Shown here: in pieces, positions 1 to 64,000 of the stretch | Layout of the letters: each line of letters opens with the position of its first letter | Numbering within the stretch: position 1 is the stretch's first letter | Notes under the pieces: model-generated | Seen by the model: the letters and a program-made list of their open reading frames with translations, nothing else | Told to the model about the DNA's origin: nothing | Databases searched by the model: none | Made by a program: the position numbers and the translations under genes | Assembly: GCA_963656785.1 (NCBI GenBank) | Contig: CAVKJB010000010.1 | Location: forward strand, 2,470-66,469 | DNA: 64,000 bases | Reading direction: 5' to 3' | Source: Acutalibacteraceae bacterium | Lineage (GTDB): Bacteria > Bacillota > Clostridia > Peptostreptococcales > Anaerovoracaceae

Positions 1-1385
1 CAATTACGGAAGGGCAGCCGGAGGTGACGGATATCATTGCATCGAATGGCGGCGAAAAGGACGAGTTGTTGCGACTTGCCTATGCCCTCGAAGACAAGAG
101 TGAACATCCGTTGGCGCGGGCGATTGTGGCGGCCTGCAAGGATCGTGTGAAGCTATCGGATGTGACGGATTTCCGGGTATTGGCAGGAAACGGCTTGGCA
201 GGCATCGTGGACGGGGCTCTGGTGCGAGGCGGCTCTCAGAAGTTCATTCAGGGTTTTGCGGAGATACCGACGGAATTGCAGGGTAAAGCCGAAGAACTCG
301 GCATGCAGGGGAAGACTCCGCTTTTCTTCGAGAAAGAGGGAAAAATTCTCGGCATCATCGCCGTTGCAGATGCGATCAAGGAAGACTCTGCACGTGCGGT
401 TCAAGAACTTCAGCAAATGGGTATTGAAGTGGTTATGTTGACTGGTGATAATGAAAATACGGCACGAACGATTGCTTCGCGCGCCGGAATTCATCACGTG
501 ATTGCCGGCGTCCTGCCGGAGGGTAAGGAACAGGTCGTTCGGCGTCTGATGGACAAAGGCCGTGTGGCCATGGTCGGCGACGGCATCAACGATGCACCGG
601 CGCTGACCCGTGCGGATATCGGCATCGCCATTGGAGCAGGCACAGATGTCGCCATTGATTCCGCCGAGGTAGTTCTGATGAACTCGAAACTGACGGATGT
701 CTCTGCAGCGATACGCCTGAGCCGTGGGACGGTGCGAAATATTCACGAGAATCTTTTCTGGGCGTTTGCCTACAACATCCTGTTGATTCCGATGGCCGCG
801 GGGCTGTATCCGGGTGTTGATATCAACCCGATGTGGGGTGCCGCAGCAATGTCGATTTCCAGCTTCACGGTGTGCATGAACGCACTTCGATTGAACCTGC
901 TGCGAATTCATGACAGCAGCAAGGATCGCCCGCTGAAGAATAAGGCCGGGTCTATTCAGAATATCGAAGAAGCGTTCCATATTTCGGAAAATGTAGCCGC
1001 CTCGGAAAGAATTGCAGTAGATGGTTCGTCGGAAAGTTTGGTTAATGGAACCATTATTACTTCCAGCGACAATTCGAATGGCAGCTCGGGGGATGCAGAA
1101 CCGACAGGTTCAATAAATAATTCAATTAATATATTACATAATCAATCAAAGGAGGATCTGAACATGAAAGCAGAAGTAGGAATCAAAGGAATGATGTGCG
1201 GCCACTGTGAAGCCCACGTAAAGAAGGCATTGGAAGCACTGGATGGTGTGCAGGAAGCCGTTCCGAATAAGGACGAGAACAAGGCTGTGCTGACACTGAC
1301 GGCAGACGTTTCCGAAGCTGCGGTGCGGGAAGCAGTGGAAGATGCGGGCTACGAATTTGTGGATTACACAGCTCGCGCGAACTAA
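1..1385 (+). CDS. copA: Heavy-metal (copper-type) P1B-ATPase, 5'-truncated, with C-terminal HMA domain
   Basis: Frame open from the window start (ITEGQPEVTD, as follows DKTGT). Motifs SEHPLA, MLTGDN, MVGDGINDAPAL, WAFAYN and AAAMSISS. C-terminal GMMCGHC metal-binding domain. Confidence 0.9.
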   Translation, partial: ITEGQPEVTDIIASNGGEKDELLRLAYALEDKSEHPLARAIVAACKDRVKLSDVTDFRVLAGNGLAGIVDGALVRGGSQKFIQGFAEIPTELQGKAEELGMQGKTPLFFEKEGKILGIIAVADAIKEDSARAVQELQQMGIEVVMLTGDNENTARTIASRAGIHHVIAGVLPEGKEQVVRRLMDKGRVAMVGDGINDAPALTRADIGIAIGAGTDVAIDSAEVVLMNSKLTDVSAAIRLSRGTVRNIHENLFWAFAYNILLIPMAAGLYPGVDINPMWGAAAMSISSFTVCMNALRLNLLRIHDSSKDRPLKNKAGSIQNIEEAFHISENVAASERIAVDGSSESLVNGTIITSSDNSNGSSGDAEPTGSINNSINILHNQSKEDLNMKAEVGIKGMMCGHCEAHVKKALEALDGVQEAVPNKDENKAVLTLTADVSEAAVREAVEDAGYEFVDYTARAN

Positions 1386-1388
1386 TAC

Positions 1389-1517
1389 TTTCATCGATTA
1401 TCGAAGAGGACGTGCGGGTACCCCTCCTGAAATGTCTTGCAGAATATTTCCGTCGGGGTACCGCACGCCCTTTTCAATGGCGGTCAAATAGACCCTTGTG
1501 GTGAGATTAACACATGC
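1389..1517. repeat. 129-bp direct repeat, copy 1 (contains a long hairpin)
   Basis: tttcatcgattatcg...gattaacacatgc is identical to 1735-1863 by direct comparison. Confidence 0.95.
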
Positions 1518-1734
1518 GTCAGGGGCTTGTCCTTCCTGCCGAAATTATTCTGAAAGACCATTTACGTTGAGAAGCACACCATTTTGCTCCAAAATTATTC
1601 TGAAAGACCATTTTGGAGCAAAGTCGGTGTGCTTCTTAAATGATTACGTCAGAATACATGGGCGGAGTGTCGGAAAATGAAGGCGTATTAGGATAAACCT
1701 ACTTTTAATTGCAGAGATAGAATCAGGGGATCGA

Positions 1735-1863
1735 TTTCATCGATTATCGAAGAGGACGTGCGGGTACCCCTCCTGAAATGTCTTGCAGAATATTTCCGTC
1801 GGGGTACCGCACGCCCTTTTCAATGGCGGTCAAATAGACCCTTGTGGTGAGATTAACACATGC
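1735..1863. repeat. 129-bp direct repeat, copy 2
   Basis: Identical to 1389-1517. Confidence 0.95.
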
Positions 1864-1922
1864 AGGAGGGACAAGCCCCCATAGCCGCATTCCAATCATG
1901 ATGGTCACTTCGGGAATCACCG

Positions 1923-2585
1923 TTATTCCTCCGGGAAATCCGGAAGTGAATGCAGGTGAAATGTGTTTTTATGAAAATCAATAAGTCCCTCGTCGCGCAT
2001 TTTCCCCAGCTCTTTGGAGAGCGCTGTACGCTCGACGTTGAGGTAGTCTGCCATCTGTTGCCGGTCAAAGGGAACCTGAATTGTCCGGCTGCCGCTTCGA
2101 ACGGAAAGCATGGAGAAATAGGTGAACAGTCGGCTTCGGATCGTCTTTGCAGCTGTACAGAAAATCCGGCTGGACAGCACCAGATTCTTCTGCGTGGAGA
2201 TCTGCACCATATTGCGAAGGAGCTTAAGATACCAGGATTCGTGCACGTTCCTTTGATCGAGTAGTACATCCGCATCGAGGAAGAGAATTCGGCAATCTGT
2301 CGCAGCTACGGCATCCACCATCATCGGCTCACGGCTAATGGCATAGGTTTCTGCAAAGACGTGTCCACACGGAATGCTGCTGAGAATACTGCGGTTTCCC
2401 CACAGATCGATGTTCTCGATTCGAACGCAGCCGTCCTGCACAATGCCGATTTCGCGAACCGTATCTCCGGCATGGAGAATAATGTCTTCTTTTCGATACG
2501 TCAGCTCGCGGGTTTTCGAAGCCTCCGTCATCGCTTCGAGTTCCTCTGACGTCATATTTCGGAAAATTGGGGAGTAAAATTCCAT
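1923..2585 (-). CDS. Crp/Fnr family transcriptional regulator
   Basis: Cyclic-nucleotide-binding-like N-terminal domain (GHVFAE) and C-terminal HTH (RQQMADYLNVERTALSKELGKMRDEGLI). Start moved to the ATG at 2585, behind a gaaagagag RBS-like run; the ORF track starts at 2651. Confidence 0.9.
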   Translation of the reverse strand: MEFYSPIFRNMTSEELEAMTEASKTRELTYRKEDIILHAGDTVREIGIVQDGCVRIENIDLWGNRSILSSIPCGHVFAETYAISREPMMVDAVAATDCRILFLDADVLLDQRNVHESWYLKLLRNMVQISTQKNLVLSSRIFCTAAKTIRSRLFTYFSMLSVRSGSRTIQVPFDRQQMADYLNVERTALSKELGKMRDEGLIDFHKNTFHLHSLPDFPEE

Positions 2586-2600
2586 CAGGCTCTCTCTTTC

Positions 2601-2643
2601 TGTGGTTATAACCACGCAATTCCTCTTCCTATTCTGATAGGAT
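2601..2643 (+). promoter_or_regulatory. Crp/Fnr-type operator plus extended -10 (class II activated promoter geometry)
   Basis: TGTGG-ttataa-CCACG at 2601-2616 (perfect 14-bp palindrome core). TG-n-TAGGAT at 2635-2643. The site centre falls at -41.5 if the start site is about 2650. Confidence 0.6.
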
Positions 2644-2871
2644 AAGGCCATAAACGCAAGAGATAATTTGCCGGGGTTAAAAGAATTTTCCCATCCGTCT
2701 TACGTGTCCGATGCGTCCGGCGCAATCAACAGAAGCGATCCATTCAACACGTCTGCGGTCCTCGACGTATTCTGCGCGGCAAGGCGTGCTGTACTGGAAT
2801 GCCGGTGGACGAAATTCAGATAACCTCAGAACAGAACGGCTATGGAGAAAGATAGAAACAAGGAGGCAATC

Positions 2872-3633
2872 ATGATTCGTAAAATTATTCATATCGATGA
2901 GGATAAATGCAACGGTTGTGGCAAGTGTGCAGAGGCTTGTCACGAAGGAGCCATTGAGATGGTGAATGGTAAAGCCAGACTGATGAGAGACGATTACTGT
3001 GACGGCATGGGGGATTGCTTGCCGGAATGTCCGACGGGTGCCATCAGCTTCACCGAAAGAGAAGCCGCAGCCTATGATGAGGCTGCCGTGGCAAAGCACA
3101 TGGAAGAACGGAAGATGAAGAAGATGCAGGCAGAGGGTATGAAGCTGGGTGGAAGTGCGAAGCCGGGCGGTTTCCACGGATGTCCGGGGAGTGCGATGCA
3201 TACTTTTAGTCGAAAGGAAGAGAGCGCAGCAGAGACGATGGCACCGGCGACAACGGCAAGTACACAGTCTCAACTGGGTCAATGGCCATGTCAGATTAAG
3301 CTGGTTCCGGTGAAGGCACCGTATTTCGACGGGGCGAAACTCCTGATTGCAGCGGACTGCACGGCGTACGCGTACGCGCGGATTCATGAGGATTTCATGA
3401 AGGGGAAGATTACCATCGTGGGATGTCCGAAGCTGGATGCGGTGGATTACAGCGAGAAACTGACGGAGATCATCGCCGGTAATGACATCAAGAGCGTGAC
3501 GGTGCTTCGCATGGAGGTACCGTGCTGCGGCGGACTCGAGAATGCGGCGATTAAAGCACTGAAAAACAGCGGGAAGTTCATTCCGTGGCAGGTGGTAACG
3601 TTCACTTTGGATGGCCGGATCAAGGACTGCTAG
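2872..3633 (+). CDS. 4Fe-4S dicluster (ferredoxin-type) iron-sulfur protein
   Basis: CNGCGKCAEACHEGAI and CDGMGDCLPECPTGAI. C-terminal domain with WPCQIKL, AADC, GCPKLD and MEVPCC. RBS aggagg before ATG 2872. Confidence 0.85.
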   Translation: MIRKIIHIDEDKCNGCGKCAEACHEGAIEMVNGKARLMRDDYCDGMGDCLPECPTGAISFTEREAAAYDEAAVAKHMEERKMKKMQAEGMKLGGSAKPGGFHGCPGSAMHTFSRKEESAAETMAPATTASTQSQLGQWPCQIKLVPVKAPYFDGAKLLIAADCTAYAYARIHEDFMKGKITIVGCPKLDAVDYSEKLTEIIAGNDIKSVTVLRMEVPCCGGLENAAIKALKNSGKFIPWQVVTFTLDGRIKDC

Positions 3634-3954
3634 TAAAGAAAATGGAGGAGCATGAACTTGAGACGATTGCCACAAAGAAATCCGCAAAGAAATCAAGACG
3701 ATCAAGACGATCGGTCGCAAAAGATTGTGCGTATGGAGGGCGGAGTAAAGATTTGCCCGATGTCCTCGTAAAAAGCAGCTTAACGAGTGGTTGTAATTGA
3801 CTAACTTAAAACGCGTTGGATACAATGAGGCGTGCATCCGAAAGGGTGCACGTTCTTGCTATATTTGCTGTATTTGTTGGTTTGTTAGACAGTATCAGCG
3901 GATCTGCCTCCATGAAGCAGGCGGATGCCAGCCTTGAATGTCGGGGGAAAAGTT

Positions 3955-4596
3955 ATGAAATTCATTATCAACAGCATCCTGCTGGGCGTGGGACTTGCCA
4001 TGGATGCTTTCTCGGTTTCCATCGTGAACGGATTGAACGAGTGCCACATGTCCCGCATCAAATCTGTGGCAATTGCCGGAACATATGCGGCATTTCAGTT
4101 CGCAATGCCGATGATTGGTTGGTTCTGTGTCTATCGCATTGCGGAGGCGTTTCAAGCATTCCAGAAGTTCATCCCGTGGATTGCACTGCTGCTTCTCCTG
4201 TATATTGGCGGCAAGATGCTGATTGAGGGAGTTCGAGCCTGGGAAGCGTCCAGGTCGAAGGATACCATTGCGACGGGCGGAACAACAGGCGAGACCTCAG
4301 CAGCGGATTGCACAAGGGAAGCAGCGGATCCGCAGGTTTTGACCGCGACCACACTCTTCTTTCAGGGCGTAGCAACGTCCATTGACGCATTATCAGTGGG
4401 ATTCACCATCGCCAATTATAACGCAGCCGGTGCATTCCTGGCGTCCGCCCTGATTGCCGTTACAACTTTTATCATATGCATGGTGGGATTGCTGTGCGGC
4501 AAATGCTTCGGCGACCGTCTGGCGGACAAAGCCAGTATCCTGGGCGGCGTTATCCTGATTCTGATCGGTGTCGAGATTTTCGTAACCGGAATCTAG
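3955..4596 (+). CDS. mntP: Manganese efflux pump MntP family
   Basis: Twin motifs LAMDAFSVS and ATSIDALSVG, with multiple hydrophobic helices. Confidence 0.85.
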   Translation: MKFIINSILLGVGLAMDAFSVSIVNGLNECHMSRIKSVAIAGTYAAFQFAMPMIGWFCVYRIAEAFQAFQKFIPWIALLLLLYIGGKMLIEGVRAWEASRSKDTIATGGTTGETSAADCTREAADPQVLTATTLFFQGVATSIDALSVGFTIANYNAAGAFLASALIAVTTFIICMVGLLCGKCFGDRLADKASILGGVILILIGVEIFVTGI

Positions 4597-4920
4597 GGAA
4601 TGAATGGGACTGCCGAATTATTTATAGCTGTAAGAATACTCCGGGAATGTGGTCTATACGAAAAGAACATCCAAGGAATGCCGGGAACATCCTCTGCGTC
4701 CCCCTCCTGAGCAAGGGTATACAGGAGAGGACGGGATGCTTTCGGGAGTTTTCCGGATGTTCATTTTGTTCGAGTATTCAAAATAACAATAAGGTCAACC
4801 GTTCCATGATTAGATTCAATTGCATGTTTGTTCAGCAATGCAGTATAATCAAAGGCGTGTTTTCGGATTGAAGAAGGAAACAACGCTAGAGATTATATAA
4901 TTGAAGGAGAGAAGAAACTC

Positions 4921-5478
4921 ATGGAAAAGAAAGTTTCAACGAAAGAAGTTGTAATTGTAGCAATGGTTGCGGCCGTTGTCGGCGTAATTTTCACATTGCT
5001 GGACTACGCGTATATGCCGCTGAGTGCTGTACTGGGAACAGTATTCATGGAGCTTACGTTCGGCATCTACATGTTGTCTCCGGCTCTGCCGATGTATTTG
5101 GTTAGAAAGCCGGGCTTTGCGATTTTCGGCGCGTTGGTTGCAGCCGGCGTGAACCTGCTGCTGGGAAGCCCTTACGGATTACAGCTCATCCTTGCCGGCG
5201 TATTGGAAGCTCTCGGTGTAGAGCTCGCATACGCAATTGGAAAGTACAATGCTGACATGAAGACGCTGGTAATCGGACAAATCCTGGGTGCCATCTTTGT
5301 ATTCTGCCGGGACGGATTCTTCTGGGGCACACCTTGGTGCTACGGTACCGGAATTGCTGCGGGCTGCGTTGTTGTTCGTATCCTCAGCTCCGTCATCATC
5401 GGAATTGTGCTGGTTAAGGTGATTACCGCAGCTTTGGCTAAGACCGGTGTTCTGAAAGGAATGGCATGCACGAAGTAA
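4921..5478 (+). CDS. ECF transporter S component (YkoE-like)
   Basis: 185-aa hydrophobic protein with VRKPGFA and GSPYG motifs, followed by ECF A and T genes. Confidence 0.75.
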   Translation: MEKKVSTKEVVIVAMVAAVVGVIFTLLDYAYMPLSAVLGTVFMELTFGIYMLSPALPMYLVRKPGFAIFGALVAAGVNLLLGSPYGLQLILAGVLEALGVELAYAIGKYNADMKTLVIGQILGAIFVFCRDGFFWGTPWCYGTGIAAGCVVVRILSSVIIGIVLVKVITAALAKTGVLKGMACTK

Positions 5479-6992
5479 TGGCACAGGACAATTGCTGTCT
5501 TCGAATTGAAGACGCTACATATTGTTACGATGGAGAGATGCTGCCGGTATGGCGGCACCTCTCTTGCTGTTTTCAGGAGGGAAGAATTAATGCCATCTGC
5601 GGTCCGAGCGGCTGCGGAAAAAGTTCTGTCCTGAACTTGATTGACGGATTGATCCCGCACATGTACGAGGGGGATTTTTCCGGTAAAATCATACTCGGTG
5701 ATGAGGACATTTCCGACCTGTACCCGCGGTATCGATGCGGAAAAATCGGTTATGTCATGCAGAATCCGGAAAGTCAGTTCACGACCTTCACCGTAGAGGA
5801 GGAACTTGCTTTTGGCATGGAGAACCTTGGCATGCCTCCGGATGAGATGGAGAAGCGGATCCTGCAGGCTCTGGAATTTGTGGGAATGACTGGCTTCGAG
5901 AAAACAAATCTGGATGATCTGTCCGGTGGGCAGAAACAGAAAATCGCTATTGCGTCTGTCATCGTCACGAATCCCCAAATTCTCCTTCTGGACGAGCCGA
6001 CCGCAAATCTGGATCCCGAAAGCCGAGGGCAAGTCTTTGACTTGATTCTTCGTCTTTCCCGAGAATACGGAATGACAATCGTGATTGTGGAACATAATAT
6101 TGAAGAGATTATGGATTCGGTAGATTGGATGATTGTGATGGACGCCAACGGAAATATCCAGCGGCAAGGGGAACTGCAGAGGGATCGAGTTGCTTTTAAC
6201 CGATTATTACAGCATGGTGATACTGAGTGCATGGCTAATGATTGTTCAACGGAGGAGACGGTACTTGAGATTAAAGATTTAGAATTCTCATATCCAATTC
6301 CGGGGACAATCCGGAAAGAGGGAACTCCGATTCTCCGCGGCCTGAATCTACAGGTATGCCGTCAGGAACTGTTTGCGATCGTGGGAGAAAACGGCGTAGG
6401 AAAGACAACTTTGACACGGCTTGTATTTCGAATTCTCAAGCAGGATAAGGGGTCTATCCGTTTGTTCGGCAGACCTGTTGAATCCTATCGGAAACGCGAT
6501 TTGTATCATCAGATCGGGCTGGTTTTCCAGAATCCGGAGAATCAGTTCATCACCAACACGGTATGGGACGAATTGATGTTCAGCCTCAAACGGGTGAAAA
6601 TTTCTGAGGAAGAGAAGGAAAAACGCGTGAACGCGATGCTGCAGAGATTTCACCTGGAAGAAGACAAGGAAAAGAGTCCGTTTGTGCTCAGCCAGGGCCA
6701 GAAAAGGAGACTGAGTGTGGCGAGCATGCTGCTGACGAATCAACAGATCCTGTTTCTGGATGAGCCCACGTACGGACAGGATTTTGAGAATCGCCGGGAG
6801 CTCATGAAGGATATGCAGAAACTGGTAGAAGAGGGTATAACGATAGTAATGATTACCCATGATATGTCTTTGGTGAAACAGTACGCGACAAGAGTTGCAA
6901 GAATTGAGAATGGTGTTGTGGTGAAATGTCTTCCAACGAAGGCATTCTTTGAAACGGAAGAGCAGGAGAAGAAATCATGTTTGCCTACGTAG
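5478..6992 (+). CDS. ECF transporter duplicated ATPase (A-A')
   Basis: Two ABC cassettes: GPSGCGKS/QNPESQ/LSGGQKQ/DEPT and GENGVGKT/QNPENQ/LSQGQKRR/DEPT. TAATG overlap with the upstream stop. Confidence 0.9.
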   Translation: MAQDNCCLRIEDATYCYDGEMLPVWRHLSCCFQEGRINAICGPSGCGKSSVLNLIDGLIPHMYEGDFSGKIILGDEDISDLYPRYRCGKIGYVMQNPESQFTTFTVEEELAFGMENLGMPPDEMEKRILQALEFVGMTGFEKTNLDDLSGGQKQKIAIASVIVTNPQILLLDEPTANLDPESRGQVFDLILRLSREYGMTIVIVEHNIEEIMDSVDWMIVMDANGNIQRQGELQRDRVAFNRLLQHGDTECMANDCSTEETVLEIKDLEFSYPIPGTIRKEGTPILRGLNLQVCRQELFAIVGENGVGKTTLTRLVFRILKQDKGSIRLFGRPVESYRKRDLYHQIGLVFQNPENQFITNTVWDELMFSLKRVKISEEEKEKRVNAMLQRFHLEEDKEKSPFVLSQGQKRRLSVASMLLTNQQILFLDEPTYGQDFENRRELMKDMQKLVEEGITIVMITHDMSLVKQYATRVARIENGVVVKCLPTKAFFETEEQEKKSCLPT

Positions 6993-7783
6993 AAAGAGAT
7001 TCATTTCTGCACCATCTGAATCCGATGGTCAAGCTAATCCTTATTTCCATTATTACAGTGGTAGTCTGCCTGTCTTATTTCCCGGTTTTGCCAATTATAA
7101 TTTTTGCGGTAACTTTTCTCGGAACCTGGACGGTCGGGAAGATTCCGCTGCAGAACCTTGCCAGACGAATGCTGGTGTTCTTCGTTGTGAGCTTCCTGTT
7201 TGTATTTTCTATGCTCGTACTGCGGGGCTTGAACGATGAGGCAGACATTGTGATGCGATTCTGGTTCTTTCGCTGGAGCGAACAGGACATTGTCCAAGCG
7301 GTCTCGCTGGGATTTCGAATCCTGGCTTTGGTAACGATGTCGATGAGCTTTGTCCTCACCACAAGACCGAGTGATTTGGTTCTCAGTCTCATCCTGCAGT
7401 GCAAGGTATCCGTCATCCATGGATATGCTACCATGGCGACTTATCGTTTTCTGCCGGAACTGCAGAATCAGGTGGAGTCCATTCACCTGGCACAGGAAAT
7501 TCGGGGAATTCCGTGGAACAAAGGAATTCTTTCCCGATTCACATCTCCGTTTCGAATGATGTTGCCGCTTTTCTGCGTCGCCGCCAGGAGAGGTGAACGT
7601 GTCGCGTATGCGATGGAAAGCCGCGGTCTGGGGCGTTCAGATCAGCGCACCTACTACAGAAGAACAGAAATTACGAAGAAAGATTGGATGTTCCTGATAA
7701 CATCCATTATTGCATTTGCATTATTGGTTGTGGTATTGGCAAAATTCGACTTGTATCGATTGAATTTTGCATCCATCAAGTAG
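6977..7783 (+). CDS. ECF transporter transmembrane T component
   Basis: LHHLNPMVK, YRFLP, AQEIRG and AMESRG motifs of the EcfT/CbiQ family. Confidence 0.9.
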   Translation: MFAYVERDSFLHHLNPMVKLILISIITVVVCLSYFPVLPIIIFAVTFLGTWTVGKIPLQNLARRMLVFFVVSFLFVFSMLVLRGLNDEADIVMRFWFFRWSEQDIVQAVSLGFRILALVTMSMSFVLTTRPSDLVLSLILQCKVSVIHGYATMATYRFLPELQNQVESIHLAQEIRGIPWNKGILSRFTSPFRMMLPLFCVAARRGERVAYAMESRGLGRSDQRTYYRRTEITKKDWMFLITSIIAFALLVVVLAKFDLYRLNFASIK

Positions 7784-7835
7784 AGCTGTTGTTGAATTAA
7801 TTAAGTCAAAGAAGGTTTAAAAGAGGAGGTTCATT

Positions 7836-8582
7836 ATGCCATACAAACACGAACGAATTCAGTACGGATTACCGCATGAAGCATACCCAAAGGAACATGT
7901 AGAAGAATGTCTGAACACATGGCGAGAGGTTCTGGATTTGAAGTCCGAGCCGGTTGCCGTCACTTTTCTCTTCACGAAGGAGGATTATGACGCGTATCCG
8001 GTGGATGAGATCCAATCGGCGATGCCGTATTGCATGATGGTGAAGCAGGCCGCAACCATGAATCGTGCCATCAAATGTCGGTTGGAGCATCACAAGTGTG
8101 ATGGTGCAACAACCGCACTAGCGTTAGAACCGAGCACGGAGAGAATCGAAAGCGGGCAAGAGTACTACTCCTACAAATTGTACTCCTCCGTTGCCACCGC
8201 TCGAAGAATGCGGGAATCCATTCGCAGTTTGCATCGGATGCCGGTATCTACTTATGGTATGGCAGTCATTCCGCTTAAGGATTGCGTGCAGACACCCGAT
8301 GTGATAATAACCATTACCAATCCACTTCAGTCCATGCGACTGGTGCAGGGATACAGCTACCGATTCGGCAAGAAACCGCAGGTAGATCTCGGCGCAATGC
8401 AAGCGATGTGTTCGGAACTGACTGTGGTTCCTTACCTGACCGGGGATATGAATGTCAGCGTCTTCTGCCCGAGCACAAGAATGCTGTGCAAATGGTCGGA
8501 AAACGACATGGCAGTAGGAATGGCCGTTGAATTGCTGGATCAGATCACCGAAGGCATTGTTGCAACGCAGCCAAATTATTAG
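7836..8582 (+). CDS. DUF169-like protein (paralogue 1)
   Basis: Pattern PVAV, YCMMVK, C-D-G..ALAL, PDVII, QSMRLVQGY, QAMCSE, NVSVFCPSTR recognised as DUF169/COG2043-like. Strong RBS gaggagg. Confidence 0.65.
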   Translation: MPYKHERIQYGLPHEAYPKEHVEECLNTWREVLDLKSEPVAVTFLFTKEDYDAYPVDEIQSAMPYCMMVKQAATMNRAIKCRLEHHKCDGATTALALEPSTERIESGQEYYSYKLYSSVATARRMRESIRSLHRMPVSTYGMAVIPLKDCVQTPDVIITITNPLQSMRLVQGYSYRFGKKPQVDLGAMQAMCSELTVVPYLTGDMNVSVFCPSTRMLCKWSENDMAVGMAVELLDQITEGIVATQPNY

Positions 8583-8786
8583 TATTCGAGGCAATTTTTT
8601 CGTTCGCAGGCGTGTCGTTCGATTTCCCATCGGTTTGACACAACGAGATTCATCTCGTCGGTGGAACGCATACCAATGCACACCCTGAAAAAGCAATTCG
8701 TCTAGGAATATCGAAAACATCCCCTGCTGCATCTTGTGATCTGCCCTTGTCAAGTGGACACTGGAAAAACCAAAAGATAGTATTCT

Positions 8787-8868
8787 GAACCTTGTCCGAA
8801 AAGGACAGGGTTCTTTTGCGTTTCAGAGGACGAACTCTACTACACCTCGTTCAGCCTCTGAAACGCAA
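8787..8868. terminator. Tandem hairpins between convergent operons
   Basis: gaaccttgtcc-gaaaa-ggacagggttc-tttt at 8787-8817, plus a 14-bp perfect stem ttgcgtttcagagg/cctctgaaacgcaa at 8816-8868. Confidence 0.7.
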
Positions 8869-8896
8869 CTGGTTATGAGTCATGCTTTGCCTTGTT

Positions 8897-9706
8897 TTAT
8901 TTGTAATCGCTTACCGGGAACTTTTCCGGATAATTACCGTACATATGGCCGAAATCCAGATCGAACCCCAGGTCAACACCCGAGGCCTCCGCCCGCTTCT
9001 GAATTTCTTTCTTTCGCACATCGTTTTGCGCGGCATTGACTGTTTCCAAGGTGCTGAGAACGACGTCTCGGAAGATGTGGGATGGCATGCCGATTCCAAC
9101 TTCTCCATCGGAAGCGTTCATGCTTTGCCGTGCCCCGGCACACAGGAGAGATAAGTTGATGTCGTTTGTCATGTACGGCCGGGCAGTGAGGTCGGAACAT
9201 GCGCCCTGATTACCGATCGTGCCGATGTTGGATGCCATTCCGTAGTGGTAGGTGTATCCCTGGATGATGCGCATCGCCTGATAAGCGTCCGTGACCATGA
9301 TGGCCACATCGAATCTTTCCATCGTGTCAATGGGCCCGATCTCCACTCCGTATGCAATGTGATCAATCGGGAGCAAATCGCGCTGAACCTGATGCGCCAC
9401 TGCCATGTCCTCGTAGAGACGAAACGTATCGAATTGTTTTCCGGAACGTTCGTAGTTTGTCAGCGGTCGTAAGCCAAGCATTTCGGGCCCTCCCTGGCAG
9501 GTAAAAGAATCTTTCGTGGCCTTGATTTTCCGACCCTTCATTGCATTGTACAGCATGCGACAGTAGGTCATTTTGAATTCGAGAGATTCCGCATCACTTG
9601 CTTCATATTCCTGTTCAATGAGAAGAAAACGAACGCCGATGATTCTGCGTTCAAGACCCAGAACGATGGAAAAACGTTCTATTTGTTTTAAATAATCCTG
9701 ATTCAT
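8897..9706 (-). CDS. DUF169-like protein (paralogue 2)
   Basis: IIGVRF, YCRML, C-Q-G..MLGL, QAMRIIQGY, QGACSD, NLSLLCAGAR. Same Cys-motif skeleton as 7836-8582. Confidence 0.65.
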   Translation of the reverse strand: MNQDYLKQIERFSIVLGLERRIIGVRFLLIEQEYEASDAESLEFKMTYCRMLYNAMKGRKIKATKDSFTCQGGPEMLGLRPLTNYERSGKQFDTFRLYEDMAVAHQVQRDLLPIDHIAYGVEIGPIDTMERFDVAIMVTDAYQAMRIIQGYTYHYGMASNIGTIGNQGACSDLTARPYMTNDINLSLLCAGARQSMNASDGEVGIGMPSHIFRDVVLSTLETVNAAQNDVRKKEIQKRAEASGVDLGFDLDFGHMYGNYPEKFPVSDYK

Positions 9707-9718
9707 ACCAATCTCCTT

Positions 9719-10456
9719 CTAATTCAGTTGCTCTAAGAAACGCCGGATATGGATTTTACCGGAAGTATTTCGGATCTCCTCGGGGGTGCCTTCCTCGATA
9801 ATGGTACCGTTATTCATGAAGACAATCCGATCGGCGACATCGAAGGCAAAACGCATTTCATGCGTGACAATCAGCATGGTCTGATTGTGTGCTTTTGCCA
9901 GCTTCTTGATCAGATCCAGAATGCCGGAGACGAGTTCGGGATCGAGGGAAGATGTTGGCTCATCGAACAGGAGGATGGACGGATTTACCGCAAGCGCGCG
10001 TGCAATGCCGACTCGCTGCTGCTGCCCCCCGGATAGGCGAGATGGATATTCATTCGCCTTCTCCTCAAGACCAACCTGCCTGAGAAGATTCATCGCTTCC
10101 TGATTCGCTGTGTTTTTATCCATTTTCTGGACGTTGATCATCGGCATGGCAACATTCTGAATCACGGTCTTGTTCTTGAAGAGATTATAGTTCTGAAAAA
10201 CCATGGCGGAGTGCTTTCGGAACGCAATCAGATCTGCCTCCTTCGTCGGTTTACCGGCATCGATAACATCACCGTCAATTTCGAGCACTCCGGATTCCGG
10301 GATTTCCAGAAAATTAATACAGCGAAGGAATGTGGATTTTCCGGTACCGGAAGGTCCGACAATGACAACCACCTCACCCTTTTGAGCTTCAAAATTCACT
10401 CCGGTCAGAACCTGGAGGTTCCCGAATGATTTGTGAAGATTCTTAATTTTAATCAT
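9719..10456 (-). CDS. Polar amino-acid ABC transporter ATP-binding protein
   Basis: GPSGTGKST, MVFQNYNLF, LSGGQQQRVGIARAL, DEPTSSLDPE. Confidence 0.92.
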   Translation of the reverse strand: MIKIKNLHKSFGNLQVLTGVNFEAQKGEVVVIVGPSGTGKSTFLRCINFLEIPESGVLEIDGDVIDAGKPTKEADLIAFRKHSAMVFQNYNLFKNKTVIQNVAMPMINVQKMDKNTANQEAMNLLRQVGLEEKANEYPSRLSGGQQQRVGIARALAVNPSILLFDEPTSSLDPELVSGILDLIKKLAKAHNQTMLIVTHEMRFAFDVADRIVFMNNGTIIEEGTPEEIRNTSGKIHIRRFLEQLN

Positions 10457-10478
10457 GATCTCTCCTTAATAGATTGGG

Positions 10479-11144
10479 TTATAAGTGACGGCAAATTCGT
10501 TTCTCCATCAGTTTGAGCAATCTGCTGATGATGACGAGAAATCCCCAATACACGAAGCCGACGGCTACGTAGCCTTCCATGAAGCGAAGAGATGCACCTG
10601 CGAGCAGTTTCGCTTTGGACATAAGTTCGATGACCCCGATGGTGAATCCGATGGCCGTGTTTTTAATCATGGATATAAATGAGTTCCCGAGAGACGGAAA
10701 AGCCGCAACGAATGCCTGGGGCAGAATAATCTCCTTGTACATGTCAAATTTGCTCAATCCGATGGAGAGTGCCGCTTCTCTTTGGCCTTTGTCGACGGAG
10801 AGGAGACCTCCTCGAATCGTTTCCGCAATAAAAGCAGAACAATTCATTGCAACGGAAATAATCATGGCGACAGGCGCGGGCATCCCCTTCATGCAATCAA
10901 ACATCTGTGGCATTCCGTAGTAGAAGATGAAAAGCTGCATGATATAGGGGGTGGATCGAAAGAACGAAATATAAAGTCCGGCTGCTGTTCTAAGAACCTT
11001 ATACCTGGAGGTGTACATTAACTCAACAACGAGCCCCAGGAAGAAGGCGAGCAGGAAGGACCATAATCCCAAATACAGCGTATATGGAATCTTGACGATA
11101 AGTTTCGGAAAAAGCGAGAAAAAGAATGGTATATCAAAACGCAT
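10479..11144 (-). CDS. Polar amino-acid ABC transporter permease
   Basis: FFRSTP and the EAA loop AETIRGG..SVDKGQREAALSIG. Confidence 0.92.
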   Translation of the reverse strand: MRFDIPFFFSLFPKLIVKIPYTLYLGLWSFLLAFFLGLVVELMYTSRYKVLRTAAGLYISFFRSTPYIMQLFIFYYGMPQMFDCMKGMPAPVAMIISVAMNCSAFIAETIRGGLLSVDKGQREAALSIGLSKFDMYKEIILPQAFVAAFPSLGNSFISMIKNTAIGFTIGVIELMSKAKLLAGASLRFMEGYVAVGFVYWGFLVIISRLLKLMEKRICRHL

Positions 11145-11268
11145 GGAAATCCCCTTTCCACTTCATGCAGAATATAGCGATGTGCCGTATAACGATTAAC
11201 GGGGACGGCCGAAGACCGCCCCCATCTCTAATTCCAATCTGTTAATCTAAAACGCTTAAACGCCAGAA

Positions 11269-12060
11269 TTATTTATTTGCCTCATCCTGATCGAAGGAGG
11301 TGAAGTCTCTTCCAAAGTATTTCTCGGAGAGTTCCTTCATCGTGCCGTCTTCTCTCATTTCCTTCATTGCATTGTTGAACTTGTCAATGATTGCAGTGTC
11401 AGTATCCTTGGAGAACGGGAATGCCTGATAATCTGTGATGATCGGATCGCCGATCAGCTTGAAGTCATATCCGCCCTTCTTGACAGACTGGTCGAAGGAA
11501 AGGACGGTGATCGGGAATGCATCAAAGTGTTCCGACTGAAGTTCCTCGTATGCACTTCCGCTCGTTGTTACGCATTCGATTGGATTATCTTTGTGCTCCT
11601 TGTTGTACTTGGTGAAGAATGTTTCAAGAACCGTTCCGTATTCGATGCAGACCTTTCTGCCCTGAAGGTCATCCAATGTCTTTGCCGGATCGTCGCCTCT
11701 GACGCACATCTTAATTTCATTGGCTGTGTACTTATCGGAGAAATTGTAGGTCTCAGCGCGTTCATCGGTGTAGGAAACCTGTCCCGCAATGGTCGTGTAA
11801 GCACCGGAGTCCAATCCGGCGAACATTGCAGTGTAGTCATCCGACTGTTCCCACTTAACGGTGAGATTCTCTCTCTTTGCAATTTCTTCAATCAGGTCAT
11901 GTTCGAATCCGGTGATGTTACCGTCATCATCCGTGTAGATTACCGGATACAGGTTTCCGGCAACTACGGTAATTTCCGTTGGCTCGTCAGAACCGCAAGC
12001 AGTCAGTCCGAGCATCACTGCTACTACCATGGAGAGCAGCAGAACTAATTTCTTTTTCAT
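11269..12060 (-). CDS. Amino-acid ABC transporter substrate-binding lipoprotein (family 3)
   Basis: Lipobox LTAC, GFEHDL, DLQGRKV, MREDGTMKELSEKYFG. Confidence 0.9.
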   Translation of the reverse strand: MKKKLVLLLSMVVAVMLGLTACGSDEPTEITVVAGNLYPVIYTDDDGNITGFEHDLIEEIAKRENLTVKWEQSDDYTAMFAGLDSGAYTTIAGQVSYTDERAETYNFSDKYTANEIKMCVRGDDPAKTLDDLQGRKVCIEYGTVLETFFTKYNKEHKDNPIECVTTSGSAYEELQSEHFDAFPITVLSFDQSVKKGGYDFKLIGDPIITDYQAFPFSKDTDTAIIDKFNNAMKEMREDGTMKELSEKYFGRDFTSFDQDEANK

Positions 12061-12499
12061 GTGATTTCCTTTCTTGATTTATCGGAATTAGCGGGTTCAT
12101 TGTAGCAAAATTAACAAAAACTGTATAATTGATAATCACGATTTGCAAAAAGATCATATCTGAAAATCACATACAAGATCGCTTGTTAGAATCCAAGAAC
12201 AAAACCAAGTCCATCCGCCTTTGACCGCCTCCGCTTCACCGCGGATCTCTTTTGCCGCATGACCCTCGCAAGAAAAACAGGAAATTCGCTGTTTTGGTGC
12301 CCACAAGGGGGAATGATTCGTTATAATAGAAGTGCAGTGTGTGATGGGACAGACAGAACTTTGATTCGGAATGATTTGAATCAGATCCATTTGAAAGAAA
12401 TCGTTCCGGCGACATCGCTGTTCATTCCACTGTTTTCAGCCACAGCATTACAGAATATGATTGGAAGTTCCGAATCGAACCAAAAGCAAGGAGGTTCCC

Positions 12500-13603
12500 A
12501 TGACAGACAGACATGAGAATAGAAACGAATATATTATTCCGGAGAAAACCCCGGATGCGTCCGTGAATTCGGCTAAAAGCACACCTGCGACCGCCGGCAC
12601 CTCCGAGGAAACCGGAAAATCGAATGGCCTAGAGTTTTCGGACAAGCGGAGTGCATCTGCTTTCGCAGATACAAGCGTAATGTGCGAAGCGAACAGTCTT
12701 GATGAAGCGGATGGATCTCGAGTCACAGAAAACACCAAGACCTGGTCTCTTGGCAAGCGCATTCTCCGCTGCGTCCTGTATGGTATCCTCATGGCGCTGA
12801 TACTACTGGTGGCAGAAGGGGCATGGCGTGACGACTTCGTGGAGGGTGTGGTTGGTGTTGCCGATTCTTCCATTCTGGGCGCGCCGCTGGTGGCCCTCAT
12901 GGTTGCACTGCTCGAGAGCGGCGGCAGATGGCTGATGACGCTTCGCGCGTCGAGGCATCCGGGTTTTGATCGCGAGAGATTCCTCGGTTACTTAGGTGTC
13001 GGCCTCTGGATCACACTGGGATTCGAACTAATCATGTGCCTTGCAACGATGCTGGGTGGCGGAGTAATGGATGTTAATGTTCGATTTTCCACCGTGATCT
13101 GTCAGGTGGCAACACTGGTCATCATGGCAGTTCTGATGTGGCAGGAATACCGCTTTTGTGCATTATTCTGGCCGGCGCTTCTCTACTTCCTCTGGCTTAC
13201 ACCACTTCTCATTGTGCTGCCGGGAAGCCGCGTCATTACGGCAACGCAGAGAAGCATTGTGACCTTCGAACTGATTTACGGTGCACTACTGTGCCTGCTG
13301 GCCCTGATTGTCTTCCTGCGGAACCGAAGGAAGACGCAGGAGGATCTCGAGGAGAAGGCGGTAAGAAAAGCCGAGCAGAAGGCAGCAAAGGCAGACAAGA
13401 AGATCGCAAAGAAGGATGCAAAAGCGGCACACATGACGGAGGGTGCAGACGACATCTCGTACAAGGTCGGAGAGTCCGAAGAGATTAAAGCGGCTTTTGA
13501 CCGGAAAGAGTCGAATCTGAAATCCGTGGAACAGAAATACTTAAACGACGACGAGGCGGAAGTAAAGTACGGCAGTGGTAACGTCGAGGACAGGTATTTG
13601 TAA
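12500..13603 (+). CDS. Hypothetical multi-pass membrane protein with polar N- and C-terminal tails
   Basis: RBS aaggagg before ATG 12500. About six hydrophobic segments; family not recognised. Confidence 0.65.
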   Translation: MTDRHENRNEYIIPEKTPDASVNSAKSTPATAGTSEETGKSNGLEFSDKRSASAFADTSVMCEANSLDEADGSRVTENTKTWSLGKRILRCVLYGILMALILLVAEGAWRDDFVEGVVGVADSSILGAPLVALMVALLESGGRWLMTLRASRHPGFDRERFLGYLGVGLWITLGFELIMCLATMLGGGVMDVNVRFSTVICQVATLVIMAVLMWQEYRFCALFWPALLYFLWLTPLLIVLPGSRVITATQRSIVTFELIYGALLCLLALIVFLRNRRKTQEDLEEKAVRKAEQKAAKADKKIAKKDAKAAHMTEGADDISYKVGESEEIKAAFDRKESNLKSVEQKYLNDDEAEVKYGSGNVEDRYL

Positions 13604-13815
13604 AGAATAAACGAATGACAATGCGGGGAGAAAAGAACAACCTGTTCTCTCCGAATAACCGGAAAATGCATCTTTCAAGCAGGGCAGCAATAGTGCGAGC
13701 AGATACAAGTTAAGGCGGGGAGCACTGACAACAATACGCGCAGGTGTAAGTTAAGGCGGTGATCCCGGACAACAACCCGGACAGTAACAAAGAATGAAAA
13801 GAGGTAAGAAAGTAC

Positions 13816-16728
13816 ATGAATTTGGACAAGAATGAAGTAATCCATTCCTTTCGCGTAGTGCGTCGGACAGCATTGCCGGAGCTTGGTGGCGTGATGTACG
13901 TCATGGAACACGAGCCGACGGGGCTGCATCTGGCATGGCTAGATCGGGAGGAGGAGAACCGAACCTTCAACATCGCATTTCGGACGCTGCCGTGGAACGA
14001 CACCGGCGTGTTTCATATTCTGGAACATTCCGTGCTCTGCGGATCCGACCGTTACCCGGTCAAGGAACCGTTCGTGGAGCTGGTGAAGAATTCCATGAAT
14101 ACTTTCCTCAATGCCATGACCTTTCCGGACAAAACCGCCTATCCCGTGTGCAGTACCAACAACAAGGATTTCATCAACCTGATGCGTGTGTACATGGATG
14201 CGGTGCTGCATCCGTCGATCTACCGGAACCCGATGATTTTCCGGCAGGAGGGGTGGCATTACTCTTTCGACGAAGAAGGGAAGATTTCCTACAAAGGAGT
14301 GGTTTTCAATGAAATGAAGGGTGCTATGGCCAATGCGGACGAGACGCTGGAAGATGCCATCAATCTCGCCATCATGCCGGACACGCCGTATCGCTATAAT
14401 TCCGGTGGTGATCCGAAAAGTATTCCGGATTTGACCTACGAGGAATTCCTGGAGACGCATCGGAAATTCTATTCTCCCTCGAATGCCTATGTCTTTCTGG
14501 ATGGGAACATTGATATCGATGAGGTCCTGGGAATTCTGCAGAACGAATATCTTAAGGATTTCTGCCGCACGGAGGCGATTCTCCTGCCGCCGAAGCAACA
14601 GCCGGTGGACGGCGGTAGCCGTGTGGTAACCTATGAGGTCAGCACAGAAGAGAAAGATGAGCCACGGCACCGAATTGCGTGGGCGGGCGTTGTCGGCGAT
14701 TACAGCGACCGGGAGCGGTTGCTGGCGGTTCACGTTCTTCACAGTGTCCTTGCACACAATAATCATTCGCCGCTGCCGAAGATTATCCTGGACCGCGGAC
14801 TGGCGGAGGATGTTATCGTATCCATGATGGATTCTGTAAGACAGCCGTATGCCAAGATTGAAGTCCGGAACTGCGAGGCGAAGGACCTGGATGAGATTCG
14901 TACGCTCGTCTTCAAGGAGCTTCGCCGCCTGGCAGACGAGGGACTCGATCACGACGAGATCGAATCGACGCTGACCAATACCGAATTTCTGATGCGCGAG
15001 CGCGACTGCGGATCCTACCCGCTAGGGTTACTGTACAGCTTCAATGCGATCGAGAACTGGATGTATGGCGGCGAGCCGGAAACCAACCTTCAGATTGGAT
15101 CTTATTTTGACCGGCTTCGTCAAAGAATCGGCGAAGGCTACTTCGAGCAGCTGATTCGCGAACTGTATTTAGAGAACCCGCATTGCTGCGAGGTGATTCT
15201 GGAACCATCCGAGACCGAAGGAGAGGAGAGGCGCCGGGAAGAATGTGCCCGACTCCTGGAGACCGAGGCATCGTGGACAGAGGAAGAACGACACGCTTAT
15301 CAGGAGGCCGAGAAAGAACTGGATGCATGGCAGAACCGGGAGGATTCACCGGAGGAGCTTCAGTGCTTGCCGCATCTGACCTTGGAAGATATTCAGAATA
15401 TGCCGGAGAAGATACCGACAGAAGTTCTTGAGGTGGATGGGTCGACGGTGCTACTCCACGATATTCAGACGAACGGCATTATTTACGTGAATGCGTTCTT
15501 TGACATCACAGACGCTACGGAGGAGGAGTTGGCGTGGATTTCCTTCCTGACAGAAACGCTGGGCAAGCTGGATACGAAGACATCCACGGCGATGGACCTG
15601 CTGAACCGTTGCCACCGCAGCTGCGGGGGACTTAGCTTCACGACATCGGCTTTTACCCGAAATAACAGCGCGGTGGAATACGAGACGAAGCTTATTGTGA
15701 CATTCAGCACACTCCGGAAGAATCTGGAAGAGGCGGTAAAACTAGTTACGGAGATCCTGACAGAGACCGACTTCTCGGATGAGGATGCGGTTCGGAAGCT
15801 TCTCATGCAGGACCGCGGCGAGATGCAGCAGGATATGGCAATGGCAGGGCACTCCATCGGCATCCGGCGTCTGACGGCGATGTATACCGCGGCCGGTGTG
15901 GTCAACGAGTGCACGGATGGGCTGACGTATTACGAGTGGATGAAGAAGCAGGAACAGAGCTGGAATCCGGCGGAATTCCTGCCGAAGCTTACGAATGCAC
16001 TTCGGGGGTACGCCTCTGAGAATCGAATGACACTGAGTATTACAGGCGGAAGTGCGGAGGATGCGGCGCTATTGACGGATTTGTTCCGCGAGGGGCTGAG
16101 ACCGAACGAAGAATATGCTATCCCGGTATCGGATCATCGCGTAAAACCGTGGGGGAAACGCAAAGAAGGCATCGTCATACCGGCAGATGTTTCTTTCGCG
16201 GTGCGCGGCGGGAACATCTGCGAGTACGGATCATCCTGGAGCGGAGAACTGTCGCTGGCGGCTCGCATCGTGTCATATGCCTACCTTTGGAATGTCATCC
16301 GCGTACAGGGCGGTGCATACGGCAGCGGCCTTACCGCTGGGATGAGTGGGTTGGTGGCATGCTATTCCTACCGCGATCCGAGCGGGGCGAAATCGCTGGA
16401 GACATACACCACCGTGGGCGACTTCCTGGCGGAATTTATGAAGAGTGATCCGGATCTTACAGGGTTCATCATCGGAGCAGTATCGGAATCCTCTCGCGTG
16501 ATGAGCCCCCGGCTTAAGGCAACAGCAGGGGACAGCCTGTATTTTGGCGGTCGTACTTACGAAGATCGATGCAGGGAACGACGCCGTGTTCTGAATTCGA
16601 CGCCGGAGAGCCTGGCGCAGTACGCAAAGCCGCTGACTGACGCCATCCGCGAGGGAGGTATCGTTATCGCCGGTGGTCGAAATCAGATTGACGCCTGCGA
16701 AGGGCTGGACCGAGTTATTACGATATAA
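13816..16728 (+). CDS. M16C (insulinase/PreP-like) zinc metallopeptidase
   Basis: Inverted zinc motif HILEH-SVLCGS..YPVKEPF, FLNAMT, GVVFNEMKG, RVQGGAYG, YSYRDP; 970 aa. Confidence 0.92.
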   Translation: MNLDKNEVIHSFRVVRRTALPELGGVMYVMEHEPTGLHLAWLDREEENRTFNIAFRTLPWNDTGVFHILEHSVLCGSDRYPVKEPFVELVKNSMNTFLNAMTFPDKTAYPVCSTNNKDFINLMRVYMDAVLHPSIYRNPMIFRQEGWHYSFDEEGKISYKGVVFNEMKGAMANADETLEDAINLAIMPDTPYRYNSGGDPKSIPDLTYEEFLETHRKFYSPSNAYVFLDGNIDIDEVLGILQNEYLKDFCRTEAILLPPKQQPVDGGSRVVTYEVSTEEKDEPRHRIAWAGVVGDYSDRERLLAVHVLHSVLAHNNHSPLPKIILDRGLAEDVIVSMMDSVRQPYAKIEVRNCEAKDLDEIRTLVFKELRRLADEGLDHDEIESTLTNTEFLMRERDCGSYPLGLLYSFNAIENWMYGGEPETNLQIGSYFDRLRQRIGEGYFEQLIRELYLENPHCCEVILEPSETEGEERRREECARLLETEASWTEEERHAYQEAEKELDAWQNREDSPEELQCLPHLTLEDIQNMPEKIPTEVLEVDGSTVLLHDIQTNGIIYVNAFFDITDATEEELAWISFLTETLGKLDTKTSTAMDLLNRCHRSCGGLSFTTSAFTRNNSAVEYETKLIVTFSTLRKNLEEAVKLVTEILTETDFSDEDAVRKLLMQDRGEMQQDMAMAGHSIGIRRLTAMYTAAGVVNECTDGLTYYEWMKKQEQSWNPAEFLPKLTNALRGYASENRMTLSITGGSAEDAALLTDLFREGLRPNEEYAIPVSDHRVKPWGKRKEGIVIPADVSFAVRGGNICEYGSSWSGELSLAARIVSYAYLWNVIRVQGGAYGSGLTAGMSGLVACYSYRDPSGAKSLETYTTVGDFLAEFMKSDPDLTGFIIGAVSESSRVMSPRLKATAGDSLYFGGRTYEDRCRERRRVLNSTPESLAQYAKPLTDAIREGGIVIAGGRNQIDACEGLDRVITI

Positions 16729-16757
16729 TAGACTGTGGATTATAATAGACTGTGGAT
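16724..16757. repeat. 17-bp tandem duplication
   Basis: tataatagactgtggat twice, followed by a degenerate third unit. Confidence 0.85.
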
Positions 16758-16782
16758 TTAAAAAAGACTAGGGGATAATGAA

Positions 16783-18210
16783 ATGAGGAAAACCAAAATC
16801 ATCTGTACCATCGGGCCGGCCAGCGAGTCGGAGGATATTTTTAGGCAAATGTGCCAGGCGGGGCTCAACGTTGCGAGACTGAATTTCTCCCACGGAGATC
16901 ACGCGGAGCACTTAAAGCGCATCGAGATGATTCGCCGTGTTCGGGACGATATGCATTTGCCGATTGCGATCATGCTGGACACCAAGGGCCCGGAGTACCG
17001 TATCGGTACGTTCGAAAATCACCGCGTGATGCTGACGGATGGCCAGGATTTCACATTCACCGTAGATAAGGTGGAAGGAGATGAAACGCGAGTTTCCGTC
17101 AGCTACGAGGGTTTTGCACGAGACCTGAAACCGGGCGACCGGATTCTGGTGAATAACGGTCTGGTGGTGTGCCGGGTTCAAGCCGTGAATGGAAGCGATG
17201 TGCTGACCCGCGTGGAAATCGGGGGTGAACTTTCCGACCGGAAGAGCATGAATTTTCCGGGAAAGCTTCTCAGCAATGCATTTTTAAGCGAACAGGATAA
17301 GAAGGATCTTCTTTTCGGTATTGAACAGGATGTGGATTTCGTGGCGGCATCGTTCGTCTCGACGAAGGCGGATGCACAGGAAATGCGAGATTTTCTTGAT
17401 GCGAACGGCGGGCAGGAGATCGACATCATCGCCAAGATTGAGAATCAGTCCGGCGTGGATAATGTTGAAGAAATCTGTGAAATTGTGGATGGCATCATGG
17501 TGGCTCGCGGCGATCTCGGTGTGGAGATTCCCTTCGTGGAGGTTCCGGCGATTCAGAAGAAAATCGTCTCGAAGTGTCGGATGCTCGGAAAACGTGTCAT
17601 CGTTGCAACGGAAATGCTGGAATCCATGATTCACAACATCCGTCCAACGAGAGCAGAGATCTCCGATGTGGCGAATGCGGTGTACGAGGGTGCGTCCGCG
17701 GTGATGCTCTCCGGTGAAAGTGCTGCCGGAAAATATCCGGTCGAGGCGGTATCCACGATGGCAGAAGTCGCGGAATACACCGAATCTCACATCGATTACA
17801 AGGCGCGTTTTCGCAAGACGGATTTCACGACTCGGAACGTGCTGGATGCCCTGTCCCACTCGGCTTGCCACATGGCGCTCGATGTGGAGGCGAAGTGCCT
17901 GATTGTCAGTTCGGTCAGCGGCCTGACCGCACGGATGGTTAGCCGTTTCCGATCCCCGGTTCCGATCATCGGCACGACGATTCGCCCGAAGGCTTACCGC
18001 AAGCTGGCACTCTCCTGGGGTGTCATTCCGGTTCTGTGCGAGGAATATGAATCCATGGATGTGCTCTTCTTCCATGCCACAAAAGAGGCGACGAAGCTTC
18101 TGGACCTCAAGGTGGGGGACAATATCATCCTGATGGGCGGAAAACTGACCGGAGAGACGGGAAATACGAATATGCTGAAATTCGAGACGATTAAACGGTT
18201 GTATGAATAG
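16783..18210 (+). CDS. pyk: Pyruvate kinase
   Basis: MRKTKIICTIGPAS, ARLNFSHG, DTKGPE, IAKIEN, MVARGDLGVE, PTRAE, MLSGESA. Confidence 0.97.
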   Translation: MRKTKIICTIGPASESEDIFRQMCQAGLNVARLNFSHGDHAEHLKRIEMIRRVRDDMHLPIAIMLDTKGPEYRIGTFENHRVMLTDGQDFTFTVDKVEGDETRVSVSYEGFARDLKPGDRILVNNGLVVCRVQAVNGSDVLTRVEIGGELSDRKSMNFPGKLLSNAFLSEQDKKDLLFGIEQDVDFVAASFVSTKADAQEMRDFLDANGGQEIDIIAKIENQSGVDNVEEICEIVDGIMVARGDLGVEIPFVEVPAIQKKIVSKCRMLGKRVIVATEMLESMIHNIRPTRAEISDVANAVYEGASAVMLSGESAAGKYPVEAVSTMAEVAEYTESHIDYKARFRKTDFTTRNVLDALSHSACHMALDVEAKCLIVSSVSGLTARMVSRFRSPVPIIGTTIRPKAYRKLALSWGVIPVLCEEYESMDVLFFHATKEATKLLDLKVGDNIILMGGKLTGETGNTNMLKFETIKRLYE

Positions 18211-18331
18211 GGGACAGCAGCTGTCGAGATCCGGAAGGAAAACGGCGACCATGCACGATCCTTGCCGTTGAATTGTTCGGTCGATTGTGTTAGTTTATAG
18301 AAGGAACAATTATTAACAGAGTTTTACACGA

Positions 18332-18615
18332 TTCAGGTGTCGGCCACTTTCGGAAGCCGTAGCTTGTGAAATCCTCAGTGACAAACGGATTATGTAGTCC
18401 ATGTGCAGCGGCTGCATAGCAGAGAGATTGGGGTATAGAGCAACCTGCAGCCGCCGGAAGCCGGGGGCGATGAAAAGGGAATCTGGTGAGAATCCAGAGC
18501 GAAGCCGTCACTGTGTTAGGGAGCAAATCCGCAGAATCACTGGAAATTGCCGAAAGAGCGCAATCCTTCCGGGAAGAGCGGAGGCGCGTTGATCGAAGTC
18601 AGGAGACCTGCCTGA
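18332..18615 (+). ncRNA. Cobalamin (AdoCbl-type) riboswitch with a long P2 arm
   Basis: Core aaaagggaa-tctggtgagaatccaga, cactgt, cactgg...gggaag and B12 box agtcaggagacctgcc. P1 candidate tcaggt (18333) pairs with gcctga (about 18610). Lies upstream of the cob cluster. Confidence 0.92.
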
Positions 18616-18758
18616 GTTGGGGATGTTGGATTTGCGGTACTCGAATCCATTTCCGATGAGGCCGAGCCCGTCTGCGAGAAGGGGGATACCATCTGCAGAG
18701 GGCTAATTTGTGTATGCCGCGAAAGCGAGCAACGCCGGCCGCGGCGGGAGGACGATAA

Positions 18759-18790
18759 GGCTGCAGATTGATCTGCAGCCGTTTATTTTT
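18759..18790 (+). terminator. Leader terminator of the cobalamin riboswitch expression platform
   Basis: ggctgcagat-tg-atctgcagcc followed by gtttattttt. Confidence 0.75.
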
Positions 18791-18892
18791 GCCCGGGGAA
18801 AACTGGGCCGGAAGAACATTCACTCCACGCGGAAAATCCCGATGGTAGAACGGTAAAGTTCATCAATCAATACCGAAAGGGAGGAAAGTCTA

Positions 18893-20044
18893 ATGAAAAT
18901 GAAGAAAATGTATTGGGTTGTCCTGGCGATGACGGTAATCGGCATGCTGGCACTGACGGGGTGCAGCAAGTCGGACCAGGAGAAGGCAGACGAGGTGGCA
19001 AAGAAGATTGATGCCATCTACGTGCAGGAATGGACCGAAGACACGGAGCAGCAGTGCAAAGAGGCGAAGGAAGCCTGGGATGCGCTGACCGATGAACAGA
19101 AGGAACTGGTCTCCGGCGAGAATGCGGATCCGGATTATTTTGGTAAGGATACCGGCGATGCATCCAAAGATGATCCGCTGAACAGCGACAATATCGGCGA
19201 GAAGGAGATTCTGGTTGTCAGCTTCGGTACATCCTTTAATGACAGCCGTGTGAAGGACATCGGCGGCATCGAGAAGGCGATTCAGAAAGCGTACCCGGAT
19301 TGGTCGGTTCGTCGTGCCTTCACCGCACAGATTATCATCAACCACGTGCTGGCAAGAGACGGCGAGAGCATCGATAACGTCGAGCAGGCACTCGAGCGTG
19401 CGGTAGAGAATAAGGTGAAGACGCTGGTGATTCAGCCGACACATCTGATGCACGGTGCAGAGTATGATGAGCTCGTTGAAGCGGTCGACAAGTATAAGGA
19501 TAAATTCGATTCGGTCAAGGTAGCGGAACCGCTGCTGGGTGAAGTGGGATCGGATGCGACCGTGGTTAATGCGGACAAGGCGAAGGTTGCGGAAGATGTG
19601 GTTGCTCAGGCGGTGAAGAAAGCCGGCTACAGCAGCACCGATGATGCAGCGGCGGACGGTACCGCATTCGTTCTCATGGGACATGGTACGTCGCATACGG
19701 CGAAGATTTCCTACTCTCAGATGCAGCAGCAGATGGAAGACCTGGGATACAGCAATGTATTTGTCGGTACGGTAGAAGGAGAGCCGGAGGAAACGTCCTG
19801 CGAGAATGTGATTGAATCGGTCAAAAAAGCCGGATACAATAAAGTCATCCTTCGTCCGCTGATGGTCGTAGCCGGTGACCATGCAAACAACGACATGGCC
19901 GGCGATGATAAGGATTCCTGGAAGAGTCAGTTCGAGGCTTCCAAAGCGTTCGATTCCGTCGACTGCCAGATAAGCGGCATGGGAAGAATCGCCGCGATTC
20001 AGCAGATCTACATAGATCACACGGGCGTGGCAATAAACGACTAG
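18893..20044 (+). CDS. cbiK: Sirohydrochlorin cobaltochelatase CbiK, lipoprotein form
   Basis: VVSFGTS, RRAFT, QPTHLM, LMGHGT, GTVEGEP, PLMVVAGDHANNDMAG. N-terminal lipobox LTGC. Confidence 0.88.
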   Translation: MKMKKMYWVVLAMTVIGMLALTGCSKSDQEKADEVAKKIDAIYVQEWTEDTEQQCKEAKEAWDALTDEQKELVSGENADPDYFGKDTGDASKDDPLNSDNIGEKEILVVSFGTSFNDSRVKDIGGIEKAIQKAYPDWSVRRAFTAQIIINHVLARDGESIDNVEQALERAVENKVKTLVIQPTHLMHGAEYDELVEAVDKYKDKFDSVKVAEPLLGEVGSDATVVNADKAKVAEDVVAQAVKKAGYSSTDDAAADGTAFVLMGHGTSHTAKISYSQMQQQMEDLGYSNVFVGTVEGEPEETSCENVIESVKKAGYNKVILRPLMVVAGDHANNDMAGDDKDSWKSQFEASKAFDSVDCQISGMGRIAAIQQIYIDHTGVAIND

Positions 20045-20087
20045 TAAACGTCTAATGAGGAAAGTCTAGAAAGAGAGGGTTACGAAA

Positions 20088-20576
20088 ATGAAGAAGAGAA
20101 GATTATGGATAGCGCTGGCGCTGACCGTAGTGATGGGGTTGATGGCACTGGCACTGACTGCCTGCAGCAACTCCGGCCTGGACGACGGGTCTTACACCGC
20201 GAAGTTCACCACGGACAGCAAGATGTTCCACGTAAACGAAGCGTATAACGACTACGGGCTCCTGACCGTCAATGACGGAAAGATGACCATTCACGTAACA
20301 CTGGTGTCGAAGCGTATCGTGAATCTGTACCTCGGCACTGCAGAGGATGCCGCAAATGCGGATGAGGCAGATATCCTCCAGCCGACAACGGACGAAGTGA
20401 CGTATGAAGATGGAACGACGGATAAAGTATACGGCTTCGATATCCCGGTGGAGAAGCTCGACGAGGAATTCGACTGCGCCATTCTCGGCAAGTCCGGTAA
20501 ATGGTACGACCACAAGGTGAAAGTATCAGAAGCCGAGCTCGTGAATGGAGACGGTGACGTGGACGGTGACGAATAA
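20088..20576 (+). CDS. Small lipoprotein of unknown function in the cobalamin uptake module
   Basis: Lipobox LTAC, beta-rich acidic domain, RBS gagagg, operonic position. Confidence 0.7.
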   Translation: MKKRRLWIALALTVVMGLMALALTACSNSGLDDGSYTAKFTTDSKMFHVNEAYNDYGLLTVNDGKMTIHVTLVSKRIVNLYLGTAEDAANADEADILQPTTDEVTYEDGTTDKVYGFDIPVEKLDEEFDCAILGKSGKWYDHKVKVSEAELVNGDGDVDGDE

Positions 20577-20579
20577 GTC

Positions 20580-22154
20580 ATGATGATGAAGAACCATCGC
20601 AGGACGAGTGCACACAATATCATAAGGGTAATGCTGTGCGCCGTCCTGCTGATGGCGGCTGCAGCCCTGGCCGGCTGTACGACCGGAGACAATGAGGCGA
20701 CCTATTCCTGCCAGGTGACACTGACCGGCGGATCCGGTCGCGCGAGCGTGGAGTCTCCGGCCGAGGTAACGGAGCAGGATAGTAAGCACACCGTCAAGCT
20801 GATTTGGAGTAGTTCCAACTACGATTATATGATCGTGGACGGCACGAAGTACGAGAACGAGGCAAAGGCCGGTGACAACTCGACCTTTACAATTCCCTTC
20901 GCTGCATATGACGAAGCGATGACGGTCGTTGCGGATACGACCGCAATGAGTCAGCCGCACGAGATTGAGTATCGGATTACGGTGCATAGCCCGGAAGATT
21001 CCGATTTGGTAAAAACAGAAACGGACACGCAGGGTTCTTCCGATTCCACGGAAGAGAGCGCCGCGCGAGGAACCATTGAGGAAGCTCCGGAAATCCGGGG
21101 GCTGACGTACATCTCGCGGGAGAAACTTGCTGCTGCGAAGGAGTTTACCATCGACTACTATGAATCGGACGGCGTGACATACACGCTTCTGATTATCGGT
21201 GCGAAGGACCAGTTCCTATTAATCCCGGAGGGGGGCTCCGTTCCGAAGGAACTCCCGAAGGACATTACACCGCTGCAGCTTCCGATTGCGAATACCTACG
21301 TGGTGTCCAGTTCGGTGATGGATCCGATTCGACGAATTGATGCGTTGGGTTCGGTCGGTTACACGGGTACAAAGAGCAGCGATTGGTCGATTGCGGAAAT
21401 TGCACGTCTGGTCAAATCCGGAACGATTCAATACGCTGGGAAGTACAGTGCTCCGGATTATGAGATGCTTCGCCTCGGAGAATGCAGCCTGGCGATTGAG
21501 AATACGATGATCTACCACACGCCGGCCGTCAAGGAGAAACTGGAAGACCTCGGAATCCCGGTAATGGTGGAGCGTTCGAGCTACGAGTCTACGCCGCTCG
21601 GACGTCTGGAATGGGTGAAGCTCTATGGTATTCTCTACGGCAAGAAGGATGCAGCGGACGCGTTTTTCGAAAAGCAGGCGAAGCGAATTCAGACAGTAGA
21701 GAGTGAGGCGAAGAAAACCGCGAAGAAGGATCGAAAGACGGTGGCGGTATTTGCCATCAACGCCGCTGGCGGCGTGACGGTTCGGGCGTCGAACGACTAT
21801 CTGGCGAAGATGATTCATCTTTCCGGCGGTAAGTATCTGGCAGCAAAGACGGAATCCGATAACTCTGTAAAGTCCACGGTGACGATTCAGATGGAAGATT
21901 TCTATCGGATTGCGAGGGATGCCGATGTGCTGATCTACAACAGCACGATTGAAGGAGATGTCTCCGGTATCCGGGATCTTCTGAACAAATCTTCCCTCCT
22001 GAAAAAATTCAAGGCAGTAAAATCCGGCGATGTCTACTGCCTGGGGGCCGGATTCTTCCAGAACAGCACGCAGCTGGCAGACGTGATGGAGGAGATGGAG
22101 TCTATTTTTGACGGGGAGAATAAGGATTTGACGGTACTCCGGAAACTGAAGTAG
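20580..22154 (+). CDS. ABC substrate-binding lipoprotein (BtuF/iron-siderophore class) with an extra N-terminal domain
   Basis: Lipobox LAGC. C-terminal binding domain (AGKYSAPDYE, ERSSYE.TPLGRLEWVK). Precedes permease and ATPase genes. Confidence 0.8.
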   Translation: MMMKNHRRTSAHNIIRVMLCAVLLMAAAALAGCTTGDNEATYSCQVTLTGGSGRASVESPAEVTEQDSKHTVKLIWSSSNYDYMIVDGTKYENEAKAGDNSTFTIPFAAYDEAMTVVADTTAMSQPHEIEYRITVHSPEDSDLVKTETDTQGSSDSTEESAARGTIEEAPEIRGLTYISREKLAAAKEFTIDYYESDGVTYTLLIIGAKDQFLLIPEGGSVPKELPKDITPLQLPIANTYVVSSSVMDPIRRIDALGSVGYTGTKSSDWSIAEIARLVKSGTIQYAGKYSAPDYEMLRLGECSLAIENTMIYHTPAVKEKLEDLGIPVMVERSSYESTPLGRLEWVKLYGILYGKKDAADAFFEKQAKRIQTVESEAKKTAKKDRKTVAVFAINAAGGVTVRASNDYLAKMIHLSGGKYLAAKTESDNSVKSTVTIQMEDFYRIARDADVLIYNSTIEGDVSGIRDLLNKSSLLKKFKAVKSGDVYCLGAGFFQNSTQLADVMEEMESIFDGENKDLTVLRKLK

Positions 22155-22213
22155 CGAAGGACAAACGAAAGAATCGCACAATCGCACAGAAGAGACGGAC
22201 GGAAGGAACAGAC

Positions 22214-23332
22214 GTGACGGCAGATAACAGACGAAGACGCACAAGATATATCGCAGCGACAGCAGGACTGGGAGTGATTCTCGTCCTGCTTGTTCTGTTG
22301 AATCTGAAACTCGGAAGCACGGATATCAGCCTTCGAGAGGTTCTGGATGTGCTGGGACGAGGCCTTTCGGGTTCGGGAGGAGATAGTGCCGGGAGTGCAG
22401 GCGCCATCGGTGCCATCGAGGGTTCCGGCGCGGATGACGGCATCACAAATGGCATAAGTTACGATATCATCTGGAATATTCGACTCCCGCGAATTCTCAC
22501 CGGTGTAATGCTGGGCGGTGCATTGGCGATATCGGGATATCTCTTGCAGGTCTTCTTTGCGAATCCGATTGCGGGGCCGTACGTACTTGGCATCTCGTCC
22601 GGTGCCAAGCTGACAGTGGCGCTCTCGATGGTATTTCTCTTACAACAGGGAATCACGATGAGTGCACTTGGGATGACCGCAGCGGCTTTCGCCGGATCTC
22701 TGATTGCCATGGGATTTGTGCTGGCACTGTCTGGGCGGATTCGCAACATGTCCATGCTCGTGGTCGTGGGCGTCATGATCGGCTACATCTGTTCCGCGAT
22801 TACGGATTTCGTCGTGACATTTGCGGACGATTCCAACATTGTGAACCTGCACAACTGGTCACTGGGGAGTCTGTCCGGTATAGAATGGGACGGCGTCGGA
22901 CTTTCTTCGCTGCTGGTGTGCATCGGGGTGGTGCTCGCCTTTCTCTTATCGAAACCAATCAGCGCATATCGTCTGGGCGAGGCGTACGCTGTTAGCCTTG
23001 GCGTGAACATTCGACGTCTTCGGATTGCTCTGATTCTTATATCCAGCTTGCTGTCCGGTGTGGTGACGGCTTTTGCAGGCCCGATTTCCTTCGTAGGCAT
23101 TGCAGTGCCGCATCTGATGCGGAGTCTGATTCGGAGTGATGCGCCGATTCGCATGATTCCGGCGTGTTTCCTGGGCGGCGCTTCTGTGACCTTGCTGTGT
23201 GACGGGATCGCGCGAACGATCTTCGCACCGACAGAACTTAGCATCAGCTCGGTGACCGCGGTATTCCTCGTGCCGGTGGTGCTGTATATGATGGTGAGCA
23301 GAGGCCGCGAACGGGATTCGCGGTCAAATTGA
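22214..23332 (+). CDS. FecCD/BtuC-family ABC permease
   Basis: IRLPR, NPIAGPYVLGISSGA, GEAYAVSLG, GPISFVGIAVPH. Confidence 0.9.
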   Translation: MTADNRRRRTRYIAATAGLGVILVLLVLLNLKLGSTDISLREVLDVLGRGLSGSGGDSAGSAGAIGAIEGSGADDGITNGISYDIIWNIRLPRILTGVMLGGALAISGYLLQVFFANPIAGPYVLGISSGAKLTVALSMVFLLQQGITMSALGMTAAAFAGSLIAMGFVLALSGRIRNMSMLVVVGVMIGYICSAITDFVVTFADDSNIVNLHNWSLGSLSGIEWDGVGLSSLLVCIGVVLAFLLSKPISAYRLGEAYAVSLGVNIRRLRIALILISSLLSGVVTAFAGPISFVGIAVPHLMRSLIRSDAPIRMIPACFLGGASVTLLCDGIARTIFAPTELSISSVTAVFLVPVVLYMMVSRGRERDSRSN

Positions 23333-23411
23333 ATTCCATCGAGATTAACAATCCGGAATATCATGGAAGAACATAACAGAGGAAGGCATCCATTTCATTA
23401 AAATTGCGGGA

Positions 23412-24248
23412 ATGAACTCAATGGAAAGATTAACTCTTGAATCCGACAATATATTGAATACGAAGGGTCTGAAGGTCGGCTATGCCAGAAAAATCGTCGT
23501 GGAGAATGCGAATCTGGAGGTTAAGCCGGGCGAGGTGCTGACGCTTGTCGGCCCGAACGGCTCCGGTAAATCCACAATTCTTAAGACCATTACGGCTCAG
23601 CTCGAGAAGCTGGGCGGTGCGGTGTACCTGGACGGAAAGCTGCAGGAAGAACTGAGCCGGGAAGAAGTGGCTCGGATGATGGCTCTGGTGAATACGCAGC
23701 GGCTCCATCCGGAATGGATGACCTGCAGAGAGATGGTCTCCATGGGGAGGTATCCTTATACCGGGCGCTTCGGCATTCTGTCCGATGCGGACTGGGAGAA
23801 GACGAACCAAGCTATCTCGCTGGTTCACGCCGAGGATATTGCGGAAGAGAATTTTAACGAAATCAGCGACGGGCAGCGGCAGCGGATTATGCTGGCGCGG
23901 GCGCTCTGCCAGGAACCGGATGTACTGGTGCTGGACGAACCGACATCTTTCCTGGACATCCGATTTAAGCTGGACATCCTCGCGACCATTCGCCGGGTGG
24001 CGAAGGAAGACAATGTCGGCGTGATCCTCTCACTCCATGAACTGGAACTCGTTTCAGCAATCTCCGACCGCGTGGCCGGCATTGGCGGTGGGCGGATTCA
24101 ATTCGTGGGAACACCGGAGGAGATTCTGACCGGCGAGAATCTGGCGTTGTTATTTCACCTGGATTTAGGTGTGGGATCCGATATTGCTCGGGGCATTCGG
24201 GAGTACGGCGCAATATGGAGGCGTCGGATAGAAGAGCGCTCAGAATAG
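23412..24248 (+). CDS. ABC ATP-binding protein (FepC/BtuD-like)
   Basis: GPNGSGKST, GRYPY, ISDGQRQR, LDEPTSFLD, SLHE. Confidence 0.92.
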   Translation: MNSMERLTLESDNILNTKGLKVGYARKIVVENANLEVKPGEVLTLVGPNGSGKSTILKTITAQLEKLGGAVYLDGKLQEELSREEVARMMALVNTQRLHPEWMTCREMVSMGRYPYTGRFGILSDADWEKTNQAISLVHAEDIAEENFNEISDGQRQRIMLARALCQEPDVLVLDEPTSFLDIRFKLDILATIRRVAKEDNVGVILSLHELELVSAISDRVAGIGGGRIQFVGTPEEILTGENLALLFHLDLGVGSDIARGIREYGAIWRRRIEERSE

Positions 24249-24330
24249 AACGGATCGGGGCATGGAAGGAAGGTCGGGCGACATGCTGGACAGTCCGACG
24301 GACGCTGAATCGGACAGAGAAGGAGAAGCC

Positions 24331-25953
24331 ATGAGCAAAGTTATCATGATACAGGGCACGATGTCCAACGCGGGAAAAAGCCTGCTGGCAGGCGGTCTCT
24401 GCCGGGTTTTCCGTCAGGACGGTTACCGCGTTGCACCTTTCAAGTCACAGAACATGGCACTCAATTCATTTGTCACGCGGGAAGGTCTCGAGATGGGACG
24501 TGCGCAGGTGATGCAGGCGGAGTGTGCCGGTGCCGAACCATCGACAGACATGAACCCTATTCTGCTGAAACCAACGAGCGATGTTGGATCTCAGATTATC
24601 GTGAATGGCCGCGTGCACGGGAATATGCCGGCACGCGAGTATTTCGATTATAAGGTAAAATTAATTCCGGACATCCTGGAGGCCTTCCGGCGGCTTTGCC
24701 GAGAGTACGATATCATCGTGATTGAGGGTGCGGGCAGCCCGGCAGAAATCAACCTGATGGAAAATGATATTGTGAATATGGGGTTGGCGGAACTGGTGAA
24801 CGCACCGGTGATCTTAGTCGGCGACATCGACCGCGGCGGTGTGTTCGCGCAGCTCTACGGCACGGTGAAGCTTCTGAGTGAAGAACGCCAGCGTCGCATC
24901 GGCGGCCTCGTTATCAACAAGTTCCGTGGCGATGCGTCCCTCCTGTATTCCGGCATTGAGATGCTGGAAGAGATGACGGGCATTCCGGTCATCGGAACAG
25001 TTCCCTATCAGCCGCTGCTGATTGACGATGAAGACAGTCTCAGCACACGACTTGCCGGTACAGCTCCGGGGCTTGTAAATGTGGGTGTGGTGCGTTTTCC
25101 GAGGATTTCGAATTTTACGGATATTTCGCCGTTTGAAGCTGTTCCGGGTGTGGGTATTCGCTACATCACGCGGCCGGCGGAACTTCAAGGCATTGATTTT
25201 CTGATTCTCCCCGGAAGTAAAAATACCATCAGCGATCTCAGGTGGCTCCGCGAGAACGGACTGGCGGATGCGATACGAGAACAGGCGAAAAACGGTACTC
25301 CGGTGATGGGTATCTGTGGCGGATATCAGATGCTCGGAGAGTGGATTCGCGATCCGGACGGCGTGGAAGAAGGGGGCAGCATCGAAGGATTAGCTCTGCT
25401 TCGCGGTCAGACGGTGCTTCGGAAGGAGAAGCATCGGAAACAGGTAACCGGAAAGATGGAACTGGGAAGATTCCTGGATAACTTCCTTTCTGAGTATTCG
25501 GTCGGCAGGGATAATGGTGCTTCATCGGCTGCTCCTGCGAATGAAGCAATAGGGGAATCGAACGGAATTTCTGCCATCGCGTCCGGTTCAATCGGAGATC
25601 TTCGTACCGCCAATACGATCTCCGCGGTATCTTACTCCGGATATGAGATCCACATGGGAGAGACCGAAGTGAGGGAAGGTGCTGTTTTTACCCGTGATGA
25701 ATCGGGTGAGATCAATGGCATGATGCAAGGAAATGTGTGCGGAACATATGCACACGGAGTTCTGGATGCGGGACATATTGCATCGGATATTGCGGAGGCA
25801 CTCGCACGGCGAAAGGGCGTGACGCTGCCGCCGGCCGGATCGGAGACCTTTCGGGATCTTCGGGAGAAAGAATACGACAAGCTTGCAGATCTGGTTCGGA
25901 ATAACCTGGATATGAATGCGGTCTACGGAATGCTTAGGGAAGCGAAAATATAG
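24331..25953 (+). CDS. cobQ: Cobyric acid synthase
   Basis: IQGTMSNAGKS, APFKSQNM, MNPILLKP, IEGAGSPAE, DIDRGG, ISNFTD, GICGGYQMLG, GYEIHMG, GTYAHG. Start set at the RBS-backed ATG 24331. Confidence 0.95.
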   Translation: MSKVIMIQGTMSNAGKSLLAGGLCRVFRQDGYRVAPFKSQNMALNSFVTREGLEMGRAQVMQAECAGAEPSTDMNPILLKPTSDVGSQIIVNGRVHGNMPAREYFDYKVKLIPDILEAFRRLCREYDIIVIEGAGSPAEINLMENDIVNMGLAELVNAPVILVGDIDRGGVFAQLYGTVKLLSEERQRRIGGLVINKFRGDASLLYSGIEMLEEMTGIPVIGTVPYQPLLIDDEDSLSTRLAGTAPGLVNVGVVRFPRISNFTDISPFEAVPGVGIRYITRPAELQGIDFLILPGSKNTISDLRWLRENGLADAIREQAKNGTPVMGICGGYQMLGEWIRDPDGVEEGGSIEGLALLRGQTVLRKEKHRKQVTGKMELGRFLDNFLSEYSVGRDNGASSAAPANEAIGESNGISAIASGSIGDLRTANTISAVSYSGYEIHMGETEVREGAVFTRDESGEINGMMQGNVCGTYAHGVLDAGHIASDIAEALARRKGVTLPPAGSETFRDLREKEYDKLADLVRNNLDMNAVYGMLREAKI

Positions 25954-25988
25954 CGAAAACATCGCGAGAACATAAAATATAACGAAGT

Positions 25989-26672
25989 ATGAAGAACGAA
26001 TACAGAACGAACGAGCGCAAGGGAATCGGAGATATTGAGATTGAACACATCCTGCCGGGAGACATCGAGCGGCGAAGCTTCGAGATAATCGGACAAGAGC
26101 TGGAGGCACGCGGCATTTCGGTTCCGACGTCGCAGGATCCGGTGACACGGCGCGTGATTCACACGACGGCGGATTTCGAGTATGCGGAGACGATGTGCTA
26201 TTCGCCGGATGCAATCGAGACGGCGGACCGGGTACTTCGCGCGGGTGGAAGCATTGTAACAGATACCAACATGGCACGAACCGGGATTAATCGGAAGTTT
26301 CTGGCATCGCTTGGCGGTGAGGTGCACTGCTTCATGGCGGAACCGGATGTAGCAGCAGAAGCGCGAGAACGTGGGGTGACACGGGCGATGGTTAGCATGG
26401 AGCGCGCGGCGACTTTGCCCGGAGAGACGATCATTGCAGTGGGTAATGCGCCGACGGCGTTAATCTCACTGCACGAAATCATGGCCCGAAGCAGCTGGCG
26501 TCCGGCACTGATTATCGGGGTGCCGGTGGGTTTTGTCAACGTGGTTCCGGCCAAAGAGCTGATTCTCCGTTCCGACGTGCCGTACATCGTGAATCGGGGA
26601 CGAAAAGGCGGCAGTACGGTAGCCGCAGCGATTTGTAACGCACTGCTGTACCGGATACGGGACAGTAAATGA
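25989..26672 (+). CDS. cbiC: Cobalt-precorrin-8 methylmutase
   Basis: IERRSFEII, RVIHTTAD, GNAPTAL, GVPVGFV, GRKGGS. Confidence 0.93.
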   Translation: MKNEYRTNERKGIGDIEIEHILPGDIERRSFEIIGQELEARGISVPTSQDPVTRRVIHTTADFEYAETMCYSPDAIETADRVLRAGGSIVTDTNMARTGINRKFLASLGGEVHCFMAEPDVAAEARERGVTRAMVSMERAATLPGETIIAVGNAPTALISLHEIMARSSWRPALIIGVPVGFVNVVPAKELILRSDVPYIVNRGRKGGSTVAAAICNALLYRIRDSK

Positions 26673-26703
26673 TTAATGCGAGGAAAGAGGAAAGGTCGGG
26701 AGC

Positions 26704-27951
26704 ATGGAGAAGGAGTTGCGAAAGGGTTTTACCACCGGGAGCTGCAGCGCGGCGGCGGCCAAAGCGGCTGCATTCATGTTGCTGTCCGGCGGAAGACGGG
26801 AGAGGATATCCATCGAGACGCCGGGAGGGCCGGTCTTCTGTGCTGTCCTGACAGACATCGAGCGGAATCCGAACTGGGTGCAGTGCGCCGTCATCAAGGA
26901 TGGCGGAGATGATCCGGATGTGACGACCGGCGTACACGTGACCGCGAGGGTATCGATAGAACAGGAGTGGGAAGCGCCGGAGGGCGACTCTTCGAACGGC
27001 GATGAACCGGATGCAAGGAACAGCATTGCCCGAGATGAAGGGAACGGCATTGCCTCGGGTTCCCTTCAAATCCACATTGACGGTGGCCGTGGTGTGGGCC
27101 GCGTAACACTTCCGGGATTAGATCAACCGGTAGGAAATGCGGCCATCAACCGCGTGCCGCGGCAGATGATAGAGAAGGAAGTTCGAGAGGTTGCGGAAGC
27201 TTTCGATTTCCACGGCACGCTGCGTGTTATCATTTCCGTGCCGGAAGGGGAGACCGTGGCGAAAGGTACTTTTAACCCAAGGCTCGGCATCGTTGGCGGA
27301 ATTTCAATTCTGGGCACGACCGGTATCGTGGAGCCGATGAGTACGCAGGCAATTCTCGATACGATAGGGGTGGAGCTTCGCCAATGGCGTGCACTCGGAC
27401 ATTCTATTGCAGTGGTGGCGCCGGGAAATTACGGCGTGCAGTTCATGCAGGGTTACTACGGATATGATCTGAATCGGAGTGTCAAGTGCAGCAATTTCAT
27501 CGGAGATACTATCGATGTCGCCGGGACGCTGGGTTTTCGGGGTTTTCTCCTGACGGGGCATATCGGTAAACTGATTAAGGTGAGCGGCGGTATGATGAAC
27601 ACGCATTCCCGCGAAGGTGATGCCAGAATGGAGCTGCTGGCGGCGGCATTGCTTCGTGCGGGGGGTGACGGAAAGCTGGCTCTGGATGTGCTGGATTGTG
27701 CCGTGACGGAAGAGGCACTCAAGCGAATTCGGGAGGAATCACCGGAACTCTTCCGTCGGGCGATGGATGAGGTGATGGCGAGAATCTGCTATTACCTTCG
27801 GAAACGAGCCGGCGCTGAAATGCAAGTGGAGTGTATTCTGTACTCCATGGAACATGGGCTCCTTGCAGAATCGAAGGGAGCAGAGGCGATGCTCCGGGAG
27901 GTTCAGGGCGGGGATGTTCGGAATGGAAGTTTGCAGAACGGGACCGTTTAG
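26704..27951 (+). CDS. cbiD: Cobalt-precorrin-5B C1-methyltransferase
   Basis: GFTTGSC, KDGGDDPDVT, GVGRVT, AINRVP, FNPRLGIVGGISILGTTGIVEPMS. Confidence 0.95.
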   Translation: MEKELRKGFTTGSCSAAAAKAAAFMLLSGGRRERISIETPGGPVFCAVLTDIERNPNWVQCAVIKDGGDDPDVTTGVHVTARVSIEQEWEAPEGDSSNGDEPDARNSIARDEGNGIASGSLQIHIDGGRGVGRVTLPGLDQPVGNAAINRVPRQMIEKEVREVAEAFDFHGTLRVIISVPEGETVAKGTFNPRLGIVGGISILGTTGIVEPMSTQAILDTIGVELRQWRALGHSIAVVAPGNYGVQFMQGYYGYDLNRSVKCSNFIGDTIDVAGTLGFRGFLLTGHIGKLIKVSGGMMNTHSREGDARMELLAAALLRAGGDGKLALDVLDCAVTEEALKRIREESPELFRRAMDEVMARICYYLRKRAGAEMQVECILYSMEHGLLAESKGAEAMLREVQGGDVRNGSLQNGTV

Positions 27952-28041
27952 AACGGGGCGATTCGGAGACGGTGCTTTTGGAACCGGATTATTTGAGAAA
28001 CCGACCGAACCGAGGCGTCAGACTGAGAAAAGAGGATAAGC

Positions 28042-30093
28042 ATGATCTATTTCGTAGGAGCCGGCTGCGGCGCGGCGGATCTGATAACAGTGCGAGGAGC
28101 GAATTTGATTCGCCGTGCGGATGTCTTGATCTATGCCGGATCTCTGGTGAACCCGGCGCTGCTTCACTATGCTCGGGAAGACTGCCGAATCTACAACAGC
28201 GCTTCTCTGGCACTCGATGAAATCATCGAGGTCATGGCCGAGGCGGAGTCAAAGAATCAGGTGACCGTTCGCCTTCACACGGGCGAACCGAGCATCTACG
28301 GCGCGGTGAGAGAGCAGATGCGTCAGCTCGATGAGCGCGGAATCCCTTATGAGAGTTGTCCGGGCGTCAGCGCCTGTTTCGGCGCAGCGGCTTCTCTGAA
28401 CCTGGAGTATACGCTCCCCGGCGTCTCCCAATCCCTGATCATTACGCGGATGGAGGGACGCACGTCAGTGCCGCCGAAGGAAAGCATAGAGTGCTTCGCC
28501 GCTCACGGTACGAGCATGGCGATCTATCTCAGCACGGGTATGATGGAGGAATTGTCCCGTCGTCTGATGTCCGGCGGTTATTCCGCCGATACACCGGCGG
28601 CGATTGTCTACAAGGCCAGCTGGCCCGAGGAGGAGAAGTATATCTGTACGGTTGCCACGCTGCCGACTGTTGCGGCGGATCACCACATCCGAAACCTTGC
28701 CGTCGTGCTGGTCGGTGATGTCATCACGCAGAAGGATTACGCGGATTCGCGTCTCTATGCACCGGATTTCGAGACCGGCTTTCGGAGAGCTCGCATGCCT
28801 TATGAGCTGGGCAAAAAGAAAATTCACATTGCGAGTTACACCGACTCTGCAAAGACTTTGGCGGATCATCTGATGCACCAGTGGCCGGAATACATACCGA
28901 TCTATCACGAATCCGGGGAAGATCCGGCTCACTGGATCCCGGATGCATTTCGCATGCATCAGCCGATTCTTTTTATCTCGGCAAGCGGCATTGCGATTCG
29001 AGCCATCGCTGATTCGGTTCAGGATAAGTTGACAGACAGTCCCGTGCTTGTCATGGACGAGCAGGGAAAGCACGTGATTTCCCTGCTGGCCGGACATATG
29101 GGCGGCGCCAACGAGCTTGCCAGCGAGATCGCAAATCGAATCGGTGCGGATCCGGTGTTGACGACGGCAACAGACGTCAACGGACTGTTTTCCGTGGATG
29201 ATTTCGCGCGCCGAAATGGCCTTCGTATCAGGAATCGGGATGCAATTCGGAAGGTGTCGGCGAGGATTCTTCGCGGTGAATCGATTACGCTTCACTGCGA
29301 TATCCCGGCATCGTGGGAAGGAAAAGTGCCGAAACAGATGATATCGGAATGCAGACAGGATGCGCCGGATGTCTGGATTGGATATTCGGATGTGACAGAC
29401 GAACCGGGCTTGGAAATGCAAGCGTCATCCGGGGCATCGAATGTGGAAACAACAGAAACATCCTGCAACGTAAATATCGGATTCGCGGAGGACGACGGAA
29501 GAACCAGGGGAGAAGTCACGCCAATATCCACGGAGTCCACGCTATCTCTCAAACCGCGCGACCTCGTCCTCGGGATTGGCTGTAAGAGAGGAACCCCTTT
29601 TGAAGCACTTCACGAATTCGTATCGGACCTGCTTCAGAAGTGCAATCTGGACTCGGAAGACATTGGCAGCATTGCGTCGGTTACTCAGAAAAGAGATGAA
29701 CTTGGATTGATAGAGCTGGCGCAGTTCTATCGGGTACCGCTTCATCTCTACACGCCGGAGGCTCTGGAGCGGGTATCTGGTGAATTTGCGGAATCCGATT
29801 TTGTCCGGACAACCATCGGAACCGGTAACGTGTGTCAGCGTGCGGCAGCGGTGGATTCCGCATCTCCTGTTGACTTTGCCGTGGCCTGTTCGGAAAACGG
29901 TATGCAAGGCGGTCAGGAGGCGTCCGGAATCGATCGGGAAAATGAACGCGGCATCAATGGCGAAACCGCAGGTGAAGTCGCGGAGGAAGTGGCACCGGAA
30001 GTTATACTAGGCGAGATGATTCTTCCGAAAACCGTCGGTGACGGCATTACCGCCTCGATCTATCGGCGAAAGTTTTTTCATTTCCGATGGTAG
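28042..30093 (+). CDS. cbiF: CbiF (precorrin-4 C11-methyltransferase)-CbiG fusion
   Basis: N-terminus FVGAG, YAGSLV, RLHTGEPSIYG, SRLY (CbiF). Then KLTDSPV, LLAGHMGGAN, TTATD, GIGCKRG, SDFVRTTIG (CbiG). Confidence 0.9.
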   Translation: MIYFVGAGCGAADLITVRGANLIRRADVLIYAGSLVNPALLHYAREDCRIYNSASLALDEIIEVMAEAESKNQVTVRLHTGEPSIYGAVREQMRQLDERGIPYESCPGVSACFGAAASLNLEYTLPGVSQSLIITRMEGRTSVPPKESIECFAAHGTSMAIYLSTGMMEELSRRLMSGGYSADTPAAIVYKASWPEEEKYICTVATLPTVAADHHIRNLAVVLVGDVITQKDYADSRLYAPDFETGFRRARMPYELGKKKIHIASYTDSAKTLADHLMHQWPEYIPIYHESGEDPAHWIPDAFRMHQPILFISASGIAIRAIADSVQDKLTDSPVLVMDEQGKHVISLLAGHMGGANELASEIANRIGADPVLTTATDVNGLFSVDDFARRNGLRIRNRDAIRKVSARILRGESITLHCDIPASWEGKVPKQMISECRQDAPDVWIGYSDVTDEPGLEMQASSGASNVETTETSCNVNIGFAEDDGRTRGEVTPISTESTLSLKPRDLVLGIGCKRGTPFEALHEFVSDLLQKCNLDSEDIGSIASVTQKRDELGLIELAQFYRVPLHLYTPEALERVSGEFAESDFVRTTIGTGNVCQRAAAVDSASPVDFAVACSENGMQGGQEASGIDRENERGINGETAGEVAEEVAPEVILGEMILPKTVGDGITASIYRRKFFHFRW

Positions 30094-30133
30094 AAGGAAG
30101 TGCAAAACGATAGCAAAAACAAGGAGATACACT

Positions 30134-30871
30134 GTGAAGCAAGGAAGAATACGCGTTATCGGCATCGGCCCGGGCGAACCGGAGATGATGACGGAAGAAG
30201 TTCGAAAATGCCTGGATGATTGCGATGTGATCGCCGGGTACACCCTCTACGTGGAGCTGATTCGGAAATGTTATCCGGATAAAGATGTTTTTACCACGGG
30301 TATGCGGGGGGAAATCGAACGCTGCCGGGCATGCTACGAGCTTGCGGCCGCCGGAAAGGATGTAGCACTGGTGTGCAGCGGCGACGCAGGTGTGTATGGC
30401 ATGGCGGCACCGGTGTTGGAACTTGGACGGGAGTTTCCGGACATCGAGATTCAAGTGCTGCCGGGAATCACGGCGGCGAACAGTGGAGCGGCTCTGCTGG
30501 GTGCACCGCTGAATCATGACTATTGCGTCATCTCGCTCAGCGATCTGCTGACACCGTGGGCGGTTATCGAACGGCGAATTCGGGCTGCGGTTCAGGGAGA
30601 TTTCTGCATCGCGGTGTACAATCCATCCAGCCGGAAACGTGCGGATTATCTGCGCCGCATGGTCGATATCATGCTGGATGCCGGAGCGGAAGGAAGCCGC
30701 ACGTGCGGATACGTTGAGAACATTGGCCGCGAGGGCACACGGGTGGTTACCTGTTCTCTCTCCGAGCTTCGGAATGCAGAGGTGAATATGTTCACCACGG
30801 TGTACGTGGGAAATTCTGCGACCTACATCGAGAATGGCCGGATGATCACCCCGAGGGGGTACAAGCTTTAG
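30134..30871 (+). CDS. cbiH: Cobalt-factor III/precorrin-3B C17-methyltransferase
   Basis: GIGPG, SGDAGVYGMA, GAPLNHD, SLSDLLTPW, YNPSS, ITPRGY. GTG start after aaggag. Confidence 0.93.
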   Translation: MKQGRIRVIGIGPGEPEMMTEEVRKCLDDCDVIAGYTLYVELIRKCYPDKDVFTTGMRGEIERCRACYELAAAGKDVALVCSGDAGVYGMAAPVLELGREFPDIEIQVLPGITAANSGAALLGAPLNHDYCVISLSDLLTPWAVIERRIRAAVQGDFCIAVYNPSSRKRADYLRRMVDIMLDAGAEGSRTCGYVENIGREGTRVVTCSLSELRNAEVNMFTTVYVGNSATYIENGRMITPRGYKL

Positions 30872-31035
30872 CGGGTGCGATGAGGCAAGATGTATCCGCG
30901 GAATCCCGTTGGCGTGCATCAATCGGAACGGACTTACGAAACCTTACCCGGGGTCACGCGATGGGCTAATCAGAGGAAGACTTGTGCAGGGTCAGAGCCG
31001 AAGAACGCTTACAAGATCAGTGAAAGGATATCGGA

Positions 31036-33642
31036 ATGAACAAAGTGCTAATCTACGGCGGCACAACAGAGGCATGGATATTGGCAGAGGAATTGGCGAA
31101 GGCGAAGATTACCTGTCTGGTGTTTGTTGCGACGGAGTATGGCGAGGCGATGATGGATGGACAGAATCCCTATCTGCATATGCACGTCGGCAGATTGACC
31201 GCCGAAGAGATGGCAGATTTCTATGATGCGGAGAAACCAGATGCCATTGTCGATGCGACGCACCCGTATGCGGAAGCTGTCAAGGAGAACATTCATAAGA
31301 GCCTTCAAGAACGACGGACGAATCGGGATATCCCGTTCTTTCGAATTTACCGGGAAGAAGAGCCAAGGGCTGATGTCAGAGGCGCGCGGTATTTCGGGAG
31401 CGTGGAGGATTGTGCGGAGGCACTTAGGAAGACCAACGGGAAGGTCTTCCTAACGACGGGAAGCAAGTCGCTTCCGATCTTTACACAGGACGAATCCCTG
31501 CGGAGGCGGCTGACCGTACGCGTGCTTCCAAGCCTGGAAAGCTTGGAGATTTGCCGGGATTGCGGAATTCCGGGGAATCGGATTATTGCGATGCAAGGGC
31601 CTTTCTCAGAAGAGATGAACAGAGAGATGCTTCGTGCGGCGGATTCAGATATTCTGGTACTCAAGGAGAGCGGAAAGCCCGGTGGGGAAGCCAGCCGGAT
31701 TGCCGCTGCGCAGAAACTGGGTGTGGCCTGCTATATTATTTCCCGTCCGACAGAGAAGATAGAAGGTCATTCGCTTCCTGACGTCCTGGATCAATTGCTC
31801 GAACTATTTGGAGGGAAGACGAGACAGAGAAATAGACTGGCGGGCGCCCTACATCAAAACCGATTAGATCCGGAGGTTTGTAATAGGGACAGATTACGCG
31901 GATTGGATGAAGTAAATTCGAATCAGGGTGCGAATGGAAGTCACGATAACTATAATTCCAATAGCAATAATCGAAAAAAAACGTCGAACAGCCTCCCATC
32001 TACGCGAGTAGCACCTCGAACGGTTTTCTGGGAAATCTCGCTAATCGGAATTGGAATGGCCTCCTCCGTTCACTTGACGAAGGAAGCGGAAGAAGCACTG
32101 GGTGAGGCGGATTTTCTTTTCGGTGCCCCGCGGATGATTGACAGCATCTCCGGATTTGACCCGGATAGATTGAAGTTTCCGTACTACACGGCAGATAGAA
32201 TTCTTCCGGCATTATCTGATCTCAGTGACACCGCAAAGACACACGTCAAATCGTATTCGACGCCAATCGTCACCTTGCGGGCAGCCATTCTGTTCTCTGG
32301 CGATACCGGCTTTTGCAGCGGATGCGCGAAGCTCTATGCGAAGCTTCAGAAATTGGAGAATACCAGCGTTCGAATTCTTCCGGGCATTTCATCCGTCTCG
32401 GCGATGGCGGCTGCCTGCGGCGTCAGCTGGCAGGATGCCGCGATATTAAGTACGCATGGAATTCCGGCGAGAGAATGGATTCCCCGCTTTGTGGATGCGA
32501 CAAGACACCAATCCCGGACTTTCTGCATCACCTCCGGAAGCCGGGACATCCGGACGATCGGGAACTTGCTGCTGGAAAGTGAGCGATTCTTCGCGGCACG
32601 GAACGGAGCACATACAGCGGTTGCAGCTGCATTGTCTGTGCCGTGCGGCACAGAGGCTGACTCAACGGCCAAGACCAATGCCAAGACCAACGACAAGGCC
32701 GACGACAATATCGGCAAACAGAATTCTGGGGATTTCGCGGCAAAGTGTTTGCCGGAAAGTTCCGGTTCCTATGAGATAACCATCGGACGCAATCTCGGAG
32801 ATGAAACAGAGAGAATACTGCACCTTGCGGCGGAGGATTGTATCCGTCTTGACGAACCGGGTTTATACACGGTGCTGGTAGAAAACAACAATCCGGCGCC
32901 GCGTCGGGTGAGTCCGGGCTCGGTGGATGATGTTTTTACCCGGGGGAAAACCCCGATGACGAAAGAAGAAATTCGCGCACTGTCCATCTGCAAATTGAGG
33001 CTCGATGCGGACAGTGTGGTCTATGACATCGGCTGCGGTACCGGTTCGGTGAGCTGCGACATCGCGGTGCTGTCGCCGGAAATTCAGGTATACAGCGTGG
33101 ACATGAAGCCGGAAGCAACAGAATTGACCCGTTTCAACGCGGCGAAGCTCCGGCTGATGAATGTTGCCGTGCACGAGGGCACTGCACCGGAATGCCTCGC
33201 GGGCCTGCCGGCTCCGACGCATGTTTTTGTGGGAGGGAGTAACGGAAATCTTCGGAACGTGATAGAATACCTTAAGACTTTCGGAACGCGAATCCGTGTT
33301 GTGGTGACCGCGGTGAGCCTCGAGACGATCAGCGAGCTGACGCAGCTAGTCAAGGAAATCGAATCCGGTGATATGGCGGAAAGAGTGGATACCGGTTCGA
33401 TCGGGACTGTTGCAACAGGGATGGACCCCAATGCAGCCGATGACACGGCTTCGCGTGTCATCGTTACAAATGATGTAGCTCCAAATGCGGACAGAGCGGT
33501 ACGGATGGAAAAGAATGCACATCCGGAGGTCGAACTCGTGCAGGTTTCCGTCAGCCGAAGCCGCCGTTTGGGTAGCCATCACCTGATGACGGCGGAAAAT
33601 CCGGTATATATTGCTTCGTTCACGATTCAGTCTGAGGGCTGA
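31036..33642 (+). CDS. cbiJ: CbiJ-CbiE-CbiT triple fusion (precorrin-6A reductase / C5- and C15-methyltransferases)
   Basis: GGTTEA, VATEYG, DATHPYA, LTTGSK, MQGPFS (CbiJ). GIGM, SGDTGFCSG, PGISS (CbiE). PMTKEEIR, DIGCGTGS, FVGGS, AENPV (CbiT). Confidence 0.9.
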   Translation: MNKVLIYGGTTEAWILAEELAKAKITCLVFVATEYGEAMMDGQNPYLHMHVGRLTAEEMADFYDAEKPDAIVDATHPYAEAVKENIHKSLQERRTNRDIPFFRIYREEEPRADVRGARYFGSVEDCAEALRKTNGKVFLTTGSKSLPIFTQDESLRRRLTVRVLPSLESLEICRDCGIPGNRIIAMQGPFSEEMNREMLRAADSDILVLKESGKPGGEASRIAAAQKLGVACYIISRPTEKIEGHSLPDVLDQLLELFGGKTRQRNRLAGALHQNRLDPEVCNRDRLRGLDEVNSNQGANGSHDNYNSNSNNRKKTSNSLPSTRVAPRTVFWEISLIGIGMASSVHLTKEAEEALGEADFLFGAPRMIDSISGFDPDRLKFPYYTADRILPALSDLSDTAKTHVKSYSTPIVTLRAAILFSGDTGFCSGCAKLYAKLQKLENTSVRILPGISSVSAMAAACGVSWQDAAILSTHGIPAREWIPRFVDATRHQSRTFCITSGSRDIRTIGNLLLESERFFAARNGAHTAVAAALSVPCGTEADSTAKTNAKTNDKADDNIGKQNSGDFAAKCLPESSGSYEITIGRNLGDETERILHLAAEDCIRLDEPGLYTVLVENNNPAPRRVSPGSVDDVFTRGKTPMTKEEIRALSICKLRLDADSVVYDIGCGTGSVSCDIAVLSPEIQVYSVDMKPEATELTRFNAAKLRLMNVAVHEGTAPECLAGLPAPTHVFVGGSNGNLRNVIEYLKTFGTRIRVVVTAVSLETISELTQLVKEIESGDMAERVDTGSIGTVATGMDPNAADDTASRVIVTNDVAPNADRAVRMEKNAHPEVELVQVSVSRSRRLGSHHLMTAENPVYIASFTIQSEG

Positions 33643-33761
33643 AGAACAGAAATCGATGATACCGACGGAAGCATGGAACAAATGGAACAAGAAGATGAAT
33701 GAATAGATAATCCGGACACCGCGGGACAGAGGCCGCAGCACCCGGATGGAAAGGAGCGCCC

Positions 33762-35294
33762 ATGAAACAACCGCGAATCGTCATCGCTGCACCGGCCAGC
33801 GGAACCGGCAAGACGACCGTCACCTGTGCGCTTCTGGAAGCACTTCGCCGCCGGCATGTGGATGTTTGCTCCTTCAAATGCGGCCCGGATTACATCGATC
33901 CCCTATACCACCGACAGGTCATTGGTATCCCCTCGGGAAACCTTGACTTATTCTTCACCGATCCGCTAAAAACAAAATTCCTCTTTTCCCGGGAATTCCG
34001 AGGAAGCCTGGCGGTCATCGAGGGGGTGATGGGCCTCTACGACGGTCTTGGCGGAATCCGTGAGGAGGCATCCACCTATCATCTGGCACAGACGCTGGAG
34101 GCACCGATCATTCTGGTGGTGAATGCTCAAGGGGTGGGCCGGTCTGTACTCGCCCAAATTCGCGGAATGCTGGACTACGACCATGACAAGCTGATTCGAG
34201 GGGTGATTCTGAACCGGGTGAGTGCCTCTTTCGGACAGACCCTTGCAGCACTGATTGAGGAAGAGCTCGGCATTGAAGTATTGGGGTTCCTGCCGAATCG
34301 GAAAGAGCGGGCAGTGGAAAGCCGGCACTTAGGACTGGTGCTTCCGAGTGAAATAGCGGATCTTCGGGAGAAACTGGGAGAGCTTGCGACGGAGCTGGAG
34401 GCGCATGTGAATGTCGGGAGACTGCTGGAATTGGCGGAATGCTTGGGATCGCCGGAATTCGACTCGGGCATGGAGAAGACGGATGCAAGTGAGAATGTCG
34501 AGATCCTTCGTTCTTTCGGCATAACGAAGAAGCGTGAAAATAGGGAGTGCGAGAACCATGACGGATCTGTGGAATCCGTCCTTGCGGGATCATCGAGCGC
34601 ATCGGTTCGGATTGCGGTCGCACGCGACGAGGCGTTCTGCTTCTATTATCGGGAGAACCTGGAGCTTCTTCGGGAACTGGGTGCGGAGCTTGTTTATTTT
34701 TCCCCGCTAAGAGACCGGAAACTGCCGGAGAATATGGATGGAATGCTGATTGGCGGAGGATACCCGGAGCTTCATCTGGAGCAACTGTCCTCCAATTATT
34801 CGCTTCGAACCGCGATTCTGGAGGCAGCAGATTCCGGCATGCCGATTCGGGCAGAGTGCGGCGGCTTCATGTATCTGGGCACAGGTATTACCGCAGAGGA
34901 TTCGGCGATGACGGAACCGGCACAAGAGGAGCCGCCCAGAGATTCGATGGCGTTGGAAGCGGCAAAGGAAACGCGCACCTATCCGATGGTCGGACTACAT
35001 CCCGGAGTCTTTGTGCGGAAGGGGATGACCGGCCGGTTTGGCTATATCACGCTGACTTCGAGGGCGACGGGAAAACAAATCCGAGCACATGAGTTCCATT
35101 ACTATGATTGTGTGGACATCAAGGATTGCGGTGCTTACTACCTGGCGGAAAAACCGGTGGGTGGAAAAAGCTGGCATTGCATGGTGGAGAAGGGAAATGT
35201 CCTGATGGGATTTCCGCATCTCTATTATCCGTCGAACCCGAATTTTGCGAAGGAATTCATCGCACAATGCCGGAGCTGGAAGAATGGCAGGTAA
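33762..35294 (+). CDS. cbiA: Cobyrinate a,c-diamide synthase
   Basis: SGTGKT, FKCGPDYIDP, IEGVMGLYDG, ESRHLGL, DEAFCFYY, GGGYPE, ECGGFMYL, HEFHY. Confidence 0.95.
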   Translation: MKQPRIVIAAPASGTGKTTVTCALLEALRRRHVDVCSFKCGPDYIDPLYHRQVIGIPSGNLDLFFTDPLKTKFLFSREFRGSLAVIEGVMGLYDGLGGIREEASTYHLAQTLEAPIILVVNAQGVGRSVLAQIRGMLDYDHDKLIRGVILNRVSASFGQTLAALIEEELGIEVLGFLPNRKERAVESRHLGLVLPSEIADLREKLGELATELEAHVNVGRLLELAECLGSPEFDSGMEKTDASENVEILRSFGITKKRENRECENHDGSVESVLAGSSSASVRIAVARDEAFCFYYRENLELLRELGAELVYFSPLRDRKLPENMDGMLIGGGYPELHLEQLSSNYSLRTAILEAADSGMPIRAECGGFMYLGTGITAEDSAMTEPAQEEPPRDSMALEAAKETRTYPMVGLHPGVFVRKGMTGRFGYITLTSRATGKQIRAHEFHYYDCVDIKDCGAYYLAEKPVGGKSWHCMVEKGNVLMGFPHLYYPSNPNFAKEFIAQCRSWKNGR

Positions 35295-35453
35295 TTTGCC
35301 CCTCTGCGGGGAATTCATGGAATCAAAGGGGACATATTGAGAAGTCGGAAGATCGCAAGGACAAATACGGCAGATTGCAATTCGACAGATCGAAAAGATG
35401 TCACTCCGAAGATGTCAAGAAGAAAGAGCGATATAACACGAAGGTATTTCTGA

Positions 35454-35831
35454 ATGAAGAATTCATTTCGATATTTCGAGAACAGAGAATGTCAATATTA
35501 TCCCTGTCACTTAGGTATGGAGTCGATGAATTGTCTCTTCTGCTACTGCCCGCTGTATTTCCTTCCGGAATGTCCCGGACACAGAGAATACATAGAGAGC
35601 CAGGGCCGACGGATTCTTAGCTGCAAGGATTGCGATTACCCGCATCGTGCAGAGAATTACGGAGAAATGATGCGGATCCTTAAGGCGACAATCGCAGCTA
35701 CCGGGGACGCAGCGTCAGAAAACCCGAAGAAGGACGAACCTTCTGAAGAACGGGAAACCGGCGGAAAGGATGAATGCGTAGAGTTCCCCGAGGATACGGG
35801 CAAAGCGACCTTGGGAAGGGCTTCGAAATGA
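35454..35831 (+). CDS. Cysteine-rich small domain protein (zf-like, found in cobalamin clusters)
   Basis: FENRECQYYPCH, NCLFCYCPLY, C..C..PH. Confidence 0.75.
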   Translation: MKNSFRYFENRECQYYPCHLGMESMNCLFCYCPLYFLPECPGHREYIESQGRRILSCKDCDYPHRAENYGEMMRILKATIAATGDAASENPKKDEPSEERETGGKDECVEFPEDTGKATLGRASK

Positions 35832-35922
35832 TGCGAATTTCCGAGAGATTCGCGGGCGCGGAAGAAGCGGAGGAAAAAACAGACGATTGAAGGTATGCAA
35901 ACTACAGGAGGGGGATTCTTAC

Positions 35923-37056
35923 ATGTCGATTCGCATCGAGGATGTACTGACGGGAAACAAACGTATTCTTCCGGTGAATCCGGAGAGACTTCGAATCCTG
36001 CAGGGGAACTGGGATCGAATTGCGAAACCCATCGGGAGCTTTGGCAAATTCGAACAAATCCATAGTCGGATTGCTGCCATTCAGGGATCGGATCCCCCGG
36101 ATTTGGAACATATGAGACTGCTGGTCTGCTGCGGGGATCATGGGATCGTCGAAGAGGGCGTCAGTCAATCTCCGCAGAGCGTCACGGCAGTCTGTGCGGA
36201 GAATATCGGAAGAGGTGTCAGCACTGCCGGCATCTTGGCGAAAGCTGCAGGTGCAGAGATTCGAGCCGTTGATGTGGGCATCAATCAGAGGGGATCGGTG
36301 CCGGAAACAGAATACAGACGAGTCGCGAACGGAACACGGAATTTTCTGCGAGAACCGGCGATGACGAAGCAGGAATTTCGACAAGCGCTCCAGGTAGGTG
36401 TTAATCTGGCAGAAGAGAGCCGAAAGGACGGAGTGACGATTCTGGGCATTGGTGAGATGGGAATCGGAAACACCACATCGGCAGCAGTACTGACGGGGAA
36501 GATGCTGGGCCTTACCGCGGAGGAGGTCACCGGACACGGAGCCGGATTGGATTCCGCCGGGATGCAGCGGAAGCTCGAAGTGGTGCGGACGGTGTTGACG
36601 CAAGCAGCATGCAAGACGCCATCAGAATCCCGGATTATGGCGAGATTGGGTGCCGAACCGGACGTTTCGGAAGATATCGAGTCTGTTTTTGCCCGGTACG
36701 GCGGATTGGAACTCGCAGCGATGACCGGCATTATTATCGGAAGTGCATTCTGCGGGATTCCGGCCCTATTGGACGGCGTGCTGAGCATGGTTTCTGCATT
36801 GGCGGCGGAAAAAATGGTGCCGGGATGCCGGGAATACCTGATTCCCTCGCACATGAGCCGGGAGCCGGCGGCGGAGAAGCTGGCGGCGGAGCTTGGCTTG
36901 GATCCCGTCATAGACGGAGCGATGGCAACCGGAGAAGGAGCCGGTTCGGCGTTGATGATGTCGATGCTTCAGACCGTGGATCGCGTCTATCGGGAAGCTG
37001 CGCGGTTTGATGGGTATGGTATTGCGGAGTACACGAGATACGAAGAGGTGGAATAG
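35923..37056 (+). CDS. cobT: Nicotinate-nucleotide-dimethylbenzimidazole phosphoribosyltransferase
   Basis: AKPIGSFG, DHGIVEEGVS, GEMGIGNTT, GGLELA, LDG, SREP, GEGAG. RBS aggaggg before ATG 35923. Confidence 0.93.
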   Translation: MSIRIEDVLTGNKRILPVNPERLRILQGNWDRIAKPIGSFGKFEQIHSRIAAIQGSDPPDLEHMRLLVCCGDHGIVEEGVSQSPQSVTAVCAENIGRGVSTAGILAKAAGAEIRAVDVGINQRGSVPETEYRRVANGTRNFLREPAMTKQEFRQALQVGVNLAEESRKDGVTILGIGEMGIGNTTSAAVLTGKMLGLTAEEVTGHGAGLDSAGMQRKLEVVRTVLTQAACKTPSESRIMARLGAEPDVSEDIESVFARYGGLELAAMTGIIIGSAFCGIPALLDGVLSMVSALAAEKMVPGCREYLIPSHMSREPAAEKLAAELGLDPVIDGAMATGEGAGSALMMSMLQTVDRVYREAARFDGYGIAEYTRYEEVE

Positions 37057-37731
37057 ATGATTGTGCTAATTGAAGGCGGCAGCTGCAGCGGAAAGTCGGA
37101 ATACGCGGAGCGACGGGCGCTCGCGTTCGGGAACCGAAATGCGTATTATGCGGCCACAATGGAGGCGATGGACAGAGAGTCGCAGCGCCGGGTAGAGCGG
37201 CATCGGAAGCGTCGCGAGGGAGCTGATTGGGTGACTATCGAACAGCCACGTCACATCGAGGAGTTGGCAGGGCATATTAGTGATTACGATTCGGTCGTGC
37301 TGCTTGAGTGCATGTCGAATCTGGTGGCGAATGAGATGTACAGTGAGCATGAGGATGAAGATGGCGGCTCGCCGAAAGCCTGTGCGGAAACAATCCTTGA
37401 TGGCGTCCTGGAGGTGGCGGAAACCGTGGAGAACTTGATTGTCGTTACGAACAACGTTTTCGAAGACGGCGTGGCAGCGGTCCCGGAGCTTCGGGAATAT
37501 CTCAAGGTGCTGGGCAGTGTCAACGAAGCACTGGCCGCACAAGCGGATGAGGTAATCGAGATGGTGGTAGGCATCCCGGTTTTTCACAAAGGTGGAGCTG
37601 GTGACAAGGGCGAGACTGGTGGCAAATCTGACCATGGATGCGGCAATAGCGGATGCAACAACGGCTTCGCTCCTGGTGAAAGCGATGCACCCTTCGGCCG
37701 TTCCAAGCAGAGGGAACTGAATCCATGCTAA
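37057..37731 (+). CDS. cobU: Adenosylcobinamide kinase/guanylyltransferase
   Basis: GGSCSGKSEYAE, YAATM, HRKRR, LLECMSNLVANE, VVTNNV. Confidence 0.9.
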   Translation: MIVLIEGGSCSGKSEYAERRALAFGNRNAYYAATMEAMDRESQRRVERHRKRREGADWVTIEQPRHIEELAGHISDYDSVVLLECMSNLVANEMYSEHEDEDGGSPKACAETILDGVLEVAETVENLIVVTNNVFEDGVAAVPELREYLKVLGSVNEALAAQADEVIEMVVGIPVFHKGGAGDKGETGGKSDHGCGNSGCNNGFAPGESDAPFGRSKQRELNPC

Positions 37732-38498
37732 TCCGAGTTTTTCGATCTATCGGTGTAGCATTCTCCATGTACTCGCGCATTCCGATGCCCCGCTTCGAAT
37801 GGGGATCTCGCGACATGGAATACCACCTTTGCTTCTTCCCGTGGGTCGGGGCATTCATCGGCCTGGCGGAATACCTGTGGCTTGTCCTGTGCGAGATACG
37901 TAGCGTGGAACAAATCCCGTTCATCCTTGTTGCCCTGGCCATTCCGCTTCTCATCACAGGTGGATTTCACGTGGACGGTTTTATGGACACTTCCGACGCC
38001 ATGTCATCCTGGCGAACACGACCGGAACGACTGGATATTCTCAAAGATCCGCACATTGGGGCTTTCGCGGTTATCCGATTGGCGGAATGGGGCATTCTCT
38101 ACGCTGCCGCACTCTTCCTGCTGGATAGATGCGGTTTGACCTTATGGATCGGCACGTTCTTCCTGTCTCGATGCTTAAGTGGCATTGCCGTTGTGACGCT
38201 GCAGCCTGCTCGTCAAGAAGGCCTTCTGGCAACGGAAGCGGGAACGGCTTCCCGAAGGATTGTGCGAATGGTGCTAATCGCACAAGCGCTCGCAGCAGAA
38301 GTCGCTCTATTTGCAGTGGCACCGTGCCCGGCTGTCATGCTGCTTCTGATTGCACTGGTGAGCTTGCTCGCCTACCGTAGATTCTCCTACCGTTATTTCG
38401 GCGGTATCACCGGCGACCTTGCAGGCTGGCACCTGTGCGTCACCGAACTCGCAATGACAATAACACTGGCCGTTACCACTTTGCTTGGATTGAATTAG
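37725..38498 (+). CDS. cobS: Adenosylcobinamide-GDP ribazoletransferase (cobalamin synthase)
   Basis: YSRIP, FPWVG, TGGFHVDGFMDTSDA, ILKDPHIG, GGITGD. Confidence 0.93.
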   Translation: MLIRVFRSIGVAFSMYSRIPMPRFEWGSRDMEYHLCFFPWVGAFIGLAEYLWLVLCEIRSVEQIPFILVALAIPLLITGGFHVDGFMDTSDAMSSWRTRPERLDILKDPHIGAFAVIRLAEWGILYAAALFLLDRCGLTLWIGTFFLSRCLSGIAVVTLQPARQEGLLATEAGTASRRIVRMVLIAQALAAEVALFAVAPCPAVMLLLIALVSLLAYRRFSYRYFGGITGDLAGWHLCVTELAMTITLAVTTLLGLN

Positions 38499-38509
38499 GA
38501 GGACAGAAG

Positions 38510-39082
38510 ATGAAGTTGTTTATCGGCGGATACGCCCAGGGTAAAAATAAATATGCTCAAGCTCGCTTTCCCGGTTATGCATTCCTGGATGAGAAGAATT
38601 ACGAGATCGGCGTGGGAATTATGAATGGCGAAGTTGGGCCTATCGAGACGGCATCACCTGTGAAGTGCGATGATGCCGCAATGACGGAAGCCGTTACCGC
38701 AGACGAAGTGACGAAGGAATCAACCTTTGCGAAACATGATCCCAGAGAGGATACAAGTGAAACCGCAACAGAAGCAGAATCTCAGAAAGCCGCTAACCAG
38801 GGAATTCTGGTGAACCATCTCCATCGAATCATCCGTCAAGAATTGGAATCTGGACGAACGGAAGATGAGATTCGGGAGGAAATCCTGATGCTGGGAAGAC
38901 AACCTTTCGAAGTGGTCTTTCTTTGCGATGAGCTGGGGAATGGCATTGTACCGATTGACCCGGACGAAAGGAAATGGCGGGAAGTGGTCGGCCACATTCT
39001 GATGGCGATTGCGGAGGAAGCCAATGAAGTCCTGCGAATTTTCTGCGGTATCCCGGAAGTCATCAAGAAGGACTCGAATTAG
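38510..39082 (+). CDS. Second, divergent CobU-like protein
   Basis: IGGYAQGK at the N-terminus and DELGNGIVP..ERKWREVVG..RIFCG at the C-terminus. RBS aggagg. Confidence 0.75.
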   Translation: MKLFIGGYAQGKNKYAQARFPGYAFLDEKNYEIGVGIMNGEVGPIETASPVKCDDAAMTEAVTADEVTKESTFAKHDPREDTSETATEAESQKAANQGILVNHLHRIIRQELESGRTEDEIREEILMLGRQPFEVVFLCDELGNGIVPIDPDERKWREVVGHILMAIAEEANEVLRIFCGIPEVIKKDSN

Positions 39083-39083
39083 T

Positions 39084-40016
39084 ATGCCCCCGATCCGCTT
39101 ATCCCACTTAAATTCTCCGACATCTACGTCAGACTCGGCAGCTTCTTTTCATTCCGTGACTCTTTCCGACTCGACGGACATCTCTCGCTCCGTATGCTCA
39201 TTCGATTCCGCAGAACCTGAAAACATGGTCTTCCACATCTTTCTGATCCGCCACGGCGCGACGCCGGGTAATCTGGAAGGCCGGTACATCGGCCGAACGG
39301 ATGAATCTCTGTCGGAAACAGGGCGAGACGAAATCCTTCGACGTCAGTATCCACCGGTGGATATCGTCTTCACCAGTCCGATGAGAAGATGCCTGGAGAC
39401 CGCGTCCCTAATCTATTCCCCCAAAACAGGATCTATAAGCTTCGATGCGGAGTGGTGCTGCTCGGAGCAGGTAGATCTGACGGAGTCCGGAGCCGCGCGA
39501 ATCTCCCTGGATCTGACCCGTCAGGTGGACTCCGATGCGAGGCGCATGGTTCGCGTCATTGAAGAGTTCCGAGAGACGGATTTTGGTGCTTTCGAAGGAA
39601 AGAATCACCAAGAGCTGGACGGAAACGAGGATTATCAGGCGTGGATTGATAGCTTGGGGGAGTTGCCTTTCCCCGGCGGGGAAAGCCGGATGGACGTGAA
39701 TGCCAGGGTGATACGTGGATTTCGCATAATGATGAAGGATGTGGAAAGTTATATCCGCAATGCCGGTAAAGACATATCTATTGCCATCATTTCCCATGGC
39801 GGAACGCTGATGACGATGCTTCAGGCGCTTTTCGGCGGAAACTATTACGACTATCTGATGAAGAACGGAGAAGGTTATTCTTTTGAAATATCACATGACG
39901 GCATTTGCAGCGGGCTTCGTGCTCGATCTTATCATCGGAGATCCGGAGAACTGGCCGCATCCGGTGCGATGGATCGGCAGTCTGATTGCAAAACTCACGA
40001 ACCGTTTCCTGAATAG
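39084..40016 (+). CDS. cobC: Histidine phosphatase, probable alpha-ribazole phosphatase
   Basis: LIRHG, YIGRTD, SPMRRC, ETDFGAFEG, PGGES, HGG. Start is uncertain (39084 or 39225). Confidence 0.8.
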   Translation: MPPIRLSHLNSPTSTSDSAASFHSVTLSDSTDISRSVCSFDSAEPENMVFHIFLIRHGATPGNLEGRYIGRTDESLSETGRDEILRRQYPPVDIVFTSPMRRCLETASLIYSPKTGSISFDAEWCCSEQVDLTESGAARISLDLTRQVDSDARRMVRVIEEFRETDFGAFEGKNHQELDGNEDYQAWIDSLGELPFPGGESRMDVNARVIRGFRIMMKDVESYIRNAGKDISIAIISHGGTLMTMLQALFGGNYYDYLMKNGEGYSFEISHDGICSGLRARSYHRRSGELAASGAMDRQSDCKTHEPFPE

Positions 40017-40929
40017 AGCAAATATAATCCGAGACCCCATCGAGCAGAAACGGACGAAACGCCGATTTGGCCGGATCTTGGTGTTGCTGGTGATTCTTAT
40101 CTCCGGCACCACGACTGCTGTGCTGCTTGTGGGTGCGTATTGCGTTCATCCAGTATTTGGCTGCATTCTGGAAGCCTGGCTCACATTTCGCCTGCTGGCG
40201 ACAAAGAGTCTCCGGGATGCCTCTATGAATGTTCATCGCGCGCTGACTGATGAGAATAGTACAATGGAGGATGCGAGGTACGCGGTATCCATGATTGTGG
40301 GCCGCGACACAGCGGCACTCGATGAGACTGGCATCACCAAAGCTACCGTTGAAACTGTCGCGGAGAATACATCCGACGGCATCATCGCGCCTATGATCTA
40401 TACCGCTATCGGCGGTCCCATCCTGGGTATCATTTATAAATCCATTAACACCATGGATTCCATGGTCGGTTACCGGAATGATCAATACATAGACTTTGGC
40501 CGTGCCGCCGCATTGACGGACGATGTTGCGAACTTCCTGCCAGCGAGAATCAGCGGCATATTGATGATAGCTGCCACTGGCATCCTGAGAATCGTGTGGA
40601 AACTGTCGAACGGAAAGTGCAAGGAAAGTAGCGTTCCACTTTACTCCGCATCCAATGCCCTGCACATCTTTCGTCGCGACCGACGGAAGCACGCCAGCCC
40701 GAATGCTGCCCACACCGAGGCGGTCTGTGCCGGTGCTCTATCCATCGAGCTGGCCGGAGATGCCTCTTATTTCGGGGAAATTCATCACAAACCCACGCTG
40801 GGGGATCCTATTCGCCCCGTTGAATCCGATGACATCATAAGAGCCAACCGATTAATGCTTGGCACGGCAATAATCTGCGAACTGTTGTGCCTGACGGTGA
40901 TGGCACTGCTTGTCTATATTCGCACATAG
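39883..40929 (+). CDS. cbiB: Adenosylcobinamide-phosphate synthase
   Basis: GDP..WPHPV, IVGRDT, ETVAENTSDG, YKSINTMDSMVGY, DDVANFLPAR, HASPNA. Start is TTG 39883 or ATG 39895. Confidence 0.93.
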   Translation: MKYHMTAFAAGFVLDLIIGDPENWPHPVRWIGSLIAKLTNRFLNRANIIRDPIEQKRTKRRFGRILVLLVILISGTTTAVLLVGAYCVHPVFGCILEAWLTFRLLATKSLRDASMNVHRALTDENSTMEDARYAVSMIVGRDTAALDETGITKATVETVAENTSDGIIAPMIYTAIGGPILGIIYKSINTMDSMVGYRNDQYIDFGRAAALTDDVANFLPARISGILMIAATGILRIVWKLSNGKCKESSVPLYSASNALHIFRRDRRKHASPNAAHTEAVCAGALSIELAGDASYFGEIHHKPTLGDPIRPVESDDIIRANRLMLGTAIICELLCLTVMALLVYIRT

Positions 40930-41350
40930 CATCGCCGAACAGGTTCACGACGACATCGAGCAGTATTTCCCCCGCGTTAAGCACTGCATGGTTCATGTGA
41001 ACCCGGTGGAATAGCGGGAATCCGCGGTGCATGGTATAAGAGCGTTGCACCTGACAAGGGAGGGCGCATTCTATGGAGCAAAGGGTGTAATAACAACCGA
41101 TATACATGATTTTACCCATGCTACACGAAAGGTTATATTTAAGTCGTTTGTGAAGCCAATCTGCACGGAATCCGGATATTCGCTCTATATCTGCAAGTGA
41201 TGATGAAGCGGAAGGTGTCGTAAGACACCTTCTGACCCAAAATTTTCCCATTACTCCAATTGAACTATCGTGCTACTTGACGATATGCGACAAGCATGAT
41301 AGAAATTTTTTAGGTTAATTTAATCTGCTCGAGAATGGGAGGTATCAGTA

Positions 41351-43222
41351 ATGAAGAATCGAATAGGAAAGTTCTTATCCGTTGTGCTTTGTGTATTTGT
41401 AACGACGGTCTTTAGTGTGCCGGTTTTTGCCGATGATGCAACAGGCAGTGAAGCAGCCGGTACTGCAAACGTAGCAGCAATTGGGGATACGGAGTATGAA
41501 ACCTTGGCGAAGGCGTTGGACGCTGCTGAGGCAGACGACGAAATCACTCTGCTGGCGAACGTTACGGAGGATGTAACAATTGCAGAGGATAAGGATGTAA
41601 CCCTGAACCTAAGCGAATATACGTTGACGAATGCGAAGAGCCACACCATTACGAACAACGGAACGCTTGTAATCAGGGGATCCGGAACTGTGACGAATAC
41701 ATCGAATAATTGTGCTTCGCTTGCAAATTTCGGTAAGGCAACTCTAGAGAGCGGTACATTAACTAGAGAAGCGGGAACTGCAAAAGGATATTATGTTGTT
41801 TTTAACCGGAATACATTCGTCATGAATGGCGGAACGGTTATAAATACGAACACGAACCATACCGCATCCGTTATTGCAAACGGAGATATGAACAAAGCAG
41901 ATGACCATGCCGATACGGTTACAATTAACGGCGGAACTGTAACTGTAGATACTGTAAATCCGATCGCATTGAAGAATAACGAATGGGAAGGTTGCGAAAT
42001 TACAGTAAATGGCGGTACCTTTAATTCTAGCAGTCCGGATAAAACACTGATTAACCAGTGTGTTCAGAACTGGGGCATCGCTAATATTACAGGGGGTACC
42101 TTTAATGGCAAAATTACCACATGGTCATACGATGGTGCTCCAACTGTAGCGCATACCACAATCGATGGATCGAATGTAATAATCATTTCTCCTGCTGATT
42201 CTGGTGCAGGACATGCGGTAGGAATTGGAAATTATAATAAGACGGGGACTCCGATTGTTGAAATTAAATACGCCAATGTAACCGGTGAAATCGGTTCGCT
42301 CCTTTCAGCTGGTACAATTGCAGTCTCTGGCGGCAACTACAGCGAAGAGATTGCGGATGAATACCTCGCGGATGATGTTGTTCTTAGAACGTACAAGGGC
42401 GCTGGTGAGTATAAATTCAATGCTCACAAGCATGTATGGACAGAGGTGATCGATAAAGAAGTAACCTGCACTCAAAATGGTGAAAAACACCTAGTTTGTG
42501 ATGACTGCGGGCTTGACCTTGAAGATTCACAGGAAGTAATTCGTGCGGAAGGTCATTATTGGTCGGACGAATATACCACAGACAAGGCGGAAACCTGCAC
42601 GGAAGACGGACAGCAGTCCAAGCATTGTCGGGATTGTGGGGCGATTAATAAGAAATCGGTAAAGGCGATTCCTGCAACTGGTCATAAGTGGGCAGAAGAG
42701 AAAACTGTGGATAAAAAGGCAACCTGTACAGAAGATGGACAGAAATCAATTCACTGCAAGACTTGCGGTGCGATTGATGAGAGTAGTATCGAAGTGATTG
42801 CGAAAACCGGTCACACATGGGCTCACTATAAGAAGGCTGCCGGCAACCTGAAGAACGGTACCGAGTATGATTACTGTACAATCTGCAAAGAGAAGAAGAA
42901 CGTGAAAACTCTTGCGGGATACAGTACAATCACGGTGAAGAGCTTCAAAGCAACCGCAGGAAAGAAATGTTTCACGGCAAAATGGACCAAGGCAAGCAAA
43001 GCGAACCAGAAGAAAATGACCGGCTATCAGATTAGATATTCTACGAAGTCCAGTATGAGCGGTGCGAAGATGGTAACAGCCGGAAAGACAAGCGCATCGA
43101 AGAAGATTACAAAACTGTCGTCAAAGAAGAAATACTACGTTCAGGCTAGAACATATACGAAGGTGAATGGTATTACGTTCTATTCTAGCTGGAGCGCAAA
43201 GAAGACCGTAAAGACTAAATAA
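41351..43222 (+). CDS. Secreted/surface protein with beta-rich N-region, Cys/His repeats and a basic FN3-like C-terminus
   Basis: Signal peptide ending PVFA. Repeated H.W....TCT.DG.K..HC..CG units. Terminal TGYQIRYS...KYYVQARTY...YSSWS. Visibly more AT-rich than its flanks. Confidence 0.75.
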   Translation: MKNRIGKFLSVVLCVFVTTVFSVPVFADDATGSEAAGTANVAAIGDTEYETLAKALDAAEADDEITLLANVTEDVTIAEDKDVTLNLSEYTLTNAKSHTITNNGTLVIRGSGTVTNTSNNCASLANFGKATLESGTLTREAGTAKGYYVVFNRNTFVMNGGTVINTNTNHTASVIANGDMNKADDHADTVTINGGTVTVDTVNPIALKNNEWEGCEITVNGGTFNSSSPDKTLINQCVQNWGIANITGGTFNGKITTWSYDGAPTVAHTTIDGSNVIIISPADSGAGHAVGIGNYNKTGTPIVEIKYANVTGEIGSLLSAGTIAVSGGNYSEEIADEYLADDVVLRTYKGAGEYKFNAHKHVWTEVIDKEVTCTQNGEKHLVCDDCGLDLEDSQEVIRAEGHYWSDEYTTDKAETCTEDGQQSKHCRDCGAINKKSVKAIPATGHKWAEEKTVDKKATCTEDGQKSIHCKTCGAIDESSIEVIAKTGHTWAHYKKAAGNLKNGTEYDYCTICKEKKNVKTLAGYSTITVKSFKATAGKKCFTAKWTKASKANQKKMTGYQIRYSTKSSMSGAKMVTAGKTSASKKITKLSSKKKYYVQARTYTKVNGITFYSSWSAKKTVKTK

Positions 43223-43381
43223 TTCAATGGCGAATTTACAGGTCCGTTGAGAACATCCGGTGGAAATTATTCTGTTCTCTTACCGAGAAGAACTGGATTG
43301 AAAGTTATATAAGCAGTACTTGCAAATTGCTGAATCCGTGTTGACTGGCAGTGAAGCGGCAATCTGTGAGTTGGAGACAAA

Positions 43382-43413
43382 GAAAAACGAGGGCCTTGAG
43401 GCCCTCGTTTTTC
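43382..43413. terminator. Bidirectional intrinsic terminator
   Basis: gaaaaacgagggcc-ttga-ggccctcgtttttc between convergent genes. Confidence 0.85.
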
Positions 43414-43442
43414 CGTATTGTAGGTATATTGGTATTTAAGGA

Positions 43443-44435
43443 TTATTTCGTTTTCGACGGCGACGGAGTCGGTGCGATAACGGAGGTGTAGTGCTCCTTC
43501 CGTGCCTTGAACTCCGGATCCTTGAAGAGGTTCATCAGACGGCCTTCGTTCTCGAAGATGTCCTCGCCGTGAGCCTTCTTGCCGGAGATGATGTCGTGAG
43601 CATGCCATTCAGTGGATGGATCGAAGTCCAGCGTGAAGGCACCGTCCACAATCTTCAGTGGACCCTCCAGTCCGCACAGTTCACATACTGCGGTTGTCGT
43701 TCCCGGATAGATATAGAAAGCATTGCCCTGGCAGTGTGGACATGCACCCTTCTTACCCTTCCAGAAGGATTTTTCGGTCATTTCCGCAATCGGGAACTCA
43801 TGGCATTTCTCGTTCTCTTCTTTAATCAGCTGAGCAGCCTCCACCAGATTGCGCGCAATTTCCTTCATGCGCTCCACCTTGTCATCCTGCATGATAACAT
43901 CCTTGGACCAGCTGAAGAAGTCATTGTCGATCACCTTCCAACCAGGGCTCATTGCCAGCATTGCGTGGTCTGTCTCGCAGCGAACAGCCCAGTCTGATCC
44001 GCCGATGCCGACGAACGAACATGCCTTCTGTGCAAAATATCTTTCCGGCAGACCTTCCTTGCCTGCCTGCTTCATCTGTACGTGCGCACCGAACTGCATA
44101 CCGGAATCGTGTCCCGGACCCATGCGGTCGGTCAGAATGTGGAAGAGTCCGGAAGCACCGGATTCATAGATCGGATCCACGAAGAGAAGCCCGTCCGCTT
44201 CAACCATCTTCTCATAGAACGCAGCGAAGTCGTCCTTGCGGGTACATACCATACCCTTGCCCATAACGAGGGCGCGAGAACATGCTACGCAGCCGGAACA
44301 TGTCTGGATATCCCAATCAAACATATGGATGAATTCAATTTCAGCGCCCAGCTTCTGCGCTTCTTCCAGAGCAACACGGCACATGGTGTCGTTGTTGCCG
44401 TTCTTGGTCCCTAAGGAAACTCCTAAGATTTTCAT
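43443..44435 (-). CDS. Flavodoxin-like / NADPH-dependent FMN reductase family protein with C-terminal CxxC pair
   Basis: MKILGVS..GNND, C-SG-C-VA-C...C..DD, ADG..F.DPIY, VGIGGSDW. C-terminal CPHC...CELC. Confidence 0.8.
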   Translation of the reverse strand: MKILGVSLGTKNGNNDTMCRVALEEAQKLGAEIEFIHMFDWDIQTCSGCVACSRALVMGKGMVCTRKDDFAAFYEKMVEADGLLFVDPIYESGASGLFHILTDRMGPGHDSGMQFGAHVQMKQAGKEGLPERYFAQKACSFVGIGGSDWAVRCETDHAMLAMSPGWKVIDNDFFSWSKDVIMQDDKVERMKEIARNLVEAAQLIKEENEKCHEFPIAEMTEKSFWKGKKGACPHCQGNAFYIYPGTTTAVCELCGLEGPLKIVDGAFTLDFDPSTEWHAHDIISGKKAHGEDIFENEGRLMNLFKDPEFKARKEHYTSVIAPTPSPSKTK

Positions 44436-44494
44436 ATCTTTTCCTCCGTTGTGTGTGTTTAGAGTGCGTTAAATAATATACATTTCACACTCAG

Positions 44495-44523
44495 ACTATA
44501 TAAGAAAAAACGCCGACACGCAA
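44495..44523 (-). promoter_or_regulatory. Sigma-A-like promoter of the flavodoxin-like gene
   Basis: Minus strand TTGCGT-17-TATAGT. Confidence 0.55.
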
Positions 44524-44783
44524 GGAAAATCAAGCTTTCCGGCTATACCTCTTCGGTTATCAAATTCATGATTTCAAGGTTATGATTCGGTTAAAAACAG
44601 GTTGACCCCGGTGCACTTTGTCCGGCGATGCCGTGAAAGCAATCCCAATGACTCTTGCAAAGAGTCACTCAATTAGAGATGCGGAGAATACATTAAAAGA
44701 AAGAAGAATAGAAAAGCGGAGTGCATAGAATGCATCCGCTGTCTGGCTGAGAGGCTTCATCGCCAGAAAAGATCACGATATAG

Positions 44784-44814
44784 AAAAGGCTGCATCCGTA
44801 AGGAGGCAGCCTTT
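44784..44814 (-). terminator. Terminator downstream of hup
   Basis: aaaaggctgc...gcagccttt hairpin with a T-run on the minus strand. Confidence 0.7.
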
Positions 44815-44834
44815 GTTATCAACGGATAGGAGGA

Positions 44835-45107
44835 CTAGTTCACCTTGTCCTTCAGCGCCTTGCCAGCCTTGAAGGTAGGAGCAACCGATGCAGGAATCTG
44901 TACGGTCTCGCCAGTCTGAGGGTTTCTGCCTTCTCTGGCAGCTCTGTCCTTCGCTTCGAATGTTCCGAATCCAACCAGAGATACCTTCTCCTTGGAAGCG
45001 AGAGTTTCGCCAACGGTCTCAGTGAAAGCGTTCAGAGCCTTCTCTGTATCAGCCTTGGTCAGGCCGGATTTAGCTGCCATCTGTGCAATCAGTTCTGCTT
45101 TGTTCAT
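44835..45107 (-). CDS. hup: DNA-binding protein HU
   Basis: MNKAELI, GFGTF, REGRNPQTG, PTFKAGKALKD. Confidence 0.97.
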   Translation of the reverse strand: MNKAELIAQMAAKSGLTKADTEKALNAFTETVGETLASKEKVSLVGFGTFEAKDRAAREGRNPQTGETVQIPASVAPTFKAGKALKDKVN

Positions 45108-45397
45108 ATCAATCTCTCCTTAAATATAGTTATATTCATCAGAGCTCCCTAGATAAGCTCCATTCAAAACATCTGTGATTATGATACCCTATTCTTTTCA
45201 GCGTTTCAAGCAGTTTTCCCCGAATCTTCCCAAAATGAGAGATTTTAGATCGCCCGATTTTAGGCATTTTCGGAAACATGTCCGACACATTCGAATTCTG
45301 TTTTTACCCGGGTTAAGGGTTAATATTGAACCCGTAAAGTGGTACAATACATTCTGTATGGGTATAAAGAACTAGAGAAAGAGGTGTATATTCAAGA

Positions 45398-46321
45398 ATG
45401 GTAGCGACATTGTTATTGCGGCAATTGATTATTTTCTTCATCTACATGGGAGCGGGATTTCTGCTGGTACGGCTGGGCGTTCTGCGGGCGGAGGACAGCC
45501 GGGTATTGTCCCTTCTGTGCGTCAATTTGCTTCTGCCTTGTGCAATACTGAAGTCTTTCCAAGCGGATTATACCGAAGAGCTCCACAGCGGATTTCTCCT
45601 CGCGATGGCAGCGGCACTGGTGTCACAGTTCCTGTTACTTGGCATTGCGTACGGAATCAGTGCGGTAAAGAAACTGGATCCCGTGGAACTGGGATCCATC
45701 ATCTACCCGAACAGTGCGAATCTGATTCTGCCGCTGGTGACCGGTGTGCTGAGCGAGCACTACGTGATCTATGCCAGCGCCTATTCCTGCATCCAGGGGA
45801 TTTTCCTGTGGACGCACGGCAATTCGATGATGAAAGGGGATCGCGACCTGGATTGGAAGAAGGTCTTCCTCAATCTCAATCTGATTACGGTGGTACTGGG
45901 AACCATTATGTTCTTCGGTCACATCCGACTGCCGAACATCATCGTGGATACACTCGGCGGTATTTCCTCCGCATTGGGCCCGGTCAGCATGATTATCATC
46001 GGGATGCTGCTCTACAACGTGAACTGGAAACAACTGTTCAGCAACAATCGAGTGTACGCGATTGTGCTGTTAAAAATGATATTTATTCCGCTGGTTGCTG
46101 CGGCAATATTTAAGTATTCGCCGATCCAGAGTCTGGTATCAGACGGTAAAATGATTCTCCTGATCACGCTTTTTGCCATCATGGCACCGACGGCAACGGT
46201 CATCACGCAGATGGCGCAGCTCTCGAATCGCGATGATCAGTACGCGGCGGCCATCAATGCGTTGACAACACTGCTTTGCATCATCACCATGCCGCTGATT
46301 ACGATGTGGTACATGAGCTAA
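45398..46321 (+). CDS. AEC (auxin efflux carrier) family transporter
   Basis: About 10 hydrophobic segments; LLLPC, YPNSANL.LP, PVSMIIIG, APTA, TTLLC..T.P. Confidence 0.85.
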   Translation: MVATLLLRQLIIFFIYMGAGFLLVRLGVLRAEDSRVLSLLCVNLLLPCAILKSFQADYTEELHSGFLLAMAAALVSQFLLLGIAYGISAVKKLDPVELGSIIYPNSANLILPLVTGVLSEHYVIYASAYSCIQGIFLWTHGNSMMKGDRDLDWKKVFLNLNLITVVLGTIMFFGHIRLPNIIVDTLGGISSALGPVSMIIIGMLLYNVNWKQLFSNNRVYAIVLLKMIFIPLVAAAIFKYSPIQSLVSDGKMILLITLFAIMAPTATVITQMAQLSNRDDQYAAAINALTTLLCIITMPLITMWYMS

Positions 46322-46420
46322 CTGAATGAGAGAAATCAATCGGCGGGCATGAATGAGATCACGACGAAGGTGTGATCTTACGCTGCACGGCCGCATCAAT
46401 TCAAGAAATGAGGAATAGAA

Positions 46421-47128
46421 ATGAACCGAAAACAACGGGCATATCTGAATGCGGGAATCTATTTTGCGGCCTTTGTTCTGCTGCTGATCCTGCTGCTCAA
46501 AGTGGACGTCCGAGCCATCGGCGCAGACGGGACGAATGTGGGTTTATCCCATTTGAATGAAGCGATTCACTTCGTTACCCGGTCGCATCCGTACATCTAC
46601 ATGGTAACGGAGGCCATCAAATGGGTAGCGGTGGCAGTGATGCTGTCCTTCATTCTTCTGGCCATCGGCGTGTTGATTAAGAATCGGACACTTCGATCCA
46701 TCCGTGGAATTCTGTGTCTGTTCCCGGTGTATGCATTGATGTTTCCGTTCTATTTCTTCTTCAATGTGCTGACGGTGAACTGCGGCCCGGCGCTTTTTCT
46801 GGGGCAGAATCATCCGTCGAATTCCTTCCCGTCCCTTTCCACGATGTTCTGTTTGGTGGTATTCGGTACGGCGATGCGGGAATGGCACAAGCTGTTTCGG
46901 AATAACGAGAAGCTCCGCTCGAATTTGGAGAAGGCTGCCTTGATTCTGATGGCGGCATCGCTCCTGATTCGACTCCTGGCCGGGATGAACTGGTTTACGG
47001 ACCTGCTGGCGGCCTGTCTGATCAGCTTGTCGCTGATTCAGCTGTACAACGGGCTTTGCATTCGAATCGTGTACGTACCGTCCGGTGGACAGGGAAAGGA
47101 CCGCGCGCAGACAATCGCGGGTAAGTGA
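46421..47128 (+). CDS. PAP2-superfamily membrane protein with degenerate catalytic motifs
   Basis: Motif scaffold NCGP / SFPSLST / RLLAGMNWFTD in PAP2 C1-C2-C3 order. Confidence 0.65.
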   Translation: MNRKQRAYLNAGIYFAAFVLLLILLLKVDVRAIGADGTNVGLSHLNEAIHFVTRSHPYIYMVTEAIKWVAVAVMLSFILLAIGVLIKNRTLRSIRGILCLFPVYALMFPFYFFFNVLTVNCGPALFLGQNHPSNSFPSLSTMFCLVVFGTAMREWHKLFRNNEKLRSNLEKAALILMAASLLIRLLAGMNWFTDLLAACLISLSLIQLYNGLCIRIVYVPSGGQGKDRAQTIAGK

Positions 47129-47167
47129 ACAGCGGACAAGTGAACAGTGGACAAGTGAACAATGGAA
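47123..47167. repeat. 15-bp tandem repeat, three copies
   Basis: aagtgaacagcggac / aagtgaacagtggac / aagtgaacaatggaa. Confidence 0.9.
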
Positions 47168-47345
47168 GAAATGCATGTGAACATATTCCGGTAGTTGACC
47201 TTCGGCGGATGTGATATACTGAATCGTAGGGTGAGACAATCATCGTGCCGGACGATAATGGAATGAGAAGTCTGTTTTTAGCACCAGATATGTTAGAGTG
47301 TCGGATAAGGGATCCGATGCCGAACGAGTAATAAAGGAGAATGAT

Positions 47346-48131
47346 ATGGGCATTTTAGATTCGATAAAGAAGGACCTTTTCACCGGTGAGGAAGAGCAGC
47401 CGGTACAGAATACACTGGAGTCCATGGTTCACAACGCTTCCACGGATTCCGGCCGCGCACGCGTTATCGTGGTGGAGCCGCTTCGCATGGAGGAGTGTAA
47501 CGCCATGGTGGAGTGCATTCGCCATGGCCTGGTCGTTGTCATTAACACGGAGAACCTGGAGACAGAATTCGCCCGCCGTATTGTCGACTTTCTGACCGGT
47601 GCAACCCGTGCCATTGACGGTCGTTCCCTGCGCATCAACAGTGTGACCTACATCTTTGCGCCGGCTGATATCGATGTGGCTATTCGCCGCAAAGAGAAAA
47701 GAGAAGCTCCGGTTCAGGAACCGGTAAAAACAAATCCGGTTCACCGGGTGATTCCCGACGAGGCGGTACATACCGTGACAGACGGACTGTCTGCACATCA
47801 GAATTTTGCGACTGCTTATGAGGAACCGTCGGAAGAAGTGTATGAGGCGGCACATGCGTACGAGGACGCGGATGCCTATGAAGAAACTGACGACGAAGAC
47901 GAATATGAAACGGACGGAAACAACGTTTATGCAGAAAGCGCGGATGGATCGAGGGAGTATGCGGCGTCGTATGATGTGGACCGGGAAGGCGAAGGAACTA
48001 CTGAGGAGAACGGGGAAGAATCTTTCTCTGACCGTTCGAAGCAGATGTCCGAATTGACGGAACAGTTCGGTGGAAGACATGTGACAGATGACACGCTTCT
48101 GTACGGCATTCGCAAGGAGGATGTGCGATAG
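47346..48131 (+). CDS. sepF: SepF-family protein with long acidic C-terminal extension
   Basis: VVEP..EEC, VVIN, ARRIVDFLTGA..AIDG, YIFAP. RBS aaaggag before ATG 47346. Confidence 0.75.
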   Translation: MGILDSIKKDLFTGEEEQPVQNTLESMVHNASTDSGRARVIVVEPLRMEECNAMVECIRHGLVVVINTENLETEFARRIVDFLTGATRAIDGRSLRINSVTYIFAPADIDVAIRRKEKREAPVQEPVKTNPVHRVIPDEAVHTVTDGLSAHQNFATAYEEPSEEVYEAAHAYEDADAYEETDDEDEYETDGNNVYAESADGSREYAASYDVDREGEGTTEENGEESFSDRSKQMSELTEQFGGRHVTDDTLLYGIRKEDVR

Positions 48132-48157
48132 CGGCAATACGGAATCGAATGAAAGAT

Positions 48158-48188
48158 GCCTGTGGAACTTCGGTTTTGCGGGCTTTTT
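48158..48188 (+). terminator. Terminator after the sepF-like gene
   Basis: gcctgtggaac-ttcg-gttttgcgggc-ttttt. Confidence 0.65.
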
Positions 48189-48228
48189 CTGTTCGAATAT
48201 ATGGAAAATCCGGCAGAAACTGCCGGAA

Positions 48229-48513
48229 CTACTTAAAATATTTTCCGTGATCATCCCGGGATACAAAGTCCGTGGAACCGCCGCAGCGGTTGCAGAAGAC
48301 ACTCTTGTATCGGAGACCGGGTGCGTATCCGCCAAAACCCTCCTCAAGGTCATCGGATTGACAGAAGGCGCAGATATGAACGGCTTGACCATCGCGGTCG
48401 TCTACCTTGCGATGCTTCTTGTAATTTGGCAGTTCATCCGGGTTTCGTGCCTTAAAACCGGCAGCAACGTTATTTAATTCTTTTTCGGTCATGAACCATC
48501 TGCCGTCTGCCAT
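48229..48513 (-). CDS. Small (94 aa) putative zinc-ribbon protein
   Basis: gggagg RBS 9 nt before the ATG at 48513. CAFC...CNRC pair. It is the 3' part of the 48229..49410 ORF. Confidence 0.6.
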   Translation of the reverse strand: MADGRWFMTEKELNNVAAGFKARNPDELPNYKKHRKVDDRDGQAVHICAFCQSDDLEEGFGGYAPGLRYKSVFCNRCGGSTDFVSRDDHGKYFK

Positions 48514-48738
48514 GATATATGCCTCCCGGGGAACGGATATTGAACCATCGCCCAATTTGGTGGGATAACGAATACGGGATTCCGTTTTGGAAGTGAGAGT
48601 GAATAGGATGCGAAGGCGTTCTGCCCCATCTTGCGGGTTGCTTCCTCGGAATTGTTGGGTGAGAATGTTTTCTTTTAACATTATATAACAGGCACCGGAG
48701 GGAAAGAAGTGAATGTATAATGAAAAATGCAAGAATGA

Positions 48739-48776
48739 CTTGAATGGATATGCACGATGATGTATTATTATACCAA
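48739..48776 (+). promoter_or_regulatory. Tandem ARG boxes overlapping a sigma-A promoter
   Basis: Cores TGAATGGATATGCA (48741-48754) and TGTATTATTATACC (48761-48774). Promoter TTGAAT-17-TATTAT (48740-48768), upstream of argJ. Confidence 0.7.
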
Positions 48777-48855
48777 TGTTTTCGCGGAAGAAAGACATTT
48801 TTTGTAGAAGAGAAATAACGCAGTACGGCTGCGAGAAGAGATTCAGGAGGATATT

Positions 48856-50079
48856 ATGAGTACAATGAAAGTGATGGAAGGCGGCGTTACGGCGGCGAAG
48901 GGATTCAAGGCGGCAGGCGGTTATGCCGGCATCGGCAAGAACGCCGAGAAGGGCGATCTTGCGCTGATTGTCAGCGAAGTGCCGGGAAATGCGGCAGCGG
49001 TATACACCAAGAATAAGGTGAAGGCGGCGCACATCGCGGTAACGAAGCGTCATCTGGCAGATGGCGTAGCACAGGCTATTATTTGTAACAGCGGAAATGC
49101 CAACACTTGCACGCCGAACGGCGAGGAAATCGCACAGCAGGAAACCGAACTGGTGGCCGATGCACTGGGTCTGGATGCGAATAACGTCCTGCCGGCAGCG
49201 ACAGGTGTTATCGGCGTCCCGCTTGAAATTACACCTTTCGAGAAGACGATACCGGTACTCGCAGAGAACCTGAGTGAGAACGGTTCGGCGAAGGCGGCAG
49301 ATGCGATTCGCACGACAGATACCTACATCAAGGAATGTGCGGTTCAATTCGAACTCGATGGAAAGACCTGTACCATCGGAGGCATCGCAAAGGGCAGCGG
49401 CATGATCCACGTGAACATGGGAACAATGCTGAGCTTCATCGGGACGGACGTCAGCATTTCGAAGGAGATGGTGCAGAAGGCACTTTCAGACGAGATCCTG
49501 GACAGCTACAACCAGGTCAGCGTGGATGGTGACACATCCACAAACGATACCGTCGTTGTAATTGCCAACGGGCTGGCAGGTAATGAGGAGATTACCGGTC
49601 CGGGTGCAGCATATGATGCTTTTTGTGAGGCTCTTCACATTGTGGCAGTGGATCTGTCCAAGAAGATTGCCGGTGACGGCGAAGGTTGCGAGAAACTGCT
49701 GGAGGCACATGTTGTCGGCGCGCCGGATAAGAATGCCGCAAGACTGGTATCCAAGAGCGTCATCTGTTCGTCTCTCTTCAAGGCCGCGGTGTTCGCTGCA
49801 GACGCGAACTGGGGAAGAATCCTCTGTGCAATCGGTTACGCGGATTGTGATTTTGATGCGTCCAACGTGGACGTCAGCGTGACTTCCGCTGCCGGAAGCG
49901 TCGAAGTGTGCAAGGGCTCTGCGTCAGTTCCGTTTGACGATGATTTCGCGACGAAGGTCATGTCGGAGAAGGTTGTTACTGTGGAAATCGATCTGCATGA
50001 TGGTGATCAGGAAGCCTACGCTTGGGGCTGCGACCTGACGTACAAGTACGTGGAAATCAACGGATCCTACCGGTCCTAA
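48856..50079 (+). CDS. argJ: Ornithine acetyltransferase / N-acetylglutamate synthase
   Basis: NSGNANTCT, TGVIG, TTDT, AKGSGMIH.NM.TML, VDGDTSTND, DGEG, DANWGRI, GCDLT. Confidence 0.96.
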   Translation: MSTMKVMEGGVTAAKGFKAAGGYAGIGKNAEKGDLALIVSEVPGNAAAVYTKNKVKAAHIAVTKRHLADGVAQAIICNSGNANTCTPNGEEIAQQETELVADALGLDANNVLPAATGVIGVPLEITPFEKTIPVLAENLSENGSAKAADAIRTTDTYIKECAVQFELDGKTCTIGGIAKGSGMIHVNMGTMLSFIGTDVSISKEMVQKALSDEILDSYNQVSVDGDTSTNDTVVVIANGLAGNEEITGPGAAYDAFCEALHIVAVDLSKKIAGDGEGCEKLLEAHVVGAPDKNAARLVSKSVICSSLFKAAVFAADANWGRILCAIGYADCDFDASNVDVSVTSAAGSVEVCKGSASVPFDDDFATKVMSEKVVTVEIDLHDGDQEAYAWGCDLTYKYVEINGSYRS

Positions 50080-50280
50080 TTCGGAAGTGCCGCAATAATT
50101 AGGAAAGTAGGAACTCGGCTGCGCATCATGAGACGATACGAGGTTATGTGGCAAGAGACTGCTGCGACGATATCGCATGTTGGTGCGGATATGAAGACGA
50201 GGGGCTGCATTCCAGAGGGGCTGCACTTCACAGGAAATCGACACACATGCGATCGTAACATAGAGGGAGATAGTAACTAA

Positions 50281-51171
50281 ATGGAATTAGACAAATATCT
50301 TGAAAAAGCTCAGGTGCTTATCGAAGCCCTGCCGTATATTCAGCGTTTCAACCGTAAAATTATCGTTGTCAAATACGGCGGCAGTGCCATGCTGGATGAA
50401 TCATTGATGAATCACGTTATTGAAGACGTTGTGCTTCTGAAGCTCTGCGGATTCAAACCGGTTATCGTTCACGGCGGCGGTAAAGAAATCAGCCGTTGGA
50501 TGAAGAAAGCCGGTGTAGAGCCGCAATTCTATAACGGACTTCGCATCACGGATGCGGACACGCTTGAAATTGCGGAGATGGTGTTGGGTAAGGTGAACAG
50601 TGATCTGGTGACGTTGGCGCAGAAACTGGGTGTCCGTGCCGTTGGCATTAGCGGCAAGGACGGTTACCTGATGAAAGCGGATAAAACCATGCCGGATGGC
50701 AAGGACATTGGCTATGTCGGAACGGTACGCGAGGTGGACGCGAAGGTTATTTTTGACCTCTTAGACAACGATTTCCTCCCGATTATCTATCCGATCGGAA
50801 TGGGTGATGACGGTCAGAGCTATAACATCAATGGCGATTACGCTGCAGAGGCTGTAGCAGAGGCACTTCAGGCGGACAAGCTGGCGTTCCTCACCGATAC
50901 GTCCGGTGTTTACGAGGATATCGACAATAAGGAATCCTTCATCTCGGAGTTGTATCCGGACGAGGCGCAGAGCCTTATCGATCGGGGTATCATCACCGGG
51001 GGCATGATTCCGAAGGTACAGAACTGCCTCAAAGCGATCGCCGGCGGCGTCAATAGAGTCCATATTCTGGACGGACGTATTCCGCACTGCCTCCTTCTGG
51101 AGATTTTCACCGACCGCGGATGCGGTACAGCCATTATGAATCCGAAGGAGAGCCGTTATTACAACAAATAG
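50281..51171 (+). CDS. argB: Acetylglutamate kinase
   Basis: EALPYI, VKYGGSAM, VHGGG, GLRITD, NINGD, GGMIPK. Confidence 0.96.
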   Translation: MELDKYLEKAQVLIEALPYIQRFNRKIIVVKYGGSAMLDESLMNHVIEDVVLLKLCGFKPVIVHGGGKEISRWMKKAGVEPQFYNGLRITDADTLEIAEMVLGKVNSDLVTLAQKLGVRAVGISGKDGYLMKADKTMPDGKDIGYVGTVREVDAKVIFDLLDNDFLPIIYPIGMGDDGQSYNINGDYAAEAVAEALQADKLAFLTDTSGVYEDIDNKESFISELYPDEAQSLIDRGIITGGMIPKVQNCLKAIAGGVNRVHILDGRIPHCLLLEIFTDRGCGTAIMNPKESRYYNK

Positions 51172-51179
51172 GAGCAACT

Positions 51180-51896
51180 ATGGTGCATAGGAAGCAAGGT
51201 GTCGCATATGGAGTTGGCGTTGGCCCGGGTGATCCCGAATTGATGACGCTGAAGGCCATTAAGATCATCCGCGAGGCAGACGTGATTGCAGTTCCGGGCG
51301 CGAATCCGGCCGAGACTGCCGCGTACCGAATCGCCATCCAGAGCGTTCCGGAAATCGCGGATAAGACACTGATTGGACTGACAATGCCGATGACTCAAGA
51401 TCGGGAAGCCCTGGTACCAAGCCACTGCGAGGCGGCAGACGCTATCGAATCTTTCTTGGATCGAGGGTTGAATGTTGCTTTCCTGACGCTGGGCGATCCG
51501 ACCATCTACAGCACTTTCACCTATGTGCAGGCGATTCTTCAGATGGACGGTTATGAGACCTGTCTGGTAAGTGGCATTCCTTCCTTCTGTGCGGCGGCCG
51601 CACGTCTCAACATCCCCCTCGGGGAATGGGATGAACCGATACACATTTTGCCTGCAACGCAGCTGCTGGAATCACATCTGGAGGCCGATTCACTCCCGAA
51701 GACAGGAACCTGCATCCTGATGAAATCCGGCCGTCGTGTTTCCGAGGTCAAAAATACACTTCGCGATGCCGGAATGTCCGCCCAGGCAGTGGAGAATTGC
51801 GCTATGCCCGGGGAGCAGGTGTATCGAGGCGTGGAAGAAATTCCGGATAGTGCGGGATATTTCACTTTGGTTATTGCCAAAGATAAGAATTTATGA
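51180..51896 (+). CDS. cbiL: Cobalt-factor II/precorrin-2 C20-methyltransferase
   Basis: GVGVGPGDPELMTLKA, MPM, FLTLGDPTIYST, GIPSF, LMKS, YFT. RBS ggag. Confidence 0.88.
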   Translation: MVHRKQGVAYGVGVGPGDPELMTLKAIKIIREADVIAVPGANPAETAAYRIAIQSVPEIADKTLIGLTMPMTQDREALVPSHCEAADAIESFLDRGLNVAFLTLGDPTIYSTFTYVQAILQMDGYETCLVSGIPSFCAAAARLNIPLGEWDEPIHILPATQLLESHLEADSLPKTGTCILMKSGRRVSEVKNTLRDAGMSAQAVENCAMPGEQVYRGVEEIPDSAGYFTLVIAKDKNL

Positions 51897-51931
51897 TAAC
51901 ATCAATCGAATACGAATAATTGAATAGTCCC

Positions 51932-52015
51932 CCATGAGGGAGTAGCAGACGCAGAAGCGTAGCAAGTCGTCATCTCGGCTTAGACCCGGCTTGTTTTAAA
52001 TTGCAAGACTCATGG
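51932..52015 (+). ncRNA. yybP-ykoY (Mn2+) riboswitch
   Basis: P1 ccatgag...ctcatgg encloses gggagtagc, gtcgtcatc and gcaagac, the yybP-ykoY signature elements. Upstream of a P-type ATPase. Confidence 0.85.
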
Positions 52016-52048
52016 CAGCAATTCTACGTTGCTGCCGTGGGTCTTTTT
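52006..52048 (+). terminator. Riboswitch terminator overlapping the 3' strand of P1
   Basis: agactcatggcagcaa...ttgctgccgtgggtct followed by a T-run. Mutually exclusive with P1, giving ON-switch geometry. Confidence 0.8.
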
Positions 52049-52111
52049 GATTCAATCGAGGTAAGCCACAGGATCTTGAGAAGACGAACCGAATAGGAGG
52101 TTACATTAGAG

Positions 52112-54919
52112 ATGGAAGAGAGAAGAATGGAAGATCGGAAGGGGATTGCGAACGCAGTTTCAAAATCCGAAGCAGAATGCAGTGCGGCAAATGTTTCGGA
52201 ATCTGCTTCGAAATGTCCGATGGAAACGACCCTGGGCAGCAAGAATGCATCTGCCGCTGAGTCGGAAGCGCAGGTGCTGTACTACATGAGGTCCGCCGAT
52301 GAAGTGCTGGCAGAGTTGAACAGTTCGGGTAAAAAAGGCATTTCCTCAGACGAAGCTGCCGCAAGACAGTCGCAGTACGGCATGAACAGGCTGGCAGCGC
52401 CTCCGGGAAAGAGCCTGATAAGACGATTTATCGAGCAGATGATGGATCCGATGATTATCATTTTGCTGGTGGCAGCATTTGTCAGCCTGATTCTATCCGT
52501 GACGCAGGGCGAGAGCTTTGCCGACACCATCATCATTCTGGCGGTAGTTATCATCAATGCCATCTTGGGCGTGTACCAGGAGAGCAAGGCGGAGAAAGCC
52601 ATTGAAGCTCTCAAGGAAATGTCCGCGGCGACATCTCACGTCATTCGTGATGGAAAGAAAGTGACGATTCGCAGCGAAGAGCTGGTACCCGGGGATGTGG
52701 TTCTGCTGGAAGCCGGAGACGCGGTTCCGGCAGACGGCCGAATTATTGAGTGTGCCGGCCTTCGAATTGAAGAGTCCGCATTGACCGGAGAGTCCGTTCC
52801 GGTGGACAAGCTGCTGAATCTGGTCATGGATCGGGAAAGCAAGCAGGTTCCGCTGGGCGACCGTAAGAATATGGTATATATGGGCAGCACCGTCGTGTTC
52901 GGCCGTGGTGTGGTGGTGATCACTGAGACCGGAATGAACACGGAGATGGGTAAGATCGCCGAAGCGCTGACCCAGGCAGAGGAGGGTGAGACGCCGCTGC
53001 AGAAGCAGATGGGCGAGCTGTCTCACATTCTCACCAAGCTTGTATTGGGAATCTGTGTGGTCGTATTTGCGATTCAGCTGATTCGCATGGGAAGCTTCAG
53101 CTTCGAGGTGATTCTGAATTCGTTCATGATTGCGGTATCTCTGGCGGTTGCCGCAATTCCGGAAGGCCTCGCAGCTGTTGTTACCGTTGCACTTTCCATC
53201 GGCGTTACGAACATGTCGAAGCGCAGTGCCATCATCCGAAAACTGACCGCAGTCGAGACACTGGGCTGTGCTCAGGTTATTTGCTCGGATAAAACCGGCA
53301 CACTGACGCAGAACAAAATGACCGTCGTAAAGAAGTACTCCGATGCGACGAAGGAACTCGCCCTGGCTATGGGCCTTTGTAATGATGCGGAGATGGACGA
53401 TAAGGACGAAGCCGTTGGAGAGCCGACCGAGGCCGCACTGGTGAAATGGGCAGCGGATAACGGCGGTGACAAACGAAAAGAAGCGCTTGCGTACAAGCGT
53501 GTGGGAGAAGCTCCTTTCGATTCCGGCCGTAAGATGATGTCGGTTATCTGTGAGAAACCGAATGAACCGAACACTTACATTCAGTACACCAAGGGAGCTC
53601 CGGACGTGCTCCTCGGAAGATGTACTCATGTACTTCGGGGTAACGATGTGGTTGCATTGACAGCAGAATTGCGGGAAGAAATCTCGTCTGCCAACCGCGA
53701 TATGGCTGACGAGGCTCTTCGTGTGCTTGCAGCCGCTTGTCGCAGATGGGATACTGTGCCGGAGTGCACATCCGAGAATCTGGAGAAGGATATGATCTTC
53801 CTCGGACTCTGCGGCATGATCGACCCGATTCGTCCGGAAGTTAAGGGTGCCATCGAGGAATGCCGAGACGCAGGCATCCGTCCGGTCATGATCACCGGAG
53901 ACCACGTGGATACCGCAACCGCCATCGCTCGACAGCTGGGCATCCTGGATGACGGCCGAATTGCCATCACCGGTTCGCAGTTGAGCGATATGAGCGATGA
54001 GGAATTCGATCGGGAAATTCTGAACATCGGTGTATACGCTCGTGTTCAGCCGGAGCACAAGACAAGAATCGTCAACACGTACCGAAAGCTCGGCTTCGTC
54101 ACCGCGATGACCGGCGACGGCGTCAATGACGCACCGTCCATTAAATCCGCGGACATTGGCGTTGGAATGGGAATCACCGGAACCGATGTGACCAAGAATG
54201 TGGCGGATATGGTGCTGGCGGATGATAATTTTGCGACCATTGTCAACGCGGTTGAGGAAGGTCGCCGAATCTATGCCAACATTCGGAAATCCATTCAGTT
54301 CCTGATTGGTTCCAACATGAGCGAGGTGCTGAGTATTTTCTTCGCAACACTCCTTGGCTTCACGATCTTAAAACCGGTCCATCTCCTCTGGATTAACTTG
54401 ATCACGGACTGCTTCCCGGCTCTGGCTCTCAGTATGGAATCCGGTGAGCCGGATATCATGAGCCGGAAACCGAGAGATTCCCGCGCGGGCATTTTCGCCG
54501 GAGGCATGGGCTTCGATATCGCTTATCAGGGAACGCTCGTCACGATTCTGGTGATGGCCTCCTACTTCATCGGCCACTTCATGGAATCCGGCGTCTGGGA
54601 GATTACCAACAGTGCAGACGGTACCACTATGGCGTTCGTGACCATGTCCATGGCGGAAATCTTCCACAGCTTCAACATGCGTTCGCAGCGCGAAAGTCTG
54701 TTCCATCTGAAGAAAATGAACTTCTTCCTGATCGGTGCTGCAGCTGCATCCCTGATTGCGACAACTGTCGTATGCGAAATCCCGCTGCTGGCTGCAGCTT
54801 TCGACTTCACCGCGGTGGATCTTCACGAATACCTTGTGGCCATAGCGCTCGGATTCATGATTATTCCGTGCGTGGAAATCGTTAAATTCTTCCAGCGTAA
54901 GAAAGAAAGCGAGAAATAA
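52112..54919 (+). CDS. P2-type (Ca2+/Mn2+) cation-transporting ATPase
   Basis: LTGES, AVAAIPEGL, CSDKTGTLT, KGAPD, DPIR, MITGD, MTGDGVNDAP, LWINLITD. Confidence 0.93.
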   Translation: MEERRMEDRKGIANAVSKSEAECSAANVSESASKCPMETTLGSKNASAAESEAQVLYYMRSADEVLAELNSSGKKGISSDEAAARQSQYGMNRLAAPPGKSLIRRFIEQMMDPMIIILLVAAFVSLILSVTQGESFADTIIILAVVIINAILGVYQESKAEKAIEALKEMSAATSHVIRDGKKVTIRSEELVPGDVVLLEAGDAVPADGRIIECAGLRIEESALTGESVPVDKLLNLVMDRESKQVPLGDRKNMVYMGSTVVFGRGVVVITETGMNTEMGKIAEALTQAEEGETPLQKQMGELSHILTKLVLGICVVVFAIQLIRMGSFSFEVILNSFMIAVSLAVAAIPEGLAAVVTVALSIGVTNMSKRSAIIRKLTAVETLGCAQVICSDKTGTLTQNKMTVVKKYSDATKELALAMGLCNDAEMDDKDEAVGEPTEAALVKWAADNGGDKRKEALAYKRVGEAPFDSGRKMMSVICEKPNEPNTYIQYTKGAPDVLLGRCTHVLRGNDVVALTAELREEISSANRDMADEALRVLAAACRRWDTVPECTSENLEKDMIFLGLCGMIDPIRPEVKGAIEECRDAGIRPVMITGDHVDTATAIARQLGILDDGRIAITGSQLSDMSDEEFDREILNIGVYARVQPEHKTRIVNTYRKLGFVTAMTGDGVNDAPSIKSADIGVGMGITGTDVTKNVADMVLADDNFATIVNAVEEGRRIYANIRKSIQFLIGSNMSEVLSIFFATLLGFTILKPVHLLWINLITDCFPALALSMESGEPDIMSRKPRDSRAGIFAGGMGFDIAYQGTLVTILVMASYFIGHFMESGVWEITNSADGTTMAFVTMSMAEIFHSFNMRSQRESLFHLKKMNFFLIGAAAASLIATTVVCEIPLLAAAFDFTAVDLHEYLVAIALGFMIIPCVEIVKFFQRKKESEK

Positions 54920-55057
54920 CGGTCTATATTTCGATCTAATCTAAGGAAAAAACGCCGGGTCCCAACAGATCCGGCGTATTTACTTGCCGCGGAAACTACC
55001 GAGGGAGCAGAGGCCTCCGGAGACCGAGCCTCAATGTAGAGAACGAAGTACAGAACG

Positions 55058-55092
55058 AAAAAGAGGCTTTCCCGAACAGGAAAGCCTCTTTG
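55058..55092. terminator. Bidirectional terminator
   Basis: aaaaagaggctttcc-cgaaca-ggaaagcctcttt. Confidence 0.8.
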
Positions 55093-55120
55093 AAAGTGTC
55101 TTGCCGTATACTATACAGCA

Positions 55121-55327
55121 CTATTTTTCCTTATGGTCAAAGTACATTTTAAACAACATAATTCCGGCAAACAGGTCAAAAATTATATATGCATTTCGAA
55201 CAAGGAAAACATATTCTCTTTCTATATCAAAAGCACCCTCTGCAGAAGAGTAATATGACGTCATGTATCCTATAATGGATAATATAATGCAACCAATCCA
55301 TATTAAGATGTAAGTAGTTTTCTTCAT
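55121..55327 (-). CDS. Small AT-rich two-helix membrane protein (68 aa)
   Basis: aaaggagg RBS 6 nt before the ATG, two hydrophobic segments, followed by a terminator. Confidence 0.6.
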   Translation of the reverse strand: MKKTTYILIWIGCIILSIIGYMTSYYSSAEGAFDIEREYVFLVRNAYIIFDLFAGIMLFKMYFDHKEK

Positions 55328-55700
55328 ACTTCGCCTCCTTTGTGTGTTGCTGCAAATGAGAGTGAATACGTTTATATTTTAACATGGGACAAAGAAAATA
55401 CAACCCCTGGCGAGCCAGAGACATTTAAATAGTCTTTTCCAAAGACGTTTGCTTTGTTCTTAACATTGCGTACATCGTTTAAGGGCGAATCCCGTTCCTC
55501 TTGCCGGACGCTGTCGGTTGGAGCACATCTTTTTTTACCGGAAATTGGGAAATTGCTACAATTAAATTGTCAGATCTTGAAAAAAAGTGAACGAAAATTG
55601 TATAAATCACTAAAAATAATATTCATCTCGGGCTGAATGTGATACAATAGGCGCAATTATAGATGATGCAAGAAACCAAGATGTGTATAGGAGTGAGGTT

Positions 55701-57395
55701 ATGAAAGAACGTATTTATTTGACGGATGATATGGCGATTCTCAACTTCGATCTGGCATACCCGGAGAGCCGTTCCGGGCTTCTCAAATCCAAGGAATTCA
55801 AGGCTTTTGTTGCCCATTACGTCGGCTACCTCAAGGGGAATGACAGCCACCTGTATCACTGGGCGGTGCGCGATATGACGGACAAAGAGGCGGTGGAAAG
55901 GCTGTGCCGTTTTGCCCGCGAACTTCTGGTGCTGGATGCTGAGGAAGTGAACATGCCGTACATGGAGGATCGTGACGCAGCGCTCGAGTTCGTAGAAGGA
56001 ATCTACGACTATTGGAAGAGTCACTCGCGTTATTCCATCACGACAGATCGCCGAAGAGATGTGGAATCCACAGCCTTTGTCAGCAACGACACGGCTTACA
56101 ACGAACTGATTCTGTCCACGTTCCGCCGTTTAGAGCAGACCGTCATGGGACGCGCGAACAAGGTCTATCGACAGCAACCGGCCGGAACCAATGCAAGTCT
56201 GGCACTCTACCGGAATGACTCCTTCCTGTTTGATGACAATTACGACGTGTTGCGGAAGATGATGTTCATTGATTCGGTCATGCTTCGCACACCGATGATT
56301 CTATATACCAAATCCAACAAGCGAGAGTGGCCTTTCGAGAAATTTGACGAGAATCCGATTGATACATTCAACGGAAATCGCGAGGAGTTCTTCTGTTTCC
56401 CGGCAAAAGTGGGAGATCTCACGATTTTCATCTACTTCCATCGCGATTTTATGGCGAGCGGAGTGGCTTGTGCGAATCTCTTCGAACTGGCGACGAAGCG
56501 GGAGGCATCGAAGAAGCCGGACTGCATCCTGCTCTTTGGAAACCCGGATGGAAAGGAACGTTGTGGTTTCTATTACGATGATGAGAACGACCTGTGGGTC
56601 GGGAGTGTGTCCTATAGCGAGAAAATTTCTTATTTCGGTTACATGAAGAAGAGCGTCCTAACCTTACACAATGTGGCGATGATGCGGCGCGGATGGCTGC
56701 CGATTCACGGGGCTTTTGTCAACATCACCCTTCGGAATGGCAAAAAGAAAGGTATCTGCCTGATGGGCGATTCCGGGGCCGGCAAGTCGGAAACCATTGA
56801 GGCACTAAAATCTCTCGGCAATGAGAAGATTAAGCACATAGACGTTGTGTTCGACGATATGGGTACTTTCCACATCCATGACGGGAAAGTATATGCAAAA
56901 GGTTCGGAGATCGGAGCATTTGTCCGCCTCGACGACCTCGACCCGGCGACACCGTATCGTGACATGAATCGTTCCGTCTTCTTCAATCCGGACAAGGCCA
57001 ACGCCCGCGTTATCACACCGGCGGCTCCGTACGCAGTCATCACGGAGAACCACCCGGTCGACCTGTTCGCATATGCCAACAACTACGACAGCGGAATCGG
57101 CCTTCGCAAGGTGGATGACATCAAGGAAGCCAAAGGGATTTTCGTTGAGGGAAAACGCATGGCCAAAGGTACGACGCAGGAAGTCGGCATTTCTACGACT
57201 TATTTTGCCAATCCGTTCGGACCGATGCAGGAGCAGGAAATGTGCAGCGAGATCATCGATCGCGTCTTTGCCTGCCTCCGGGATAGTGGTGTCTTTATCG
57301 GTGAAGTCTTTACCCATCTTGGATGTGCGCCGGAAGATCGTGGCGGAATCGTGAAAGGTGCGGAGGACCTTCTTCGTTTCATCGAGGAAAATTAG
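55701..57395 (+). CDS. PEP-carboxykinase-like P-loop protein (clostridial type)
   Basis: YFGYMKK, LPIHGA, GDSGAGKSE, FDDMG, E.GAFVR, NARV, NPFG resemble PEPCK kinase-1/kinase-2 motifs. RBS ggagtgagg. Confidence 0.7.
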   Translation: MKERIYLTDDMAILNFDLAYPESRSGLLKSKEFKAFVAHYVGYLKGNDSHLYHWAVRDMTDKEAVERLCRFARELLVLDAEEVNMPYMEDRDAALEFVEGIYDYWKSHSRYSITTDRRRDVESTAFVSNDTAYNELILSTFRRLEQTVMGRANKVYRQQPAGTNASLALYRNDSFLFDDNYDVLRKMMFIDSVMLRTPMILYTKSNKREWPFEKFDENPIDTFNGNREEFFCFPAKVGDLTIFIYFHRDFMASGVACANLFELATKREASKKPDCILLFGNPDGKERCGFYYDDENDLWVGSVSYSEKISYFGYMKKSVLTLHNVAMMRRGWLPIHGAFVNITLRNGKKKGICLMGDSGAGKSETIEALKSLGNEKIKHIDVVFDDMGTFHIHDGKVYAKGSEIGAFVRLDDLDPATPYRDMNRSVFFNPDKANARVITPAAPYAVITENHPVDLFAYANNYDSGIGLRKVDDIKEAKGIFVEGKRMAKGTTQEVGISTTYFANPFGPMQEQEMCSEIIDRVFACLRDSGVFIGEVFTHLGCAPEDRGGIVKGAEDLLRFIEEN

Positions 57396-57545
57396 GAGGA
57401 GAATTAGTCAAAAATAAAAACTGGCCGCCCCGAGGCGCCTGTCTTTGAAAACAGAATCATTTTGCACATGAACCGACTATGCGAGCCACGCGGGAAACAC
57501 CGGAAACGTTCGCATAGCCGGAGTTAATTTTGGCAAAAAACGCAT

Positions 57546-57572
57546 AAAAAAAGACATCCGTTCGGATGTCTT
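57546..57572 (-). terminator. tRNA gene terminator
   Basis: Minus strand aagacatccgaacggatgtc followed by T7. Confidence 0.85.
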
Positions 57573-57574
57573 GG

Positions 57575-57650
57575 TGGTGCGCGATCAGGGGTTCGAACCC
57601 TGGACACCCTGATTAAGAGTCAGGTGCTCTGCCAGCTGAGCTAATCGCGC
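57575..57650 (-). tRNA. tRNA-Lys (anticodon CTT)
   Basis: GCGCGAT acceptor stem, GCTC/GAGC D arm, CCTGA-ctCTTaa-TCAGG anticodon arm, CAGGG-TTCGAAC-CCCTG T arm, encoded CCA. Confidence 0.97.
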
Positions 57651-57680
57651 ATATCTTATGCGGCTTGTTGCGACTTTGTT

Positions 57681-57709
57681 AGTATAGCGTGAATCGTCGG
57701 CCATGTCAA
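57681..57709 (-). promoter_or_regulatory. Sigma-A promoter of tRNA-Lys
   Basis: Minus strand TTGACA-17-TATACT. Confidence 0.85.
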
Positions 57710-57903
57710 GAAGAAAATTGAAAATGTTTTGAAACTTCACGAGTTGTTCACAGGGTGCACCCTGAAAACCAATCAAATCAAGCCTTTTGGGGATAAAAAT
57801 CAATCATAATGTTGAATTTAAGATTGGCCTGTTGTATAATTTTCAATGAATATTTGTGTGAAAATCATTCTTTGATGGGTAAATAAATTTTGGAGGTAAC
57901 GTA

Positions 57904-60714
57904 GTGTTCTGTAGTAAATGTGGAAATAAGATTGCTGATGGCGCAAAGTTCTGCAGCGTCTGTGGTGCGAGAGCCGTATCCACAGGACTCGAACCGTCAG
58001 CGGATCATCCCGTAAGCAATAGAGCTCCATATACTGAATCGAATAGAGATAGTAATTCGAATCGCCGCTCCAGCCTGGATCTGGACTGGGGAAACGAGGA
58101 TAAGCATAAGACAAGAAATTCGTCGACCATGGCGTTCGATTGGAGTTCTGTGGTAGAGGAGCGCAAACCGCGGAAGAAGGTTCCGCAGAATGTGCGTTCA
58201 CCATGGGACAGTTCGGATGATTATGACTCGTTCTCGTCCGGACATTCTTCGAGACCGGCAGCCAGATCGAAGCAGACTCCGCCAAGGTCGGCTTCCTATC
58301 GAGAACCGGCCGCTTTTCGAGAGGCAGAGAGAAAGATGTCGCTCGAAGAAGAACTGTTCGGTAAAGAGCAGGCACCGAAGGAACGAAGCCGCACGATGAA
58401 CTTCATTGATGTTCTCAAGCAAGAGAAAGACAATGAAGCGCGTGAGGAATACGAAAGATTGAGGTACAGAGAACCGGGAAGTCAGCCGATTCCACCGACG
58501 GCGCATCCGGCTCGCAGAGAATCCGTACTGCCGGAATCTCAGAGAGAACGCAATCAGGGATATACAGATCCAGAGACGGACCTTTTCTCAGACTTTTCGG
58601 ATGAGACCCCGAAGCAGCGAAGCTTCGAAGACCAGCTCGCAAGTATCCGAACAGAGCGTAGAAACGCGCATCAGAGAACAATGCATACGGAAATGCAGCA
58701 GCCGGAAGAGGATTCCTATGCTGCATTCGATAAGATGCTTAACGGCATGAAGAGTGAATACGAAGAACCGCAGTCCTTCGAGCCGCCGAGGCGTTCCGGA
58801 CGGGCTACGGGTGCTTATGATACCGCTTACGGAAGAGATAACGGAAGTGCTATGTTCGAAGCGGAACCAACAATGCAGGCTCCGGCCTCGAGAACCGCTG
58901 CACCGGGTCGCAACACGATGTATCGCGATTACGAGAGCTCCTTCCAGAGTATTGATGATGCGATGGAAGATGATTTTGCGGATGTTCGTCTGAATAACTT
59001 CGAGGAGGAAGTGAGCCCGGCACCATCTCGCTCGGCAAGGCGTTCGGCGGGTAGAATGCAGAGAAATCCGCAGGATAGAGCTTCAGCAAGAGAGAACGAC
59101 TATTTCTTCGGCGAAGACGATGATTTCACATTGAACACACGAGAGATGGACGAGGGGGGTTCTGTATCCGCAGATGATGTGGATCTTTTTGCACCGACAG
59201 ATACTCCACGTTCCGCTGCGATATCGGATTCCTATGCACCGGAGGCTGCACCGACGGTGTCGACTAACACCGAAGATGACGGGGATTTCGATGCATTCGA
59301 TGAATACCTGGATTACGTCGCCCCGAGAAGAACATCCCGCACGTCTTCCAGACGGGCTAGAACAGTGGCTCTGGAAGAGGAAGAAGATGATTGGTTCGAT
59401 TCCGCGGATGAATTGGATGATGAGTCCTTCACCGAGAATGTGACGCTTCATGTTCGCGAAGAAGAACCGGAAGCATTGCCTGCACATGGTGTTAATCCGG
59501 TAGTTGCACCAGCTGCACCGGAGGTTTCTGCTGCGACGGGAGCCAAATCAGACGCAGGAGCAGCACCAACTGTACCGACGGAAACGGCCTCCTCGGTCGC
59601 ACCTGCAGAACCGACGATGGAACCTGACGAACTTGCGGACGATAGCAAGAGTTCGATGCAGGCTGAGATTGCTGCGCTTCAGAAACAGCTGGAGATGCTT
59701 TTAAAGGCACAGAGCGGTGGAAGTGTAGAATCGGTATCGACAGAAGAGTCTGTTACTGCGGAAGAACCGATTGAAACGGAATCTGCAGCAGCAGATGAAT
59801 CGGTTGCACCAGCCGTACCGGTTGTAGAACCTACCCCAATCGAGACATCGGAACCGGAGGTAGACACGGCAACGGAAGCCACGCTTGAAACGCACAGCTT
59901 TGCGGATGACGACCAATTGGACCTCGATAAAGAACTGGCACAGCTCGGATTCTACCTAGGTGATGACGACTCGGACGAACCGGCAGAGAATGATTCCGTT
60001 TTCACGTCGGATGACATAGATGTCGACGCTCTGGGTGGCGATACTGTTGTCCTTCCGGCTGATGAGCTGACCGGCGAGACAGAAGAGGTGATGTCGCTGG
60101 AAAGCCTGGAAAGCGATATTTTTGGCAATGCTGACGAGGAAGAGGATCCGGAAGCAACCCGCAAAATTGATAAATTCTATACGCTGTATCGTAAGAATGA
60201 AGAATTCCAGAAATTACTGGATGAAGAATATAGCAAACTCCAAGGCGAGGATTTCGATGACGAAGTAGATAACTCGGTGAATGATATCCTGGGTTATGAC
60301 GATTCGGAAGAAGAGGAATACGAGGAAGAATACGAAGAAGGTGAGGATGATTCTTTTGTGATGCAGAACGGAAATGCTGCAGCAGTGTCTCAGCAACAGG
60401 CTGTATTGAACGCTCCGTCCGAAGGATCCAAACCAATGTCGAAGAAGGAGGCTAAGGCGGCCAAGAAGGCAGCTAAGGCGGCAAAGAAAGAAGCGCTTTC
60501 GGCGGTAGCTCCTGAAGACGAGATTGACGAGAAGGGTGGCAACATCCTCACGGTGATCGCCATCGTGGTTGCAGTTTTGTTGGTAGTGCTTCTGGCAATC
60601 ATTCTCATTCTGAATTTCGCACCGGAGAGCGGAATTGCACAGACACTGAATGAAGTCATTGGAAATTACACCAATTTCTTTGCGGAAACCGGCGCCTCCG
60701 ATTCGCTGATGTAG
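57904..60714 (+). CDS. Large acidic protein with N-terminal zinc ribbon and C-terminal membrane anchor
   Basis: MFCSKCG...FCSVCG at the start, long D/E-rich region, C-terminal TM helix (ILTVIAIVVAVLLVVLLAIILIL). GTG start after ggaggt. Confidence 0.8.
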   Translation: MFCSKCGNKIADGAKFCSVCGARAVSTGLEPSADHPVSNRAPYTESNRDSNSNRRSSLDLDWGNEDKHKTRNSSTMAFDWSSVVEERKPRKKVPQNVRSPWDSSDDYDSFSSGHSSRPAARSKQTPPRSASYREPAAFREAERKMSLEEELFGKEQAPKERSRTMNFIDVLKQEKDNEAREEYERLRYREPGSQPIPPTAHPARRESVLPESQRERNQGYTDPETDLFSDFSDETPKQRSFEDQLASIRTERRNAHQRTMHTEMQQPEEDSYAAFDKMLNGMKSEYEEPQSFEPPRRSGRATGAYDTAYGRDNGSAMFEAEPTMQAPASRTAAPGRNTMYRDYESSFQSIDDAMEDDFADVRLNNFEEEVSPAPSRSARRSAGRMQRNPQDRASARENDYFFGEDDDFTLNTREMDEGGSVSADDVDLFAPTDTPRSAAISDSYAPEAAPTVSTNTEDDGDFDAFDEYLDYVAPRRTSRTSSRRARTVALEEEEDDWFDSADELDDESFTENVTLHVREEEPEALPAHGVNPVVAPAAPEVSAATGAKSDAGAAPTVPTETASSVAPAEPTMEPDELADDSKSSMQAEIAALQKQLEMLLKAQSGGSVESVSTEESVTAEEPIETESAAADESVAPAVPVVEPTPIETSEPEVDTATEATLETHSFADDDQLDLDKELAQLGFYLGDDDSDEPAENDSVFTSDDIDVDALGGDTVVLPADELTGETEEVMSLESLESDIFGNADEEEDPEATRKIDKFYTLYRKNEEFQKLLDEEYSKLQGEDFDDEVDNSVNDILGYDDSEEEEYEEEYEEGEDDSFVMQNGNAAAVSQQQAVLNAPSEGSKPMSKKEAKAAKKAAKAAKKEALSAVAPEDEIDEKGGNILTVIAIVVAVLLVVLLAIILILNFAPESGIAQTLNEVIGNYTNFFAETGASDSLM

Positions 60715-60861
60715 ACAACTGAACAAGAATATACTGCAGCGGTGGCGCCTGAGACGGACGCTGTCGTTGCATATTCTTTTATAAGATGAGGCACTTTCTT
60801 TACAGAGATACCCGCTAACTTTGAGAGAAGCATGGAAGAAATCCCGTGCAGAGGTGATAAG

Positions 60862-63744
60862 ATGAAAAGAAACAAAGGTTCCGCCCGGGCAACTGACCGT
60901 ATCCGAAGTCCGAAGAAGGGCCTGAGCGTAATCATCATGCTAATCGTACTGATTCTGGTACTGCTCGCAGGCTGTGCCGGCTTTATTACGGATTGGCTTT
61001 GGTTCGATAATTTAGGGTACAGCAAGGTATTCTGGACGAAACTCATCACAGAACTGGAAATCGGTATCCCGGTATTCATCGTGACCGTTCTGCTGGTAAG
61101 GATCTACCTGAACAGCCTCCGGAAGCACTATTTTGCGGAGATTGAATCTCATGAGATCCCGGACGAGAAGAAACTCAAGGCGATATCCTGGGCGCTTTCC
61201 GTCCTGTTCGGCGTAGCTGTCGGCATCGGAGCTGCGATCATCACGTGGATGAATTTCCTGCAGTGCATGAATTCCACCTCCTTTGATCTCAAGGATCCGC
61301 TCTTCAATCTGGACATTTCTTTCTATGTATTCAAGCTGGCGTTTCTGACGCAGGCTAATAATCTGGTGCTGGGTATTATCATCGGCGTGGTTATTATCAC
61401 GCTTCTCTATTACAGCATCCTGATGACGGTTCGTACACCGGATATATTTGAACGGGAGCCGGACGAGGAAGAGCCGGGAACCGATTCTGAGAAGGAGACG
61501 GACAACTCCGATGCGAAGGAAATTCCTTTTGACCGGATATTTTCACGCAGGAACAGAAAACGGAAACCGGGGTCACGGAAGCCGGATCTTAACAATGCCA
61601 ACATTCAGCATTTGATGAACATCGCTTCCGGCAAGCTGACGATTCTGGGCATCATCTTCTACGTGATGGTTGCGATGGAGTTCATGCTTCGTCAATTCGA
61701 CCTTCTGCATGCACACACGGGAACCGTGTACGGCGCAGGGTTTACGGATGTGATCATCAAATTATGGCTGTACCGCGTAATCATGGTGCTGTCGTTAGTG
61801 GGTGCAGTGACGCTCTGTCGCCATATGCATCGCCAGGAACTGAAGAAGCTGGTTCGTATTCCGGCTCTGATCATCGGCGTCGGAATGGTGGGCACACTGC
61901 TGGGTGTGGCTGTTCAGAATCTGATCGTCAGCCCGGATGAAATCAACAAGGAAAGCAAGTATTTAGAAAATAATATTACCTATACAAGACATGCGTATGG
62001 CCTAGATAACATTACTGTGGAAGAGTACGCGGCCAGCAATAATCTGGACCGACAGACAATCGACGACAATGCTCAGACCATAACCAATATCCGCATCAAC
62101 GATTATGAACCGGTACAGGATTATTACAATCAGACGCAGAGTATTCGACAATACTACGATTTTAATGATGTGGACATTGACCGGTACACAATCGGCGGAG
62201 AGGTGACACAGACTTATCTCTCGGCCAGAGAGATTGATGAGACAAAAATCAGCTCCACCTGGATCAACCGTCATCTTAAGTACACGCACGGTTACGGCGT
62301 TGCGGTATCCCGCGTTGATGCGGTGACGGCAAGCGGCCAGCCGGACATTGTTGTGAAGAATATTCCGCCGGAATCCGAGGTCAGCGAAATTAAGATTGAC
62401 CGGCCGGAGATCTATTTCGGCGAGCTGAGCAACGATTATATTATTGTTAATACAGATGAACAGGAATTCGACTATCCGAATGGCAATGACAACAGCTACA
62501 CGACTTATGAAGGAAAAGCAGGCATCAAGCTGAACTTCCTGAACCGTGTGTTGTTTGCGATTCGCGAGGGCAGCATGAAACTGCTCGTTTCCTCGAATGT
62601 TAACTCAGATTCTCGAATCATCATCAACCGAAACATCACGGAACGGGTAAAGAAAATCATGCCATATCTTTCTTACGAGAAGGATCCGTACATGACCATC
62701 AGCGACGGTAAACTCTATTGGATTATCGACGCTTACACCACCAGCTCATACTATCCGTATTCCGAGCCATATTCTGGCGAAGTTGGTTCTACCAACTACA
62801 TCCGCAATTCTGTGAAGGTTGTAGTTGATGCATATAATGGAGACACTTCATTCTACATCGTGGACAAGAACGACCCGATTGCGAACACGTACCAGAAGAT
62901 CTATCCGACGTTGTTCAAGGATGAGAGCAAGATGCCGGAAGGCATCCGCGAACACATCCGCTATCCGAACACGCTTCTTAAGATTCAGGCGGGCGTGTAC
63001 ACGAAGTATCACATGGATCAGGTGAAGGTGTTCTATCAGGATGAAGACCTGTGGGATATCGCTCACCAGATCTACGGTACCGAGGAGAAGGAAATGGATC
63101 CGAGCTACTACATATTCGAGCTCCCGGGCGAAGACAAAGCGGAATTTATTAACATGATTCCGTTTACGCCGAAGTCCAAGCAGAATATGACCGCAATTAT
63201 GATGGCCCGAAACGACGGGGATAATTACGGAAAGCTTGTGGTCTACAAATTCCCGAAGAACAAGACTGTCTACGGCCCGATGCAGATTGAAGCACAGATT
63301 GATCAGAACACGGAGATTTCGAAGGAGTTCTCATTGTGGAATTCATCTGGATCGAAATACAGGAGAGGGGACCTATTCGTGATTCCGATCAACAACTCCA
63401 TCATGTACGTAGAACCGGTATACCTGGAAGCCTCAAATCAGGCAATACCGGAGATGAAGCGCGTTATCGTTGCTTATGGCGACGATATTGCGTATGAGGC
63501 CACGCTGGAAGAAGCGCTGACAGACCTATTCGGAGAAGGGGACAATTCCGATTCCGGACAGAGTAGTGGGACGTCCGGGAGCAGCACTTCCTCGAAGTCT
63601 TCCGCCAAGGAACTCATTCAGAAAGCAAATGAAGCGTTCGAGAATGCAACCAATGCCATGAAGAGCGGAGACTGGGAGAAATACGGAAAATATCAGAAAC
63701 AGGTCGAGAAGTATCTGAGCCAGCTGGAAGAACTGAATGGTTAG
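60862..63744 (+). CDS. UPF0182 family membrane protein
   Basis: DWLWF..LGY, DPLFNLDISFY, GAGFTD, TRHAYGL, NIRI, YY.F.DVDIDRY, HLKYTHGYG, NYIRNSVK, YVEPVY. Confidence 0.88.
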   Translation: MKRNKGSARATDRIRSPKKGLSVIIMLIVLILVLLAGCAGFITDWLWFDNLGYSKVFWTKLITELEIGIPVFIVTVLLVRIYLNSLRKHYFAEIESHEIPDEKKLKAISWALSVLFGVAVGIGAAIITWMNFLQCMNSTSFDLKDPLFNLDISFYVFKLAFLTQANNLVLGIIIGVVIITLLYYSILMTVRTPDIFEREPDEEEPGTDSEKETDNSDAKEIPFDRIFSRRNRKRKPGSRKPDLNNANIQHLMNIASGKLTILGIIFYVMVAMEFMLRQFDLLHAHTGTVYGAGFTDVIIKLWLYRVIMVLSLVGAVTLCRHMHRQELKKLVRIPALIIGVGMVGTLLGVAVQNLIVSPDEINKESKYLENNITYTRHAYGLDNITVEEYAASNNLDRQTIDDNAQTITNIRINDYEPVQDYYNQTQSIRQYYDFNDVDIDRYTIGGEVTQTYLSAREIDETKISSTWINRHLKYTHGYGVAVSRVDAVTASGQPDIVVKNIPPESEVSEIKIDRPEIYFGELSNDYIIVNTDEQEFDYPNGNDNSYTTYEGKAGIKLNFLNRVLFAIREGSMKLLVSSNVNSDSRIIINRNITERVKKIMPYLSYEKDPYMTISDGKLYWIIDAYTTSSYYPYSEPYSGEVGSTNYIRNSVKVVVDAYNGDTSFYIVDKNDPIANTYQKIYPTLFKDESKMPEGIREHIRYPNTLLKIQAGVYTKYHMDQVKVFYQDEDLWDIAHQIYGTEEKEMDPSYYIFELPGEDKAEFINMIPFTPKSKQNMTAIMMARNDGDNYGKLVVYKFPKNKTVYGPMQIEAQIDQNTEISKEFSLWNSSGSKYRRGDLFVIPINNSIMYVEPVYLEASNQAIPEMKRVIVAYGDDIAYEATLEEALTDLFGEGDNSDSGQSSGTSGSSTSSKSSAKELIQKANEAFENATNAMKSGDWEKYGKYQKQVEKYLSQLEELNG

Positions 63745-63771
63745 AAAAGGGTAGAGAAAGGTGAAACTGAC

Positions 63772-64000
63772 ATGTTGAATTTTGATTTGGACAAAATGCT
63801 GTTTACAATTCCTTCGGACAAACACGAGGAGAAAGAAATTGTTGCGATACTGGAAGCTCATCCGGAGGTGAAGTTCGTCTCATTGACAGGCGTCGATCTG
63901 GCAAATCACAACACCGATGAGAAAATCCCGATGAAAGCATTCATCGAGGACATGTCCAAGATCCTCAAGGAGGGCGTACAGACGGATGGCTCTAGTGTAG
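63772..64000 (+). CDS. glnA: Glutamine synthetase (clostridial long type), 3'-truncated by the window edge
   Basis: Translates as MLNFDLDK...HPEVKFVSLTGVDL..HNTDEKIP...GVQTDGSSV. RBS gaaaggtg; not in the ORF track. Confidence 0.75.
   Translation, partial: MLNFDLDKMLFTIPSDKHEEKEIVAILEAHPEVKFVSLTGVDLANHNTDEKIPMKAFIEDMSKILKEGVQTDGSSV

Follow-up and report, generated by a model that had tools for sequence, protein, structure and literature searches.

In-frame inserts in cobalamin enzymes of an Anaerovoracaceae bacterium belong to a genome-wide lengthening of protein loops, protein ends and spacers

The expansion of protein loops by coding minisatellites and tandem duplication is a known kind of process, and some of the inserts described here resemble its products in being built of in-frame units of 9–45 nt, with one copy-number difference between assemblies; they differ in that approximately 7% of the compared genes and nearly half of the compared gene junctions are affected and in that most inserts are aperiodic. 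A second precedent is offered by Rickettsia palindromic elements (RPEs) and other MITEs, described as in-frame insertions of approximately 150 bp in unrelated metabolic genes that are compatible with the protein fold (PMC10969869). According to the same source the members of an RPE family have sequence and a conserved peptide in common, whereas the present inserts share no sequence and have no general palindromic fold; words shared at their junctions measure 3–6 nt, and short target-site duplications could have decayed. Low-complexity insertions in Plasmodium are likewise polar, proteome-wide, lengthening and under weaker constraint as described (bioRxiv 10.1101/2020.03.14.992107), but they occur in a eukaryote of extreme composition, whereas we deal here with a bacterium of 50% GC in which the inserts are of only mildly low complexity and spacers expand too. 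Insect endosymbionts share with our case a lineage-level change in ortholog length and a small genome, but the change reported for them is a rise in variance under drift (PMC4007534), whereas here it is directional and core dN/dS is low. Finally, Kuo and Ochman (2009, PMC2817411) report more deletions than insertions for every one of 14 prokaryote groups; the same balance of small indels sets spacer length there and here, yet here the result is a net gain at the constrained sites compared. A model of border-induced selection does expect net insertion in short constrained gaps (PMC9748784).

The DNA analyzed here, to which we refer as the window, is a stretch of 64,000 nucleotides that holds 19 polar in-frame inserts of 17–74 aa without counterpart in aligned compact congeners and kept in other assemblies of the same species. 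Their borders are gaps in pairwise alignments, with a few flanking residues included, and the set of 2349 nt was compared with 33,333 nt of core. All features given here lie on the + strand. Along the window there are a copA linker insert (972..1136; a 55-aa region, about 40 aa longer than in congeners), a loop expansion in mntP (4264..4338; 25-aa region) and a G/S-rich insert in a btuC-like permease (22343..22456; 38-aa region, unchanged in three other assemblies). These are followed by inserts in cobQ (25465..25629; 55-aa region, not in the sister species G006, with stems at 25518/25541 and 25593/25617), cbiD (26965..27057; 31 aa, longer in G006) and, twice, cbiG (29341..29457, 39 aa, with the top imperfect inverted repeat among the window inserts, z 4.8; and 29860..30009, 50 aa). 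The CbiJET protein contains three: the cbiJ–cbiE linker insert (31810..32031; 74-aa region, predicted to be disordered, with pLDDT <50 at residues 260–325), the cbiE loop insert (32587..32775; 63-aa region, stems 32635/32647 and 32712/32746), within which a 12-nt tandem duplication is missing in two other assemblies, and the cbiT insert (33367..33525; 53 aa, 10-bp stem 33438/33454). Two inserts in cbiA (34455..34595, 47-aa region; 34884..34970, 29-aa region) precede a C-terminal extension of a small Cys-rich protein (zf; 35766..35828), an insert in cobT (36604..36657; 18 aa, not in G006), a C-terminal extension of cobU (37606..37728; common to G006 in diverged form) and inserts in a cobU-like gene (38609..38776; 56-aa region, stem 38649/38671 in a part missing from G006) and in cobC (39414..39545; 44 aa, stem 39481/39527 not retained in G006). 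A 45-aa N-terminal extension of a P-type ATPase (52142..52276) carries a 9-bp stem, 52168/52202, that pairs in G006 too. The preliminary description of this DNA had named such inserts and extensions as in frame and polar; alignment with congeners delimits each of those listed above, and their composition is indeed polar, with serine at 13.3% in inserts and 5.8% in cores and leucine at 3.9% and 8.7%, respectively.

The spacers of the window have expanded as well. The btuC–btuD junction (spacer 23333..23411) measures 121–151 nt, six congeners ranging from −4 to 26 (for G006, 237 vs. 91), the cbiD–cbiF spacer (27952..28041) 90 nt compared with 7 in G005, and the cbiH–cbiJ junction (spacer 30872..31035) 167 nt compared with 10–12 in congeners and 26 in G006. 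The cbiT–cbiA junction (spacer 33643..33761) is 125–134 nt long compared with 8–42 in five congeners, and 305 in G001 and G007, and the cbiA–zf spacer (35295..35453) occupies 159 nt where the G005 genes overlap. The btuD–cobQ spacer (24249..24330) corresponds to what was earlier read as an N-terminal extension of CobQ. Judging from gene starts, the extensions formerly ascribed to the N-termini of CobQ and CobC are probably expanded, untranslated spacers and not protein, given that CobQ has 540 aa in database gene calls and that CobC of G006 starts near the conserved core.

This expansion reaches the whole genome and its intergenic spacers; thus the process is wider than the earlier inspection saw. 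Among 798 gene pairs, internal indels of at least 15 aa make the genome carrying the window (G000) the longer one 59 times and its congener G005 8 times, and the count for G006 against G005 is 7 to 0 (106 pairs); both the asymmetry and its direction are direct observations. Longer C-terminal tails number 23 in G000 and 7 in G005. Gene junctions have a median of 96 nt in G000 and 38 nt in G005, and among 350 of them 164 are longer by at least 30 nt in G000 and 12 in G005; the length differences modulo 3 (63/52/49) show no frame bias. Inside genes, 33 of 35 extra segments are in frame and open in a test able to detect broken frames, and the other two look like gaps upstream of a true start. In a same-gene matched control, 1 long insert was counted in G001 and G007 together and 13 in G000, and the corresponding values of junction excess were +1 and +61 nt. 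An intermediate position is taken by G003 (5 vs. 12 long inserts; junction excess +12.5 vs. +92), the junction excess of G006 is +118 vs. +53, and the gradient of expansion matches the tree (G003,(G000,G006)). The sister species is as expanded as G000, frequently at different sites, whereas a divergence-matched control is not expanded, and outgroups within the family are mostly compact. A metagenome scan for close strains returned relatives at 27–45% only. The earlier proposal of a lineage-specific process that expands tolerant sites is supported by this comparison of G000 and G006 with compact congeners.

We consider it probable, on balance, that loops, protein ends and spacers gain DNA throughout the clade because the supply of insertions is raised, likely by local tandem duplication, and that the additions are kept only where they are harmless. 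Slipped-strand or short-homology duplication would seed a loop or spacer, further rounds would extend it, and substitutions would wipe out the repeat signal. Insertions that shift the frame or break a core would be purged, so that genic survivors would be in frame, polar and predicted to be disordered. In 4-mer signature the inserts match their own genome, correlating at r 0.88 with the core and at r 0.87 with the spacers. Tandem repeats with periods of 9, 15, 33, 36 and 45 are seen in 5 of 15 G006 inserts, and direct self-similarity exceeds z 3 in 6 of 53 G000 inserts (P 0.014 vs. cores), five of these six having a period divisible by 3; from the 35 inserts outside the window, one segment (86 aa, membrane-like), probably a deletion in G005, was dropped in the self-similarity, composition and tight-hairpin analyses. 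One 4-aa unit in CbiJET differs in copy number between assemblies (7 protein clusters examined). The local duplication suggested earlier is thus visible in a minority of inserts, but 47 of the 53 G000 inserts carry no repeat trace. Similarity to the flanking DNA reaches z ≥2.5 in no more than 3 of 53, and the genome-wide density of tandem repeats is not raised (92/Mb in G000 vs. 132/Mb in G005 and 157/Mb in G006). In 16 clean indels between G000 and G006, the longest word shared at the junctions is 3–6 nt, with 5 of 16 reaching 6 nt (null 18%), and short duplications could have decayed; because clean indels of 40–75 aa lack junction repeats >6 nt, most of the added DNA may have come in large one-step events.

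At the protein level the inserts change faster than the cores. Variable residues between assemblies number 43 of 547 in inserts and 72 of 3799 in cores, a pooled count that omits 10 of 12 members of the ATPase cluster (at least 20 core changes each). The three CbiJET inserts form low-confidence coil in a predicted structure whose domains match CobK and CbiT folds.

Two other sources of the extra DNA were considered and rejected. At E 0.01 none of the window inserts recurs in the rest of its own genome, and an all-against-all comparison of 53 inserts and 65 spacers gave matches of only 10–21 nt and no family, although two of the spacers show a few short multi-copy matches; this speaks against dispersed repeats and bears out the earlier remark that a consensus is absent. 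As to foreign DNA, the window segment 28000–35900 matched 2 phage and 11 plasmid records, and those that carry an annotation are cob genes; the records were listed without the limits of the matching pieces, some of which may lie within inserts.

A stronger form of the preferred reading, which we offer only tentatively, is that the deletion bias of prokaryotes has been reversed in a free-living clade. Each species would separately have gained 50–200 bases of unique, self-templated DNA at dozens of enzyme loops and at hundreds of spacers, following an alteration of the replication machinery that included loss of DNA polymerase IV. That this loss contributed to a shift in indel balance is speculative. 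The dinB gene is lost from its syntenic site in both expanded species, but it was also not found in the compact relatives G014 and G023, and G003 is partly expanded although it keeps dinB; we regard the loss as a correlate only. Other repair genes are rejected as the cause, since none separates expanded from compact species: mutS is present in 9 of 9 and sbcD in 8 of 9 genomes of the genus, recJ, xseA and recG-like genes in 5 of 5, Ku was not found in 9 genomes or recQ in 5, and topB had no match above the cut-off in 5.

Alternatively, selection for compactness may have weakened under an ordinary mutation spectrum, such that bordered insertions survive while deletions are purged, in small populations or with slow growth. 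The effect of borders is a published model (PMC9748784), every site measured here is bordered, and for that reason the counts do not give the indel bias of neutral DNA. Furthermore, 369 of 1063 G005 proteins lack a close match in G000, which hints at gene loss, but G000 is only 87% complete. We nevertheless judge this explanation rather unlikely: the same borders exist in the compact congeners, yet these have not expanded, and core dN/dS is lower between G000 and G006 (0.089), where enzyme cores are under purifying selection, than between compact pairs (0.12–0.15), which are younger, the ratio being time-dependent.

It is improbable, in our estimate, that the inserts were written by hairpins, that is, by fold-back or template-switch synthesis at stalled forks that leaves inverted repeats to decay. 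The preliminary description drew attention to recurrent stems, and the five that it quoted (in cobQ, the cobU-like gene, cobC and the ATPase gene) are exact reverse complements. The 19 window inserts contain 8 perfect stems of at least 8 bp, compared with 1.3 expected from dinucleotide shuffles (0 of 300 reach 8) and 1.7 under a Markov-4 null, and two of them have loops of ≤6 nt; core coding DNA has 27 in 33,333 nt. Inverted self-similarity of G000 inserts is raised (P 0.008 overall; 0.008 in the window, 0.077 outside), G006 inserts show a weak excess of 8-bp stems (5 observed, 1.8 expected; P 0.035), and spacers have 8 stems where 3.8–5.3 are expected. However, the stems are confined to 6 of the 19 inserts, and the 35 inserts outside the window show no excess (3 vs. 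2.3). Tight hairpins lie near or below the Markov-3 expectation (0.8–1.3 outside the window, 0–1.0 in G006 inserts, 0.6–1.0 in 63 spacers), inserts do not on average resemble their inverted flanks (mean z 0.02), and sbcD is present. Since the genome has symmetric words of its own and the window was chosen for its stems, the hairpins are likely an incidental by-product. Inserts, polarity and stems as first described stand, whereas better folding and a stem excess beyond the window are not confirmed.

Retention of the inserts for mRNA stems, which might for instance pause translation of the cobalamin operon, is harder still to credit, although the stem excess does sit in this window. By folding energy, with G-U pairs included, window inserts (z −0.75) are no more stable than core coding DNA (z −0.51; P 0.34), nor are the 35 inserts outside the window (−0.22 vs. 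−0.33), so that the selection for RNA structure once suggested finds no general support; the cobC stem is not retained and the cobU-like stem region missing in G006. Only the ATPase stem stands apart and merits a test, since all of its pairs are kept in G006 with one change on both sides and two changes to G-U; this comparison involves two sequences, which also served to predict the structure. No Rfam family lies above threshold near the ATPase start (three sub-threshold matches), and the only RNA families detected in the window are a cobalamin riboswitch and a tRNA.

Decayed palindromic elements of the RPE or MITE kind in genes and spacers, also raised earlier, would fit the size range and in-frame position of the inserts (PMC10969869), and a small palindromic intergenic repeat does exist at 1389–1863. 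The lack of insert copies and of any family, the absence of shared sequence among species-specific inserts and junction repeats of ≤6 nt have largely refuted this idea already, and we give it hardly any weight. That inserts are removed or skipped, by splicing or ribosomal bypass, to leave normal enzymes is extremely unlikely, as nothing was found in its favor, the extra segments inside genes are nearly all in frame and open, Pfam scans of 47 window proteins detected no intein family and in other assemblies neither a frameshift nor a stop alters the length.

The compactness of bacterial genomes is ascribed to deletion bias (PMC2817411), and we found no comparable clade of bacteria reported in the literature searched, which consisted largely of open-access papers. 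Whereas the hairpins by themselves contribute little, a graded, directional gain of DNA beside equally distant compact congeners makes its cause testable, as mutation supply or as selection, with dinB as a candidate gene. The inserts also map surface sites that tolerate 20–75 extra residues in cobalamin enzymes, MutS, MutL and P-type ATPases. If the deletion bias has indeed been reversed, the clade would provide a bacterial model for eukaryote-like disordered loops and long spacers that arise without mobile elements or relaxed core selection.

The window, part of contig C10 of the genome studied (G000; 2.0 Mb, 87% complete), holds an anaerobic cobalamin cluster downstream of a cobalamin riboswitch (18434-18629, before cbiK), together with copA, mntP, argJ, argB, a P-type ATPase gene and a minus-strand tRNA gene (57578-57650). 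Records of the most similar CobQ proteins bear a mix of clostridial labels, several being Anaerovoracaceae or Mogibacterium, from which the family is deduced. The preliminary description had noted in-frame inserts in conserved enzymes here. That observation is confirmed in part: alignments and other assemblies show that the inserts are real. In the genes that it named, we delimited 19 segments of 17-74 aa by alignment gaps; they are present in G000 and missing from G001, G004, G008 and the family outgroups. The same segments are found in proteins of two to four other assemblies per gene, which excludes assembly error, and no stops or frameshifts were seen in those assemblies. Inserts vary about four times faster than the conserved cores (43/547 versus 72/3799 variable positions, excluding 10 distant ATPase members). 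In an AlphaFold2 model of the CbiJ-CbiE-CbiT fusion CbiJET (mean pLDDT only 64), the domains resemble CobK and CbiT structures and the three inserts, which score below 50 in pLDDT, are predicted to be coil. Core dN/dS between G000 and its sister species G006 is 0.089, and thus the cobalamin pathway is not decaying.

Several arrangements in and around this cluster deserve mention. Gene fusions (window 28042-33642) vary within the genus: cbiF and cbiG are joined in G000, G003 and G006 and separate in G001 and G008; cobQ-cbiC is a single frame in G001 and G007, as is cobU-like-cobC in G002, G004, G005 and G008. The cobD gene (39883-40929) and the 3' end of cobC share more than 100 nt, and the cobD of G006 has a 47-aa insert built of 36-nt repeats. 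A distant 813-aa CbiJET relative (P0119) carries its own inserts of 5-aa tandem repeats in the cbiJ-cbiE linker and other loops; repeat-built loop expansion therefore recurs in CbiJET. Two conserved proteins (55683-57395 and 20088-20576) could be assigned to neither a Pfam nor an NCBIfam family at the thresholds applied; the former carries what we take to be a Walker A-like motif.

The lineage-specific expansion posited in the preliminary description is real, but its scope was drawn too narrowly, as expansion is genome-wide and includes spacers. Internal indels of at least 15 aa favor G000 over the compact congener G005 by 52 to 5 (1.22 Mb of G005, 671 pairs) and by 59 to 8 (1.44 Mb, 798 pairs), and favor G006 over G005 by 7 to 0 (106 pairs), counts that take in some naturally variable linkers. 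The 52 are spread over many contigs and affect 45 genes; the contig of the window accounts for 12. C-terminal tails are longer in G000 in 23 cases and in G005 in 7. The median junction between neighboring genes is 96 nt in G000 versus 38 nt in G005, and of 350 junctions 164 are longer by at least 30 nt in G000 versus 12 in G005. Junction length differences are spread evenly over the three frames (63/52/49); frame within genes is therefore set by selection rather than by the underlying process.

As to the source of the added DNA, the 4-mer profile of inserts and spacers tracks the host (r 0.82-0.88), and direct duplication is visible in part of the inserts. Tandem periods of 9, 15, 33, 36 and 45 occur in 5/15 G006 inserts, 6/53 G000 inserts have a direct self-similarity z above 3, several expanded spacers contain short tandem units, and a 12-nt unit of cbiJET in G000 is missing from two other assemblies. 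Most inserts are without a period, tandem repeats are overall no denser in G000 (92 per Mb) than in G005 (132 per Mb), and the junction repeats of clean 40-75 aa indels are at most 6 nt long. We propose that most inserts would have grown by serial duplication followed by decay of the repeat signal; for the majority this is our best inference rather than a demonstration. The growth is partly similar in its working to coding-minisatellite expansion; other comparisons are the low-complexity regions of Plasmodium (10.1101/2020.03.14.992107) and the length variation seen in endosymbionts (PMC4007534). A description of such an expanded bacterial clade was not found in the literature searched, supplements being outside its scope.

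Kuo and Ochman report that deletions exceed insertions in every prokaryote group surveyed (PMC2817411). Under the border-induced selection model, gaps that are short and constrained are expected to show net insertion (PMC9748784). Because of that prediction, our indel counts taken by themselves cannot establish that the mutation bias is reversed. Border-induced selection alone, however, leaves the compactness of the compact congeners unexplained.

A candidate cause of the expansion is loss of dinB, the gene for DNA polymerase IV and the one gene to differ among those compared. In G005, G008 and G003 it has a conserved gene on either side, and G001 has it as well. At the syntenic site (loci G000:C4 18257-18397, L332, L333 and L260:8063-9334) it is cleanly missing from G000 and G006, where its flanks are adjacent, about 170 nt and about 270 nt apart, respectively. 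No copy was found elsewhere in G000, and the family is matched in 48/60 family genomes. Pol IV is a deletion-prone polymerase. This one shared loss is only a correlate of expansion: G003 is partly expanded though it kept dinB, and the CobQ proteins of G014 and G023 are compact in genomes with no strong dinB match. Genes for mutS, sbcD, recJ, xseA and a recG-like protein are present, and searches for Ku, recQ and topB found none of them in either expanded or compact species. The mutS gene and the next one, mutL by position (G000:C7 28888-33764), are themselves expanded, and the mutS frame is 955 aa in G006 versus 884-890 in five compact congeners. The remaining Y-family paralog of G000 (C8 about 56700-58200) has a 551-aa frame versus 444-446 in G001 and G005, and is located away from its G005 neighborhood.

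The reading of inserts as hairpin-forming is mostly not supported. The five quoted stems are exact, and three more were located in cbiJET, giving 8 stems in 2349 nt of window inserts versus 1.3-1.7 expected under dinucleotide, codon-permutation and Markov nulls; this is the very set that prompted the suggestion. Folding energy, however, is not distinguishable from that of core DNA (P 0.34), and independent sets are much weaker: 35 inserts elsewhere in G000 have 3 stems versus 2.3 expected (MFE z -0.22 vs -0.33), three additional inserts outside the window have none, and 15 G006 inserts have 5 stems of 8 bp versus 1.8 (P 0.035) and 10 of 7 bp versus 7.7, with mean MFE z -0.06. In inserts outside the window, G006 inserts and spacers, the number of tight hairpins is close to or lower than expected under a Markov-3 model, and a mismatch-tolerant inverted score is raised over all inserts (P 0.008) chiefly through the window set. 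Words typical of the genome itself, CGGA and GAATC for example, abound in the inserts and make chance stems more frequent. Two stems have their region in G006: the cobC stem is lost, and the 9-bp ATPase stem (52168-52210; L062) is still paired through non-synonymous changes, one two-sided and two to G-U. With two sequences only, its apparent conservation may be taken as a lead, not a result.

Mobile elements fare similarly: no insert copies were found elsewhere in G000, and 53 inserts and 65 expanded spacers compared among themselves have only 10-21 nt matches in common, so that this origin is mostly not supported. Like Rickettsia palindromic elements (PMC10969869), the inserts are in-frame loops; unlike them, they share neither sequence nor fold. 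Intergenic repeats do occur. After copA (1389-1879), two 136-nt direct copies (98%) flank a palindromic core (1567-1639), with related pieces twice on contig C13 and also in G006 and G003; the repeat is small, resembles REP or MITE elements and has no relation to the coding inserts. A short repeat at 8738-8868 has matches on four other contigs; after it, between convergent genes, comes an inverted repeat of 20 nt. Ribosomal bypass is likewise mostly not supported, 33/35 intragenic extras being in frame and open in a test that could detect broken frames.

The tree of G000 and its eight congeners (5346 columns) groups (G003,(G000,G006)) beside ((G001,G007),(G008,G004,G002,G005)). Junctions among cob genes are mostly compact in family outgroups and six congeners, with exceptions including cbiT-cbiA in G001 and G007, and the simple reading is hence that the G000-G006 clade has gained DNA. 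Over the same genes, long inserts number 1 in G001 plus G007 versus 13 in G000 (median junction excess +1 versus +61 nt, 27 junctions), 5 in G003 versus 12 (+12.5 versus +92 nt, 20 junctions), and 7 in G006 versus 8 (+118 versus +53 nt, 39 junctions). G000 and G006 are often expanded at different sites; the CobQ of G006, for instance, has its own 54-aa insert and lacks that of G000. The expansion is thus a real, lineage-specific property, broader than first described, that continued after G000 and G006 split.
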